A stretch of DNA of 64,000 nt. Origin: Octopus sinensis (Eukaryota). The DNA lies in the NCBI RefSeq assembly GCF_006345805.1, contig NC_043005.1, forward strand, positions 20,274,001 to 20,338,000. Direction: 5' to 3'. How positions within the stretch are numbered: the stretch's first letter is position 1; each line of letters starts with the position of its first letter. A program made the position numbers and the translations under genes. Positions 1 to 64,000 of this stretch are shown here, in pieces. The notes beneath the pieces were generated by a model. The model searched no databases, was not told the origin of the DNA, and saw nothing but the letters and a program-made list of their open reading frames with translations.

Positions 1-380
1 TCAGGGTGAGAGTGGAAAATGGGGAGAGTTATATTTTTATAAACAACCTAATTATTTTTTTATCTAAAACAAGACTATTTTTTCATAGAGATTCAGGTAA
101 ATATTGTGATATTGTGTAAAATTGGTTTAATTCATTGGTTGATCAGAAACATGAGAAGTTTTTGGCAAAATTACAGATGATTCATTGAACATATTTCACT
201 TCACATGCTTTTTTTAATGATAAGGTAGACGCAAACATGTGGGTGTATATATGTGAGTGTATACATACATATATACATGTACACATACATGAATACATAC
301 AAACATACAGATACATATACACATACAAATAAATTATATAGAGATACATACAATAATAATTTTATATATATTTATGTATG

Positions 381-382
<2 letters not shown>

Positions 383-443
<61 letters not shown>
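383..443. repeat. (TA)n microsatellite, representative of many
   Basis: Further (TA)n at 36428, 41158, 42366 and 63507; (TACA)n 54900-55010; (TG)n 63540-63598; (CAT)n 2960-2992. Confidence 0.95.
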
Positions 444-447
<4 letters not shown>

Positions 448-525
448 AACCTGAATAAAAAGCAATATAGACATTGTTTCTTTCTCGCATATATTACAGA
501 GGTAAAAGCATTTACCATCACCATC

Positions 526-538
526 ATGAAGCTTTTTG
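526..538 (+). CDS. Secreted protein coding exon 1 (ATG AAG CTT TTT G); exon 500-538 includes 5' UTR
   Basis: Acceptor tattacAG at 498-499; strong donor G|GTAAGT at 539; phase 1 joins TG of the next exon to give Val. A probable upstream non-coding exon ends at 96 (CAG|GTAAAT). Confidence 0.65.
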
Positions 539-3500
539 GTAAGTAAACATTAAGCTTCCCTGTTATACTTCTGGTCCTTTCAGATGTTGTTCATGCACTA
601 TTTCTGGAAATTTTGAGTTTGCTTGTAGCTGAGGACTATTTGTTGTTGGTTACTTGTTTATTGACATAATCTATTTCATCAAAATTAGTCTGCAAGTGAG
701 AAGCTTGTGGTCTAAAATCATATTCACATATAATAGCAATTCTGATCCAATTTCTAGTCTTTCTTTATTCTATCAATAGCATCTTTTCCTTCTCTAACAA
801 CACCTCTACATCTTTTCTGATAAAAAAAAAATCCAAACTGGGATGCTTTTACAAATTAAAATTGAAAACAATAGAAATAAATATAATGGTAATTTTATTT
901 TAGCTAAATAACTTGAATGAAATATGAACTGAAATTTTAAAATAAATAATTTTGAAACTAAAAGAAAAATTAAACATTAGACTTCAAATTTTATTGGATT
1001 TCAGTTTCAGTTTGATTTTCAAGTTCACACAAAAAGTTTTTGTAAATTTTTACTATACCCCTACCAATTTTTGATTTTTAAAAATATTTTCTCTCATTTT
1101 GAAAAACCTCAAAATATAAAATATAAAACCTTAAACTTTCACTCTATATAACATTATATACATGACAGAACTTTTCCAGGATAAGTCAATTTTTTCCGTC
1201 TGTGATGACTGAATTCAGCTCATCAATATTGCAAGGCAGCTTCTAGTTGAAATACTGCATACTTAAAAATCAGTGAAAAGTGCCATTTAGTAGTGCTTAC
1301 TTATAGCTAGGTCAACAGTACCACTAAGTAAGATGAACTTGCTACTAGATGCATTTTCTATGATCAACAAAGATTGCATTTGAAGTGAATTTGAGTGGGG
1401 TCTGCATCTTGTAGCAGAGCTGTCTTAGAAATACCTGTAGTAGGGTTGTTTTAAAGGGAATGCCTCTGGGCAAACCAATGCACTTGTATCCGTACATTAA
1501 CAAGCTACATGTATGATGGATGGAAGCACTCCGTCGGCCACGACGACGAGGGTTCCGGTTGATCCGAATCAATGGAACAGCCTGCTCGTGAAATTAACGT
1601 GTAAGTGGCTGAACACTCCACAGACACGTGCACCCTTAACGTAGTTCTCGAGGATATTCAGCGTGACACAGAGAGTGACAAGGCCGGCCCTTTGAAATAC
1701 AGGTACAACAGAAACAGGAAGTAAGAGTGAGAGAAAGTTGTGGTGAAAGAGTACAGCAGGGATCACCACCATCCCCTGCCAGAGCCTCGTGGAGCTTTAG
1801 GTGTTTTCGCTCAATAAACACTCACAACGCCCGGTCTGTGAATCGAAACCGCGATCCTATGACCGCGAGTCCACTGCCCTAACCACTGGGCCATTGCGCC
1901 TCCACACATGTATGATACAGTATACATCATGCACATGCTGTTAGTAATTACTCAGGGTGGGCAGTTGGTGATGTTTATGTAGTAAAACACACAGAAAAAT
2001 AAACGAAACACAGGAACACAACTGAGTTGTAGGCAGATCTACTTCTGCCTTTATAGCATGTAAAGAAAACGTTGTTGTAGGAATGTACGCAGCACGTGTG
2101 CTACAGCAGTTCTATGCATAGCTTTAATACTGGGATTGAAAGGCAGGGGCATATTATGCCTACCTAATTTACAAAAAAAGAAAATATTTTGTACTCTATG
2201 CATAGTAATCAGAGAAACCTTCATAATTCTATTGAATTAGGTGCATATTTTGCCATAAAAGAAAAATATTACTATTGATCTATTTTATTCAGGGTAGGCA
2301 CAGCCTATCTTGCCTACCCAGGCAGCATATCTCTGGTATACATAGATTAGTATCAGCTTACAAAACCTGTGAAACTCATAGATAACTGCTTCATGTGCCC
2401 ATGTCTTAAAATGGCACTGCTTTGCAGTACCTCTCTCTTACTTATGAGTACCTTAGGCTACTAATGACAAAACAATTTAAGAACATTTAAAAAAAATTTT
2501 AAGTATAAAAAAAAAGAATTAAAAAAGAAAGTTAAGTTGACCTAGAAGTGATTCTCTCCCCTTAATGGTAAATTCACCAGAAGTAAAGCACATTCTGTAT
2601 TTATGTAGGTATATCATCATCATCATTGTTTATCGTCTGTTTTCCATACTGACATGAGTTGGATGGTTCGACTGGGGCCAGAGAAATCAGATGGCTGCAC
2701 CAGGCCCCAATCTGATCTGGCATTGTTTCTACAGCTGGATGCCCTTCCTAACGCCGACCACTCCGAGAGTGTAGCAGGTGCTTTTTACGTGCCACTGGCA
2801 CAGGGAGCTGGCATCAGCCATGATCAGATGGTGCTTTTTATGTGCCACCACCACGGAAACCAGTCAAGGCGGCACTGGCATCAGCCACATTCAGATGGTG
2901 CCTTTTGTATTAAAGAATCTTCAAAGTAAAGTTCAGTAATCACAGAGGACTTCTTGAATCATCATCACCATCATCATCATCATCATCATCATCGTTTAAC
3001 GTCCGTTTTCCATGCTAGCATGGGTTGGATGGTTCAACTGGGGTCTGGGAAGCCAGAAGGCTGCGCCAGGCTCAGTCTCATCTGGCAGTGTTTCTACGGC
3101 AGGATGCCCTTCCTAACGTCAACCACTCTGTGAGTGTAGTGGGTGCTTTTTATGTGCCACCTGCACAGGTGCCAGACGAGGCTGGCAAATGGCCACGATC
3201 GGATGGTGCTTTTTACGTGCCAGACGAGGCTGGCCACGGCCACAATCAGATGGTGCATTTTATGTGCCACCAGCACGGCGGCCAGTCGGGGCGGTGCTGG
3301 CAACGGCCACGTTTGGATGGTTCTCTTACGTGCCATTACCTGAGTTGAATATTATACTCCACCATTCATTCTTCTATGTTTGTATTTCTGTTTGTGTCAC
3401 AATGGTTTTGGTATTTTGTTTAAAGCTAAAATTACCTTTTAAATTTTTCAGTCCACAGTTAGTGCATGTAGACATAAAATATCAAATAAAATTTTGCATT

Positions 3501-6500
3501 TCTATTTTTATTCTGCATCTTATTAACCCTTTTCGTACCAGCCTGTTTGAGTCTGTCCCTGATTCTTGTAGAAACTTTGTTTGAAAGTGATCTAAATTAA
3601 AATCTTCCATCAAAATTTCTTGTTAATCTATACTACATGACCAGCTTAATAATGGTGATGTTATTTTACTAAATTCTTCAATATTTTGAAGATTAATTGA
3701 AACAAAGACAATACATTATACAGAAATATCATGATAAACAAGTAAAGTTCCCTATCCTATTCATTCTTATTCTTTGTAGTTTTGCCTAATACTTTCTCGT
3801 GCTATACTTTATTAACTTTCACATATTTTCTGAATCAATCTTATACTTTTCTATGTTTTCTGATACATTTTTTAATTCTTTCCTATACTTTCTTATTTTT
3901 TTCTATAATTTCTTGTACTTTTTATGTTTCTAAACTATTGTAATCTTTCATACACTTTAGCTTACTTTTTAATACTCTCCTATATCACCCTGTTCTTTTT
4001 ATACTTCTTACTATGCTGTCTAATACTTTCCCATACTTCCTTATACATTTCCATGCTTTTTATATGAATCTTAATCAAACTCAGCTGCAAAGTAAAGATG
4101 ATATTTTTTCTTTCTTTTTTTCTTCTTTTTTTTACTCTTCTTTGGTTTTCAGTGTTCCTCATTTGTTCTATGTGTTCCATGGTGTTGTTCCACCACGTTG
4201 ATGCTACAAGCTATCAGTTTGACATAAGACAATCTCTGGCAACAATCGACCTATTGCTCAAGGCTGGTCTGAGTACCTTAAAAGTGCATGTGAGCAGCCT
4301 TTTTCAATCAACAAGTGGAAAGGTAAGAACAAGAAGAGATATTTCTAAGCAAACAGCCACATCATATTGATCATCTTTGTCAACATCATCATCAATGTTT
4401 CTTGATATAGGTACTAAGAAACTATTCAACTAGAGGGGAAACAATAGGAAAAAAAAATATGTGATTTGAATGATACAATTCTCTATATCAGTAAAAAGTT
4501 TGTCTTCACTCTGAAATAGGAATAAAAAGTTTGTCACTCTTTCTGACAAAGTGGGATTGTTGGTTAGGAATAGGACCTAGTAAGTAGTAGAATTATGTTG
4601 GTTTCACACTTATCAAGAACAAAGTCACCAGTCTGAATGGATAACTGTCCTCAGTGAAACACATCTAAATGTTTAGCTGTGTAAAGAAGTACTGAGCTTT
4701 ATCTGTGAACATGTAGAAGAGATAGACCCTGGAAGACATGGCATGAAGTGATGAAGCATGATCTTTGAACGTTGGGCTTCATGGAGGCAATGACTAGAGA
4801 CTGAGACCATTGGTGATATGCAGTACTTAAGAAGACCTGTAAAACCAAGTGAAATCATAGTCATGGTTGATGCTGATGTCATGCAACTGGCATTCTTGCT
4901 AGTGGCATATAAAAAGTACAGAGGCAATGTGGGCAATGCTGGTGTTATGTAAAAAGCACCTTTCAAGCATTGGGCCTAACTGAGGCAATGACAAATGACT
5001 GAGACCTTTTGGCAATATGCTATGCTTGAGTAGAAGACCCATCAAGCCAAGGGAAATTGTAGTCGTGGCAGATACTGGTGTCATGCAAGTGGCACCTGTG
5101 CCAGTGGAATGTAATAGCACCCATTACACTCTCAGACTAGTTGGCATTAGGAAGGGCATCCAGTCATAGAAACCACGTCAAATCAGACTAGAGTCTGTGC
5201 AGCCCCTCAGCTTGTCAGCTCAGGTCAAACCGTCCAACCCATGCCAGCAGGGACAATGGACATTAAATGATGACGATGTTTTTTTGTATCTGTGATCATC
5301 ATCATCATCATCATTGGTCAATAGTTGATAATGAATGTTACCATCATACAAGTACTGTCTTTCCCTTCCAATCTTCTGCAAAAATAGGTTTGGTTATAGG
5401 GAAATATTACCATGCTTGGAAACAGGTGAGGATTGGCGACAGGAAGGGCACCTGGCTATAGAAAATCTGCCTTGATGAACTCTGACTCATGCGAGCTTGG
5501 AGAAATGGATGTCAGAATGATGGTGCTGATATGTGCACGTTTCCAGCAACCAAATTCCATTCACAAAACACTGGTCAATCCAAGGTTATAGTAAAAGACC
5601 TTTTATTTAATGTGATATGCAATAGCATAGGACCTAGAACCACATGGTTGAACTGAAAACTTCTTCACTATTGGTTGTAATGGGGTGAAATGCAGTAATG
5701 GTGGTATTGAAATCAGTATTAGTAGTAACAAGAGATTACAAATCAACTTGGTTAATCCAAGTGATAACCAATAAAAAAAAGTTTTATATTTAGTATCTAG
5801 AATTCTTTTCTACTCTAGGCACAAGGCCCAAAATTTTGGGGGAGGGGACCAGTTGAGTAGATCAACTCCAGTGTGCAAGTGGTACTTAATTTATTGACAC
5901 TGAAAGGATGAAAGGCAAAGTTGACCTCAGTAGAATTTGAACTCAGAATGTAAAGACAAGCAAAATACCGCTATGCATTTCGCCAGGCATGCTAATGTTT
6001 CTGCCAGCTTGCCACGTTAATAAAGTATCTAGAACTGAGATACTAAATATAAACTAAATGTAAAACTAGATTTGAGATGATTTCATCCTATAGTCTTTTA
6101 AGCCTCTTGGATTGAATAGGTGGTAGACTGGGAGAATCCTTAACACACCAAGCCTGTGAAATTAGTTATCTCCCTTACTATTCTGAGTCGAAATACCTCT
6201 AAGGTCAATTTTGATCTATATCGTTTCTGAAGTCAAAATATAGTTGCACTCAAGCATTGAGATTAATTTAATGTACCTGTAAAGCATCCTGGATGTAAAT
6301 GGAATTATAACAGAAGACTAAAATTAACCAATATTCTAATTATCTTTCCAATTTAATACATTGGAAACAGCTATTTAACTACAATATGTTTATATTTAAC
6401 GTGAAGGCACGTGGTTTAGTGGTTCAGGCATTCGGCTCACAATTGTAAGGTTGTGAGTTCAATTCCTGGTGACACATTGTGTCCTTGAGCAAGACACTTT

Positions 6501-8482
6501 ATTTTACATTGCTCCAGTCCACTCAGCTGGCAAAAATGAGTTGTACCTGTATTTCAGAAGTCTAACCTTGTCACACTCTGTGTCATGATGAATCTCCTTG
6601 AGAACTACATTAAGAGTACACGTGTCTGTGGAGTGCTCAGCCACTTGCACATTAATTTCATGAGCAAGCTGTTCCGTTGATCATATCAGCTAGGACCCTC
6701 GCCATAGTAACTGATGGAGTACTCCTATTGTATTTAGTAAGTTCTAAGTTAATATTTGATGAACATGTTTACATTTTACAAGTTATGTTAAATAATTTCT
6801 CATTATTATTCTTATAATGAACAGATTCCAATTGATGGCACTCCACTTATCATGAATTACTTTGCTCATGATTGTGATATACATATAGGAAGAAAGAGAA
6901 TGTTGCGTAAGTTTATGGTTTTGCTTTCTTTTTTCTTCTTGTTGCTATTGTTGTGTAATCCCAGACCACCCTTGCTCAACCAAAGCTATGGTTTACAGAT
7001 AGTTGGTCAAAATCTAGGCATGACTCAGATCAGTTTTCCCAATTATTTTGTCAACCACAGTGTACACTCCAGCAAGCGTCTTATGAATTACATGCATGAC
7101 AGATTAAACATATTGCACTCTCTCCATTGAGCAATCTATTTCTGTACATCTGCAGATTCTAGTGGTAGCTACAGTGGAAGCAAAAAAAAAAAAAGACTTG
7201 AGGAGAAGGCTGCTGCCTCTTAGCACTTACCAAAGTCTTTTTTTTTTTTGGAAGTTTTACAGTTTATTTTGAATAAAGTAGTAGCTCTGTTGTATTCCGA
7301 TGGCATCTGCCATGGGAAAGAAATATTTCAGTGATGAAACTTCATCATATAAGTTGTGATCATCTTGTCCTCTTTCCTACCATGTTATTTTCAAGATTTT
7401 TCTATCCAATATATTTTTTGATTTTAAAAGCATTAAGGTCAAATAAGTGCAAAGAGATCCTTTTATTTGGTTATATTTTGGTAGTGGTGAGGATCAAATG
7501 TAACATCATTTAGGAAGGGTAGCCAACCAAGTTAATAAAGTGCTAACCAACCTGAAAGGGCTTGAGGTCCTTTCTTATAGCTAATATTATCTCATATGCA
7601 TAACATGAAGAGGCTATTTATCATGCTCAAACATTTAAAATAGTGGACTTAACAATTACACTGGCTATTCACTTGATAGGCAAGCCTTTACTGACCAATA
7701 TTTGACAATGCATAGATGTGCTGTGTCTTTCTATCTGCCTCATCTTTCTCTCTTTTCCTTCCCACACTCTCTTTGAAGAATAGGACAGAACCGGCACAGA
7801 AATAGGAAGACCATTGTTCAAATTAGAACTCAATATATATGTTGGGTATAATGGATATATTTATATTCACACTAAAGAGCTCAGTCTGTTTCTCAGGATC
7901 TAGTGATCACAGCCAGACTCACATCAACAGGGGTAAATAATTTATGTGTGTATGGAGTGTTTAGTGGAGAGTTGAAAGTTCATGGGGTCGCCAAGCATGA
8001 CTGGTGCTGCATATACTCGTGTATGTCTGTATGTAAATTTTCATTTTTTTTTATTTGGGGCAGGGGTCTCGTATAAGTGGTTTATGGTCAGTTTCATTAT
8101 GTGAGTGCATGCAAGGGAGCATTAGTGTCCATGCAAGTGTTTGCAGATAAGTTTGGATGTTTGGATGTGTGTGTATTTTTGTGCGTAAGATTTTTTTAAC
8201 GCCATTTGCGTGTACTGTTCTGTCATCATTTAAAAAGACCAAACTTTAATTTATAGTGGTAGTGATGATGATGATGATTATACCAATCTTCTTTTAATTT
8301 ATTTTTTTTTTTATACAGTTGACAAAATAATTTCCTGTGAAGCAGAAGTTACTGAGGCTGTTACGAAAACTTCAAACACATGTGTGGCATCATCTCAGAC
8401 AGAGGCAGTCCAATGTGCAGTAAAAAAGATCCTTGAGAAAATTAAGTCAGATGCTGAAAAGGATAAAAACTCTACATACTGA
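526..8482 (+). CDS. Uncharacterised secreted protein, 142 aa; join(526..538,4153..4322,6825..6906,8319..8482)
   Basis: Four exons with canonical AG/GT sites and matching phases (1,0,1) total 429 nt with no internal stop: [145 protein letters not shown] context is atcATG; AATAAA lies near 8562. No family recognised. Confidence 0.75.
1514..1906 (-). mobile_element. tRNA-derived SINE (octopus OR/OK-like), young copy
   Basis: tRNA-like head GGCGCAATGGCCCAGTGGTTAGGGCAG...GGTTTCGATTC with A/B boxes; CpG-rich; a diverged + strand relative lies at 6400-6725. Confidence 0.8.
2620..3345 (-). mobile_element. Two SINE/RTE-tail elements with (GAT)n tail and internal minisatellite
   Basis: (CAT)n-gtttaacgtccgttttccatgctagcatgggttgga...ggatgcccttcctaacg core; repeated ggtgctttttacgtgccac units. 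Confidence 0.8.
4153..4322 (+). CDS. Secreted protein coding exon 2
   Basis: Long polypyrimidine tract plus ttttcAG; donor AAG|GTAAGA; only one frame is open across the exon (FLICSM...STSGK). Confidence 0.8.
4640..5275 (+). mobile_element. SINE/RTE-tail element with a duplicated body
   Basis: gttggcattaggaagggcatccag...ccgtccaacccatgccagc...gatgacgatg 3' end; internal block repeated twice; a minus-strand relative lies at 62340-62890. Confidence 0.7.
6400..6725 (+). mobile_element. Older tRNA-derived SINE of the same family as 1514-1906
   Basis: Shares the body gtcacactctgtgtca...gagaactac.ttaag.gtacacgtgtctgtggagtg.tcagccactt with the 1514 copy. Confidence 0.7.
6825..6906 (+). CDS. Secreted protein coding exon 3
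   Basis: aacAG acceptor, C|GTAAGT donor, phase 0 to phase 1, [27 protein letters not shown]; bridges exons 2 and 4 in frame. Confidence 0.75.
8319..8482 (+). CDS. Secreted protein terminal coding exon 4
   Basis: Poly-T tract plus tacAG acceptor, open frame to TGA at 8480-8482, downstream AATAAA. Confidence 0.8.
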
Positions 8483-11378
8483 TTTACAAGCATTGCTTTG
8501 ATTTCTTTTTGCATATTACGTCCTTTTCCACCCTGGTTTTTTTAAAAATAATATTTCCCTTTGAATAAACAGATGAAATATTTTGATTATTACTGTTTCT
8601 AATTTATAAATTGTAATTACAAAATGTTTTCTTTATTTGTCCGTTTACTCTTTTACCTTCTAATTTTCTTTAAAAATTTATCTTTTGGTGAAGTCATAGA
8701 AGTATTGTCATGACATATTGGGTGGCCTGGACATTTAAACAAAGCAGAGACCATCTCTTTCCATGTCTGAATACAGCCGGTTTTCTCTGTATGCATGTGT
8801 GTGTGAGAGAGAGGAGGACCAACCCTAGTATTTGACTGATATTTTATCAACCTCAAAAAGATGTAAGGCAATATTAATCTTGGCTGTATGTGAACTCAGA
8901 ATGTAGAGAGCCAGAACAAATGCACAAAGCATCTTGGAACACAGAGAGATTTATGATCAAAGACAATTTCAGTTATATGAATAGAATCTTTCCTTCTGAA
9001 ATAATGTACTTTGAATAACATCATCCAATGAATACACTTACAGTGAATTAACTGGTCTTTAGGAGTGAAAAACTGCTTTGGATGCTTGTCCCTCAGGGAA
9101 TATGACATTTTGTTTCTCTCTGAAGAGCAAAATCTGAAACACTAGATTTCATTTCCTCTTGGCAAATTAACTCATTTTCATGTTCATTCATCTTCAAACT
9201 TTTAGGGATTAACTTTTTGCTGGTACAGATCAACACAGGTTTCTTCGTGTTTTGAATCTTACTAAAAGCTTGAGGGCAACTTGAATATTATTTTTATCAT
9301 GGATTATATAACACAAATATTAAGAGAAAAACTGGGCATGAAAGAAATCAAATGTAGTATGCAAGAAAGATGACTGAAATGGTATAAATGTAATGTGTAT
9401 AGATGAGGACAGCTGTACAAAGAAGTATCAATCACATAAGGTAGATGGAGTTTGCATAAGAGAAAGGCCCAGAAAGACACGTAAAGAAGTGGTAAAGGCT
9501 GATCAAGGACATTGAACCTCATTGAGGAGAATACAAAGTATCAAGATGACAGAAATATGCAGTTCTCAAGAAAATTCACCCATCTTGCCAAAACATAGAT
9601 TCTGGAAACACAATGTATGTGTGTATGTGCACAACTGAGCCCCTCGCCCAATTTCCTCCTCAAGACCTTCCCATCATCTGTCATCTATCATCTGCAATAT
9701 TCTACTATTGTAGTTATATATGAGCAGAATTGCATACTTCATCACCTTTTCCCTGATACAACTTTTCTTTCACACTATCCAGAATCATTTCACTTAATAT
9801 CCATCCTCCATCCTTAATATTGTTATCTCCATCCACATTTCAAATTGATTACTCTTCTGATCCACCAAATGATTGCTCTCTCATTACCATACATCTCTCA
9901 CTCTCTCCATTCACTACGCCTGCCTATTGTAACTTCACTCAGCCACATACTCTATGTCACACTCTCTTTCTCTCATCCTTCCCCTATCTACTGTATCATT
10001 ATTATGGTTCTGCTGCTCTTTACCTCCTACTTGTTCTACAGTTGTCTCCTACTCTCCTCTACTTCCTCCAACTTGTAGTATGTATCATTGATCACTCTTT
10101 ATCCACCATTCACTCTATGCATCTCTCACCCCTACCCAATTTCTACAGCTATCACCTACTCTGCCCTACTTATCAACCCTCAACAGTTGTTCTTCATCAT
10201 ATTCAGAGTCACCCATTTCCCATCTTTCACTCTCCTATGTGCTCTTGAAACCTATACCCACTCACACTCCATTCTCCTGCTCCCACTCAGTTCCGTTCAG
10301 CTTTTGTCTTAAGGGTCCACTCTGACACATCATCACTACTATCTTTATCTCTTTCCAGCTGCACTCTGCTTTCTCCTACTATCTCTTCTATGATGTAAAT
10401 AGCCATGTAGCTTCTCTATAGCAAGAAATTTGTTTATGTTCTGGCCTCTTCTCTCAACTTTAACCCCCACATTCCTCAGTATAAAGTAGCACCTCACTTA
10501 CTCAACAGAAGGAGATCGTGCAAGCTTCATGACAACCTCACTAGTTCTGGTGTCATGTAAAAACATCCACCACACTTTGTAAAATGGATGGCAGTAGAAA
10601 AGGCATTGCTTATAAATGGGAATTTTGAAACCAGGAAGGTGTTTAGAGAAATGCTTTTGGATTCTTTCAATAAAAGTCTATATTACCAATTAGATACGGA
10701 AACCAGACAATAGAATCAAAAGAAGTGAAACGTATAATACAAGTTTTATACACACAACAAAGAAATTGTATTTCTGTAATTGAAGATAAGATAATATGCA
10801 TCTGTTTGCTTTATTAACTATGTTAAACACATTCTTATTAGATTAAAGATTGCCACCAGCAATAACTTCCAGGTACCTTGTATTTTTTTACAAAAGCAAT
10901 GAAATCAACTGAGGGACAAAAGTGGTTTTGATATAAAAGTAACAGCAATCCATTTGTTGACAGAGAGCATCAAACTACAGTTAGCAAACTAAAGTTCAAG
11001 TGAGCTATAGTAACCTTTAAGCCATACAGCTGAAGTATTTTTACAATTCATTTGCATCTGAAGTATTTTCATAATTCATTTGTATCTAATATCATCAACA
11101 AACATACTTGAATTTACAACATTTGTTCTTGAGAGCTATATGAACTAAGGCAATAAAATGTTCTGTTAGGTATTGTTGTTGCTGTCTAGTCTTAGGTCAG
11201 CTCTGATTAAGTAGATCCATTTATGACCCTCTCAATTTACATTTATACAATATATCCTCCCATATTTTCAAAGAAAATAGGTTTGAGATTTGAACTACTT
11301 CTTGCAATTCAGTGATCCCATAGAGGGTCACTTCTTGGTTTGATAGCTATTCTGATAAGATGAACTAGAGAATAAAGT

Positions 11379-11870
11379 GGTAATACTTATCCTCACTTAA
11401 ACATGGATGTCCTATTAGAACAAACTATACTGCAGTCACTGTTATGAGAGAAACTCTCATATCGGCTCTTTGGTGCAAAATGCACTCCTGTTTATATCAC
11501 TAATGGGGAGATAAATCCCTGCTGCCTCCAGATCAGGTATTTCAACTTTGTTGGTCTTGTCAATGATAGACACTCAACCACTAGAGGCAGCAGTGATTCA
11601 TCTTCTTGCCAGCAATATATAGAATAACAGTGCCAGAGCAGGTGCTGGTGTTGTGATTAGCCAGTTAGTTTGTTATAAAATATAAGTGATAAAGGCAGTA
11701 TTAATACCAGGAGGTAATACTTATCTCCACTTAAACATGGATATTCTATTAGAACAAACTATACTGTGGTAGTTACCATGAAAGTAATTCTCATAATGGC
11801 TTCTTGGTGCAAAATGCACTCTGGTTTATATTGCTAGCAGGGAAACAAACTCTCACTACCTCCAGCACTG
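11379..11870. repeat. Diverged ~155-bp direct repeat pair (11379-11534, 11713-11867)
   Basis: Both copies begin ggtaatacttat..cacttaaacatggat..ctattagaacaaactatactg and contain ggtgcaaaatgcactc. Confidence 0.8.
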
Positions 11871-12242
11871 AGACCACCAGATCATGTGATTTCGACACTT
11901 TTTACATATATATCAAGAAAGTTGGATGTGAGTTGAAGGAGATTTGGCTGTTATTTCTATTAGGTCATGCAACTATATAGAGGCTTTCCTGATGCTGACA
12001 CTATATATGTCTATGACCAAGAGACAAAACTCTTAATAAATAGGTCCACTTAGAGCTAAGCAGTTAGGTAGTTTATAATTCATCTCAGTAAGCAGTGACA
12101 GCACTGCGAAATTAATGAATATTTTGTTGGTCCACTGTGCTGAGATTATTTCTTCTAGTTGGAAAAGTTACTTGCAATAGACCAACATCCTGTCCTGGGG
12201 AAGGTTTATCACTGGCCTGCTTAACAATATTGAGGCAAAGTA

Positions 12243-12478
12243 GGGCAGTGAGCTGGCAGAATCGTTAGCACGCCGGGTGAAATGCCTAGCGGTATTTCGT
12301 CTAGTGTTACCTTCTGAGTTCAAATTCCGCTGAGGTCGACTTTGCCTTTCATCCTTTCGAGGTCAATTAAATAAGTACCAGTTATGCACTGGAGTCGATG
12401 TAATCGACTGATACCCTTTGTCTGTCCTTGTTTGTCCCCTTCTATGTTTAGCCCCCTGTGGGCAATAAAGAAATAAAT
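12243..12478 (+). mobile_element. tRNA-derived SINE with gccttcatcctttcggggtcgataa core
   Basis: gagctggcagaatcgttagc...gagttcaaattccgc.gaggtcgactttgcctttcatcc; homologous copies at about 5800-6015(-), 8800-8930(-), 37975-38100, 38370-38540, 39140-39290(-), 47560-47720(-) and 55560-55680(-). Confidence 0.8.
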
Positions 12479-12936
12479 ATTGAGGCAAAATGGGACCACA
12501 ATAGACAGACAAACAGATAGATATGTGTGTGCGTTTATTTAATATTTTTCAGTTAAAACAATGCATCTTATAAAATAATACAGGTCATGAGTAGTTCTAT
12601 TACATAATATTTCAATGTTTAAAGATTAAGATACCTTTTGCAGGAAATTTACATTAAAAAAGGTGCTGATAGCTGATTTCTTTGCTACAGAACAGAGAAA
12701 TCAGCTATCAACATCTTTTCTCTGTTACCTTCCAGTAATATCAGATTACCATCGACCTGTATTACCAATTCTTATTACTTCATGAAAGCTCTCTCTCTCT
12801 CTCTCTCTCTAAGAGAACCGAGCTTTTTGGGGAATGAAAAATTTTTTGTGTATTCATAATCTCCGACATCTAAAATGTAGGAATCTGAAAAATGTTTTTC
12901 AAAGAAATGGATTTTTCAAGTTGAGGTACGAAACTA

Positions 12937-13722
12937 GGATCTTTTCCTTTTGAACGGCACTTTTCAACACAATTTCTAGTTAACTAAACACTTTTAAACT
13001 TCGTATACTGGTAGAATGTGTTTATAAAACATCATTTTTTTTGGCTTTATTGAGAAAATTCTATATGTTGTAACATATTTCCACTTCAATTTCGAGCATT
13101 TCGGCAATTTTAACCAATTGCTTACTTCCATTTAGGTAAATAACATTCTGTGCATAATGAATATGTCCCTCCTTTAAGAAACAGATTGGGTTTATTTACA
13201 TTTGTGAAGAAAAAAAGATACCCTTCCCCCACCCCTAACTCTAAAATAGATTGAAATGCAATAGATCGATACTAGGGTTATAATTATGGGTGACAATTTC
13301 ATATGACACCGCTACGGAAAATGAGATTTTTTTCTAGCAGTGTCAAATGAAAATATCACCCATGATTATGGCCCTAGTATCGATCTATTGCATTTCAATC
13401 TATTTTAGATTTAGGGTTAGTTAGGGTTGGGGAAGGATATCTTTTTTTCTTCACAAATGTAAATAAACCCAATCTGTTTATTAAAGGAGGGACATGTTCA
13501 TTATGCACAGAATGTTATTTATCTAAATGGACGTAAGCGATTGGTTAAAATTGCCGAAATGCTCGAAATTAAAGACGAAATATCTTACAAACTATAGAAT
13601 TTTCTCAATAAAGCCAAGAGAAAATGATGTTTTATAAACACATTCTACCAGTATACGAAGTTTAAAACTTTTTAGTTACCTAGAAATTATGTTACAAAGT
13701 GCCGTTCAAAAGGAAAAGATCC
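12937..13722. mobile_element. Foldback/MITE-type DNA element with ~385-bp inverted arms and an 8-bp TSD
   Basis: Starts GGATCTTTTCCTTTTGAACGGCAC and ends GTGCCGTTCAAAAGGAAAAGATCC; arms are complementary to a centre near 13324; flanks cgaaacta (12929-36) and cgaaactg (13723-30). Confidence 0.85.
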
Positions 13723-13903
13723 CGAAACTGCATAGGCCCCGATTGTTGGGAGCGAAATATTGTGATCTAAGCCATTATGCGATATTTACATTTGACTGGG
13801 TTGACAAGAATTAAGAGTCTCAGTTACAAACATTGTACAAGGCATCTGCTAACAGCTGAGCAGACTGGACTATCAAGGGAGCAATCAAGGGAGGTAACTC
13901 TAA

Positions 13904-13912
13904 ACAGGAAGT
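13904..13912 (+). promoter_or_regulatory. ETS/GABP-type motif ACAGGAAGT immediately upstream of the NDUFAF2 ATG
   Basis: GGAA-core motif 6 nt before the ATG, preceded by a doubled TCAAGGGAG. ETS sites are common in promoters of nuclear-encoded mitochondrial genes. Motif match only. Confidence 0.3.
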
Positions 13913-13918
13913 AAACAA

Positions 13919-14060
13919 ATGCTGCGTGTTCGATCGAAAATGTCTCGGAGAGCGAAATGGCTGTGGGGACTATTTAAAAATTCTTTGTATTCTGTCAGAC
14001 AACAGAAAAGAATCATTGGAAATGATTATTTTGGGAATGTATATTACGAAAAGGAAGCAA
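13919..14060 (+). CDS. NDUFAF2: NDUFAF2 coding exon 1
   Basis: MLRVRSKMSRRAKWLWGLFKNSLYSVRQQKRIIGNDYFGNVYYEKEA; basic N-terminus resembling a mitochondrial presequence; donor A|GTAACT, phase 1. Confidence 0.92.
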
Positions 14061-17000
14061 GTAACTGTTTCTTTTTGTTTAAAAAACAAACAAACAATTT
14101 TTTTTCTCTTGTATCAATTATGTATATTAAACATAACTTAGTGGAATGAAATTATGTAACATTGAATGTCTCTATCAAGGGTGTTTCAAAGTATCAAAAA
14201 TGTTTTATTTGTTCCTCGTCGTGTCTTTGTCTTTATAGCTACGAAACTGCATGTTGAATTGCTGTTGTTTAGGTCCAAATCAATTTTAATTAAGTAGACC
14301 TTTGATCAAAAGCATTCCAGGCATGACCATTCCATATATTCAAGGACATCGAGTAATACCTTATCTACCGTGTCATTCTCTTTTTTTAACGTTGATAGAG
14401 TGCGATCTGAAGGTTATTTGACTGTTATTTCTAAGAGGTCGAGCTATAATGGAGATTCCTACGATATCTCATGTAGATAGTACCAAGTTCAGTTTCTACC
14501 GAAGTTGGCTTTGCCCTTCTTCCTTTCGATAGGCGGAGGTAAAGATCATGGACCGCACCCCCTTTGCGATATTTTTGGTTTCTTTATTACAGGAACACAC
14601 TATATCGAGGGCAAAGATTCCGAATCTGCAAAAAAATCTGCATTTCAAAATTTAAATCCTCCCCCCCCCCGCTAAATTTCTTAAATTTTCACTTTTTATT
14701 AAAATTTTTTTGGGCAAAATGCATAGAAAATACAGAGATTATGATGCTGAAAATAAAATTCTGTAAAACTAGGGATAGATGAATGGTTAGTGAGAGCTGT
14801 GCAAGCCATGTACAGGGACGCTGTCAGTAAGGTGAGGGTTGGCAACGAGTACAGTGAAGAATTCCAGGTAGAGGTCGGGGTCCACCAAGGTTCAGTTCTC
14901 AGCCCTCTCCTATTTATCATAGTCCTCCTGGCAATAACAGAGGAATTCAAGACAGGATGCCCCTGGGAGCTCTGCTATGCTGACGACCTTGCTCTAATTG
15001 CTGAGTCACTATCAGAACTAGAGGAGAAGTTTCAAGTGTGGAAGCAAGGATTAGAATCGAAGGGCCTTAGAGTCAACCTAGCTAAAACCAAAGTCCTAAT
15101 AAGTAGGAAGGTAGACAAACCACAAATCCCTTCAGGTAGATGCCCCTGCTCAATCTGTGTGGAAAAGGTGTAGGTAGAAACTCTATAAGATGTACCCAGT
15201 GTAAGCTATGGACACATAGGAGGTGCAGCAATATCAAAGGAAGGCTAACTGGGAAGATAGTTTTTGTATGTGACAGATGCTCAGGAGCAATAAACAATGA
15301 AAATGTGCAGAGAACAACTTCCGCCACATTCCAGGGAGAAAAACTAGAAGTAGTTGATAGCTTCTGTTACCTAGGTGACCAAGTCTGTAGCGGGGGGGGG
15401 GGGGGCGCTGAAAGTATAGCTGCTAGAATTAGAATAGCCTGGGCAGAGTTCAGAGAGCTCTTACCTCTGCTGGTGACTGGCTTCCATGCTGGTGGCACAT
15501 AAAAATGATGCCAGTGGCATGTGAAAAAACATTCGAATGAGGTTGTTGCCAGTGCCACTGGACTGGCTCCTGTGCAGGTGACACGTAAAAAACACCATTT
15601 AAGAGTAGCTGTTGCCTGACTGGCCCTCATGCAGTGGCATGTAAAAGCACCCACTGCACTCTCGGAGTGGTTGGCATTGGGAAGGGCATCTAGCTGTAGA
15701 AACTCTGCCAGGTCAGATTGGAGCCAGTCCTGAGTCAAATCGTCCAACTCATGCTAGCATGGAAAGCGGAAGTTAAACGATGATGATGATATATATACAG
15801 ACACACCTCGACTTAAGTCATTTCCATTTTAGTTGTTCTTAATTATACGTCAGTTTTCAAAAGTAATATATGGAAAAATAAAAATCAAGTTAAGTCATTT
15901 CACTGGACTTTACCTCTGTCCGCTGCAGATATTGGAATATTAAAATCAATAGAAAACCATTAAAAGTACATAAAATCATGTTACTGTACAATAAATAAGA
16001 ATAAAAGCATATAAAATCATATGAAAATACATACAGTAAATGTTAAGATACACACCATAAAGTAGTGTAGCTTAGTGAACGAAATCATGAAATCAGCTGT
16101 GTTATCTAATTTACTGATCTTTTGGAGCTTATATTGCACTGTAGTTCGAGTATCTGCCATTAGATGTCATTGTCACTCATGATTCCCGCGATTGTTTTGA
16201 ATTCAGATTTGTTTATGTCTGTTTATCGGCTACTTTCTCATTCTTGTTTGTTTGTGACTTTATTTTTTGCCCCCGTGGCTCCTAAGAAAATTAAATGTGA
16301 AAGTTCTAAGTGTCATACTATAATGCTGGAAATACAGAACTGGCAATGGTTATTATCTAGCCCAGGGACAAATAAATTCAGCCTAGCCGAGCTTAGAGAC
16401 AAGTTTCTGTGATAGTGATAGACTGATATCCTCTCTATGGAGAGATTTATCACTCACCTTCTTACTATTGCACAAAAGCTGAACACTGCTCGCCAGAAGG
16501 CTCTCAGAACTTAGGAGACATCTTTTCATATATCTTAATACAGCTATCACAGCTGGCTGGAACTCTGTTAGATCATCTAGATGGAGGTCCTTAGCCATCT
16601 AGTGCCATGTCACTACTAACAAAAGTAGGTTTAAATGTCCTGGCATTTGAGAGTTAAATAACTTGGTGATAGATGGTGCACCATGTTGGTTACAGAAAAC
16701 AAACCCTGTTGACCTCTTGGATTGGACTAACTGAACATGGGGCAAGGGTTCAAATCTGCTACTATCCAGAGAGAAAGATTTCTTTCTCATCTGTTGAGCA
16801 CCAAAGTGGAGCTAAGCCTTTAAAAGTTTGCCAAAGTTCTGGAGACATATAATTGACTGTTAATTAGCTGATTAACTTTTTTATGTGAATTTATGAAAGA
16901 TTACAGAAAATTCAAACGATCAATCTATTTCTCTGAAATTTCAGATCCTTCTCGAAACTTGAAAGGGGCTCGATGGGTTGAACGTGCAGATGGAGATCAG

Positions 17001-20000
17001 ATGACACCCCCAGATATGCCTGTAGAATGGGAAGGTAATCCAGTATTTCTTCTTCTTTCATTTGTTTAGCCCTTTATGTAACTTTTGTGTGTGTGTGTGA
17101 GAGAGAGAGCTAGAGAGAGAGTGTGTGTGTATGTGTGTGCATGTTTACTGGTATTGATAGCCAAGTTGGGCCTCATATATTATTGATGCTACTGTAAATG
17201 CAAGAGATGTGCTCAAGAACTGAAAGTTACTCATCTTCTTCTAGTCAAATGTATTTCAGTTTTCAGGGTGGCATTATCAGAAGTAAGTTGGGTTATACCC
17301 TTTGTCCAAGCTAAGTGATGTGTATAAAGAGTTAAAATTATTGTAATAATGTTACATTTTGCTATACTTACTTTGGTGTACATATGATGTCATTTACTCA
17401 GGGTGGGTTGAGCTAGCTCTAACCAATCAGTTCATCATGTCCCCCACGTATGCTGACCACATCCAATGGTTGACTGCTGTTAAGGCTGTAATAGATATCC
17501 ACCCTCAGTTCCACTGCTGAAACCCATAAATGTAGGGGCCAGATTGTGCTTCCATATCTGCCTTTACTGTCACCAGCCACATCTACAACTCAACAGTGAA
17601 TGACAATTATGGCTACAGTGTCTGCACTATCTGATGTTCTTGATTTCCCAGGAGGGTATTTCTGTGATAAATTACTGAACATTTGGCATAACTGGCAGAC
17701 TTGTTTCTTTGGAATTACTGCCAAAACATTCAGTATGGAAGAGTAGAATGTTTATTGAAAGAATATTTATTGAAAAGACTATTTTATTTGAATTAAAGAA
17801 TAAAGAATAAAAATAATAGATGAATACTATCAAAGAAATGCAAATGCATAAATATCAACTGAAACAAATAATTATTTTTGTTTTAGAAATACTGTAATTG
17901 TTGTAATGAGCCATCACTGGATATTTTTCTGTTGAAAGTATTTGATAATGGAAATATTTGAATAGAAATATAATGAAGCGTTTACATTCTGCATTATGTC
18001 TTTAATATCCTTCCATATTTTAAACCAATTCACCTGAGGCTACTTCTGGCTTATTGGCAACCCCCCCCCCCCCCCAACAAAGTCCACCTATTTTAGTGTG
18101 CAGGTGTTTAATTTAAAACTTAATGTAGTAATTTTATGCAAGAAGCTTTTTATAGGTTATGCTATAAATACCAGATCAATACAGAAATAAATACAGTAAT
18201 GCCTCAATATATGAGTTAATTCATTTCCAGAGAATGCTCATAAAGCAAACATTTGTCAACAGAAAATAAAACTTGTAAAACCAAGGTCTCGTAAAGCAGG
18301 TCTTTGTAAAATGAGGTATTACTGTATGATACTAATTATTTAAATTCAACAAAATTCTTGATTAGTTTCAAATTAGAACATATAGGTATGTGTATTTGAG
18401 AAGAAATATAACTCTGAAATAGTAATACTATGTTATGTTTTATTTTATGTGTTTGTGTCTAATGTAAATTACTTAATGGGAATTTTTCCAGCTTGGATCC
18501 GTGGCAAGCGACAAAATCCACCAACAGAAGAGGTAAGAAAACTTCTTTGAAGTGGTTTTGTGTAACTTAAGCTAAGGTAAGATATTTTCTGATAACTGCA
18601 AATTGTTGAAGTAGTAAGGATCTGGATATTAATGGTTCGAATTCTGTCAAATAAAGCTTTCAAGTTTATTGAATGTAAGAGTCCCAGATGATCTGGTATG
18701 TATTTCTAACGTTTAGCTGAAGTGAGGAGATGCAAAATAGTGTCCTCTCTAGAAACTTGAAAAAATGCCTGCAGTCATTTCATTTCATTTCATTTCATTT
18801 GGGTTTGAGTCCATGCTCAGGCCAAGTCGAAGACTCCACCCTCAGAGTCTGGTGTGGTTGCCAGGTTGTATTCTCTGCTTAAATTTGACATGTGTAGGAG
18901 CGAGTTTGAGTCAGTTTGTGCTCGTTGTGTATATCCTGGGAGATGGGGTTCATCTCTAATGGTGCTTAAGTATCTATCCAGTTGCAATTTGAATGATTCC
19001 ACACTGCATCCTGATAGATTTCTGACATGTACCGGAATGGAGTTGAACAGTTGTGCTCCTCGAACCAACAGACTTGATTCTCGCAGGGTTTTGCTGCCTG
19101 GCCAGCTTTTTGTTGATTGGTGGCAGCTGGCAGCGTCTTCCGTGGCGCAGTGAGTGGTAGGTTTTGATACCAAAGTTTGGCACCTTCTGCTCTATCATTT
19201 TCCAAATGTATATAATTCGGTATCGCTCAAATCTTCTTTCTATTGAGTACCTCCTCAAGGTTTTGAGTCTTGCCAATAGTCCAGGTCCCTCGTTTCTGAG
19301 AAGTATGAGGTAAAATTTCTTTGGAGCGATTCTATCTTAGATAGTTGGCCCTTTGTTGTTGGTGACCACAACTGAGAACAGTAGTCAATCCTCGGAAGTA
19401 TACTGTTCCAGAGGGTTTTCATTGTTGAGGTATCTCTTGATTTGAAGGTGCGCAAGATCCACCCGCTGTACTTTCTTGCAGTAAGACAGACTGAGTCAAG
19501 GTGTTCTCTGAATTTTAGGTTGGTTCCCATGTGGATGCCTAAATCTTTCACATACTGTTTTTCCATTATTTGTTGTCCTGATGGTTTCTGTAGTTTGTTG
19601 TATTTTTCAGATCTTGATCTGTTCCGTAGCGAATTAGTTCAAACTTCTTATCATTGAACAACATGTTGTTTGTTTCCTGCCATTTATATATGGTGGTCAG
19701 GTCCTTTTGTAAGGCCTCTGTATCCACCTCGTCTTTGATTGTCTCATGACCCTGGTGTCATCAGCAAAGATGAGACGTTGCTGGTTGTATCTTCATCTAT
19801 GTCAGAGATGAGGATGAGAAACAGGATTGGGCCGAGTACTGTACCTGAGGAACACTGCTGGTCACAGGTGATGGTGTTGAATGGGTTCCATTCACAGTGA
19901 CTGTTTGAGTTCTATTTGTAAGGAACTCGTGTATCCATGTAACAACTTTTCTCTCCTAGGGCCGAGTACTGTACCCTGAGGAACACTGCTGGTCACAGGT

Positions 20001-23000
20001 GATGGTGTTGAATGGGTTCCATTCACAGGAAGGCAGGAGTTTGATTTCCTTCTAGGCAGTGCTCATTATTTTGAGAATTATATCAGGTAACTAGGAAAGA
20101 GAAGCTAGGTGTCAAGGTTATGTAGCAAAGGGAGATGTTGAAAGTCAGGTGTTTGATAATGTTCTGCAATATGAGGATCAAAGGTACGAGGTGTTCTGAA
20201 TTGCAAGACAATGTATCAGAGAGAACTGGGATCTTGTTGGTGAGAAATGTGTGCTGATGGCTAATGATATGCTCACAATTAGTGATTCTGAAAAGAAGTG
20301 CCACTATAAAAGGCTGCTAAATGTGGAGAGTGCATGAGAGAATAAGGGTTTTCCCAACTTAAACTGAATAGAGAGACCAGCTACCCTAGTTGATAATAGG
20401 ATGATAAATAATGCAATTGAGATTGTAAAAGCAAGGAAAACCTCTGGTCAATCAAGAATTAAATTTGACTAAGCAAAAATCGAACTTCTAGTAAGCAAGA
20501 AAAGAGATTGAACTCCCTTCAGGAAAACAACTTTGCTTGATATGCTGGAAAGGTGAAGGTAGAAATTCCATATGGTGTACCAAGTGCAAGCTATAGATTC
20601 TAGGGTTGCAGTGGAATCACAGGAAGGTTAATGTAGAAAGATTTTGTATGTGAAAGATATAGTAGAGCAATAAATACTATGTCCAGATGGGAAATAGATT
20701 CTCTCAAATTATCTCAGGAGGCTCCCTACAAATAGTAGATAGTTTTGGTTATCTTGGTGATCTAATTAGCAACAAGCTAATTAGATCACCAAGTTCTGAA
20801 AGTATACTTGCTGAAATAAAAATATGATGGAGAAAGTTCCAGTGAGTTATTATCTTTGTTGATGACAAAAGATCCCTCAATGAAAGTGAAAAGCAGAATG
20901 CATGATGCTTGTGTATGAAAAGCAATGCTACATGGTATGAATGGTATGAGAAGTGACTGGTATTGGTTTCATTAAAAAAAAGTATTCAGTACACTTTGCA
21001 TTGGGAAAGACATCTGGTTGTAAAAACCATGTTAAAGCAGACATAGGAACTTGGTACAGTCCTCTTTTGTTGGAATATGTCAAGCCATCCAACCCATTCC
21101 AGCATGGAAGATGGACTTTAAACGATGATGATGACCTTTGAGTAGTAAGTAACCCAATGTCTTACACATTCAGTAATCCCAATTCAACTATCATTTAGTG
21201 GGTAAATTTAGCCGCAAACTTGTAGGTCAAAGGTAATTTAAAAAGAAACTTTGAAAGTCACAGTAGTTTGCAAGTATTATCATGTTTTGTTCTTATCAAC
21301 ATTTCAACACCTGCCTACTCACTACCTCTGATCTTGTTTCTTTCCCACCCCCATCATCATCATTATCATCACCACCACCCCACCATCCTTTCCTCCTTTA
21401 ATGTTTTTCTGTTTGTGACAACATATTCAAATGTTACAATTTCAAGGGAAATAACCTCATCTGTATTCAGTGTGGTTCACAATAAAATACAGTGACATCC
21501 TGATCTAAGCATTGGAATTTTCTGATCTGTTTGTCTGCTACCTGCTATGTATTATTAGGATAAATTTGTTCGTATTAACCTTGCTACCTTCTCATAATAA
21601 AAAAAATAAAAAATAAAAAATTAATTAAAATGCTACAACTATATGATGAAATTGAAGCTGTAATCTATTATAAATAGACCTCAAGTGGCCTGAACTCTTT
21701 ACATGAACACCACCCTGTACTTAACTCCATGTCCCCCTACATGGCCTTGCTATTTGCTTTTGAGCCAAATTAACTAACTAACTAACATAAATGCAATATA
21801 TTATTTATATATTTGTAATACATTTGCCTGTAAAATTAGTATTAATTATGTTTCTGATATATTGTTTCTTTTAGAATGTGCAGCTCAGTGGGGCAGGTAA
21901 TGTCCTTAATTCACTGGGGCTGTAGGTTCAAATCAGACCATGAATGCAGAGAGCTATGTGTGATGTGTAAGACGTGTGATGATGCTGTATGGCAGTGAAA
22001 TATAGACAATGAATGTTAAGGACTATAAAAGTTTGTGTAATATATATGAGGTATGAGAGTGAGGCAGGAACAGTGAATGTAGAAGGCTTTATGTGCGATA
22101 TTTATAAATTGTGTGATGATGTATGGTGGTGGTGATGGATATATATGAGACTACATGTGGTGTGTATAAGATGTATGATGTTGTATGGCAGTGAAACACT
22201 GACTATATCAGATGTGTATATGAATCTGTGTGGCAATTAATATTGTGTGCATGAGATGTGTGATGGTGTATAGCTATAAAGCATTAACAGTGAACTTAGA
22301 GGACTATATGTGGTGTTTGTGAGATGCATATTGAGGTATTCTAGTGAAACAGTGAATGTAGAAGTCTATATGAAGTGCATGAAATTTGTGTAATGGTGTA
22401 TAATTGTTAAATATGGACAGTGACATGTGTAAGAGAATTGTATGTATTGTGCATAAGATGTATGCTAGTGAAACACTGATAGTTAATATTAAAGACTCTG
22501 GCATAAGGAAAATGTGTCATGGAATTAAGGACAATATGAGATATGTGTAGCGAGTTGTATGCCAGGTGAATGTATAGGATTATATGTGGTGCATGTTGTA
22601 TGGCCATGAAACATGGATAATTTGACTATATGAAATCTGTGCAAAATTTGCAATGCTTTATAGTGGATAGTAAATATTAAGACTCTCCAATTAGTGAACT
22701 GGAGGGAATCATGAATAGTCTGCTTGATGTGCATTGTAAATTTAAAAGAAAGTTTGAGTATAAATGGATTGAGAAGATTCCAAATGTAACAGTTCTTTGA
22801 TTTCTTTAAATTTGAATGTGATTATTTGTTTGTTCTAGGAAATCCAAAGAAACTATGCAAAAATGATGAAAACTATTCACCGAGCTAAGGAATTAGAACA
22901 AAAATATGCAGTTAGTATGATTTCTCCTTTCATATTGATGTTTTTTCTGTTGAAAGTAATTTTGTCATGAAATGTTCCTTCCAATAAAACTTTATGTAAT

Positions 23001-26000
23001 ATATACATAATTTAGGACAATGGTTTAAAAGCACAATAAATCTGTAGAATTTGGAGTTTAAAGGGAATAGGAAACAAAAAATTTTCCAAATACCTTCTTT
23101 GTTTCTTTATGAATTTTCCAGTACAATTACAAACTTCCTAGTGTACCTATGTTACTGTTGTTCAGACATAGTTACTAGTACACCTGCCTAGTTATTAGTG
23201 ACTAGATATGTTGACACTAGTGATCAGGTAGGTGCACTAGTACAGTAATACTCAGGTGCAGCAGTACCTGAGCACTGCTATAGTTACCTAGCCACTAGTG
23301 TACTTATCTGGTATGTACTGTTCCTATCTACCTATTGTATCAGTTCATTAAGAATGAAATGTTCGATTTTCTTATGCACCAACTTTGACAGTCATTAACT
23401 CTAATGTTTTATCCTGACAATTCTTTATTTTTTCAACTTTGAAGAGTTACATCATCACTTTTTGAAATGCAATTCATGGTGTCTGATTATATTGTGAATA
23501 TTCTCTTGCAAATCAATCTTTATGAACCAATAGATAGATAAAAAATTTGAGTTGTTTATGAATATGAGTTCTGTCATGGAACCAATGCATTCCAGACAGC
23601 TCAAAACATCAATGAGCTGTTTGGTGAAGATGTGGTCAATGAGAACACTGTACATCAATGGTTTGAGAAGTTCTGGTCTGGTGACTTTACTCTTGAAAAT
23701 TGGCTCCTTAGTAGACTTGAGACCAAGGTGGATAATGATGAGCTAGAAATTGTAGTGGAAACAGATACATTTCAAACTATGCGTGAGTTAGCAGCAATGT
23801 TTGATGTTTAAATTCCAACTGTATTGGACCATATGAAACAAATTGGCAAGGTAAAGAAGCTGCACAAGTGGATACCACATGAACGGAATGTGTCTCAAAT
23901 GATATGTTGTCTTGAAATTTGCTGTTCTTTGCTGTCACAGCATAAAAGCGAACCATTTTTGCATCGTATTGTTACGTGTGATGAAAAATGGATTCTTTTC
24001 AACAATTGCAAGTGTTCTGCATGGTGGTTGAATAGAGACAAAGTGCCAAAACACAATCCAAAAAAGAATATTCACCAAAAAAAGCTAATGGTGTCTGTTT
24101 GGTGGTCAAGTGCTGGTGTCATCCACTACAGCTTCATGAGACCTGATGAGTCAATTGCAGCAGATGTATACATCAACCAATTGGATGAATTGATGAGTGA
24201 ACTTGCAATTAAACAGCCGAAATTGGTCAACAGAGACAGTCCAATTCTCTTGTAAGACAATGCTCAACCACATGTTGCACAAAGAATGCTACTCAAGTTG
24301 CTGGAACTCAACTTGGAAGCATTCTGTCATCCACCATATTCACCAGACCTTGCACCAACTGACTATCATGTTTTCCAGGCATTAGACAACTTATGGCAAG
24401 GAAAAAAAAAACATCAGATCTGAAGAAGATGCAAAAGCAGCCGTTTGTGATTTCATCACCTCTTGCTCTCCAGAATTCTTCACTGCCAGTATAAGTTACC
24501 AATAAAATGGCAAAATTGTGTTGATAATTTAGGTGCATACTTTGGTTAACTCCATTGCCTTTTGTTGAGATAAAGTATAATAAACTTTCAGTTCAAACTC
24601 GGACATTTCATTCTTAATCACCTGATATGTACCAGTTTGCTGTTGCTCCAACCTGGTCACTGTTGTGCCTCCATAGTTACTAGTATAATTACCAAGTTGC
24701 TTCTCTGTCTATCTACTTGGCCACTGTTGTTTCTCCCTGTTTACCTGTTTACTGTGTTATCAACCTAGTAGTTGGCTTATCTACCTTGTCACTAGTTTAC
24801 CTACGTGATTACAAACACAGCTTTAAATTAGACTGACATCTTGACAACATCTTAACATTGTATAAAGCTGTACATTTACCAAAGTCTTACTTAAGTACCA
24901 TTGCAGTGCCACATATTATCTGTAGCATTAATTTTAGTGATACTGGGTTCTGCTGGGAGCAATACAGAAAAACAACTGCTGTGCAAGATAAGAAAACAGG
25001 TGATTGTGATGATCACAAAATGTGTAATCACTTACGTACTATACCTGCAAAGCCACACATAGGTATGAAATAAGAATACTTCATTATAAGTCTTAATAAG
25101 TACCATTGCAGTGCCACATAATCTGTAGCATTAATTTTAGTTGGATACTGGGTTCTGCTGGGAGCAATACAGAAAAACAACTGCTGTGCAAGATAAGAAA
25201 ACAGGTGATTGTGATGATCACAAAATGTGTAATCACTTACGTACTATACCTGCAAAGCCACACATAGGTATGAAATAAGAATACTTCATTACTCTTAAGC
25301 AGTCACTTTATCTCCACTGCAGACCTCCTTATCAGGTACTGTGTTTTGGGCAATGTAGTGTGGGGAACTCATTCCTTTCCAAGCTATTATTCTACAACCA
25401 GAAATTACAGGATCACAAGTGAGTGAAATAGCTATACTGAAAATTGGAATTTTAAAAACAAATCTAGTTTACCAGGTGCTTGCACTATAATGCTATAATA
25501 CACACATATGCATGTGTGTTTGTTTGTATGAGTATGTGCACATGTGCATGCACACACTCACACACAGAGTTAACCATCTGCCACATCAATTGAAGTATAA
25601 GATCACTGACAGCCATTTAGAAACTAATTTTTTAATAGATTTATTGATACAGATGCCTGAACGCACATACTGATATACATACATATTTTCTGATTGTAAA
25701 TTCATGTTCTTTATATATACATATGCATACACATTTATACGTATATACATGTAAGGATTGCCCCAAAAGTAAAGCAAAAGTGGGCATAACTTTTTCATTA
25801 ACTAACATAGATAATTTAAATTGCATATGTTTGTTGGGAAATAGTAATTCTTCCTTTATACAAAGGTACTACTAACATAGACTCCAACATGCAATGTATT
25901 TGCATCATCATTAAACCTATCCGTTGAATCTTGTTTCAAAAAGTTCAAGTTTTTAAAAAAAATAAATGCTTTGATCAAGGCTTTCTTTACCTTTCTCCCA

Positions 26001-29000
26001 GCAATAATTTTAAATAACGATGAGAGGAATTAGATGCTGGTTTGGTCATGTGATGCATATGGATGTAGACAGGTGTGCACGGAAATAATGATCTCAAAAC
26101 ACTGAGCCTTACAAAGGAGATGATAAACTGCTTGCTGTTCATGATACAGCTACTTTCCAGAAAAGGAGACTGGCACCTTTGTCAACTGAAACAGCAGTTG
26201 TGCGTTTCTGTGCCAATCATTGGCCCTTGAACTTCTTGACCTTGAAAAAGTGGTGTGGTGTCATTCTGTTAGCAGAAATTTTGTTTTGGATCATACAAAT
26301 ATGGCCATGTTTCATCTCCTGTCACTACAGTCATCATCATCACCATCATCATTTAACGTCCATTTTCCATGCTAGCATGGGTTGGACGGTTCAACTGGGG
26401 TCTGGGAAGCCAGAAGGCTGCGCCAGGCTCAGTCTGATCTGGTAGTGTTTCTACAGCTGGATGCCCTTCCTAACGCCAACCACTCCATGAGTGTAGTGGG
26501 TGCTTTTTACGTGCCACCTGCACAGGTGCCAGACGAGGCTGGCAAATGGCCAAAAAAACATTATCTTCGTCTTCAAGCACTTCTACCTTTCTTTTCTTCA
26601 AGTGCTGAGGTACCCATTTTCCACCATCTTTTGTAATACATTGTGACCACAGCTCAGTTATGCAGCAACTTCACAGATTGTGGTTCATTTGCACAAATCA
26701 ATTCATCTTGTTGGTGAGTCATGTCAGTGTTTGCAGCAGATGGTCTCCCACTGCATGCTTTGTGTTCAATACTATTCCTCCTTCTTTAAACTTCTTCATT
26801 GATTTGTGTACATTGCTCTTGTCATTGGTGTCAACTCCTTAAACAAATTGTGGATGTTAGCCAGCCTGCACCCTTCCTTTTGTTAAGATCTCACTGATGA
26901 CACATTGCTTCTGCTTGGAACCCATTATTTGCCTTCAATAAAGAACAGGATTAATAGTTAGTTTAGAAGAAGAGTGACTGTACTAACATGTGCAAATAAG
27001 TAACCTATGTCAATTAATAAAAAAAAAAAATTACCAACTTTTGCACTACTTTTGGGACAATCCTTGTGTGTGTGTGCGCATTGTAAAGGCAATGAACAAT
27101 AAAAGAAAGGAAAAAGGTAACCCAGATACTTATTAGCTTAATGCTTTCAAGGAAGGGAAAGACTCTTAAACATTTTGGATTCTAGTCCTTCATAGGAAGA
27201 AAAGCAAGGAGTGAGAAAGAGGAGAAATGGATGTGAGAAAAAAATAAAATAGTCGAGGAATTAGGAGCTAGATGGGAATGTAGTTCTATAGGAGGGGGAG
27301 GACGAGGTGGGTGTGTAAGCACATGTATAAAAGTGTATTTGTGTTTAGAGATGGATATATGGGGAAAGTGGTGCGTGTGCTTTTTTGGATGTGTGTAGAA
27401 GTGTGCATGTGCGGAAGTATAGTGGTTTAGGTTAGTGATGGTGTGAGGTGTTAGTGTATGTTTGAAGGGAGGAGGTGGGGTTGAGTACAATTGTGAGGTA
27501 AAAGGTAACGCAAGAGGAATGTGGAGGGTGTAATGGAAATTTGTGCAAAGACATAAACGTATGACACAGTTACATGGGTGGTGTGTATGAACAAGCAAAT
27601 CAAAAATGAGAGAAATTGCAAATTCAGGGAGAAAAGAGAAGTGAGAGAAAAATCAGAGAAAAATTAATTACAATACAACGCTAGCCAAAAACAAATGAAT
27701 TCTTTGAGAGAAGTGTTATTTAAAAATCACACTACACTGAGAAATAAGTTTAGTTTGGTGAGACACAGAAAAAGGCAAGAGGAACCCATGTGCTGGAGTG
27801 TAAAGCAGTTTCTTTTCTTTTGGGTTTTTCCTACCCACTTTTCCTCTTTCTCTCTTCTATGCTTTTCTTCTGATGAAGGTCTAATGTCTGAAATGTTAAG
27901 AATCATTCCCTTTTAAGTGTTAAGCTAATACAGTCTTTCTTAAAACTTGTCCTTTCTGTGTTGTCTTTTTCTTTCTTTTATTGCTCATTGTATTCACAAT
28001 ATATTTTTAATGCTTATATAGATCTTTTATATGTGTGTAGGTGCATGTGTGTCATATGGGAAATGGGGTGAGGTGCAAATCTAGGAGGGTTAGTTGGGGT
28101 ACATAAGTTATAGATAGCTGGATGTATATTCTGAGAAGGACATTTTATATATTTTTGTTGATAGAAATTGGTACCACCATATCAAGTGAGAACTTGTGTC
28201 CAGTTCAGGAGGAGATTTATATCTCATTTTCTCTGTTCTGTTTCTGTGCAAAATGTATATTCTGCATAACTTCAGTTTATGTAGCTGTCATTACAAATAG
28301 GTACCATCAGACCATCTTAGAAAGTTATATGAGATGGATTGGTGTCTCATCATCTAAAGAAAGATTTATCTCTTCTGTTTCATTCCATGAAAACCAGAAG
28401 TAAACACTAGTCTTTAAGGGTCACTCAGGTATCATTTATGTTTTAAGATATATATTTTTTTTAATTAAAAAGTACTTCTGAGGAATTGTACTTGTTTCAC
28501 AAAAGATTTGATCTATCTGAGGCTATGTGTTGAAATTGAAGCAATTATGTCAGGGAAAATAGGTGGTTAAAATAACCTTAGCAAAGGCGGATGTATTGTT
28601 TTCAGTCGTGTTTGTTTGTTTGTCTGTGGACAAGATATCTCAAGAATCACTGGATGGATTCAGATGAAACTTTCAAGGATGTTTGGCCTCGTGACTGGCA
28701 CAAACTGATTAGATTTTGGGATCAATACAGTACCGGACATGGATTCTGGATTATTTGTTATACTTACTTTACTTGACATGAAGTATCATGATCTCTGATT
28801 ATCACCTTGAAAGCACGCTCATGGTTTCCACATAAATTATGGCAGTGTTGTTGTTTCCAAAGTTTTATTTTCGTTTCTCTATTATTAATTTTACTCGCGT
28901 CTCTATCTGAGTAGAAACTGATGAATAAATAAATCAAACTATATAAACAAACGGTAGCAAAACTGTTCAGAAATTAAATAACACTAACATATTCCGTAAC

Positions 29001-32000
29001 AATAATAAATTTAATTTATCCTTGACAGTTTTTCGTTTTACCAATTTTGAATATATCGCTCCTGTTTAAAACTTCTTACCTACTTTATTTCATAAAAATT
29101 GGCTACAAGAGCCTTACAAAGAAGTAGCTGTGGGCTGGACAAAAACACAAATGACAATGAATGAAAATGAAAAGATGATTGGAGGGGGAAGGCAGACAAT
29201 GCCCACCGATTGCAGCTTCCCAAAAACATTGTTCTCTTTTTTATTTTTATAGAAATAAGCACAAAATGAGGTATTGAACCTCTTACAATTATTTAACCAT
29301 GGACACAATATGCTCACAAAAATGAGGCGCTAAGCCTCTTACCTTTTGTCCAATAAAGTTTCAACTCGAGGCACTAAAGCTCCTGCTCCTCTTCCTGACT
29401 AGGCTATTTGCCTCCTTGAAGCACTTTGATGGTGTTATGTTGCACTTTAGAGCAAATCTATTAGTGTCCTTGTGGAATGAGTCCAAAGTTCTGCATAGAT
29501 CACTTTCCCATATGACCTCCACAGCTACCTGTGTAGGCCAATTGGGGTCCTCCATGCAGTCCAGAACCCCTTCCCTTTGGCATTTTCTTTCCAACTTCTT
29601 AATGAAGTTCTGTACAGCCCCTCCCTTGTGAAAGAAGACCACATATTCCAACTCCAACTCCATGGGAGTGGTCATAGTTTCCTCCGTCGGTGGCACAATT
29701 TCCACTGACGGGGTTTCGGGACATGCTGGCAGTGTACCACTAACTGCCGGCAAAGTCCCATTCTTTTTTTGCTTTTTCTTCCCTTGTGCTACGGAAGGGT
29801 GAAGTTCTTCCGTTTTATCCGGAGGATCTTCCCTCCCTCCTGCAGCCTTCGGTGGGCCACCATTGTTGCCCACTTTCTTCCTCTTACGGCCTTTTTTTGA
29901 GGAGGTTTCCACCTCCCTGACTGTTTCTATCTCCCCCTCTGACTGGGGAGGGGTAGATTCCTTTGTCACCAACTGTTCCAGGACCTTGTTCTGGTCCTGG
30001 GGACAGTTTTTTTTAATATAGCCTGGTTCCAGGCACAGGTGACACACCGTTGCGTATTTAACACCCCTGGAAATAAACTTAATAGTTGGCAGATGCTCTG
30101 CCAACTCTTTCTTAATATCTATTTTCGGAAAGACAGTGAAGGTGTCGAGTGATTTTGAATAAGTCCTCAACACCACTCTGTCCTTTCCCCTAAATCTTTT
30201 AACCACTGTTTGGGTGGGACAATCTCCCACTCCAAAACTGTGACCAATTTTTTTGCCATGTTAAAGAAAGTTCAAGAAAGAAATAAAAAAAGTTCAAACA
30301 AAAAAGTCAAAAAAACTTTGAAGAAAGAAAAGTGGAGTAAGAAAGAAGGAAGACAGTTCCAAAAAACACAGCAAAACACAATTCTGGCTAACCAGTACTC
30401 CTGGCCAAAGATACTCCAACAACAACAGGGACACAGTAGCAGGAACACAGCTCCATAAATTGGTTAAAAAATTTAACAAATTTCTTTTTTAAAAAAATTC
30501 TACAATTTTTGGAGGCGGGATGCACCCCCAAAACAACACAGTTCTCACACTTAAGTGAGACAGCACAACTATAGGCAGACAAATACCTGGAATTCAGTAG
30601 GGATTTCTTGTTCTAACAAAATAGACAACAAACCCCCACTGAATCCCCAAAAAACAAATTCTTACCTTATAGCTGCGCCTTCACAGTTCTACACTTCAAG
30701 ACCACTGCATAGCAACGTCTTGACCACATTCAGTGTAAAAACAACACTGAGTCACACATGCGTAAGCAAGCTGCCTTACCTTCCTGACAATTGCATTTCT
30801 AGCCCTGCCTTGAAGGAAGCTTTACTTCTTGGTCTCACGTTTTTGTGTGCAACGATATTGTTAAACTTCTATTAACAATACTATATGCAGGTCCTTTCTG
30901 TTTTCTTTCATGCACGGATAAATTTTTCACTATAGCCCTTAATGGTCATAAAGACTATATCAGTAGATAGACTAAAAAAGGCCTTCATAGAGAAAACTGT
31001 CCCTGTTCCCACTGCTGACGACACACACACAGCATTACAAACATGGCCGGCACACGCACCTTCACATTCTATGATTACCATTGGGGGTCAATCAGGTACC
31101 AGACAAGGATTCTGGATTTTTTTCTGTTTTTTTTTTACTTAATTTTCGAGAGTGGTCAGGTTCATTTTTAGTATTCTTGTTTGTGAGAGCAGTCGAGTTT
31201 ATTTCAGATATTCTCATTTTAAAAATCATCACTGGCTAATTGTTGAGAGGACGTTGGAGTTACTTTGGCAAAGGTTTGCACCCTCTGAGTGCTCTTGTTC
31301 AAAATGTTCCCATTTTTAAAATCATTCTTCCTGTTGTTTTCTGGTTTGTTGTAATAATTAATATACTTTCTGAAGATGTGTGACAATTCTCAAAGTAATC
31401 TATTCAATTTTCAGAGTGCATCACCCAAATTTGAGGAAAATGTTTTACCTCGGACACGAAGTAAGTAATTTATAGAAAGAAAACTCTTTTATTATTCTTT
31501 TGTTAGTGGTTGGGGTCAGGGACCCCAAAAATCTTAGGTAATATCTGTAGCTGTCTTACTCTTGGCAGCATCAGGGATCCTGTAGCATGAATGTCTGAGA
31601 CAATATCTACAAATATCTTAGCTACAGCAGCTTCAGGGGCCATATAGTCCGAAGATCTGAGATAATGTCAACAGCTGTCTTACTCATAGCATCATTAAGG
31701 TCCATGTAGTATGAAGGTCTGCAACCATCTACATTTATTGTTCTCTTGACAGAGTCAAGGATCCTATAGTATGACAGTCTGAGACAATGTCTACAGCCAT
31801 CTTGCCCATGGTAAGGTCAGAGTCAATTAGAAAGAAGGTCTGAGTCAATGTTTACAACTATGTTATTCTTGTCAGGGTTGGTGGCCATGCAGTATGTAAG
31901 TCTGAGACATCTACTGCTTTCATATTGGCCACTGTGCTAAGATGACACATACTATGGCCACTGTGCTAAGAAGCAGACAAGTACTGACAGGTTGAGAGAG

Positions 32001-33550
32001 ATACCTGAAAACCTGATATTTCCCTCTGACAAAACTTAATAAGTACACAACACATTCCTTGGATAATGGAACAGTACCTTTAATGATTCTACAAAAAGAA
32101 AATAACTGTGTCTCCTTGGCGTAAATCTCTGTGTTACCACATGTAGCAACCACGATTGAGAACACGCCATTCTTCTTCGTAAAGATAATTGTAAGTACAT
32201 CCCGAATTCTAGAAAAACCATACACACAGTTTTATATATCAGCACGCACCACACATGACTATATACACAAACCAAATTTAAATCATACTTTCTTCTTCTT
32301 TGCTGAGGCATTACAGTGAGTATCATGTGCACATTATAAACACACCAACCATTGAATCCTTACATCTCTTGATTGTACATATAATTGTATCTTTTTTCAG
32401 TCACACATACAATGAGGAAAGCGGGAACAGTTAACAACAAAAAATAAGATCTTATTTATATATCCCCCTAACAAGTGCGCACATTATAAACACACCAACC
32501 ATTGACTCCTTACATCTCTTGATTGCACATATAATTGTATCTTGTATACACACATATAATGAGGAAAGCGGAAACAGTTAACAACAATAACAACAAAAAA
32601 TAAAACATCTTAATCTCCCTAACAAGTGTGCTATATCTTCACTTCTTTTTTTTTTCTTCTTTTTCTTTGTTTTTTGAGATTTGCCAACACTACACCTGAT
32701 TTTCTCCCCTCCATACACACACAATTATGTATCTGACTGATACACTGTTCGCTTTCCAGACATTTGTACATTACTGCATATACTTTATATGCGCTTTTGA
32801 CAAGTTGTGGTGCACCTGAGCACTGTATACAATAATTTCATTATTATTATTATTATTATATTATTTGAGATATACAGATTTTTAAAATCATTTATGTGAC
32901 ATGTATTTAAATACCAAAGCAATTGCAGGTATATTAACCCTTTAGTATTTAAACCAGCCATATCCGGCTAAAATATTCAGCCTTGTTTTATCTTCAAACT
33001 GGCTAGATCTGGTCTCTCACACTTCCCCTACAATGTTATTCTAAAAATAAACAATCATTGAAATATCAAAGCTACACGGTAATGCATGACCAAAGCAAAT
33101 GAATGTGAATAAATAAGCTTTACATCTGATAGAGAAATCTGAATGCTAAAAGGTTAAATAAGATACAAGATAAATTTTAGATTTTATTGAAATTATTTTC
33201 TCACACACACACCATATACGCATGCATGTATGCATGCATGCATACACACACACACAAGTAGAAAGAGAGAAGGTATGGATGAATGTTATATAATTATGAT
33301 ATATAAATATGGATTTGGGTGATAATAAATATTATGGTATGTTTATATAGAAGTATTTGGACAAATGGATAGATGGTGTTAGAATATGGACAAATGTATG
33401 AAATGGTGTATAATGTATTGGTATGTGAATATTTTCACTCTTTTTGTTGCTCTTTCTCTTTTGTCTTTATTATTAGGAGAATTCCCAGAATATCCTGAAT
33501 ATGAAATAATACCTGGCGAGAAGACAGAAACTGATGATAAAAAGAAGTGA
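13919..33550 (+). CDS. NDUFAF2: NADH dehydrogenase (ubiquinone) complex I assembly factor 2 (mimitin), 154 aa; join(13919..14060,16945..17034,18492..18532,22839..22910,31415..31460,33477..33550)
   Basis: NDUFA12/NDUFAF2 family motifs IGNDYFGNVYYE and PVEWEAWIRGKRQNPPT, plus C-terminal FPEYPEYEIIPG. All six exons are GT-AG and phase-consistent (465 nt). A second in-frame ATG at 13940 is an alternative start. Confidence 0.93.
14765..15478 (+). mobile_element. RTE-clade LINE fragment (RT motifs plus PHD-like finger), frameshifted
   Basis: GVHQGSVLSPLLF, LCYADDL, GLRVNLAKTK, then CxxC...CxxC...HxxC...CxxC and LEVVDSFCYLGD. Confidence 0.92.
15480..15790 (+). mobile_element. SINE/RTE-tail element abutting the RTE fragment
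   Basis: ggagtggttggcattgggaagggcatc...catgctagcatggaaagcggaagttaaacgatgatgatg. Confidence 0.8.
16945..17034 (+). CDS. NDUFAF2: NDUFAF2 coding exon 2 (90 bp)
   Basis: tttcAG acceptor, AAG|GTAATC donor; PSRNLKGARWVERADGDQMTPPDMPVEWE. Confidence 0.93.
18194..18324. mobile_element. Tc1/pogo-type MITE (131 bp)
   Basis: TIRs CAGTAATGCCTCA / TGAGGTATTACTG flanked by TA on both sides. Confidence 0.7.
18492..18532 (+). CDS. NDUFAF2: NDUFAF2 coding exon 3 (41 bp)
   Basis: tttttccAG acceptor, GAG|GTAAGA donor; (A)WIRGKRQNPPTEE. Confidence 0.93.
18776..20028 (-). mobile_element. 5'-truncated CR1-group LINE (RT C-terminus and 3' end), frameshifted
   Basis: Minus strand gives VPQGTVLGPILFLILISDI, FADDTR, ILPRIDYCSQLWSP, YSIERRFERY, LFNSIP..VRN and FKLQLDRYL; (TGAAA)n 3' tail at 18776-18800; ~69-bp duplication at the 5' junction. 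Confidence 0.9.
20080..20960 (+). mobile_element. Highly degenerate RTE LINE fragment
   Basis: Broken frames read ARQCIREN.DLVGEKCV, HYKRLLNVE, SIWCTKCKL and VDSFGYLGDLIS, paralleling the younger copy at 14765. Confidence 0.65.
21930..22740. repeat. Degenerate minisatellite (tgtgatg.tgtatggcagtgaaac.. units)
   Basis: Recurrent gtgtgatg / gtatggcagtgaaa / cagtgaatgtagaag motifs at roughly 110-125-bp spacing. Confidence 0.65.
22839..22910 (+). CDS. NDUFAF2: NDUFAF2 coding exon 4
   Basis: ttctAG acceptor, GCA|GTTAGT donor; EIQRNYAKMMKTIHRAKELEQKYA. Confidence 0.88.
23340..24625 (+). mobile_element. Full-length mariner (DD34D) transposon, inactivated
   Basis: TIRs (TCAGTTCATTAAGAATGAAATGT / ACATTTCATTCTTAATCACCTGA) with TA TSDs; 1286 bp; transposase motifs WIPHE, IVTCDEKW, DNAQPH and HPPYSPDLAPTD with 34-residue spacing; in-frame stops present. 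Confidence 0.95.
24881..25290. repeat. Near-identical ~205-bp tandem duplication
   Basis: The unit aagtctta...aagaatacttcatta occurs twice; differences are confined to the first ~60 bp. Confidence 0.92.
26325..26552 (-). mobile_element. SINE/RTE-tail element
   Basis: Near-identical to 2985-3200. Confidence 0.8.
27078..27990. mobile_element. Probable Penelope-like remnant with inverted terminal copies and a degenerate minimal hammerhead
   Basis: About 27078-27235 is a diverged reverse complement of about 27835-27990. The right copy contains TTCTT-CTGATGA-AGG..TCT-GAAA-TGTT-AAGAA (27865-27902). Confidence 0.55.
28575..28870 (+). mobile_element. Helentron/DINE-like non-autonomous element
   Basis: gcaaaggcggatgtattgttttcagtcgtgtttgtttgtttgtctgt followed by ggatggattcagatgaaactttca; (GTTT)n/ctgt microsatellite architecture resembling DINE/HINE elements. 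Confidence 0.45.
29361..30259 (-). mobile_element. LINE ORF1/gag-like zinc-knuckle protein (289-codon open frame; ATG at 30259 one base out of frame), no ORF2
   Basis: CHLCLEPGYIKKNC (CX2CX4[H>Y]X4C) followed by a basic, low-complexity linker (SSKKGRKRKK, GKKKQKK); no endonuclease or RT downstream; AATAAA on the minus strand at 29084-29089. Confidence 0.6.
30942..31060 (+). mobile_element. Possible Gypsy integrase C-terminal remnant
   Basis: KTISVDRLKKAF resembles the (T)VSIDRLKPA motif after Gypsy integrase cores; short match only. Confidence 0.35.
31415..31460 (+). CDS. NDUFAF2: NDUFAF2 coding exon 5
   Basis: ttttcAG acceptor, GAA|GTAAGT donor; SASPKFEENVLPRTR; supplies the phase 0 to 1 change needed to join exons 4 and 6. 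Confidence 0.8.
31530..31920. repeat. Degenerate ~60-bp tandem repeat
   Basis: Recurrent ctgagacaat.tctac / cagggatcct.tag motifs just downstream of NDUFAF2 exon 5. Confidence 0.65.
32328..32630. repeat. ~150-bp tandem duplication
   Basis: gcacattataaacacaccaaccattga.tccttacatctctttgatt...ccctaacaagtg occurs twice. Confidence 0.88.
33477..33550 (+). CDS. NDUFAF2: NDUFAF2 terminal coding exon 6
   Basis: Long pyrimidine tract plus ttAG; (R)EFPEYPEYEIIPGEKTETDDKKK*; AATAAA near 33554 and 33624. Confidence 0.88.
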
Positions 33551-34361
33551 TAAAATAAATATTGTTTCTGAATAATTTATTCCTTTTCCAATGTTATATT
33601 TTGATTTCATTCCTTAGATTCATAATAAAGATTTTTGTATTGAACTGAATGAATCTCTCTCGTTAAATTTATTGCTCTCTGTTCTAGTTTGACCGTAGAT
33701 CTATGGCTGAAACTAGTAAATGAGTATAAAATCATTAGTGATGATGATGATGATACCTCCTTTGCCCTACTGTCCTCCCCCTCCCCCTCTTCCCCCTCCT
33801 CCTCCTTCTAGCAGCAACAGCAGCAATCATCCCCTCTATTCTACTCCTATGTTAACTCACTACTTTCACCTTTCTCTCTCTTCCATCACTGCTGTGGTGA
33901 TTTGCCCAGAAGGACAAGTGTTTTTCGTAGATTTTAAGTTCTGTTGGATCATTAATCCATTGGACTTATTTCTCTTCTCTTTAGCGTTAAGCAGGTATGA
34001 AATGGAATCTTCTTCTGGGTGGGATGCTGGTCTCTTGCAGGTGACTTTACCTTGCTAATAGAATTGAATTTTTCACCTATCTTAGACTCGTTCAATGACC
34101 AGTTTTTTCTAGATCCTAAATGACTGAGAAATTTGAAAGAATGATCTTTGATAGGAGTCACAACTGACAATAATAACAAGGAGATCAGAATTGTCACCAG
34201 ACCTGCCAAAAGTCAGATTATTCCCTACTGCAAGCTCTCAGTCAAGTTTTAAATAATTTGGATCTCTGAGTTGCCCCTCTTGATCTCCATGATTCAAATT
34301 AATCATTGAAAGTAATTATTTTTTCCTCCTCTTCACTATGGATGTAATTTTAATTCTCTTA

Positions 34362-34755
34362 CTCTTTTACTCTTTTACTTGTTTCAGTCATTTGACTGCG
34401 GCCATGCTGGAGCACCGCCTTTAATCGAGCAACTCGACCCCGGGACTTATTGTTTTGTAAGCCCAGTACTTATTCTATCGGTCTCTTTTGCCGAACTGCT
34501 AAGTTACGGGGGATGTAAACACACCAGCATCGGTTGTCAAGCAATGCTAGGGGGACAAACACAGACACACAAACGCATATATATATATATACGACGGGCT
34601 TCTCTCAGTTTCCGTCTACCAAATCCACTCACAAGGCTTTGGTCGGCCCGAGGCTATAGTAGAAGACACTTGTCCAAGGTGCCACGCAGTGGGACTGAAC
34701 CTGGAACCATGTGGTTGGTAAACAAGCTACTTACCACACAGCCACTCCTGTGCCT
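34362..34755 (-). mobile_element. tRNA-derived SINE, full length
   Basis: Reverse complement of the 50140-50540 copy; tRNA-like head and (TTTACTC)n tail. Confidence 0.85.
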
Positions 34756-35381
34756 AAATTAGAAATTAATTTAGACTCATGTTAAATATGTTAGCTCCAA
34801 TGTAACTACATATCTTTCAAGCTGCATACTTTCCTGGATAATTTTACTCCATCATTCATTTATCTGCTTACAGACTATGAGTTTAATTCCAATGTCAGTG
34901 TTTGTAGTTTCTGAGTAAAGCACTATATTCTACATTGTCTCATTTCACTTTGTGTCAGTATTAAGTACTGCTGATGATTTAGGAATTTTACCTGTGATTA
35001 ACTGACATCCTATCCATGGGAAATATATCTCTCAACTCCTAACAAATTGGGGAGAAATATCTGCCATTAAAACCCTCTTTTGATTTTAATATTGAGCTGT
35101 AGACTAACAAAAAAATGATAAGCTATAGATATGCTGTGATGTAAAAGCACCAGTGGAGCTTTTATTTTCATACAGTGTAGCTTGAGCAAGACAGCTTTAT
35201 GGAAACTATCCTTCTCTGACCAACACTCATATAAAAATTTGCAAAACCCTTATCAAGGGTTCTTTTACTTTCTGAGTTCAAATTCTGCTAGGCTCAATAA
35301 AACACTAGCTGAATACTGAAGTTAGTTTCATTGACTGTACTCTCGTTACCAAATTTTGTCACCATGTCCCAATTCTTGAAA

Positions 35382-35778
35382 TCTTTATATATAAAAGTAA
35401 GGTCGCGTGTCTGTCTCCTACGATTTAGATTCCTAACTACTCCCACATTTTGCGGTGCAGTTTAACCAAAACCGGGTATCTTATAGTCGTGATTCATATC
35501 AAGCCCTTCTGGGTATTAGCGCACGTCTACGATGAGTCTACGATTTAAAAACAAATTTACCATCATTCTTTTCCATTTTAATGCATTTTTTCGCTATTAT
35601 ATAAGGGAAGTAACTCTCTAAAAATGTCTACGATGAGTCAACGATTTAAAAAAAATTTACCATAATTTTTTTTCCATTTTTAATGCATTTTTTTGCTATT
35701 TTTTGGCTATAACTCTCTAAAAATGCTTATATAGTTATTTCCCTTACAAACCCGAGCAACGCCGGGCGATACTGCTAG
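35382..35778 (+). mobile_element. Non-autonomous Helitron (397 bp)
   Basis: 5' TC start after A, 3' CTAG followed by T, subterminal hairpin CCCG-agcaacgc-CGGG (35751-35766), internal ~98-bp tandem duplication. Confidence 0.88.
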
Positions 35779-36383
35779 TCAATTATATAATTGGAAACCA
35801 ATAATAGAATGTATGAGTGAGATGACACTCCAGAAGGAGCAATCCAGGAGTTACAAATTGGGAGGTCACATGATGTTGTGGACTATATGGTTCTTTTGTG
35901 TTTTGCTAGCCATGGTTGCTCTCTCTTCATCACTTAGGATTTGTAGCTCTGTCATCCTGAGTTGCTCAGAGATGAGGTTGATGTTGATGATGTTTTGAAT
36001 TTGTTATATGAACTTAGCCATCCTTACAAAGTCTGATTGCTGAGGATGTTTCTTTCTCTTGACCACAAACAATACATCCCTATAATACTATGATCAAAGG
36101 CATTCTAACACACATACTACTTTTTTATTTTTCAGATCTTATTTAATTTAAAATGTTTGTTTGCAATATTTCTGTGGATTTCAATCACAAAATATATAGA
36201 CAAGGAATTTAGCTGCTGTTTCTAGCATATTGGCAACAGCTGTGCATATACATACACAAATCTATTGATAATTCTTGTTGTTTAGTTCCTAAATCAGCTC
36301 TTATCCAGCAGACTTATAACCAAATGCATTCTATCCATGACCTTCCAATTTTTTTACTTTATATTTTTCAGGTACTACATTAG

Positions 36384-36422
36384 CAGTGTTTCCCAATCTG
36401 TGGTCCACAAACTAAATTCAAA

Positions 36423-36501
<79 letters not shown>

Positions 36502-36704
36502 TATAGCCAGCTGGAGGAGATATCTTCCTGGGGCTACAAACTACAGTAGCATCCACCCTTAGGGGTTAGCCATATTCAAATGGCAAATATGCATCACAAT
36601 ATATATATATATATATATAAAGGATAATCATATTAAAAGGGGTCCGTGGGAAAACTCACTTAAATAAAAGGGGTCCTTGGTAGTGAAAAGGTTGGAAACC
36701 ACTG
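36384..36704. mobile_element. hAT/Charlie-like MITE containing an expanded (TA)n
   Basis: Ends CAGTGTTTCCCAATCT / AGGTTGGAAACCACTG; TSD not clear. Confidence 0.6.
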
Positions 36705-39699
36705 ATCTAATGTGTCTTAAAAAAAAAAATGGTTGAGTGTAACAAAAAGGAGATTTAGTCTGAAAACAGACAAAATGAAATGTTCACGTTTGGATCTCTC
36801 AACAGAGGCTTGATCAGTTCGGTTGGAACATCTTTCGAAAGACGTATTCGCGTGCTCATATTCCTGTGTGTAAGCGCAAACAAAAACCCATGCAGGCAAA
36901 AAAAAATACGACCAATTCTTTTACCAAATTTGAACATTTTCTGTTTTGGAGCACAAAATCTATGGGAAACTTCAATATTGATAGCTGTTCACGTGTAATA
37001 CATATCACACACACACACACATATATATATTGATCGGCTTAATCGGGATTAACAAGATGGGTTTTAACTAGATTTCAAATAATTTTTTTCCATAAAATAG
37101 ACACGAAAATTAGGGTCGTAATCTCTGCCTTATCCCCCTTTACAGCTGCACTCTCTAGCAAATGGTGAGCACATGCTCTGGCGTAAGGATTTTACTGAAA
37201 CCACTTACACTTATATTACAAAGTTAACTTTGAGCTGCTATAGAAAGTTCACTCTGAGGTGAGGCTTGTAATTACATTAAATTAACGACTGATTACTTTC
37301 TATTTTCAAACTGTTTCAATCTTCATTTATACCTGCTCTATTGTTACGTTTCATTTTCTTTCTTACACGCACACACATCGTTCCGACTGGTTCCCCTCCC
37401 ACTCCTGTCAGTTGTCAGTTTCGAAGCAAAATTAACACGGTTTTGAGAAGACTCTAACCGCAATTAGCAACCGATTCATTTCGGTTGTTATGTTTAAACT
37501 TTGCAGCAAATAAAATGTTATTATTAGTCGTCGTTGTAGAAATAGTAAATCGTTTGACTGAATGTTTTAAGCAACGGTCCTCTGAATTCGAAGTCTTCCT
37601 TTCGCCCGTTTGACGTGGATGAAATTAACCACCAACATACCTGAAGTCCATTCAGTCGTTTAGGACCCTGAACTACATCAGTTGACTTAATGCTTAACTA
37701 TAAAACCATTCACACATATATATATATATATACATACATACATACAATCACACACACATACACACACACACATATATATTTATATATATATAAAATTCGG
37801 TATATAAAATCTGTACACTACTTCAAACAATCTATACATTTGTATATATACAATTTCCTTTTAGAACTATTCCACTTTATAAACACTGTCAAAGTGTTTA
37901 TGAAACTCTGAGATATCACGTTTTCCCGTTTAATGCTTAAATTATCACTTCTTGAGAAGACACTGATATAGCAGAAATTGTAGTTGTCTGACAGAATGCC
38001 TTGCGGTATTTAGTTGCAACTCTCTATGTGATAAGTTCCAATCCCATTGAAATTGACTTTGTCTTTCATCTTCCGGTATCGATAAAATTAAGTATTAGTT
38101 ATTGTTCTTTAGCCTTAGTCCACTCCAGTCGAGCAGATCTATAGTGAAAAGTGGTCTAGCCATGACAGTCCGCTGTCTTACTTATTTAGGACTACCTTGT
38201 CATATGTGTTCTTCAATTTTCAGGACGGTAGGATGTAATTTGACTGCTATTTCTAACACCTCGAGTGACCATTTGAGGCTTTTTTCGTAAACATGAAGTC
38301 AATCTAATAAACTATATCCACCCATCAAACGCACTGCGCTCATACTAAAAAGCAATTTTATGTTGTCGTAGAAATGGCAGTGCATTAGCAGAATGGTAAG
38401 AGCTTTCGGACAAAATTCCTTTCTAATCTGAGGTCAATTCATCATTTATCCTCTGAGGTCGATAAAATAAGGTACTGGGGTTGATTTAATCGACTACGTA
38501 CACCTCAATTAATTTCAGGACTTGTGCCTATATTAGTCTCTATTCGTAAAAACATTGTTGGCTTTTTGCCTAAATTAAAACGTCTATTATTTTTAATAGT
38601 AGTTTTGATAAATTATCCACTTCTTTATTTTAATACATGTTATATCAATCACATGCTCTGTTACACGACAGAGACGGCATGTTGGTTTCAGTTCCTACCC
38701 TAAATTTGGTAGTTCTCCCAATTTTCGGTTAATCGCCTATTTTTATCTCTCTGCCACTGCTCCCCCCCTCTCTCTCTCTATATATATATATTTATATATA
38801 TATATATGTATGTACACACACACAATACGTGTGTACGCTCAAATATATATTATTTTTTTTTGTTTCGCTTTGGTCAATTATATTTGGCCCTAGTACTTAT
38901 TTCAGATTGGCATTTATTCTATGTATTTCTATTTTATGAACAAATAAATTGTTGTAAAAAGACATGACATACATTCACCACACATATACCAATACGATGA
39001 GTTTCTGCCTAGTTTCTGTATACCAAATTTTCCTCAACACTATCTTGATTAACCCAAAGCTAAAGTTATGTCTCAATGAAATCGAACCCAGAACCACATG
39101 GGTGTGAAGTAAGCTTGTTAACCACTCAACCATGGTCTATGAAAATATATGAATGTAATATTGTCCAGACTAAATGCTTGGCAGCTTTAATTCTTTTGGG
39201 GTTGATGAAATAAGTTGTACCAGTTGTGCACTGAGGTTGATGTGATTGACTATCCCACCTTCCCAAAATTTCAGGCCTTGTGCCTATTGCAGAAAGGATT
39301 ATATTTGGTTGTTGGTATGGCCAAGTGGTTAAGAAGTTCACGTTGCAGTTGTGAGAAAGGTATAACATTGTCATAAACTGTGCTACCCTGGTTCTGTAGT
39401 AAGAGCACATTTGTCTAGAATGCTTAGCCACTTGTTAAATCAGGAGCTGGTTATTCTGTTGGTTAAGTGACTGAATTCTCTTTGTTAAAGTATGGAAGTC
39501 CATCCCAGGAAGCTGTTGGACGAAGTGGTGAGAAAAGATCTTACAGAGGTTGAGACTCACAGAGGGGATGACAGGGGACCAAGACTCCTGGCAGTTTCCT
39601 TTGCTTGAAAATACACATCAAGTTAAGTAAAGGTGTGATTAGGTTCATCCCTTACAACCCTCTCTAGCTGAGCATCCTTAATCTTGCAGGCTTGTAGGT

Positions 39700-40085
39700 G
39701 CTGGTGCAACATAAAAAAGTACCCATGCCGGTGATATGTAAAAACACTCAGTACACTCTCTAAAGTGGTTGGCATTAGGAAAGGTATCCAGCCAGAGAAA
39801 CCTTGTCAAAACAGACGGGCACTGAACAGCTCTTCAGCTGGTCAGCTCCTGTGAAACCGTCCAACTCATACCAGCATGGAAAATGGACGTCAAATGATGA
39901 TGACGATGATATGTATATTGATATATATATACGGAGTGGTTGGCGTTAGGAAGGGCATCCAGCTGTAGAAACACTGCCAGATCTGACTGGAGCCTGGTGC
40001 AGCCTCGTGGCTTCCCAGACTCCGGTCGAACAGTCCAACCCATGCTAGCATGGAAAGTGGACGTTAAACAATGATGATGATGATA
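39700..40085 (+). mobile_element. Two tandem SINE/RTE-tail elements
   Basis: Two successive gtggttggc.ttagga.agg..tccag...ccaac.cat.c.agcatggaaa.tggacgt.aaa.atgatga units. Confidence 0.75.
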
Positions 40086-40863
40086 TATATATATTATGGA
40101 GATGTACTTGCATAGCAAGTGACCTAATCTGAGATCGTGTGCTGAAACAAAAGCAATTGCAGCATGGAAGGTGTTTATAAGCCATTTAAAAACACACAAA
40201 AATCGTTAGATTCACTTCAAGCATGGAATTTTGTCAGTGAACAGGTCATGGTCTCAAAGTGACAAAAATATTTTGGCAAATTAAATTTAAATGTTGAAGT
40301 AAATCTAACAGTTTTTGTTTTTTTTAATGGCTTATAAACACCTTCCACACTGCGACATACATACATACATATATATGTGTGTGTTTTTATATATATTGTA
40401 TGTATGTACACACACACATCTAATTATATATTATTGGATGGATAACATTTGTAATATAAATTATATAAGACATATATTTACTGTCATCATTATCATCATA
40501 CTTGTGCCTTTCTGTGGTGGCATGTGTTGGACAGATCTTCTCTAACTGGGCATCTTGTCACATGTTGCAGTCACTTATCATCCCCCTGGTCAGTTTTAGC
40601 ATTCTAAGATCATCTTTCATTACCCTTTCCCATGTCATCCTCAATCTTTGTCTTCTATGGACACCTACTTGAATTATTTTGGCCCCTTTTCACCCAACTG
40701 TCATGTTTCACATGTATATACCTGTGCAGCCTTCTCTCTTGCACAACACAACTGATTCCTCTAAATATAGAAATATATTTGTCTCTTTCAGGTGTCTTAG
40801 AGTTTGTTGAACTTTTGTCTGAAGAATAACTGCAAGGAAACAGAAAGAAAGAAATTAACCAAA

Positions 40864-41097
40864 ATGTTTGAAGACTGGGACTGGAATGAGATGGTAGGGA
40901 GATTGATCAGGTGGGCTGCAACAAGCCCCTGGGAATTCATCTACTACGTGCTCTTGTGTTTGTCTCCGTTTTTCTTTGTCAGTGCCATCTTGGCATGGCA
41001 GCTTGCCAAACAAATAGAACACAAGGAAAAGAGAAAGAAGAAGACAAATAAAAAAGAGTCTAATGTTGCAAAGACTCGACGACAAAAAGCTGACTGA
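40864..41097 (+). CDS. SMIM15: Small integral membrane protein 15 (77 aa), single coding exon; exon starts at 40792
   Basis: MFEDWDWNEMVGRLIRWAATSPWEFIYYVLLCLSPFFFVSAILAWQLAKQIEHKEKRKKKTNKKESNVAKTRRQKAD matches the SMIM15 pattern (WAAxDPxxF...LTPLF..SA.L.W.LAK.IE..EK..KKK...N.AK..R.K.D). Acceptor tttcAG at 40790-40791; AATAAA at 41320. Confidence 0.93.
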   Translation: MFEDWDWNEMVGRLIRWAATSPWEFIYYVLLCLSPFFFVSAILAWQLAKQIEHKEKRKKKTNKKESNVAKTRRQKAD

Positions 41098-41154
41098 ACC
41101 TCCCAAAGCACCACCCACACTCCCACACGCCTACAAATATAAGTTTTTGTAAAT

Positions 41155-41198
<44 letters not shown>

Positions 41199-41745
41199 CA
41201 CATACATTAAATGCTTAATAATTATTTAAATATATATATGATATATGTGTGTATATACAGATACATATGTAAGTTATAATGTTTAATATTATACATGCAT
41301 GTATATATATATATATATGAATAAAAGTTTTTGTGAAATAGGGAGGTATCTTTTATTTATAAACAGATTTGGAAAGTTTGGATTTTCCTAAGGAAAGGAG
41401 ATAGAATATTGCTCAACTCCTTTTATTTTGTTCTTTATGTTGTTGTCTAGTGTTGGAAAATTCAGACTTTTTATATGTGTATATAAATAAATGAAGAAGA
41501 GATATCTCCATTACATCTAATTTTTCTATCAATTTTTTGAAACATTGTAGTGCACCTGAGCACTATATACAATAAGATCATGATATACAAATACACACAT
41601 GCAAGCAAGCACACACACACACACATAATAGATGGATTATCCTTCTGTTACATTACAGCTAAAAGATTCACCATTTGCAGATCATCTGATAATGAACCAA
41701 ATCCATTTTTTCTATGTTCAATGCTCAAATGTGTATGTTTGTGTT

Positions 41746-41780
<35 letters not shown>

Positions 41781-42366
41781 CTTGTGCTTGGTACATGTCA
41801 AGGCTCTGTCCAGGAGTTACAAATCTCAAATCAAGAATGCTGATCTATCAGGAGACAATTGGAATAATGGTGAGACTGGGCATCAGTATGGTCGAGCCTT
41901 TGCAGAAGCTTAAAAACCAATAATTTGTCTCAGTCTATTCAGAAACTCAACAGCAATAGCACAAAATACACAGCAAACAAACAACTAGAAATCAAGAAAT
42001 TATTTGTTGTATGTGTCCTCGTTACCATTTTCAGCACCGTGCATGCATGTGTCTAAATATGTATGTGCAATATGTATATATGTAATGTATGTATGCATAA
42101 TATTTATGTTTACATGTCATATATATTATTGATGCATGCTAATATATTGGTTTTAACAAATGGGAAAAGAAAAATTCTCAGTACTTGAGTAGAATGTAAC
42201 AGTATATTACTTAGGATGATCCAATGGCCTGTTTCTCTAGAATTACCTTAACTGTAGCCAGTTCCTCTGATAGTTGTAGAATGATTCAGTCTTTTATCTG
42301 TTGAAGAAACTGGCTACATATTGGATATACTCCAGGGCAATGAGTAACTGGATCAGTGTAAATAAG

Positions 42367-42400
<34 letters not shown>

Positions 42401-42899
42401 TGTGGTTAAGTTAAATTTAAGCCTTCTCTATATGTACAAACTTATGTAAAGAACTACTGAAATCTTGTTTATGTCTCAATTATATCTGAAACAAATTTCA
42501 TGGATGCATCTCTTTTATATGATATATTAAATGTTTTTTTTTTATTGTGAGAGTGATGGGGGAGGGGGCCTTTGTTAACTCCCCCACCTTAGCTTACCTT
42601 TCCTCATATTGAAAGTCAACTTCTGCAAAGCTGTCCAATGAGTTTTGAAGATACGGCGTTTCTTTCCTTGATCTTTTGGATTTTATTTTTAATACTGACC
42701 TGCTGGCCAAGCAAACTAGATTAATTTATTGATTGGTTAAAACTGTTTCACCTGTGACTTATGTTTTTTTCATCATCATCCCCATCATTTTAACTTAAGG
42801 TTGGTGAAGTATGCACCAGTCAAGTACTGGGTTATTTAATTTGCCACCTTGTGCCTACATTAGAAAAAATTATTGTTATTATTATTATTATTATTACTA

Positions 42900-43690
42900 C
42901 TAAGGTGGCGAGGTGGCAGAGTTGTTAGCATGCTGGGTGAAATGCTTATCAGTATTTCGTCTCCTGCAACATTCTGAGTTCAAATTCTGCCAAGGTCGAC
43001 TTTGCCTTTCATCCTTTCAGGGTTGATAAAGTAAGGACCAGTGGAGTATTGGGATCAATGTAATCTATTAGTCTCCTCCCCCAAAATTTCAGGCCTCATG
43101 CCTTTAGTAGAAACAATTATTATTATTATTATTATTATTATTAAGGTGGTAAGCTGGTAGAATCATTTGTGTATTGGATAAAATGTTAAGTGGCATTTCT
43201 TCCAGTTTTTATGTTCAGGGTTCATCCTTTCAGGGTTAATAAAATAAGTACCTGTTGAACAATGTGGTTGATGTCATCAATTAAACCCCTCCCCCAAAAT
43301 TGCTGGTCTTGTGCCATAATTTGAAATTACTACTACTACTACTACAGCGGTGAGCTGGCAGAACATGCCGGGCGAAATGCTTAGCAGTGTTTTGTCTGCC
43401 ATTACGTTCTGAGTTCAAATTCTGCCGAGGTCGACTTTGCCTTTCATCCTTTCGGGTTCAATAAATTAAGTACCAGTTACGCACTGGGGTCGATGTAATT
43501 GACTTAATCCATTTGTCTGTCCTTGTTTGTCCTCTCTGTGTTTAGCCCCTTGTGGGTAGTAAAGAAATAGGTATTTTGTCTGCTGCTATGTTCTGAATTT
43601 AAATTGTGCCATGGTTGACTTTGCCTTTCATCCTTTTGGGGTCGATTAAATAAGTACCAGTTACACACTGGGACCAATGTAATCAAGTTG
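42900..43690 (+). mobile_element. Cluster of SINE copies separated by (TAT)n/(TAC)n tails
   Basis: At least four successive copies of the 12243-type SINE. Confidence 0.8.
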
Positions 43691-45255
43691 TAGCAAAAAT
43701 TTGAACTCATTATTTGTGGGTTTCAAAATCAGTAGAGAACCAAACAAAATATATTATGGTAATTTTGTTGCATTTCTTTACATTCTGAAATTATGTCCCA
43801 CTAGTGCCAACATTGTCACGCTTGTAAACTCTATGGAACAAAGTACTTGTCAAGTACTGGGGTTGACTCTTGCTGCAAAATTTGTGGCCCCTAAACTAGA
43901 AATTAGTTTCTTCTTATAATTATTAAGGTGGCAGATTGACAGAATCATTAAAGTATTGAAAAGTATGCTTTGTGATATGTGTTCAGGGTCTTTACATTCT
44001 GGGTGCAAATACTGCTAAGGTCAGTGGTATTTGAACTCAGAGTCAATAAAATAAAGTACCAGTCTAGTAGAGGGTCTAGTGGCAGCCATTGAAGTCATCT
44101 AAACACTCACCAAAATTTCTTGCCTTTTGCCTGTATTCAAATAATTATTATTATTATTACTGTTGTTATAATAGTAAGGGTGGTAGAATCAGTAGAGCAA
44201 CAATTAAATATTTTGCAGTATTTAGTTGCATACCTTTACATTCTTAGTTCAAATTCCACCAGAAGACTACAAAGCTTTTCATTCTTCCAGATTTCTAATA
44301 TATAATACCAGTCAAGTATTGGAGTCAGTAATATGATCATGTCTTCTCTCAAAATTAATGCGATCCTTCTCTGCTAAAAATCACAAAAAGTAGAGAATGT
44401 AATAACTGAAGTTGTTAGAACTATGTTATTATTTATTTTAACAGAAGGCAAGTTATGATAAATAATAATAGCATTGTAGATAATAATGAGTGTTATAATG
44501 CTAAGGCAAATAAATTATTTTATTTTATTAACAGTTCTAAAGTAGAATAACTTAGTTTGCTATGAGAATAAAAAAAAGTCTAATGTTTCAGGCTTAACTC
44601 TTCATTGGTGGAAGAGAGAGAAATATGTTATCACTGTTAGAAAACTTGCTTTGTTGAAGGATTATTCCTGAAAGGATAGACTTTGTCTATTCTTCACAAT
44701 AAATCATTTATTCTGTGTTCAAGCTATTTATACTTACTAACTACTCACACAAACCATCTCTAGTTTTCTCAGATCTTACTGTTTATTTTAATATGTTTTG
44801 AATCTGTCCATTTAACCCTTTTGATAACAACTTGTCTGAAACCAGCCTTGGCTGGAGGATATAAACTTCCTGTTTTGAAGTGATTTAAATTAAAACCTTC
44901 CTTCAAAATTTCATGTTAATTTGTTGCAAACACCAGCTTAATAATTACAAAAATATTTTATTATATTCTACTTTATTTTCAAAATTAATTGAAACTGAAA
45001 TACTGTATTTCAATACAAATTCTGCAATGAAAGGGTTATAGCAGTGTTTCTTAATCTTTTTTTTGTGACAGCCCCATTTCAGTTTCTCAGAAGATTTGCT
45101 TTCATTCCATTATATTAAGATAAAAAAAAACTGATGAGTTATTGATTAAGATTAGAGAAAGAGCTAGAAATGTGTTAAAAATCTTAATTACTAAATATAC
45201 TTGTCTGATAGACAATGGGAATCTTAGATTGAGAAACTTTTACTACCATTAATAA

Positions 45256-47515
45256 CACTGGTCAACAAAATTAAATGTATTATACTCATTATAAATGCAA
45301 ACCAACTTTTTTAGACTAATTTTTCATGTTGATTTCAAAATTTCACTCCATTTGTATGTAGCACATATCAGTTTTTCAGTAGATACATGAAAATATTTAC
45401 ATATTTGTATATATGAAATCATTAACATAATAAATAAGGACATATTCTTTTTAGAAAGCAAATGAGTTTATTGAGTTAAAAATCATATACCATTCTACAA
45501 AAAGTGAATATGCAAAAAATGTGTCAGACAAAACAACAAAGTTAGAATAACAGGATTAGAAAAACATTGTGATCTGGATTTCCTGCAGTGTTCCTGATTT
45601 GGTTGATCATAGTAAAGTGTCCAGCAGAAGTCAGCCAGCTTACTGTTATTCCAGATGCCTTGGTACCATTTCTCCATAACACTAATGTCCTGGTGAAATA
45701 TTTCCCCATATTCATCAAACACTGCTCCAATGTTAGCAGCGAAGAAATCCAGATGGAAGTCCAAGAAGTAAACTTTCAGGGACATGCGACAACCCATTGC
45801 TGAGTAACATTTCAGAAGATTCTTGATGCTATCCTTGTAGCCCATTCCTTCTTGTTGCCCAAGAAATTCTCACAGATTCAATTGAAAGCATTCCAGGCAG
45901 GCAGTTCCAGTTCATCCAGTGTTGTCTTGAAGTTGACATCATGGAGTACTTCTCTAATTTGGAGTCCAACAAAGATATCTTCTTTCAACTTCGTCTGTGA
46001 TTTTGGGAAATTTTTCTACAATATACTCAAACCCTCTGGCATTTCTCTTCCCTAGTGTCTTTACAAACAGTTTCTTCAGTCCAAGATTTATGTGCAAAGG
46101 AGGCAATAGGACATTACATGGATCTACAAGAGGTGTATTCTTGACGCTAGACAGTCCTGGCTGGTATGATGTTCTTGTCTGCTAGCTTGATTCTGAATAA
46201 TGTCTGTCAGTTGCTCAACTATCCTATGAAACCTGACTGCATTCCCATTAACATTCCAATGACTTAAATCTCCACATATTTTCCATGAGTATCTTTCAGA
46301 GGCAATGACGTGAAGTAAAAGTTCGATATTCTCAGGATTCAAAGTGTGCAAAGGGAATGGAAGGCTTCAAATTAATATTATGGAGAAGTACAGCATTTAA
46401 ACTTTGTTTTGAAGAGTCAATGAACAAATGCCACTCTGCAGGATCATGATTTTGTGATAAACATTCAAAAAGTCTATCGATGTTAGTGCAAAAGCAAAGT
46501 GGCCCTTCAACAGAAAAACATTTCTCTGCTGAAAATAAGTTATACGAACACTGTGCTCTAGCAGATACTTCTTTAGTCTTGCTGCCAACAGTTCTGCTTT
46601 ATCTTTTGAGAGGGATAGGTCTCTGACAAGGTAGTTCAGTTCAGCTTGGGAAAATTTCTGAGGTTCAAAGCTGTTGTCATCAGCCATATAATCTTCCTTG
46701 CAGCACTATCGTGACAGCATCATCATCTGGTGGAACTGGAATTGGCAGACTTCCATTGTGAGGTCTCATTGCAGAATCCCAATTTGGATACACAATTTTT
46801 TGTATTTATTCCTCATAGAAAATCCTGTAGCATTTACTTTGCAAAAATAACAGTCATTAAAATGGTCTTTTGGCTCCCTCCATATCATTGGAATGGCAAA
46901 ATGCATGGACTTCTTATTGAACCAGTCATGTAAGCCATTTGAGCAAGCTGAGCAGATAAAATGTGGTGCCCATAAATTGTCCTGATCTCCAAGAAGATAG
47001 TCAAAGTATAGCTTATAAATCTTCTTGTTATTGTACGTTTTTGAGCTTTGACAATAAATTGTCCACAGACAATAAAACACATCAGGACGATTTCTACACT
47101 GTCTTCCCATTGTTAACACTGCAAAACAAGTAAGGAAATCGATACAAACAGTTATACTGAATTTGAGATGATGAGATATTTCATCAGACCAAATATGACT
47201 AGACAATTTGAGATGTTGAAATACCTATTTCATCAGACAAAACAGGGTTAGTTAATTTAAGATGATGAAATATTGCATCTGAACAATGCAGCAATGAATA
47301 ATGTAATTTATTTTAAAGGTATGTTTCCATATGAAATACATGCCTACGCATTAATTGTAATTTCTATATAATGCATGAGCTAAAACCATAAAACTTTCAC
47401 ATCTTGAAAACTGTACGTGATATCAAAAAACTAATTGCATATTTGAAATCAGCATTAAAAACTACACTAAGTACATGTTGATATATGCTTGATAAAAAAT
47501 ACTTGTTGACCAGTG
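45256..47515 (-). mobile_element. Full-length Chapaev3-type (CMC superfamily) DNA transposon, inactivated
   Basis: 13-bp TIR CACTGGTCAACAA at both ends with 3-bp TAA TSDs (45253-55, 47516-18). Transposase fragments: CRNRPDVF, LGDQDNLWAPHFICSAC, PMIWREPKDHFNDCYFC, FSQAELNYLVRDLSLSKDKAELLAARL, WKICGDL, FHQDISVMEKWYQG. Confidence 0.9.
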
Positions 47516-48252
47516 TAATGGTTTCTAATTTAGGCAAATGCTGGCAATTTTAAAGGAAAGGCGTTAGTCAATACTTTAGACCCTAATGCTTGACTGGTAC
47601 TTTATTTTATCAACCCTGAAAGTCAATGATGACCTCATTAGGTTTTGAATTCAGAATGTAAAGAACTAGAAGGAATAACACGTTACATTTTTTCTGGTAA
47701 TCTAGTGATTCTGCTGACTCACCATGTTATTGCTACTGTTAATAACAACAACAATATTTAGGTGGTTTCACACCTTCCACTGCCCAAGTAATTCCTTCAA
47801 ATCAGAACCAAGGACCACCCTTATAATGTGGGAAAACGGATTTAAATGGTAAAAAAAATTTTTTTTGAATATAATTTTATTATATTTCTTTTTTATGATA
47901 ATAATGATAACAAATGTTTTGTTGATAAAATAATGGTTTATGGGAACATCCTATGCGGTCAATTGTATAAGGAGTGAAAATAAATTCTCTTTAAACATTT
48001 ATTGTTTAAAAAATATGAACGTTATTCTGTATTATATTAAACAAAGCAAAAAAGGTAAAAATAAAACCCTTTGGTGTTTTGTGATATTTTCTTAAAAACC
48101 ATACAGTCCTCTCAGTGAAATGTTTTTCTTCTATAGAAACAGTAGCAGTTATGTTTGGTGTTACATCTTATTAAAATAGCTTCCAATACTGGACATATGT
48201 TGATGGTTTATGCTCTGTCTCATAAAAAAGCTACCTTGTTTGTGGTCTAGAC

Positions 48253-48426
48253 CAGTGTGCCGCAACATACTGGTGTGTTACAAGACGATGCTAGGTGTGC
48301 CACTGTGTAACCTGAATATAATTATTTTCCCCTATACTTTTAGTTATATTTTTAGTTCAGGTGTGCTGCTGAATTTTGAAAAGAATATAAGTGTATTGCA
48401 AGTGAAAAAAAGGTTGCTGAGCACTG
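48253..48426. mobile_element. hAT/Charlie MITE (174 bp)
   Basis: CAGTG...CACTG termini with a perfect 8-bp TSD GTCTAGAC (48245-52, 48427-34), matching the NTCTAGAN Charlie target. Confidence 0.85.
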
Positions 48427-50139
48427 GTCTAGACACTTAATATTCACTCACTCCTCCAAGATGTAAATAAATGCCAATGCTAGCATCATTACATTGCTAC
48501 TCTCAACCACCAGACGTTGCAAGTTGAGCCTCTACCAGATAATTTGTTTCTATGTTGGGTTATTTCATCTTACTATTTTAATCCCTTTTGGATTACAGGA
48601 ATTTCACTGAAGAGTTTGTTTTCATGGGTTAAGAAATTCAAATCACAACTATGTGGGTTCAGATTTGATCCCCATTGCACTGCATCTTGGTCCAATGTTT
48701 TCTGCTGGAGCCTCCAGTTGACCAATATCTTATTAAATTTAGCAGAGACAGAAACTGTGCAGAAACCTGCCATACACAAATTCACACACACACACACACG
48801 CATACTCTGCCTTGGGAGCGAATTTAGTAGATGGAAACTGTAGGAAGCCCAGAGTGTGTGTTTGTGTGAATATGCAAGAATTGATACTCAACAGTTTTAC
48901 TTTCACCACTTGAGTGGTTGCGCTACACTTTCGAAGAGCTGTGAAATAAAACAGCAAACAGGTAAGGGTTTATGACAAGAAGGGCTTCTGATTGTAAAAT
49001 GTTGTCATTCAACTGAAATCACCATAGTTAAATGAATGCACAAACTCTCTCTTGCACACACACATATTTACATATATGTGTATTGGGTGAATATATACTG
49101 ACTATGAAGATACGCCAATGTATCAAACGAAAATAGCTTGTTAGATTTGTTGCTAATCTGCTCCATTACAACCATTACCATCAACGTACAAGTGAATAGT
49201 CTGTTGGAAATCATCTATAATTAACGATGCTATTGTTCATAAAATGCATGATAGAAAAAAGACAGACTGATACCCTGCAGCTCTTTCCAAGCCTTATGCA
49301 TAGGGAATCTGAACTAAGCACTGCAAATTAAGAAAACAATTATTAGTTTAACCATCACATTGTACTACTCAACTTTACATATTTACAACCATGTTGAACA
49401 GTTTGACTGTTGTCATGGACACTGGCAGTACCAATGACAGCATATGAACAACAAACCTCAAGTTGTCATTTGGTGTCAAATTTACTTCCTGTCCTTGGTC
49501 TTAAACAGCAATAATCTTGCTACTTAAGGAAACTTTTGTAATTAATGCATTTCATTAACTTGCATGGCAGAGTTGTAGTTCTCTTTTTGAAATGAGATTG
49601 GCTATAAGTGAACCAGTCTCTAAGAGGTATTGGAATTTACAGGGTCATCAAAGAATTTCTAGCAACACCGTCGATGATGCAGGGGTGAAAAGAGCAGTGA
49701 CACCAAAACAAATTTCTTTCAAATTAGATTCTTACAGTCTTTAACAAAAAAAGGATGTTGGATAATGTTGCCTTCAGTACTCGCTGCTTGACAGAGTTAG
49801 GATCGTCATGGCTGGCTGGAATATTCATTAATGTAGCTTTATTGAATGAGGACCAACTTGGAGCTGAAGAACAGAAAAACTTATGCTTATATATTAAGTG
49901 GAGATGAAATGTGACATTGACAACTTAGCCAATCATATTTGTAACTTAAAGGGAGGTGACTGCGAAAAGCAATCAAGTTGATTGATTTCATGTGCTATAA
50001 GTTTAAGACCATTCTTAATGATTCTTAAAAAAAAAATATGCAGAATGTGAATAATAGTGTGTTGAGTATAAGTTTCAATAGGTCGTCTGTCACTGATTAA
50101 ATGCATTTCTTATGGTGAGAACAGCATTATTATTTCCAG

Positions 50140-50540
50140 TAGGTGCAGGAGTGGCCCTGTGGTAAGTAGCTTGCTAACCAACCACACGGTTCCGGGTTCA
50201 GTCCCACTGCGCGGCATCTTGGGCAAGTGTCTTCTGCTATAGCCCCGGGCCGACCAATGCCTTGTGAGTGGATTTGGTAGACGGAAACTGAAAGAAGCCT
50301 GTCGTATATATGCATATATATATATGTGTTTGTGTGTCTGTGTTTGTCCCCCTAGCATTGCTTGACAACCGATGCTGGTGTGTTTACGTCCCCGTCACTT
50401 AGCGGTTCGGCAAAAGAGACCGATAGAATAAGTACTAGGCTTACAAAGAATAAGTCCCGGGGTCGATTTGCTCGACTAAAGGCGGTGCTCCAGCATGGCC
50501 GCAGTCAAATGACTGAAACAAGTAAAAGAGTAAAGAGAGT
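50140..50540 (+). mobile_element. tRNA-derived SINE, full length
   Basis: ggagtggccctgtggtaagtagcttgct...gggttcagtccc head; gtcaaatgactgaaacaagtaaaagagtaaaagag tail. Confidence 0.85.
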
Positions 50541-53500
50541 AGACTAACATTCAATCCAGGTGGTTCTGTTTCTCATCATAACACTGCAAAAATCCAATTT
50601 AATCTCTAGAGTTTATTGCTCCTTATCATTAAGTAAAAGGATTCATTTTTTTTTATGAATGTTACTTTGCAGCTATTAAGTAAATAAATTTAATAAATGA
50701 AAATATGCCAAGTGATGTACTTTATTGTAAACTCCACTTGCAAAGATGTAACTTATGTTTGGTTCCTTGTAGCTATTTTTAGCTGATCTGTTAATGACTA
50801 GAATAAACATGCCAACCCTTCAATCCTTACATTTACTTGAAACCTGTATGTTTTAACATCTATTAATGGATATTTATGATTAGAAAAATTCAAGTAATTG
50901 ACGTATATCATATTTATACTGACCTGCATGTCACCTACATCTCTTTCCTTCAGTGACTCTCAGGATTCCGGTCCCTTGCTCCCATTTCTTTCACATCTTC
51001 TCTCCATTTTTGCCTATTAAAATGTTGTATAGCTCTAGACCACCATTCCTTACACTAGCTACCCTATCATCTTTTCAATTATATCCTTACTTTTTCTCAG
51101 CCCTTCTTCAGTGATATGTCTGCAACTGTCTCTCTTGGAATGATATCTTTCACTCCTTTCCAGTCATTACTACTGTAAAGCGAGGCTGTACACTTGCCAA
51201 ATGATGTTTGCATAATTTCTGGGTGCTATGCTTGAAAGCATGAATCTCCTGAGTGGAATGCATATTTACAAAAGTGGGCAGTAGGTTGTCAGATCCACTA
51301 GGAAATGCTGAAATATGCATAATCACAAGCTTCTCTTCACTTATAAATCAGTTTTGTTTTAGTAGCTTATGCCTTGAAGACATCCAGAAAATTAGAATCA
51401 CTTTGAATGGCTGGTGACAGCTTTGGCCTATCATGTAGAGACAACATAGGATCAAGAGGAGCCTTAAACTTGTCTTGTTGAGGACATGAAAACCTCTCTG
51501 TTGTTTAAACCATAATAAAATGCTGCCAGTACATTCTGTAAAGTGACTGGTGATAGGAAGGACATCTAGCCTTAGAAACCACGTGAAACTTAATGTCTGA
51601 GTGAGAACGACCTGTCTAGAAATACAATAACTTTGAATAACAGCTGACTTGGTCAGCAATGATCCATTCAATCTATATCAGCATGGAAAGATGTAATACA
51701 TGATGTTGATAATGAAGATATATGCATAGGCTTGGGTGTATAGAGATCAACATCATCATCATCATCACAATCATGATCATGATCATCATTTTATGTCTAT
51801 TTTCTATATTAGTATAGGATTAGCAACCACCAAATCACAGTGCAGGGGACCCCATAAGATGCTATGTATAGCGACTTGTTTCTTGCAATTATAAACTGGG
51901 TTAGATTTAACTGACAATACCCTTACCCACCTGCTTAAAAAACATTTTGACTATGTGATTATGTAAATTATTAGGGATCCCATGAAGATTTGGAACAAAT
52001 ACCATGCAATGTGTATTTGCAATCTGATTTCAAGCCCTATCAGTTATGATTAATTTTTATCCTTCTGGGTTTTGACAATATTTGAATGCATTTTGCACTA
52101 CTATTATAACAGAAAATATCCGTTATATAATTACGTGTACAACCATATCCCAATCATGTTTTGTTGTTCATACAACTCTTAGTCATTTCAACAAACATAT
52201 GACATACTTGATATGATATGCTTCAACAAACATATGACATGCTTAATAAAACTAGGATGTGTGTTGGTGATGATGGTGGATCTCCATTGTTTAACAATAA
52301 GGATTTAGCTATTTGATGAATTGAATTATTTGCTCCTGGACATGTGTATTCATAATATAATTCTGGGCTTTCATATTGTTTCCATCTACTCAGTTTTACT
52401 CAATTCATCAAATAGCTGATTCTGAGGCTTTAGAAAATTGCATTTGTCCAAGATTCTATACAGTAGGCCCTCTTGGTTGCAAAGCAAACTTCTTAACACT
52501 TTGGTCATACAGGGACATGGATTCAATATCTAAATAACTTGTTAAAAAACTAAATTTTCACTCTCTCACACACATGCATGCACTCATGCAGATAAATCTC
52601 CAAAGTTGTCATTTTGTCTATGGAAACAAGGTTAACTGTCTAGTTAAAAGGTTTCTTTGCAAGTGTTTAAGGTTTTGATTCTACTGAGTGATACCTTGAG
52701 CAAGTATTTTCTACCATAGCTTAAAATCAATCAAAGCCTTATGAGTGAAATTTGGTTGACAGAAACCATGCAGAAGTTTGTTGAAGGTATTATTCCTGTT
52801 TTTGTTTGACAGACTTAATCTGCCACCTGATGGAACATTACTACCTTATTCATAGCTGCCTTTGGTGGAGTTCACTTTGTTGCAAGCCTTTAAACCAGGT
52901 TTCCTGTCTAAGATTAACTTCTCCTCTTCTTCTTGCTAACCTTTGAGGTCTTGGAAGAAATCATAGGCTCTATCTTTCCACCACTGACTTGTCATAAAAG
53001 AAAAATAAATGAAAAAGAAAAATATTGATAAAAATATTCAGAACAGGTAAACAAGTTATCAAGCAAACAAACTGGACAAAAAACAGTGGTACCGCACAGT
53101 TTGGTGGTTAGATATGTTAGACAAGAGAAATGAAATCAGGCAAGCACAAAATATATTTTGCTTCATAGTTTTTGATAATTTCAGTGATGATTGTTAACGT
53201 AAATCTTATATAATACTTTGAAATGTATGGGAAAAGAATTTTTCTTAATAATGAGACAACTCAGGTGTCAGCTGTAAGTTTAGCATCGTCAAAGCGCCTT
53301 TCATAAATTCATAAATGATTCTTTAGAACCATTTTCATAGTCGGCTTTGAAATAAATGGAAAATATTCATAATATTTCAGCTGTGTATTTGTAAGCTTTT
53401 TTTCTCCTTCTATTTCCTTTGAAAATCATTTCACTTTTAATCTTCATCATAATTTGCCTCGGTTCTGTATTTAATGTCACTTAGAAGAAGAGAAAAAGAA

Positions 53501-53734
53501 GTAGTGAATGGACTATTTTTGTGAGAACTCTAACAGACCTTAACAAAATATTTATTTTATTTTATTTTTAAAAAAATTCTAATAGTATATTTACATGTAC
53601 ATAATATAGATTATTGAATAAATAAATAAGTAATAAGGACAAAAAGAAAAAAAGAATGAAAGAAAGTGTATGCACATATATATACATGAATAAAAAAAAA
53701 TGAATGAAAGAATATATATATATATATATATATG

Positions 53735-54105
53735 AAGTTATATAAGGCTTGTTTATTGGATTACCCTGGGTTTCACATCCATAAAGCACTTTACAGTGTA
53801 TCATCAGATCCAAAACCTGTAGGATTATGGCCTCTAGCAAGCGGCCTCTCTAGAAAATGGAGGAAGAAAGGACCTCGCTACTCAATGTCAAGAAGAGATG
53901 ATTGTCTCCCTTTGGCTATTGATCATAAATGACCCTGTTATCTTGTAGGTTCCAAGATAACATGAATTTCCTGAAATGCAAGCATGGTCTGAAGACCTCT
54001 GTTCTAGAGTTAAGGATGTTCCCTGGGTTGAGGGAGTTCTTTAGTATCCTAGCCTGTTCTGTTATGCACAGTTTACAATGCTTTCTCCCATTATATATAT
54101 ATATA
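53735..54105 (-). mobile_element. Penelope-like element 3' fragment (GIY-YIG C-terminus plus hammerhead)
   Basis: CKLCITEQARILKNSLNPGNILNSRTEVFRPCLHF matches the PLE endonuclease C-terminus; it is followed by a hammerhead motif and a (TA)n tract. Confidence 0.85.
53756..53813 (-). ncRNA. Type I hammerhead ribozyme, apparently intact
   Basis: Minus strand: TTGGAT-CTGATGA-(T ACA CTGTAAAG TG CTTTATGG A TGT)-GAAA-CCCAGG-GTA-ATCCAA. Stem I is a perfect 6 bp, stem II is a long hairpin, stem III is ACCC-A-GGGT, and the cleavage triplet is GUA. Confidence 0.8.
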
Positions 54106-54119
54106 TGCCAATAACACCA

Positions 54120-54600
54120 TGAGCTGAAAAGGACCTCCTGGAAGAGTATTCCATAACTAATGATTTGGGATATACACACAGAGAAGTTGCCGAATTTTAT
54201 TGTAACTGGTTATCAGAAGAGAGGCTGCATACATACCAGCAAAAGGTCATACATAGCTATATTTTCAGAAGGCTTCCAAAGGGACAGCAACATTGACAAC
54301 CAGAGTAGCCTATCCTGGACTAACAACCTAGTTATTAGCTATCACTTTGAATGGTATGCATTTGCAATGTAGGAGCAGAAAATAGCCCCAACATAAAAGA
54401 GATAGGGATCATCATGGTATTACTTACCTATGAAGCTTTATGTTATTGCTAGAATACCATATAATAAAAATCATAGAAAGGATAATCTCGAGATGATAAT
54501 TATAAGAAGCTACAATGAGGTGGAGGGCATAGCCACATGTATCTGAAAGAATAAAGGTAGAATGTCTCTGCCAAGACTTCAATAAAATTCAAGCACAACA
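54120..54600 (+). mobile_element. Possible degenerate L1/Tx1-type LINE 3' fragment
   Basis: The frame AEKDLLEEYSITNDLG...LHTYQQKVIHSYIFRRLPKG, then many stops, loosely resembles the post-RT region of Tx1-like elements. Confidence 0.3.
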
Positions 54601-56388
54601 GACCAGACATAATGTTCTGATACAAAGATAAAAAAAAAATCTATGCACAGTTGTTGAAATCAGTTGTCCATTGCTGTCAACATAATGTTAAGGATTTTCA
54701 AGCCAAGAAATGACCATTTAACTCAATCTCTATAGAAACAATATATAAGTGGAACAATGAAAATATACAAGACTTGCTTGAAATTCTATGTGTAATAATT
54801 ATTGTTATTATTCAAACTCCAATGATGGAGCTTTTGTTTCTTTGTTAGAAATTACTTCACTCATTCTAGAAAGAATATTAATAAATAGAAAGGAGAAAAA
54901 TACATACATACATGCATACATACATACGTACGTACATACGTATGTACGTACATACATACATACATACATACATACATACATACACATTTGTATACATACA
55001 TACTTATATATACCATCAGTATTCTATGCTATTGAAGTGTTTTATTTGAAGTGTCATCTGAATCTAACACTTTGAATCAATACTTTGATAACAGAGCAAC
55101 AAAGCAATGCTATTCAAAAACTATCGTATTGAATTATTTATTTACTTTTCCTATGCAATCCTCTTTTCAATCAAACTTTCTTTGCAGATGTTTTCTCTCT
55201 ATCATTATTTATGTGATTCTCTACCATCATTCCCTACGCCTAACATAACCATAATGTCGCCAATATCCATAAAATAAAGCGCCCAGTTGCCTCATTTTTT
55301 CGCTTGACTGCTTGTTTTTCTATCTGCTATGGTGCAAGAATGGCTGTGTGGTTAAGAAATGTGTATATGTGTATGTATGCATACATATACGCATAAACAT
55401 CAAAGTTTAACCAATGGTTATGCCACAGACTTGGTTCGATACAACTTGGCATCAGTGTTGTCACAAGTCTTGATATTAGAATGCAAAGAGCCAGGAAAGA
55501 TATTGTAAGATATCTTGCCCCCAAGATCTCAAACACTCCCATTAACCTACTGACATGGATTAGTAATTTATTTTACAGGCTCCCAAAAGATGAAAGGCAA
55601 AGTTGGCCTCAGTGAGATTCAAACTCAGAGCTTAGAGAATCAGAACAATTGCTGCAAGGTATTCTATTCAACATTATAATGACTGCTAATTCATTGCTAA
55701 CTGCATCATATCTGTTGTACCTACAGTCCTAGTTTCTAGTTAGCTTGTTAGGGATGTCACTCTATTGTATGTGTTTTCATTTCTTTTGCTGAGCTCCTAA
55801 CAACATGTTTCCTAAGTATCAAGTAAGATCATTACTCAGAAGGCACAGGGCTTTCACAGTCAATGTAACTACTTACAAATACATACACACAGATACACAT
55901 ATATGCATTCACCTACATATACACTCATATGCATACACACAAATACAGACATACACACACACATATGCACACACACACACACACACACACATTCTTTTAT
56001 TTTTTTATTCTTTTACTTGTTTTGGTCATTTCACTGCAGTCATGCTTGAGCATCACTTTTAGTCAAATAAATTGACCCCAGGACTTATCCTTTGTAAGCC
56101 AAGTACTTATTCTCTCACCCTCTTTTGCCAAACCACTAAGTTACAGAGATGTAAACACACCAGCATCAGTTGTCAAGCATTGATAGGGTGGACAAAGACA
56201 GATACACAAACACATATATATAGTGTAAACAGAGTCAGTGGTTATAATAACTGACTATGGGATAAAATATCCGTATATACTATCAGTATCCATTATCCAT
56301 ATTATCCTCAGGTATGGGTGTGCAGATACACTGCACAAATAGAGTGCAGGTAACAACAGGATAAACAAGAGTTTATCAGGAAACAAAT

Positions 56389-56600
56389 ACAAATAATCAG
56401 AAAATGCAGAAAACCTCAGATTAACAAACACATCGATTGGAGCACATTTATAGCTTAATTTTTAATACAAAGCATTACATAACAAATAGGTGACATCACC
56501 TATTTGTTATGTAATGCTTTGTATTAAAAATTAAGCCATAAATGTGGTCCAATCGATGTGTTTGTTAATCTGAGGTTTTCTCCATTTTCTGATCATTTGT
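56389..56600. repeat. Near-perfect ~210-bp palindrome
   Basis: Arms of ~100 bp are complementary around GGTGA-CA-TCACC (centre 56494-56495) with only a few mismatches. Confidence 0.92.
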
Positions 56601-57811
56601 GTGTGTGTGTGTGTGTGTGTGTATTCAGATGAATATGGTAAAGTTGAGGCACCTGAATTTAGTACAGTATTATCCATACAATTTCAAAATAAGGTGATTA
56701 TAATCAAAACAAGCAACAAGGATATCTAGAGTTAATGCAGCTGAAGATTGCATTACATTTTAAATTGATGTAATGAAATGACTGCATTGTTCAATTAAAT
56801 GGAGTTGCATGAAACAATCGTACTGCATTACCTCTGGATATCCTTGTTGCTTATTTTGATACATACGTACAAACATATATATATATATATATACATATAT
56901 AGCAATCTCAAGTTTAATCATCTGAAATTGTGAGGATGATCCAGTTCTTGACTGAAGATTAAAGGCTTCGAATGACCCGTCCGTGTTTTTTATATTGTCT
57001 ATTTGGATGTTTTGCGTTCTTGTCCCATTTTGTATTTTTATATACACACACATATATATATATATACAAGCAAAACGCCTCCTGTCCAATGGACAGTGCT
57101 GAATTGTCAAACATTTAAACCAAATTTTCTCAAAACAACTTGTCCGACTGTCCCATAGGCCTCCCCTTTGAGAAACACTGATTTAACCTAAATTTGAGAC
57201 ACCAGCAAAAGAAGAAATAAAGATAGACTTTTTTTCTGTTCCAAAGAAAAACGATTTTATTCACACAAATATGCAACTGAAGAGTTTGAAGTACCAGTAA
57301 TGATAAGGCTGTTGACTGGGAGTATACAAACATGGTTTAAACAGTAAGCTTGGCAGGAAAGAAACGTAACTTTAAGCAATACAAAAACAACAAAAAATGG
57401 AAGGTGCAGTTATGTACAGGTTGACGGAAGAAAAGCAGGACAAAAACAATGCCTGCAAATGGATTAGCTGGAGGTAAACCTAGTTGGAAAAGCATGATGA
57501 ATTTATGAGAATGTACCTGGGACAATAAGTTTATCCGATAAAACGTAGGAAACTGCACGTGTATTTTTCTTGCGTACACATAGTATTGATCACAACAGCT
57601 GATGTACTTGCATGTACAAATGCACGTTCCCACGGCTTTATGGCTCGCATTCTCACCTGGAATCGATTTTTGGAATTTTTTCAAGACTTATACACGCCCT
57701 GATACCGTTAGTATCTACATATCAAATTTGAGCACAATCGGATGGAGGATGCCCAAGATCCTAGATGACACAGACAGAATGGATTTTATATAATATATAT
57801 ATATATATATA

Positions 57812-59280
57812 TTACTACAAAATTTTATATCTTGGACATAGAGTTACCCAAGGTTTCACATCCACAAAGACAAAGCCTGATGGACAAAATTTTTTTAATT
57901 TCTACAACGAGAAATACGTTTAACAAAAAAAAATTAAAAAGTTAATGAGGACGGGTTATTTCCCCTGAACGAGAGGCCAAAAAAACAACTCTGATAGACC
58001 CAAAATGTCCTAACTAGCAAAGCGGGAGATTCAATTTTCCAGTAAGTAGTGCTTGAAGTGGACACATTTAGAAAACACTTCTTTCTGATTATTTAATATG
58101 CCAGGTTTTGTATAGTCCTTAAGAATTTTGACTCTTTCTATAAATAGAAAAGAGTCTCCTTTAGTTGTGCACCTAACATAAAAAAACATATTTACAAGTA
58201 ACCACAATACAAGGAAGGAGGCAAGTTGCCCTTGCAGGGTATAAAATAATGTCCAGTAGAAGGCTGATGCGAGGCTGAAGGGGTCATCTATGAATCTATG
58301 GTGATACCTAGACCTGCTATCCGCAATAGCAGTATTGTACCATCCAACAGTAGATTAACCAGATCTCATGCCAGCACAATTGTCACGCCCAGAGATAATA
58401 ACCAGTCTGGAACCAGCATCACAGAGAGCATCACTGAAGACCCTGGTACCATCGCCACAGATAATGAACGATCCACAGACAGAGATAGAGTGACCAGGCC
58501 CACTGTGTATGTTACCACAGGTACAATCACTGTGCCTAAAAATGATGACCAATCTAGGACCAGTAACATAGATGAGGTATCTGCTGTTACCAGTATCACC
58601 GCAGATGATGACCGAATACTTACCTTCAATACCGAAAGGATGGCTGGCCTCGCACTATCTGCTACCAGGAGTGCAATTAGGGTCACATCCCATGTTTGTA
58701 AATATATTGGATCTGTGAGTACTTCCTTCAAGCAACGTTTTCTTAACCACCAGTTATCCTTCAGAGTCCCAGAAATTCAGTTTGTCATGTACCTGGCCTA
58801 TCATGTGTGGCACCTCAAAGATCAAGGGATCCCGGTGATATCAGGTAGAAATTAATTGATCATCCAGGCCCATATATTAATGGAAGTGGCTGTTGCAAGA
58901 TCTGCATCATGGACAGAGCCAAAATTCTTAAGAACTATACAAAACCTGGCATATTGAATAGTTGGAAAGAAGTGTTTTCTAAATGTATCCACTTCAAGCT
59001 CTACTTACTCAAAAAATTGGATCTACTCTTTTGCTAGTTAGACCTCTTCAAGAGTTGTTTTTACGTCTAGTTCTGGGGAAATAACCTGTCCTCATTAATG
59101 TTATTTTGTTAAGATGTATTTCTCTTTTTCTGAGTGTTTACTCATGTCTGTGACATAGAAATTAAAATTTTTTTGTCTTTTTATATAGAGTCTGATGAGC
59201 TGTTCACAAGGCTTTTGTTTTGTGGATGTGAAACCATGACTAACTCTATGTCCAAGATATAAAATTTTGTTGTAATAATT
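57812..59280 (+). mobile_element. Penelope-like element: inverted 5' pseudo-LTR (57812-58140) plus 5'-truncated GIY-YIG body and 3' pseudo-LTR
   Basis: CPVEG*CEAEGVIY ... KYIGSVSTSFKQRFLNHQLSFR, then PYINGSGCCKICIMDRAKIL...LNSWKEVFSKCIHF. About 57812-58135 is the reverse complement of about 58915-59280. Flanked by (TA)n and (CA)n. Confidence 0.9.
59185..59249 (+). ncRNA. Type I hammerhead motif with a degenerate stem III
   Basis: ATAGAGT-CTGATGA-stem II-GAAA-CCATGACTA-ACTCTAT. Stem I is a perfect 7 bp; the triplet is CTA instead of the GTA seen in the inverted copy at 57845-57847. Confidence 0.65.
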
Positions 59281-59332
59281 ACTGCTCTATTCTTTAGAGT
59301 GTGCTCCTTCCTGATATATGTTTTTTTATTAA

Positions 59333-59372
<40 letters not shown>

Positions 59373-59384
59373 ACACACATATGT

Positions 59385-60135
59385 TATATAAAAGTCAATG
59401 TCTGTGTGTTTGTGTGTTACTTATAGAACCCCCACCCTGTGAAAATTCTTATGCTTCAGATTTTGATGAAATTTGAACTATAGGCATTAGTAATAAAATT
59501 TAAAATATACCCCAAATTTCCATTGCTTTGGATGATTCTAAGACCCCTTAAAGGGGGCTTAACCCCCAAATTTTAGTCATTTTTCATGGACTAAAACCAC
59601 TGAATGGATCCTTATGATATTTGGAACTTAGATTCAATACATAAAGGCAGGTATAATGCAGTATGTTTGGTTTGAATTTGAGGGGGCTTAAAGGGGCAGA
59701 ATCCCCCATGAAAATTCATAAATTTCCAATGTTGATGGAATTTCATCCATAGGTAATTGACACAGATCAAGAAATATTCCCAAAGTTTCCACTTCTCATG
59801 AGGATTCTAAGACCATTTAATGGGGACCTTAACTCCCAAATTTTAGTCATTTTTTTTTCATGATCCAAAGCAAGGTCAAAAGTACTGAATGGATCTTTAT
59901 GAAATTTGGAAATTATATCCTATGCATAAGGGCAGATGTAATGCAGTATATGTTTGAAAGTGAGGGGGCATAAATAAGGCCATAACCCCCATGAAAATTC
60001 ATATATTTTTGCTGTTAATGAAATTTTAACCATAGATATCAGACGCAAATCAAGTAATATTCCTAAAATTTCAACTTCTTAGGAGGTTAGTAAGACCCCA
60101 TAATGGGGGCTTAAAACCCTCAATTTAGTCATTTT
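59385..60135 (+). mobile_element. Helitron/Helentron-like element with internal ~290-bp repeated units
   Basis: Starts tatataaaagtcaatgtctgtgtg; the block ttctaagacccc..ggggcttaacccccaaattttagtcattttt recurs at about 59535, 59805 and 60090. Confidence 0.5.
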
Positions 60136-60149
60136 TCCTGAGCTAAGAC

Positions 60150-61650
60150 AAATACAAGTGTAGTCTTGGAAGCTGTAGAGTCACCCAAGGATACAAGATG
60201 AATGTTATTTGTAATTCAATGGTACAACAGTGTAAGAATTTGCTTTGAGATATACTTAGATTGTGATTTTTGCAATGTGGTGCATAAATTGCTAAGTAAA
60301 GGAGTGGCATCTTTGCTTCCACCGATTCAGTTGCAAAGTATTATTTTGAGTAAAGTTATTTGGTTGCAGACATCCTTTGAGTTTTTTTATTATCACTGGC
60401 TCAGAGATAGTCCCCAGATGGTAACATTGGTTTCAAGGCCTTTCCAGATAAGTGATTGGTCATTCAAAGAGACTTATATATTGCAAATTTATTCTGTTCA
60501 GTTACCTATCAGTTTAGTGATCATTGGAAAACTCCAGAGGTGACACTTTCATTTCCCCTTAGCCCTCATATCTCACAGTTGTTAATGTTTATTTGAGTTG
60601 GGTCATGCCCTTCCAATTGCTATAGATCCGTAATAGATCTACTGTTAATAGAATTATAGTGCTATTCAAAAACCAAGGAAAGAATCAACAGATTCTCGTC
60701 CCGGCTGACCTGAGCCCTTGTAAAGGAAGCTTCATTGTTTGAACAGAATTTTGGAATACAAACCCCGTTTGAAGGCTTCTGACATTGCAAAACAGCTAGA
60801 AGTTAGTCCAAGAATGTGTATTACATATCTGCATAAGCTTGGGTATTATGAACGAGCAACTAGAAGAAAACCTCTCCTTCAACCAATTTATATCATGAAA
60901 AGAAAGAAATGGGCTAAGGAGATGTTAGAAAAATCCAGTTCATTTTGGGATAGAGTGATTTTCTCACATGAATCCAGATTTGCATTATTTTCAGACAGTG
61001 GACGTGTTTGGGTCAGGAGGCTTCCCAATCAAGAATTTGAATTGAAATTACTCCAACCAACTGTGAAACATGGCGGTATCTCTGTAAATGGTATGGGGAG
61101 CTGTCACCAGCAATGGTTGTTCTGAACTGGTTGAATGTGTTGGAACCATAAACTCTGAAAAATACATCGTAATACTTAAGCAAGGACTACTTCCAATGTA
61201 TTCACATGATAACATAACGAAAAATGAGTTTTTATTCATGGAAGATGGGACTTCATGCCATACAATGAAAAGGAATCAACAATGGCTGACTGAAAATGGG
61301 ATCAAAAAGCTTCCTTGGACGAGCCAATCTCCTGACATAAACCTAATTGAAAATCTTCGGAGCATACTAGATAGAGCTTTATGACAAACTCAACAGAAAC
61401 CTAAATCTAAAGATGAATTATTTCGATTGTTGCATGAAAAGTGGGCAGAAATTCCACAAGAGACAATCACAAAGCTCATCAGTTCAATGCCAAAAATAGT
61501 TTCTGAATTAAAAACTGCAAAGGGAATGTCAATCAAATACTAAAGAATGTAGTCCTATCAATTACTTTTCAGTTGTTCACTTTGCATATTAAATAAAAGA
61601 TTTTGAAAACTAAATGTGTCTATTTACTTCCTGCATGTCTGTGTACATAT
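60150..61650 (+). mobile_element. Tc1-like (DD34E) transposon, inactivated; ends approximate
   Basis: RRKPLL, WDRVIFS(H)[27 protein letters not shown] and WTSQSPDINLIENL with D-34-E spacing; stop at 61541-61543; frameshifts and the first catalytic D changed to H. Confidence 0.9.
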
Positions 61651-62947
61651 GTATATATCATCATCATCATCATCATCATCTAATGTCTGTTGCCTATGCC
61701 GGCATGGGTTGGATGGTTTGACCATGGCTGGCAAGCAGGGCCGTCGCTAAGCCATTGCAACCCATATGGTCAAGGGGGGGCTCTGTGGTTGAGGGGCCCC
61801 ATGTTAAGATCAAAGCATGTAGATGAGTCATCTATTTACTTTGACTAAGATGTTGAACAAGAATTAAACTATCTACGTTGACTGAAAATTTTAAGAAATG
61901 AAATGGTAATAACATTGTACCTGCAAAAGTTCTTGTAAAAAATATTACATTGTACCATGAACATGTACCAGACTTTGTGGATTGTCTATGATATCTATTG
62001 AACACAAACTTAGCTCTCAGCTTCATTATTCTGAACTGATCAATGTTTGTCTCAGAAAGTTGCCTGGATTATAAAAGTGCTCTTTTATTCATATCTGGAG
62101 GTTTTACTTATTGAAATTTGCAATAGACCTAAATAAACTTAACTCGTACTTTTAAAGATGCTCTTTAGGATAATGTGAAATATTGAACGTCAGATAGAAT
62201 AAAGTAAAATATAGCTATGAATAAAAGGTGCATAGATTATGAATTTTGATTGAAGGGGTGGGGCCACAAAACAAAAAGTTGCAAGGGGCTTCTAAAAGTC
62301 ATTTTATTTATTTTATTTTATCTAGTTTCAGCTCACAAGCTGTGGCCATGCTGGGGCACCGCCATTTGTGACGGAGCTGCTAGCAAGCTGAAAGGCTGCA
62401 CTAGACCTCAGTCTAATTTGGCATAGTTTCTATGGCTGGATGCCCTTCCTAACATCACGCTCTCTGAGAGTGTAATGAGTGCTTTTATGTGCTACCAGCA
62501 TGGGTGCCTTTTGCATGGCACCAGTATCTGCCACAACTATGATTTTACTTGGCTTGATGGGTCATCTTTTCAAGCACAGCATAATGCCAAAAGTCTCAGT
62601 CATTTGTCATTGCCTCTGTGAGGCCCAACGCATGAAAGATGCTATTCACATGCCACTGTCATCAGACACCTTACCTCCATGAGGCACTTTTTATGTGCCA
62701 CTGGCTTGAGTGCCAGTTATGTGACAGCAGCACCAGCCACAGCGATGACTTCACTTGGCTTGACAGGTCTTCTCAAGCATAGTATACTGCAAAAGATTTT
62801 GGACACTATTAATTGCCACTGTGAGGCCCAATGTTTGAAGATCATGTTTTACCACTTCATCCCATGTCTTCCTGGGTCACTCAGGAACATACACACACAC
62901 ATATATATATAAAACTGAAAAAAATTGGAGTCAAAAAGTAGGAGAAT

Positions 62948-63438
62948 TGGTGGACATTTATTTATTATTCACTACAATTGTTTCGATGCGATATAGTTCT
63001 ACAAGAATACAGGTATTTGATTATGCTACTGTGTGTTTGCACAATGAGCTCTAGTTGTGTTGCCTCAGGCGATATACAAGTGTTGTCTCTATCAGCTTAA
63101 AATCATTGACTTCAAGGCCATCTCCTTTGTTCATTATGGTTTGAATTTAGTAGTGGCTGATAGACCCATGGTGTGTGCCATGAGAGTGTGTTTGTCAGAC
63201 AAATGCACTTTCATGGTACACACCATGGGTCTATCAGCCACTACTAAATTCAAAGCACAATGAACAGAGGAAATGGCCTTGAAGTCGACAATTTTAAACT
63301 AACACTCGTATATCACCTGAGGAAACACAACTAGATCATATTATGCAAACAAACAGTAGAATAATCAAATACCTGTATTCCTGAAGAACTACATTGCTTT
63401 GAAACAATTGTAGCGAATAATAAATAAATGTCTAACTG
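62948..63438. repeat. ~490-bp imperfect palindrome, probably two inverted Penelope-like termini
   Basis: Arms of ~245 bp are complementary around TTTGTC-A-GACAAA (centre 63197). The right arm has CTGAAGA-N13-GAAAC-AATT-GTA (63381-63412). Confidence 0.88.
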
Positions 63439-63499
63439 TACTCATTTTCCTTGACTCCATTTTCTTCAATTTTATATTCACACACAACAAATGCCCATT

Positions 63500-64000
<501 letters not shown>

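Follow-up and report, generated by a model that had tools for sequence, protein, structure and literature searches.

Four small exons spread over 8 kb, at positions 526 to 8482 of the window (the whole 64 kb stretch of Octopus sinensis DNA that was analysed), raise the question whether they form a genuine gene and, if so, whether the product is a precursor that is cut into two chains in the manner of a hormone or a small secreted protein that stays intact. A preliminary description of this locus had proposed a hidden gene for a lineage-specific secreted protein, possibly a prohormone. In this study, we re-read the gene, searched for its homologues and compared the predicted product with known systems.

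Gene structure and annotation

The four exons of Table 1 were read directly and joined by a script, resulting in a 429-nt coding sequence for 142 aa plus a stop codon. All three introns are bordered by GT..AG with a strong consensus; the donors read G/gtaagt, G/gtaaga and C/gtaagt (the slash marks the exon border) and every acceptor consists of a polypyrimidine tract followed by cag/. The direct reading and joining confirmed the phase-continuous four-exon chain of the preliminary description, and the GRKR motif (residues 83-86) and the mature cysteines (78, 95, 110 and 121) lie where it had placed them. Two further cysteines, C9 and C12, belong to the signal peptide. It was also correct that none of the exons appears as a whole in the list of open reading frames, in which exon 2 and part of exon 3 occur only within longer read-through frames. 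The gene is, however, not hidden, since its exact product is already annotated as RefSeq XP_029640390.1 (LOC115215373, O. sinensis CM016867.1).

Table 1. Features of the LOC115215373 gene in the window.
Feature	Position	Strand	Description
Exon 1	526..538	+	13 nt; ATG onward, 4 codons (MKLF) and 1 nt, all signal peptide; intron 1 in phase 1
Intron 1	539..4152	+	GT..AG; contains SINE-like repeat copies at about 2613-3208
Exon 2	4153..4322	+	170 nt; remaining signal peptide (to A22), N-terminal helix (predicted), linker to S-G-K61; followed by a phase-0 intron
Intron 2	4323..6824	+	GT..AG
Exon 3	6825..6906	+	82 nt; predicted beta-strands 1-3, Cys78, G-R-K-R; ends 2 codons and 1 nt past G-R-K-R; intron 3 in phase 1
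Putative convertase cleavage and amidation signal	6888..6899	+	GGA AGA AAG AGA = Gly83-Arg84-Lys85-Arg86
Intron 3	6907..8318	+	GT..AG
Exon 4	8319..8482	+	164 nt; chain after GRKR, Cys95/Cys110/Cys121, predicted beta-strands 4-5 and C-terminal helix; stop codon 8480-8482
AATAAA, candidate polyadenylation signal	8564..8569	+	82 nt past the stop codon; sequence only

Gene models are present in three octopus annotations, namely LOC115215373, CAI9728785.1 (O. vulgaris) and LOC106874926 (O. bimaculoides), and all of them are named 'uncharacterized'. Full-text literature searches with the LOC, XP and UniProt identifiers and six sequence motifs found no paper. No exact copy of the protein was found from any Logan-assembled run, a result that lends no support to abundant expression. 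Coding sequence and protein are 100% identical to those of O. vulgaris, including coding exon 1, which was also found in O. bimaculoides. Compared with the latter species, the protein is 90% and the coding sequence 93.5% identical, with a dN/dS of 0.34 (dS 0.146) that is based on just 28 substitutions. Introns and flanks show 87-92% identity, and the 3' flank can be aligned as far as 8676. About 2.36 kb of intron 2 (4349-6707) are without counterpart in O. bimaculoides, whose intron 2 comprises 140 nt. Because octopus gene models already exist, no exon is disrupted in O. vulgaris or O. bimaculoides, and intron positions and phases recur in homologues, the four-exon structure is confirmed as a genuine protein-coding gene, far beyond chance.

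Upstream of the gene, a TATATTA is located at 490-496, just 30 nt in front of the ATG, and position 499 is the last letter of an acceptor-like ...ttacag/. Judging from these letters, transcription may start near 490-496, or an untranslated upstream exon may lie beyond the window. A tblastn search of the 142-aa protein against the whole 64 kb window revealed no paralogue or tandem copy, and Rfam gave no match over the same stretch.

Homologues in molluscs

A phmmer search run exhaustively over 1.84 billion proteins returned 9 matches at E<=1e-3, which comprise Octopus paralogues and proteins from Argonauta, Haliotis, Patella and the chiton Liolophura. By sequence comparison, the LOC115215373 protein is a member of an undescribed and unnamed family of small secreted mollusc proteins, and that it is a real secreted member of this family is almost certain. 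The family covers Polyplacophora, Gastropoda and Cephalopoda, so that the term lineage-specific had to be given up; on this distribution, its age is at least that of the chiton-conchiferan split. Two profile searches of a word-indexed protein database contributed nothing beyond isoforms and one extra Patella copy; they missed several known members and are not usable for absence in other taxa. With a single-sequence query, no member was detected in squids, Nautilus, bivalves, heterobranchs, annelids or brachiopods. No known family had been recognised previously, and the database searches agree with this: besides the Foldseek comparison described below, a Pfam scan (LOC115215373 protein at E<=10, 15 family members at E<=1) gave scattered chance matches only, and a PDB sequence-profile search at E<=10 gave no match.

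In 15 of 15 aligned sequences, an N-terminal hydrophobic signal segment is followed by the pattern C-x(3-5)-G-(R)-K-R-x(6-11)-C-x(14-15)-C-x(10)-C, which reads C78-x4-GRKR-x8-C95-x14-C110-x10-C121 in LOC115215373. The preliminary description had let its prohormone reading depend on conservation of GRKR and the cysteines in orthologues; G-(R)-K-R and the four cysteines are present in every full-length member from chiton to octopus. Invariant residues are found on both sides of GRKR (G60, C78, C95, A97, V99, E101, C110, A118, C121 and A122; T67 and Q115 are nearly invariant). LOC115215373, a paralogue, Patella and the chiton have two intron positions in common, one in phase 0 after S-G-[KD] and one in phase 1, 2-4 residues past G-K-R.

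The Gly-Lys-Arg site

In all family members, K85 and R86 are invariant and a Gly always abuts the basic run, while the spacers vary in length and sequence, with 3-5 aa from C78 to Gly and 6-11 aa from KR to C95. Every full-length member harbors one G-(R)-K-R per unit and no other conserved basic site within the unit. In the chiton gene, one reading frame holds three near-identical units of ~127 aa with KPKR/Q joints, and single exons run across the C-chain, KPKR and the next unit. Gastropod and chiton members possess a conserved KR/Q directly after a short propeptide. In the O. vulgaris paralogue P0008, an in-frame 39-bp x 10.9 array (98% identical) multiplies a GKR-flanked 10-mer to ~10 copies exactly at the G-K-R site. 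In the octopus paralogue LOC106883259 / LOC115215941, the post-GKR chain is swapped via at least three duplicated alternative last exons that are homologous to exon 4.

KR sites without Arg at P4 resemble neuroendocrine-type rather than furin sites. Arg at P4 is absent from all basic sites of the family that were examined, and for this reason they look like neuroendocrine-type sites. By heuristic criteria, the signal-peptide-like segment of residues 1-22 that had been noted before is borne out: the protein begins with M-K, a 10-aa window reaches 2.8 on the Kyte-Doolittle scale, and V-D-A occupies -3 to -1.

Predicted structure

An AF2 model built with the two Octopus orthologues only was unusable (pLDDT 37), and the model from the 15-sequence alignment was used instead, which is of medium confidence (pLDDT 72.6, pTM 0.63). 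It folds the mature part into a helix, five beta-strands and a helix, whereas a helical mature part had been expected. Both chains share one sheet within a compact single domain. GRKR lies in the loop of lowest confidence, between strands E79-82 and E91-101, and C78 and C95 stand in register across this hairpin, which is apparently stapled by a C78-C95 bond. Haliotis has one more pair of cysteines; in the alignment they fall on residues 100 and 107, which are in register on either side of the beta4/beta5 turn. In Foldseek searches, the best E against PDB was 0.33, with TM <=0.32 among the matches listed, and the best E against BFVD was 0.05, with TM <=0.44 overall. The top matches were generic alpha-beta-alpha pieces (dsRBD, autotransporter anchors), which were judged to be chance.

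Discussion

The always-conserved Gly-Lys-Arg suggests that the precursor is cut into two disulfide-linked chains in the fashion of hormone precursors. From sequence and model we infer the following course of secretion, folding, disulfide pairing, cleavage and amidation. Residues 1-22 would serve as signal peptide, given their hydrophobic core and V-D-A at -3 to -1, and release a mature part of 120 aa, which is predicted to form a five-stranded beta-sheet that is preceded by one helix and followed by another. Strand register points to two probable disulfides, C78-C95, which would staple the beta3/beta4 hairpin, and C110-C121, which would connect strand 5 to the C-terminal helix. G83-R-K-R86 would be exposed in the hairpin loop and could be cut after R86 by a proprotein convertase of PC1/3- or PC2-type. 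A carboxypeptidase would then strip R-K-R, and peptidylglycine alpha-amidating monooxygenase would convert Gly83 to an amide on Ile82. The end product would be an amidated chain of 60 aa (6.6 kDa) that is disulfide-linked to a chain of 56 aa (6.1 kDa). Such a linkage to the C-terminal chain, as already envisaged in the preliminary description, would be a natural consequence of cleavage at GRKR, since the N-terminal chain contains only one Cys. The two-chain product would be released and act extracellularly, most likely as a signalling ligand.

We regard a convertase-processed, amidated, two-chain secreted protein as the best reading, with a probability of roughly 0.55, and cleavage at GRKR as such is mildly favoured. 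Against it speak the length of the 60-aa amidated chain, which is long for a classical neuropeptide, and a dN/dS of 0.34, which (with its 28 substitutions) is above the level typical of strongly conserved hormones. Moreover, no family member occurs in the available parts of a mollusc proneuropeptide catalogue, an abalone ganglia peptidome and the octopus paralarval brain atlas supplements, which is weak evidence; none was found in those of the argonaut genome paper supplements either. The moderate dN/dS and the absence from these neuropeptide resources, as far as they were available, would also suit a small globular protein (e.g. with a function in binding, as carrier, in adhesion or in defence) that is secreted and never cut, and in which the G-(R)-K-R loop serves as a turn of the structure or as a basic patch for binding. 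In the AF2 model, the two halves form a sheet of one compact alpha/beta domain that could equally work uncut; hairpin loops commonly carry Gly and charged residues, and a beta-turn would keep the Gly as well. However, the Gly strictly adjoins K-R despite variable spacers on both sides, and KR sites appear to be used elsewhere in the family, judging from the chiton KPKR/Q linkers and the KR/Q after the propeptide. In addition, the paralogue loop tolerates 130 aa of GKR-flanked repeats, which is easily explained if the repeats are excised. An uncleaved protein is therefore a serious alternative that we consider the less probable one.

It is rather unlikely that the halves separate and are trimmed to short bioactive peptides as in a classical neuropeptide precursor, with the Cys-containing C-terminal part as a spacer or associated peptide. 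Such a precursor would account for the signal peptide and the conserved G-KR, the paralogue array would give ~10 copies of a short amidated peptide, and the chiton gene would be a multi-copy precursor. However, invariant residues are spread over the whole unit on both sides of GRKR, further conserved basic sites are missing within the unit, and a folded domain with paired cysteines is predicted. A chance chain of ORF fragments, i.e. a gene-prediction artefact or pseudogene, might be suspected from an exon 1 with 13 coding nt only; it is effectively refuted by the intact coding sequence in three Octopus species, by homologues that come from four mollusc classes and orders and agree in intron phases, and by a dN/dS below 1.

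If the convertase-processing model is true, the family represents phylum-wide secreted two-chain ligands that were missed by curated proneuropeptide catalogues, as far as their available parts extend, and would lend itself to receptor deorphanisation and to work on endocrine or chemical signalling in octopus. Neither a Pfam family nor a solved relative nor a fold match was found for it, and it shows three different ways of precursor diversification around one putative cleavage site. If uncleaved, LOC115215373 encodes another conserved orphan secreted protein, of value for annotation and otherwise unremarkable. From its sequence a hormone role is plausible, and a function as hormone, pheromone or other signal can be put forward only tentatively. 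With the same reserve, one may speculate that the proteins form an ancient mollusc-wide (pre-Cambrian-split) family of hormones or pheromones that consist of two chains, are amidated at the C-terminus and adopt an alpha/beta fold not seen before, with a disulfide-stapled hairpin that exposes a Gly-Lys-Arg nick site. Such a family would have been diversified by multiplication of units in the chiton, by alternative C-chain exons in one octopus paralogue and by expansion of GKR-flanked mini-peptides in the nick loop of the O. vulgaris paralogue.

Comparison with known systems

A cystatin/cathelin-like domain shares with the octopus protein only the inferred 1-2, 3-4 Cys topology; it was rejected, with no Pfam match and no cystatin among the 50 Foldseek PDB matches listed. 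Nematode polyprotein allergens are tandem polyprotein precursors that are cut at basic linkers. The chiton homologue, with its three units split by KPKR linkers in one frame, resembles them, whereas the window gene is single-unit, the sequences are unrelated and the predicted fold is alpha/beta rather than all-helical. The PXRX proneuropeptides (De Oliveira et al., 2019; PMC6425005) are described as a conchiferan-only orphan secreted family with four conserved Cys, two proposed disulfides and a P[FM]R[WY] motif. Both families are mollusc-restricted orphan secreted precursors with four conserved Cys; however, the LOC115215373 family extends to a chiton (Aculifera), and a regex search over all members found the defining P[FM]R[WY] in none, so that membership was rejected.

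The Aplysia atrial-gland califins of the ELH family consist, once processed at G-K-R, of an amidated chain of 36 aa and a chain of 18 aa that are joined by a disulfide. They set a molluscan precedent for the chemistry proposed here, in which cleavage at Gly-Lys-Arg is combined with amidation and a disulfide holds the amidated chain to the next chain of the same precursor. In contrast, the octopus chains would be 60 and 56 aa long, and two disulfides and a core of beta-sheet are predicted for them. The ELH/CRF-DH44 family itself was rejected, given no HMMER or Pfam similarity and a pre-GRKR chain of 60 aa that is mostly beta in the model, versus helical peptides of ~36-41 aa. According to a published report (PMC6425005), ELH is a DH44 homologue restricted to gastropods; the LOC115215373 family, by contrast, includes chitons and octopods.

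The insulin/relaxin superfamily was rejected as a home for this family, with no match to Pfam PF00049 (E<=10; 15 members at E<=1) and no six-Cys framework. The octopus protein has four mature Cys without CC instead of six including CC, a predicted helix/beta-sheet/helix instead of three helices, and a single cut site with a preceding amidation Gly. The likeness lies in the putative processing: in both cases there is a signal peptide, and cuts at basic sites of one precursor, within a stretch that disulfides bridge, would leave two linked chains; the repeat insert of P0008 would act as an excised connecting peptide.

Gene structure and annotation

The window gene, LOC115215373, is real and already annotated. 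All four exons of the preliminary description are present in the sequence at exactly the positions proposed, and when joined they give a CDS of 429 nt (142 codons plus stop). The product carries Cys residues at 78, 95, 110 and 121, with further ones at 9 and 12 within the hydrophobic N-terminus. AATAAA lies 82 nt 3' of the stop codon and a (TA)41 microsatellite 80 nt 5' of the start codon. As had been noted, no exon appears whole in the mechanical ORF list, where exon 2 and part of exon 3 occur only inside longer read-through ORFs. The gene was also thought to be hidden, but existing annotation was found in three octopus species; it therefore escaped only a prokaryote-style ORF track. A 142-aa entry 100% identical to the window product came up in a protein search, and its cluster holds CAI9728785.1 of Octopus vulgaris ('Hypothetical predicted protein'), XP_029640390.1 of Octopus sinensis ('uncharacterized protein LOC115215373') and XP_014778329.1 of O. 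bimaculoides (LOC106874926, 90% identity).

The gene span of 7957 nt and its flanks match O. sinensis chromosome CM016867.1 at ~20.27 Mb. In all three Octopus species the upstream neighbour, on the opposite strand, is a ribosomal protein L7 (Ribosomal_L30) gene and the downstream neighbour is an NDUFA12-family gene; in the window, the big introns of the latter are full of transposon fragments. Window and O. bimaculoides locus are colinear, and the differences in intron size are due to inserted repeats. Intron 2 measures only 140 nt in O. bimaculoides, and ~2.36 kb of the window version is unmatched there. Introns 1 and 2 hold two of the copies of a dispersed SINE-like repeat; each copy has several matches of 73-95% identity in the O. 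bimaculoides locus.

At the nucleotide level O. vulgaris has the same CDS as the window gene. Comparison with O. bimaculoides gives 93.5% CDS identity, the differences being 12 synonymous and 16 non-synonymous (dS 0.146, dN 0.049, dN/dS 0.34). Replacements affect 3 of 22 residues in the signal peptide, 3 of 60 in the chain before the G-R-K-R site (N chain), 0 of 4 in the site itself and 8 of 56 in the chain after it (C chain). A protein search of Logan-assembled runs did not yield the exact window protein. Contigs of 1.0-1.7 kb from SRR11869391/SRR11869390 (L001/L002) and from ERR14857105 and others (L010-L013) have read-through ORFs with homologues of exon 2 (81% identity) and of the C-chain exon; presumably they derive from other octopods.

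Features of the window and of related loci (L004, O. vulgaris OX597817.1; L007, O. bimaculoides LOC106883259 locus; L009, Liolophura sinensis CM072721.1).
Feature	Position	Strand	Description
Microsatellite	363-444		(TA)41
Exon 1	526-538	+	reads ATGAAGCTTTTTG, then gtaagt
Exon 2	4153-4322	+	preceded by long pyrimidine tract and cag; 3' border AAAG/gtaaga
Intron 2 segment	4349-6707		~2.36 kb
Exon 3	6825-6906	+	preceded by aacag; 3' border TTGC/gtaagt
G83-R-K-R86	6888-6899		GGA AGA AAG AGA
Exon 4	8319-8482	+	preceded by (t)n-atacag; last codon TGA
NDUFA12-family gene	13919 to about 33600	+	encoded protein begins MLRVRSKMSRRAKWLWGLFKNS...; synteny shared with O. vulgaris and O. bimaculoides
Single-exon ORF	40804-41097	+	intact, 97 aa; Pfam UPF0542 (small integral membrane protein 15-like), E 1e-27
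Transposon remnant	14790-15502	+	reverse-transcriptase fragment and PHD finger
Transposon remnant	23824-24255	+	mariner transposase fragment
Transposon remnant	60739-61384	+	Tc1-like HTH and DDE_3 fragment
Transposon remnant	29361-30230	-	289-aa ORF, C-x2-C-x9-C zinc-knuckle-like motif, basic tracts; no Pfam match
SINE-like repeat	2613-3208, 5090-5278, 15532-15790, 26331-26532, 39726-39999	both	dispersed, ~200 nt
CAI9721111 exon 3	L004:15671-16096		39-bp unit x 10.9
LOC106883259 last exons	L007:20394-20555, 26135-26278, 30632-30787, 33839-33922		tandem duplicates
Chiton gene	L009:10001-21550		three-unit polyprotein
Chiton exon (example)	L009:17836-18140		spans unit end, linker and next unit

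A mollusc family of small, probably secreted proteins

Exhaustive searching of 1.84 billion representative proteins with phmmer yielded nine matches at the cut-off of E<=1e-3, every one named 'uncharacterized' or 'hypothetical' at source. They include two Octopus paralogue groups (LOC106870724/CAI9721111 and LOC106883259/LOC115215941), family members in Argonauta hians, Haliotis asinina and Patella caerulea, and a 420-aa protein of the chiton Liolophura sinensis. G60, C78, K85, R86, C95, A97, V99, E101, C110, A118, C121 and A122 are invariant across the family alignments, and T67, T104 and Q115 almost so. In all full-length members G-(R)-K-R occurs exactly once in each unit, always with Gly directly adjoining the basic residues; the spacers vary, from 3-5 residues between the first Cys and Gly to 6-11 between K-R and the second Cys. 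Exact splice mapping places two introns in common in the window gene, its paralogue, Patella and the chiton, one in phase 0 after S-G-[K/D] and one in phase 1, 2-4 residues past G-K-R.

The conservation that the preliminary description proposed as its own test was thus found phylum-wide in full-length members, for G-R-K-R and Cys alike, whereas its suggestion of a lineage-specific protein gives way to homologues in Argonauta, Haliotis, Patella and the chiton. With homologues and shared introns from chiton to octopus, the family is at least as old as the chiton/conchiferan split and not specific to cephalopods. In squids, bivalves and non-molluscs no member was detected with a single-sequence query and an indexed profile search, the latter of which failed to recover some known members.

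Predicted structure

AlphaFold reached a pLDDT of 37 with two sequences, and a pLDDT of 72.6 and pTM of 0.63 with a 15-sequence alignment. The mature part had been described as helical; the 15-sequence model is alpha/beta rather than all-helical, with helices at 29-42 and 115-140 and strands at 58-63, 70-75, 79-82, 91-101 and 106-112. Block 81-90, which bears GRKR, has the lowest domain confidence (57, against 82-89 in neighbouring blocks). Judging from the strand boundaries, a C78-C95 disulfide would staple a hairpin with the G-R-K-R site as its loop, C78 facing C95 if 82 pairs with 91; C110-C121 would connect the C-terminal helix with strand 5. Independent support for this strand register is hinted at by Haliotis, whose proteins have an extra Cys pair at the aligned positions 100 and 107; with 101 paired to 106, these two would lie opposite each other.

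Proposed processing of the precursor

We favour, with a probability of roughly 0.55, a window protein that is cleaved and amidated into a two-chain secreted protein, in line with the amidated prohormone first suggested. Gene structure and conservation aside, we infer the whole of this reading. With one Cys in the N chain against three in the C chain, an inter-chain bond would hold the cut protein together. The mature protein has a calculated mass of 13.2 kDa, and the two chains would weigh 6.6 kDa (residues 23-82) and 6.1 kDa (residues 87-142). That the protein is secreted uncut seems less likely to us. It may act as a hormone, a pheromone, in defence or otherwise, and nothing in the analysis specifically favours a venom role.

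Relatives bear on cleavage. The chiton gene encodes a true polyprotein of three units, >90% identical and in one frame, in which single exons span a unit end, an A-K-P-K-R linker and the Gln-initiated next unit. Chiton, Haliotis and Patella proteins also have, just after the signal peptide, a short propeptide ending in K-R and followed by Gln. These linkers and propeptides argue for a family built for cutting at K-R. The N-terminal K-R site is lost in octopods, the window protein having D-I-R-Q there. Furin specificity is R-X-K/R-R, and PC1/3 and PC2 use K-R or R-R pairs. Since Arg occupies P4 in none of the family's K-R sites, we infer that these resemble regulated-pathway convertase sites.

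The site is also where paralogues diversify. Exon 3 of CAI9721111 contains an in-frame 39-bp array (98% identity) that encodes about ten copies of G-K-R-S-P-S-K-S-Y-S-E-I-I placed precisely at the G-K-R site, so that G-K-R flanks each SPSKSYSEII. Each repeat unit seems to consist of the end of the exon and exonised first intron bases, donor GT having become CT; the O. bimaculoides orthologue has no such array. Isoforms of LOC106883259/LOC115215941 are identical up to G-K-R-F-L and differ only beyond it. The LOC106883259 locus, which shares a chromosome with the O. bimaculoides orthologue of the window gene but lies ~63 Mb from it, carries tandem duplicates of the last exon, at least three in number and probably four. 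Each codes for a C-x14-C-x10-C chain, and RefSeq isoforms X1, X2 and X3 each use a different one.

Comparison with known systems

No family had been recognised from the sequence, and the database searches agree: Pfam has none for the window protein or other members, a PDB sequence search found no relative, and Foldseek with the predicted model gave best E values of 0.33 in PDB and 0.05 in BFVD (TM <=0.44). A literature text search with family identifiers and six family motifs found no paper. The mollusc proneuropeptide catalogue of De Oliveira et al. comprises 65 families (PMC6425005), among them PXRX, a new mollusc-specific, conchiferan-only family with four Cys, defined by P[FM]R[WY] (PMC6425005). 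This motif occurs in none of the present members, which rejects PXRX membership, and motif searches in the searched parts of the supplements of PMC6425005 met none of their sequences.

For the proposed mechanism the closest precedents are the insulin superfamily, through its two-chain prohormone logic, and the Aplysia califins. In the latter, G-K-R processing makes an amidated chain that is still disulfide-bonded to the next chain, much as proposed for the window protein. The present family belongs to neither, as it differs from both in sequence, Cys framework and fold. In this orphan family, a processing logic already known seems to operate in a structural setting that is new.

What the first reader, a model, noticed from the sequence alone, without database searches (positions are those of the whole stretch)
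13919..41097. NDUFAF2-SMIM15 adjacency shared with human: candidate deep bilaterian microsynteny
Seen: SMIM15 is the next gene after NDUFAF2 (7.3 kb stop to start, same strand). Established: in human 5q12.1 SMIM15 lies directly downstream of NDUFAF2, on the opposite strand, with ERCC8 head-to-head upstream. Coleoid genomes are extensively rearranged, so retention of the pair is notable. Here the orientation differs, and no ERCC8 was found upstream within the window; the novel secreted gene occupies that side. Inference: the linkage may be constrained, for example by shared regulation of two small membrane/mitochondrial proteins.
Basis: partly seen in the sequence, partly recalled or inferred. 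Interest (0 to 1): 0.7.

Follow-up and report, generated by a model that had tools for sequence, protein, structure and literature searches.

The report
Ancient NDUFAF2–SMIM15 gene neighbourhood, locally inverted
Two small housekeeping-type genes, NDUFAF2 and SMIM15, sit next to each other here as they do in lizards, humans, amphioxus and an annelid, so this is a real but fairly ordinary relic of ancient gene order, with one gene flipped.

Summary
NDUFAF2 lies at 13919–33550 (+). It has at least five coding exons and transposon-filled introns. SMIM15 is a single coding exon at 40864–41097 (+). Stop to ATG is 7,313 bp, with no other recognisable gene between them. ERCC8 is absent from the window.

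Both genes look orthologous. SMIM15 scores 97 bits against Pfam UPF0542. The best solved-structure match of the other gene is NDUFAF2 (E=3e-9), against E≥7e-3 for animal NDUFA12. Its intron positions and phases match the annelid gene.

I anchored look-ups on SMIM15 with ±10 kb flanks. The pair is adjacent in amphioxus (with ERCC8 head-to-head, as in human), three lacertid lizards, the annelid Owenia and one unidentified invertebrate. In all of these the genes are convergent, 1.3–3.8 kb apart. The pair was not seen within 10 kb in a gastropod, two bivalves, a nemertean, a tick, a spider or a second cephalopod-like contig.

So the adjacency is inherited from the bilaterian ancestor, and the same-strand orientation here is derived. 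Shared regulation is not supported: each gene has its own CpG-retaining island. This is a new example of a known phenomenon and of modest interest.

The parts
13919..14060 (+). NDUFAF2 coding exon 1. The first in-frame ATG is at 13919. The second ATG at 13940 has A at -3 and aligns with the N-terminus MSTRA... of the L014 homologue. The donor GT is at 14061-62, phase 1.
   Evidence: motif G.D..GN.YY
16945..17034 (+). NDUFAF2 exon 2 (…RWVERADGDQMTPPDMPVEWE). Phase 1 at both ends. The intron falls after 'EWE/T', at the same place as in Owenia and amphioxus.
   Evidence: (E=4.5e-6 to Owenia)
18492..18532 (+). NDUFAF2 exon 3 (AWIRGKRQNPPTEE), which carries the NDUFAF2-type signature.
22839..22910 (+). 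NDUFAF2 exon 4 (EIQRNYAKMMKTIHRAKELEQKYA), 24 codons as in L014. The homologous phase-0 donor is at 22911. An alternative donor at 22915 would splice in frame directly to the last exon. A short exon 5, present in Owenia and L014, was not found.
33477..33550 (+). NDUFAF2 last coding exon (EFPEYPEYEIIPGEKTETDDKKK*), entered in phase 1. It is homologous to the Owenia C-terminus KYPTYEEYEISPGE and to L014 FPKYDDFETYAGE. AATAAA signals follow within about 100 nt.
36600..39000 (.). CpG-retaining island with o/e 0.7-1.3 against a window median of 0.23. I infer it is SMIM15's own promoter and 5'-UTR exon region, 1.9-4.3 kb upstream of the ATG. A further spike lies at 35400-35700.
   Evidence: an equivalent island lies 2.5-5.5 kb upstream of SMIM15 in L001
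40792..41345 (+). SMIM15 terminal exon. The acceptor AG is at 40790-91, and all three frames carry stops before the ATG. The CDS is 40864-41097 and AATAAA is at 41320-25.
13500..14700 (.). CpG-retaining island over the NDUFAF2 5' end (o/e about 0.6-1.35). I infer it is the NDUFAF2 promoter.
14061..33476 (.). NDUFAF2 introns, expanded by transposon relics: a reverse-transcriptase fragment at 14790-15173, a mariner transposase at 23824-24255, and a 289-aa ORF with a CCHC-like knuckle at 29361-30230 (-).

Best explanation
The NDUFAF2-SMIM15 adjacency is a relic of a compact gene cluster that already existed in the bilaterian ancestor. In that cluster the two genes were convergent, with stop codons 1-4 kb apart. 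In chordates ERCC8 lies head-to-head with NDUFAF2, and in amphioxus and one invertebrate NADAR lies head-to-head with SMIM15. In the lineage of this window a small local inversion turned one gene, so both now read on the same strand. Transposon insertions stretched NDUFAF2 to 19.6 kb and the spacer to 7.3 kb, and the outer partners ERCC8 and NADAR were lost from the neighbourhood. The two genes are transcribed independently, each from its own CpG-rich promoter. I infer that the adjacency persisted mainly because the ancestral spacer was tiny and filled with 3' ends, leaving little room for harmless breakpoints, rather than because the genes must be co-regulated. Shown: orthology, adjacency in five lineages, the derived orientation, and separate CpG islands. 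Inferred: the inversion event, the promoters, and the passive reason for retention.
For: Orthology. SMIM15 matches Pfam at 97 bits and is 57-81% identical to named SMIM15 proteins of molluscs, annelids and amphioxus. The best PDB match of the other gene is NDUFAF2 8ca5_t at E=2.9e-9, against E of 7e-3 to 0.7 for animal NDUFA12. The spliced product matches Pfam PF05071 at 48 bits. Intron positions and phases and the C-terminal motif are shared with Owenia and L014.

Adjacency, always convergent. Branchiostoma belcheri, two assemblies: NADAR(-), SMIM15(+), NDUFAF2(-) 1.4-1.5 kb away, then ERCC8(+) 268 bp from NDUFAF2. ERCC8 there is confirmed by E=1.4e-57 to human ERCC8. Three lacertid genomes: 2.2-3.8 kb apart, with NDUFAF2 identity confirmed at E=1e-26. 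Owenia fusiformis: 1.8 kb apart. ENA sample ERZ25072999: four 92-95% identical contigs carrying NADAR(-), SMIM15(+), NDUFAF2(-) 1.3 kb away. Human gene order is given in PMC12659240.

Independent promoters. CpG o/e islands lie at 13.5-14.7 kb and 36.6-39.0 kb in a window whose median is 0.23, and L001 has the same upstream island. A splice acceptor and stops in all three frames precede the SMIM15 ATG.
Against: Within ±10 kb of SMIM15 no NDUFAF2 was found in the other three molluscs sampled (Gigantopelta, Pinctada, Dreissena). It was also missing in Tubulanus, Hyalomma, Nephila and the only other cephalopod-like contig, L001 (tblastn and motif scans). Retention within Mollusca therefore rests on this one window, and the 10 kb limit makes those negatives inconclusive. 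The orientation depends on one assembly. No transcript data were available, so the promoters, the SMIM15 5' exon and NDUFAF2 exon 5 are all inferred. Passive retention was not tested against selective retention.
Confidence: 0.8

Rival explanations
1. The linkage is held by selection. Either the two genes are co-regulated in one chromatin domain, or SMIM15 acts with NDUFAF2, for instance in mitochondrial complex I assembly, so that breaking the pair is deleterious.
For: The pair is retained in 5 of 12 sampled lineages over more than 500 My, and it stays adjacent even after an inversion in this window. Ancient microsyntenies retained in cephalopods are reported to be co-expressed more than random sets (PMC9023564). 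A human deletion of the ERCC8 and NDUFAF2 first exons lowered SMIM15 expression as well (PMC12659240), although the authors attribute this to a deletion spanning all three genes.
Against: The ancestral orientation is convergent, so there is no shared promoter. The two genes have separate CpG islands here. The pair is absent within 10 kb in seven lineages. No function or mitochondrial localisation for SMIM15 turned up in the searchable literature. The tiny ancestral spacer gives a sufficient neutral explanation.
Confidence: 0.13
2. Chance re-association: the pair was separated in the molluscan ancestor and came together again in cephalopods through the extensive coleoid rearrangements.
For: All three other molluscs sampled lack NDUFAF2 within 10 kb of SMIM15 and have different downstream neighbours: an F-box/LRR gene in Pinctada and ECM29 in Dreissena. 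The orientation here is unlike every other positive lineage. L001 shows no NDUFAF2 within 10 kb.
Against: The prior for one specified gene landing directly next to another is about 1e-4. One loss in the gastropod-plus-bivalve stem explains the negatives. The negatives are limited to ±10 kb in large genomes, and the distance in this window is already 7.3 kb.
Confidence: 0.03
3. In this lineage the same-strand arrangement has produced a conjoined or read-through transcription unit, with SMIM15 expressed from the NDUFAF2 promoter as a downstream cistron or an alternative 3' exon.
For: The genes are on the same strand 7.3 kb apart, and a good splice acceptor (AG 40790-91) lies 72 nt before the SMIM15 ATG.
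Against: A 2.4-kb CpG-retaining island sits 2-4 kb upstream of SMIM15, and L001 has the same feature without any NDUFAF2 nearby. AATAAA signals directly follow the NDUFAF2 stop. Stops in all three frames rule out a fusion protein.
Confidence: 0.04

Closest known systems
Human 5q12.1 cluster ERCC8-NDUFAF2-SMIM15(-ZSWIM6)
   Same: The same two orthologues are immediate neighbours, and NDUFAF2 is the upstream gene when read in its own direction.
   Different: In human, lizard and amphioxus SMIM15 is on the opposite strand (convergent), and ERCC8 shares a bidirectional promoter with NDUFAF2 (PMC11610623, PMC12659240). Here both genes are on one strand and ERCC8 is absent from the 13.9 kb upstream.
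Conserved metazoan microsyntenies retained in coleoid cephalopods (Schmidbaur et al. 2022, PMC9023564; 275 blocks)
   Same: An ancient local gene order survives in a genome that is otherwise heavily reorganised. Collinearity and orientation are not preserved.
   Different: Those blocks are defined by three or more genes, so a two-gene pair is outside the definition. The pair is not in the held supplementary files of that paper or of PMC8851819.
Genomic regulatory blocks (bystander genes kept near a developmental target by interdigitated enhancers)
   Same: In human, NDUFAF2, SMIM15 and ZSWIM6 fall within one predicted regulatory block (PMC6906185).
   Different: In amphioxus, Owenia and ERZ25072999 NDUFAF2 spans only 1.3-3.5 kb, which leaves no room for enhancer arrays. 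No ZSWIM6-like or other developmental gene was recognised in this window. This mechanism therefore cannot explain the ancestral linkage.

Membership tests
SMIM15 / UPF0542 (PF15086) | Match to the family profile above the curated cut-off; a protein of about 75 aa with one central transmembrane helix and a basic C-terminal tail | tested here: met
   97.4 bits against a cut-off of 27. The motif FIYYVLLCLSPFF...LAKQIE aligns with named SMIM15 proteins from 15 taxa.
NDUFAF2 (assembly-factor paralogue of NDUFA12, PF05071) | PF05071 domain above the cut-off | tested here: met
   The spliced product scores 48.4 bits against a cut-off of 23.
NDUFAF2 (assembly-factor paralogue of NDUFA12, PF05071) | Closer to NDUFAF2 than to the structural subunit NDUFA12 | tested here: met
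   PDB search: NDUFAF2 8ca5_t at E=2.9e-9, animal NDUFA12 at 7e-3 to 0.7. The signature EWEAWIR..R..PPT.EEI is present. The C-terminal motif and intron phases are shared with Owenia NDUFAF2. No phylogenetic tree was built.
Ancient bilaterian microsynteny (gene-pair level) | Orthologues are immediate neighbours in both deuterostomes and protostomes | tested here: met
   Amphioxus and lizards; Owenia and ERZ25072999; this window.
Ancient bilaterian microsynteny (block level, as in PMC9023564) | Three or more co-occurring orthologues | tested here: not met
   ERCC8 and NADAR, the third and fourth members seen elsewhere, are absent from all 64 kb.
Ancient bilaterian microsynteny | Co-expression or shared regulation of the members | not testable with these tools
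   No expression data were available. The separate CpG islands argue for separate promoters.
Bidirectional-promoter gene pair | Head-to-head orientation with less than about 1 kb between the starts | tested here: not met
   The genes are tandem here and convergent in every other lineage. Only ERCC8-NDUFAF2 in amphioxus is head-to-head, at 268 bp.
Genomic regulatory block | Arrays of conserved non-coding elements around a developmental target gene | tested here: inconclusive
   No alignable non-coding sequence exists between the window and L001 outside the SMIM15 CDS. No target gene was recognised in the window. Only one distant relative was available for comparison.

The most novel reading that the evidence does not exclude
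SMIM15, a microprotein of unknown function conserved throughout animals, is functionally tied to NDUFAF2, for example in mitochondrial complex I biogenesis or a shared stress response with ERCC8. On this reading the adjacency, more than 500 My old and surviving even an inversion in a scrambled coleoid genome, reflects selection on a chromatin-level co-regulated unit NADAR-SMIM15-NDUFAF2-ERCC8.
Probability: 0.1. Interest if true: 0.6.

Novelty: new member of a known kind. Interest (0 to 1): 0.3.

Why it matters
Conserved microsynteny is a well-known phenomenon, and hundreds of ancient blocks survive even in coleoids, so one more pair does not change the picture. Three points have modest value. 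First, pair-level conservation like this is missed by the usual definitions that need three or more genes, and I found no paper or held supplement that lists it. Second, it gives a cleanly polarised local inversion, with the ancestral state convergent and the state here tandem; this could serve as a rare genomic character for dating rearrangements within cephalopods. Third, long-lived neighbourhood with a complex I assembly factor is one of the few leads to the function of the uncharacterised microprotein SMIM15.

Tried and rejected
- **Word-indexed homologue search with NDUFAF2 exons 1-2.** It found nothing.
- **Exhaustive representative search with the spliced protein.** NDUFAF2-anchored synteny look-ups were therefore impossible, and every look-up was anchored on SMIM15.
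- **Look-up of the window's own SMIM15.** It returned no record, so the source species stayed unidentified. Cluster look-ups gave no names for P0001, P0002 or P0010.
- **Literature.** No paper pairs NDUFAF2 and SMIM15 (or C5orf43) with synteny, other than a human regulatory-block table. The supplements of two microsynteny papers contain none of the gene names.
- **Search for NDUFAF2 exon 5.** Splice-site and ORF scanning gave no convincing candidate.
- **Alignment of the window spacer with L001.** Only microsatellite-like hits came back.
- **Bacterial-type promoter and terminator scan.** It was uninformative and no better than shuffled sequence.
- **Rfam and tRNA scans.** Both were empty.
- **Retrocopy origin of SMIM15.** I considered and rejected it. 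The CDS is intronless in every taxon, so intron loss says nothing. The locus has an upstream acceptor and a CpG island shared with L001, and there is no poly(A) tract after the gene.
- **Inverted 400-bp repeats bracketing SMIM15 as the cause of the inversion.** I kept this only as an idea. The family has at least three copies in the window and 18% of the window is intra-window repeat, so a flanking inverted pair is expected by chance.
Full report
**1. What is in the window**

The window is AT-rich (about 35% GC), strongly CpG-depleted (median CpG o/e 0.23) and rich in repeats. That fits a large invertebrate genome such as a coleoid's. I could not establish the species. The window's own SMIM15 protein is in the database, but its source is masked.

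SMIM15 is a single-exon CDS at 40864–41097 (+) coding for 77 aa.
- It matches Pfam UPF0542 at E=4e-28, 97 bits against a cut-off of 27.
- It is 57–81% identical to proteins named SMIM15 in molluscs, a nemertean, an annelid and amphioxus, and 43–47% identical to vertebrate SMIM15.
- A polypyrimidine/AG acceptor at 40790–91 and stops in all three frames precede the ATG. The CDS exon is therefore preceded by a 5'-UTR intron and cannot be fused to an upstream ORF.

NDUFAF2 (+) was rebuilt exon by exon.
- Exon 1 is 13919 (or 13940) to 14060; exon 2 is 16945–17034; exon 3 is 18492–18532; exon 4 is 22839–22910; the last exon is 33477–33550.
- The spliced product passes Pfam PF05071 at 48 bits against a cut-off of 23.
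- Its best solved-structure relative is NDUFAF2 itself (8ca5_t, E=2.9e-9). Animal NDUFA12 subunits score E=7e-3 to 0.7.
- It carries the NDUFAF2-type motif EWEAWIR..R..PPT.EEI.
- Two phase-1 introns lie at the same places as in the Owenia gene, one after 'EWE' and one before the last exon. The C-terminal motif FPEYPEYEIIPGE matches Owenia YPTYEEYEISPGE and L014 FPKYDDFETYAGE.

Two details of the gene model stay open.
- Owenia and L014 have a short exon 5 between exon 4 and the last exon. I could not find its counterpart here. An alternative donor at 22915 would give an intact five-exon ORF.

The introns hold a reverse-transcriptase fragment, a mariner transposase relic and a gag-like ORF.

**2. 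Is the adjacency ancient?**

The NDUFAF2 searches were blocked, so I anchored every look-up on SMIM15 with ±10 kb flanks. Besides the annotation, each locus was checked by tblastn and by four NDUFAF2 signature motifs. Those motifs gave no false hits in about 330 kb of sequence.

| Lineage | Locus | Arrangement around SMIM15 |
|---|---|---|
| Branchiostoma belcheri (two assemblies) | L005, L006 | PTP(+), NADAR(−), SMIM15(+), NDUFAF2(−) 1.4–1.5 kb away, ERCC8(+) 268 bp from NDUFAF2 |
| Three lacertid lizards | L009–L011 | SMIM15(+), NDUFAF2(−) 2.2–3.8 kb away |
| Owenia fusiformis (annelid) | L004 | SMIM15(+), NDUFAF2(−) 1.8 kb away; no ERCC8 in the 4.6 kb beyond |
| Unidentified invertebrate, ENA ERZ25072999 (four contigs 92–95% identical) | L014–L017 | NADAR(−), SMIM15(+), NDUFAF2(−) 1.3 kb away, XK-related(+) |
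| Human | literature | Order ERCC8–NDUFAF2–SMIM15–ZSWIM6 |
| Gigantopelta (gastropod) | L002 | No NDUFAF2 within ±10 kb |
| Pinctada (bivalve) | L003 | No NDUFAF2 within ±10 kb; F-box/LRR gene downstream |
| Dreissena (bivalve) | L012 | No NDUFAF2 within ±10 kb; ECM29 downstream |
| Tubulanus (nemertean) | L007 | No NDUFAF2 within ±10 kb |
| Hyalomma (tick) | L008 | No NDUFAF2 within ±10 kb |
| Nephila (spider) | L013 | No NDUFAF2 within ±10 kb |
| Second cephalopod-like contig | L001 | No NDUFAF2 within ±10 kb; SMIM15 81% aa and 79.6% nt identical to the window; flanks cannot be aligned |

The amphioxus ERCC8 was confirmed by E=1.4e-57 to human ERCC8, so amphioxus has exactly the human arrangement. 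The lizard NDUFAF2 was confirmed at E=1e-26.

The pair therefore predates the protostome–deuterostome split, and the ancestral orientation was convergent with a very short spacer. This window is the only same-strand case. The negatives are limited to 10 kb in large genomes, and the distance in this window is already 7.3 kb, so they show loosening or loss but not proof of separation.

The alternative is re-association after a loss in molluscs. That needs an event with prior about 2/N, roughly 1e-4. One loss in the gastropod-plus-bivalve stem explains the same data. I give re-association about 3%.

**3. How it most likely works**

Two regions stand out against a window-wide CpG o/e of 0.23 (0.27 for everything outside the islands).
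- One lies at 13.5–14.7 kb, over the NDUFAF2 5' end.
- The other lies at 36.6–39.0 kb, 1.9–4.3 kb upstream of the SMIM15 ATG, with a spike at 35.4–35.7 kb.

L001 has an equivalent island 2.5–5.5 kb upstream of its SMIM15, although no NDUFAF2 lies nearby. In a methylated, CpG-depleted genome such islands are the usual signature of unmethylated promoters. I infer that each gene has its own promoter and that SMIM15 has a 5'-UTR intron of 2–4 kb. AATAAA signals directly follow the NDUFAF2 stop.

The simplest reason for persistence is that an ancestral spacer of 1–2 kb, largely filled by two 3' UTRs, offers almost no neutral breakpoints. A small inversion then flipped one gene without separating the pair. 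A selective reason, either co-expression in one domain or a functional link, is not excluded, and I give it about 13%.

An inverted pair of a 400-bp repeat brackets SMIM15 (34360–34756 and 50140–50541, 91.8% identical). It could in principle have mediated the inversion. Such a pair is expected by chance in this repeat-rich sequence, so it is not evidence.

**4. Comparison with what is known**

Conserved metazoan microsynteny in cephalopods is established. Schmidbaur et al. report 275 ancient blocks retained in Euprymna scolopes. They define blocks as three or more genes, which excludes a two-gene pair (PMC9023564). None of the gene names occurs in the held supplements of that paper or of PMC8851819. 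No paper in the library links the pair to synteny, apart from a human regulatory-block table that lists SMIM15, NDUFAF2 and ZSWIM6 together (PMC6906185).

A regulatory-block mechanism cannot be ancestral, because NDUFAF2 spans only 1.3–3.5 kb in amphioxus, Owenia and ERZ25072999. The ERCC8–NDUFAF2 bidirectional pair known from human (PMC11610623, PMC12782172) is shared with amphioxus. It was not seen in Owenia or ERZ25072999 within the sequence available, and it is absent from this window.

**5. Verdict**

The 'constraint by shared regulation' inference is not supported. This is a new example of a known kind. It is useful as a polarised inversion character and as a weak functional lead for SMIM15, but it would not surprise a specialist. 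Interest 0.3.

Noticed in passing
window 12937-13722: A 786-bp near-perfect palindrome made of nested inverted arms 88-94% complementary, centred near 13325. It ends about 200 bp upstream of the NDUFAF2 ATG, in the place where ERCC8 sits head-to-head in chordates. It has no other copy in the window. It may be a foldback element or a rearrangement scar.
   Followed up: partly
window 36600-39000 (plus 35400-35700) and 13500-14700; L001 4500-7500: CpG-retaining islands (o/e 0.7-1.5) in a genome that is otherwise CpG-depleted (median 0.23). One lies upstream of each gene, and the SMIM15-side island is positionally conserved in L001.
   Followed up: partly
window 34360-34756 and 50140-50541; a third copy at 55991-56222: Copies of a repeat of about 400 bp. 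The first two are 91.8% identical, in inverted orientation, and bracket a 15.4-kb segment that contains SMIM15. This could be a substrate for the inversion but is equally expected by chance.
   Followed up: partly
L005/L006 5262-8884 and L014-L017 1800-5930: A NADAR-domain gene lies head-to-head with SMIM15 in both amphioxus and the unidentified ENA invertebrate. This extends the inferred ancestral block to NADAR-SMIM15-NDUFAF2(-ERCC8). NADAR is absent from the window.
   Followed up: partly
window 15514-15806, 26331-26552, 39931-40091 (also 2654-3348 and 63451-63702): A short interspersed repeat family with 6-8 copies in the window. Its spurious ORFs read '...[13 protein letters not shown]...'. 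It inflates the mechanical ORF list.
   Followed up: no
window 29361-30230 (-): The longest ORF in the region (289 aa) lies inside NDUFAF2 intron 4 on the opposite strand. It is lysine- and glutamate-rich with a CCHC-like knuckle (CHLCLEPGYIKKNC) and has no Pfam match. It is probably a gag-like transposon relic.
   Followed up: partly
window 22911-33476: The short NDUFAF2 exon 5 expected from Owenia and L014 (phase 0 to phase 1) was not found. An alternative donor at 22915 would bypass it in frame.
   Followed up: yes
window 45495-47206 (-) and 60739-61384 (+): These are transposon relics downstream of SMIM15. One is a Tc1/mariner-type element (HTH_Tnp_Tc3_2 plus DDE_3). The other is a three-ORF element without a Pfam match. 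No recognisable host gene was found in 41-64 kb.
   Followed up: partly
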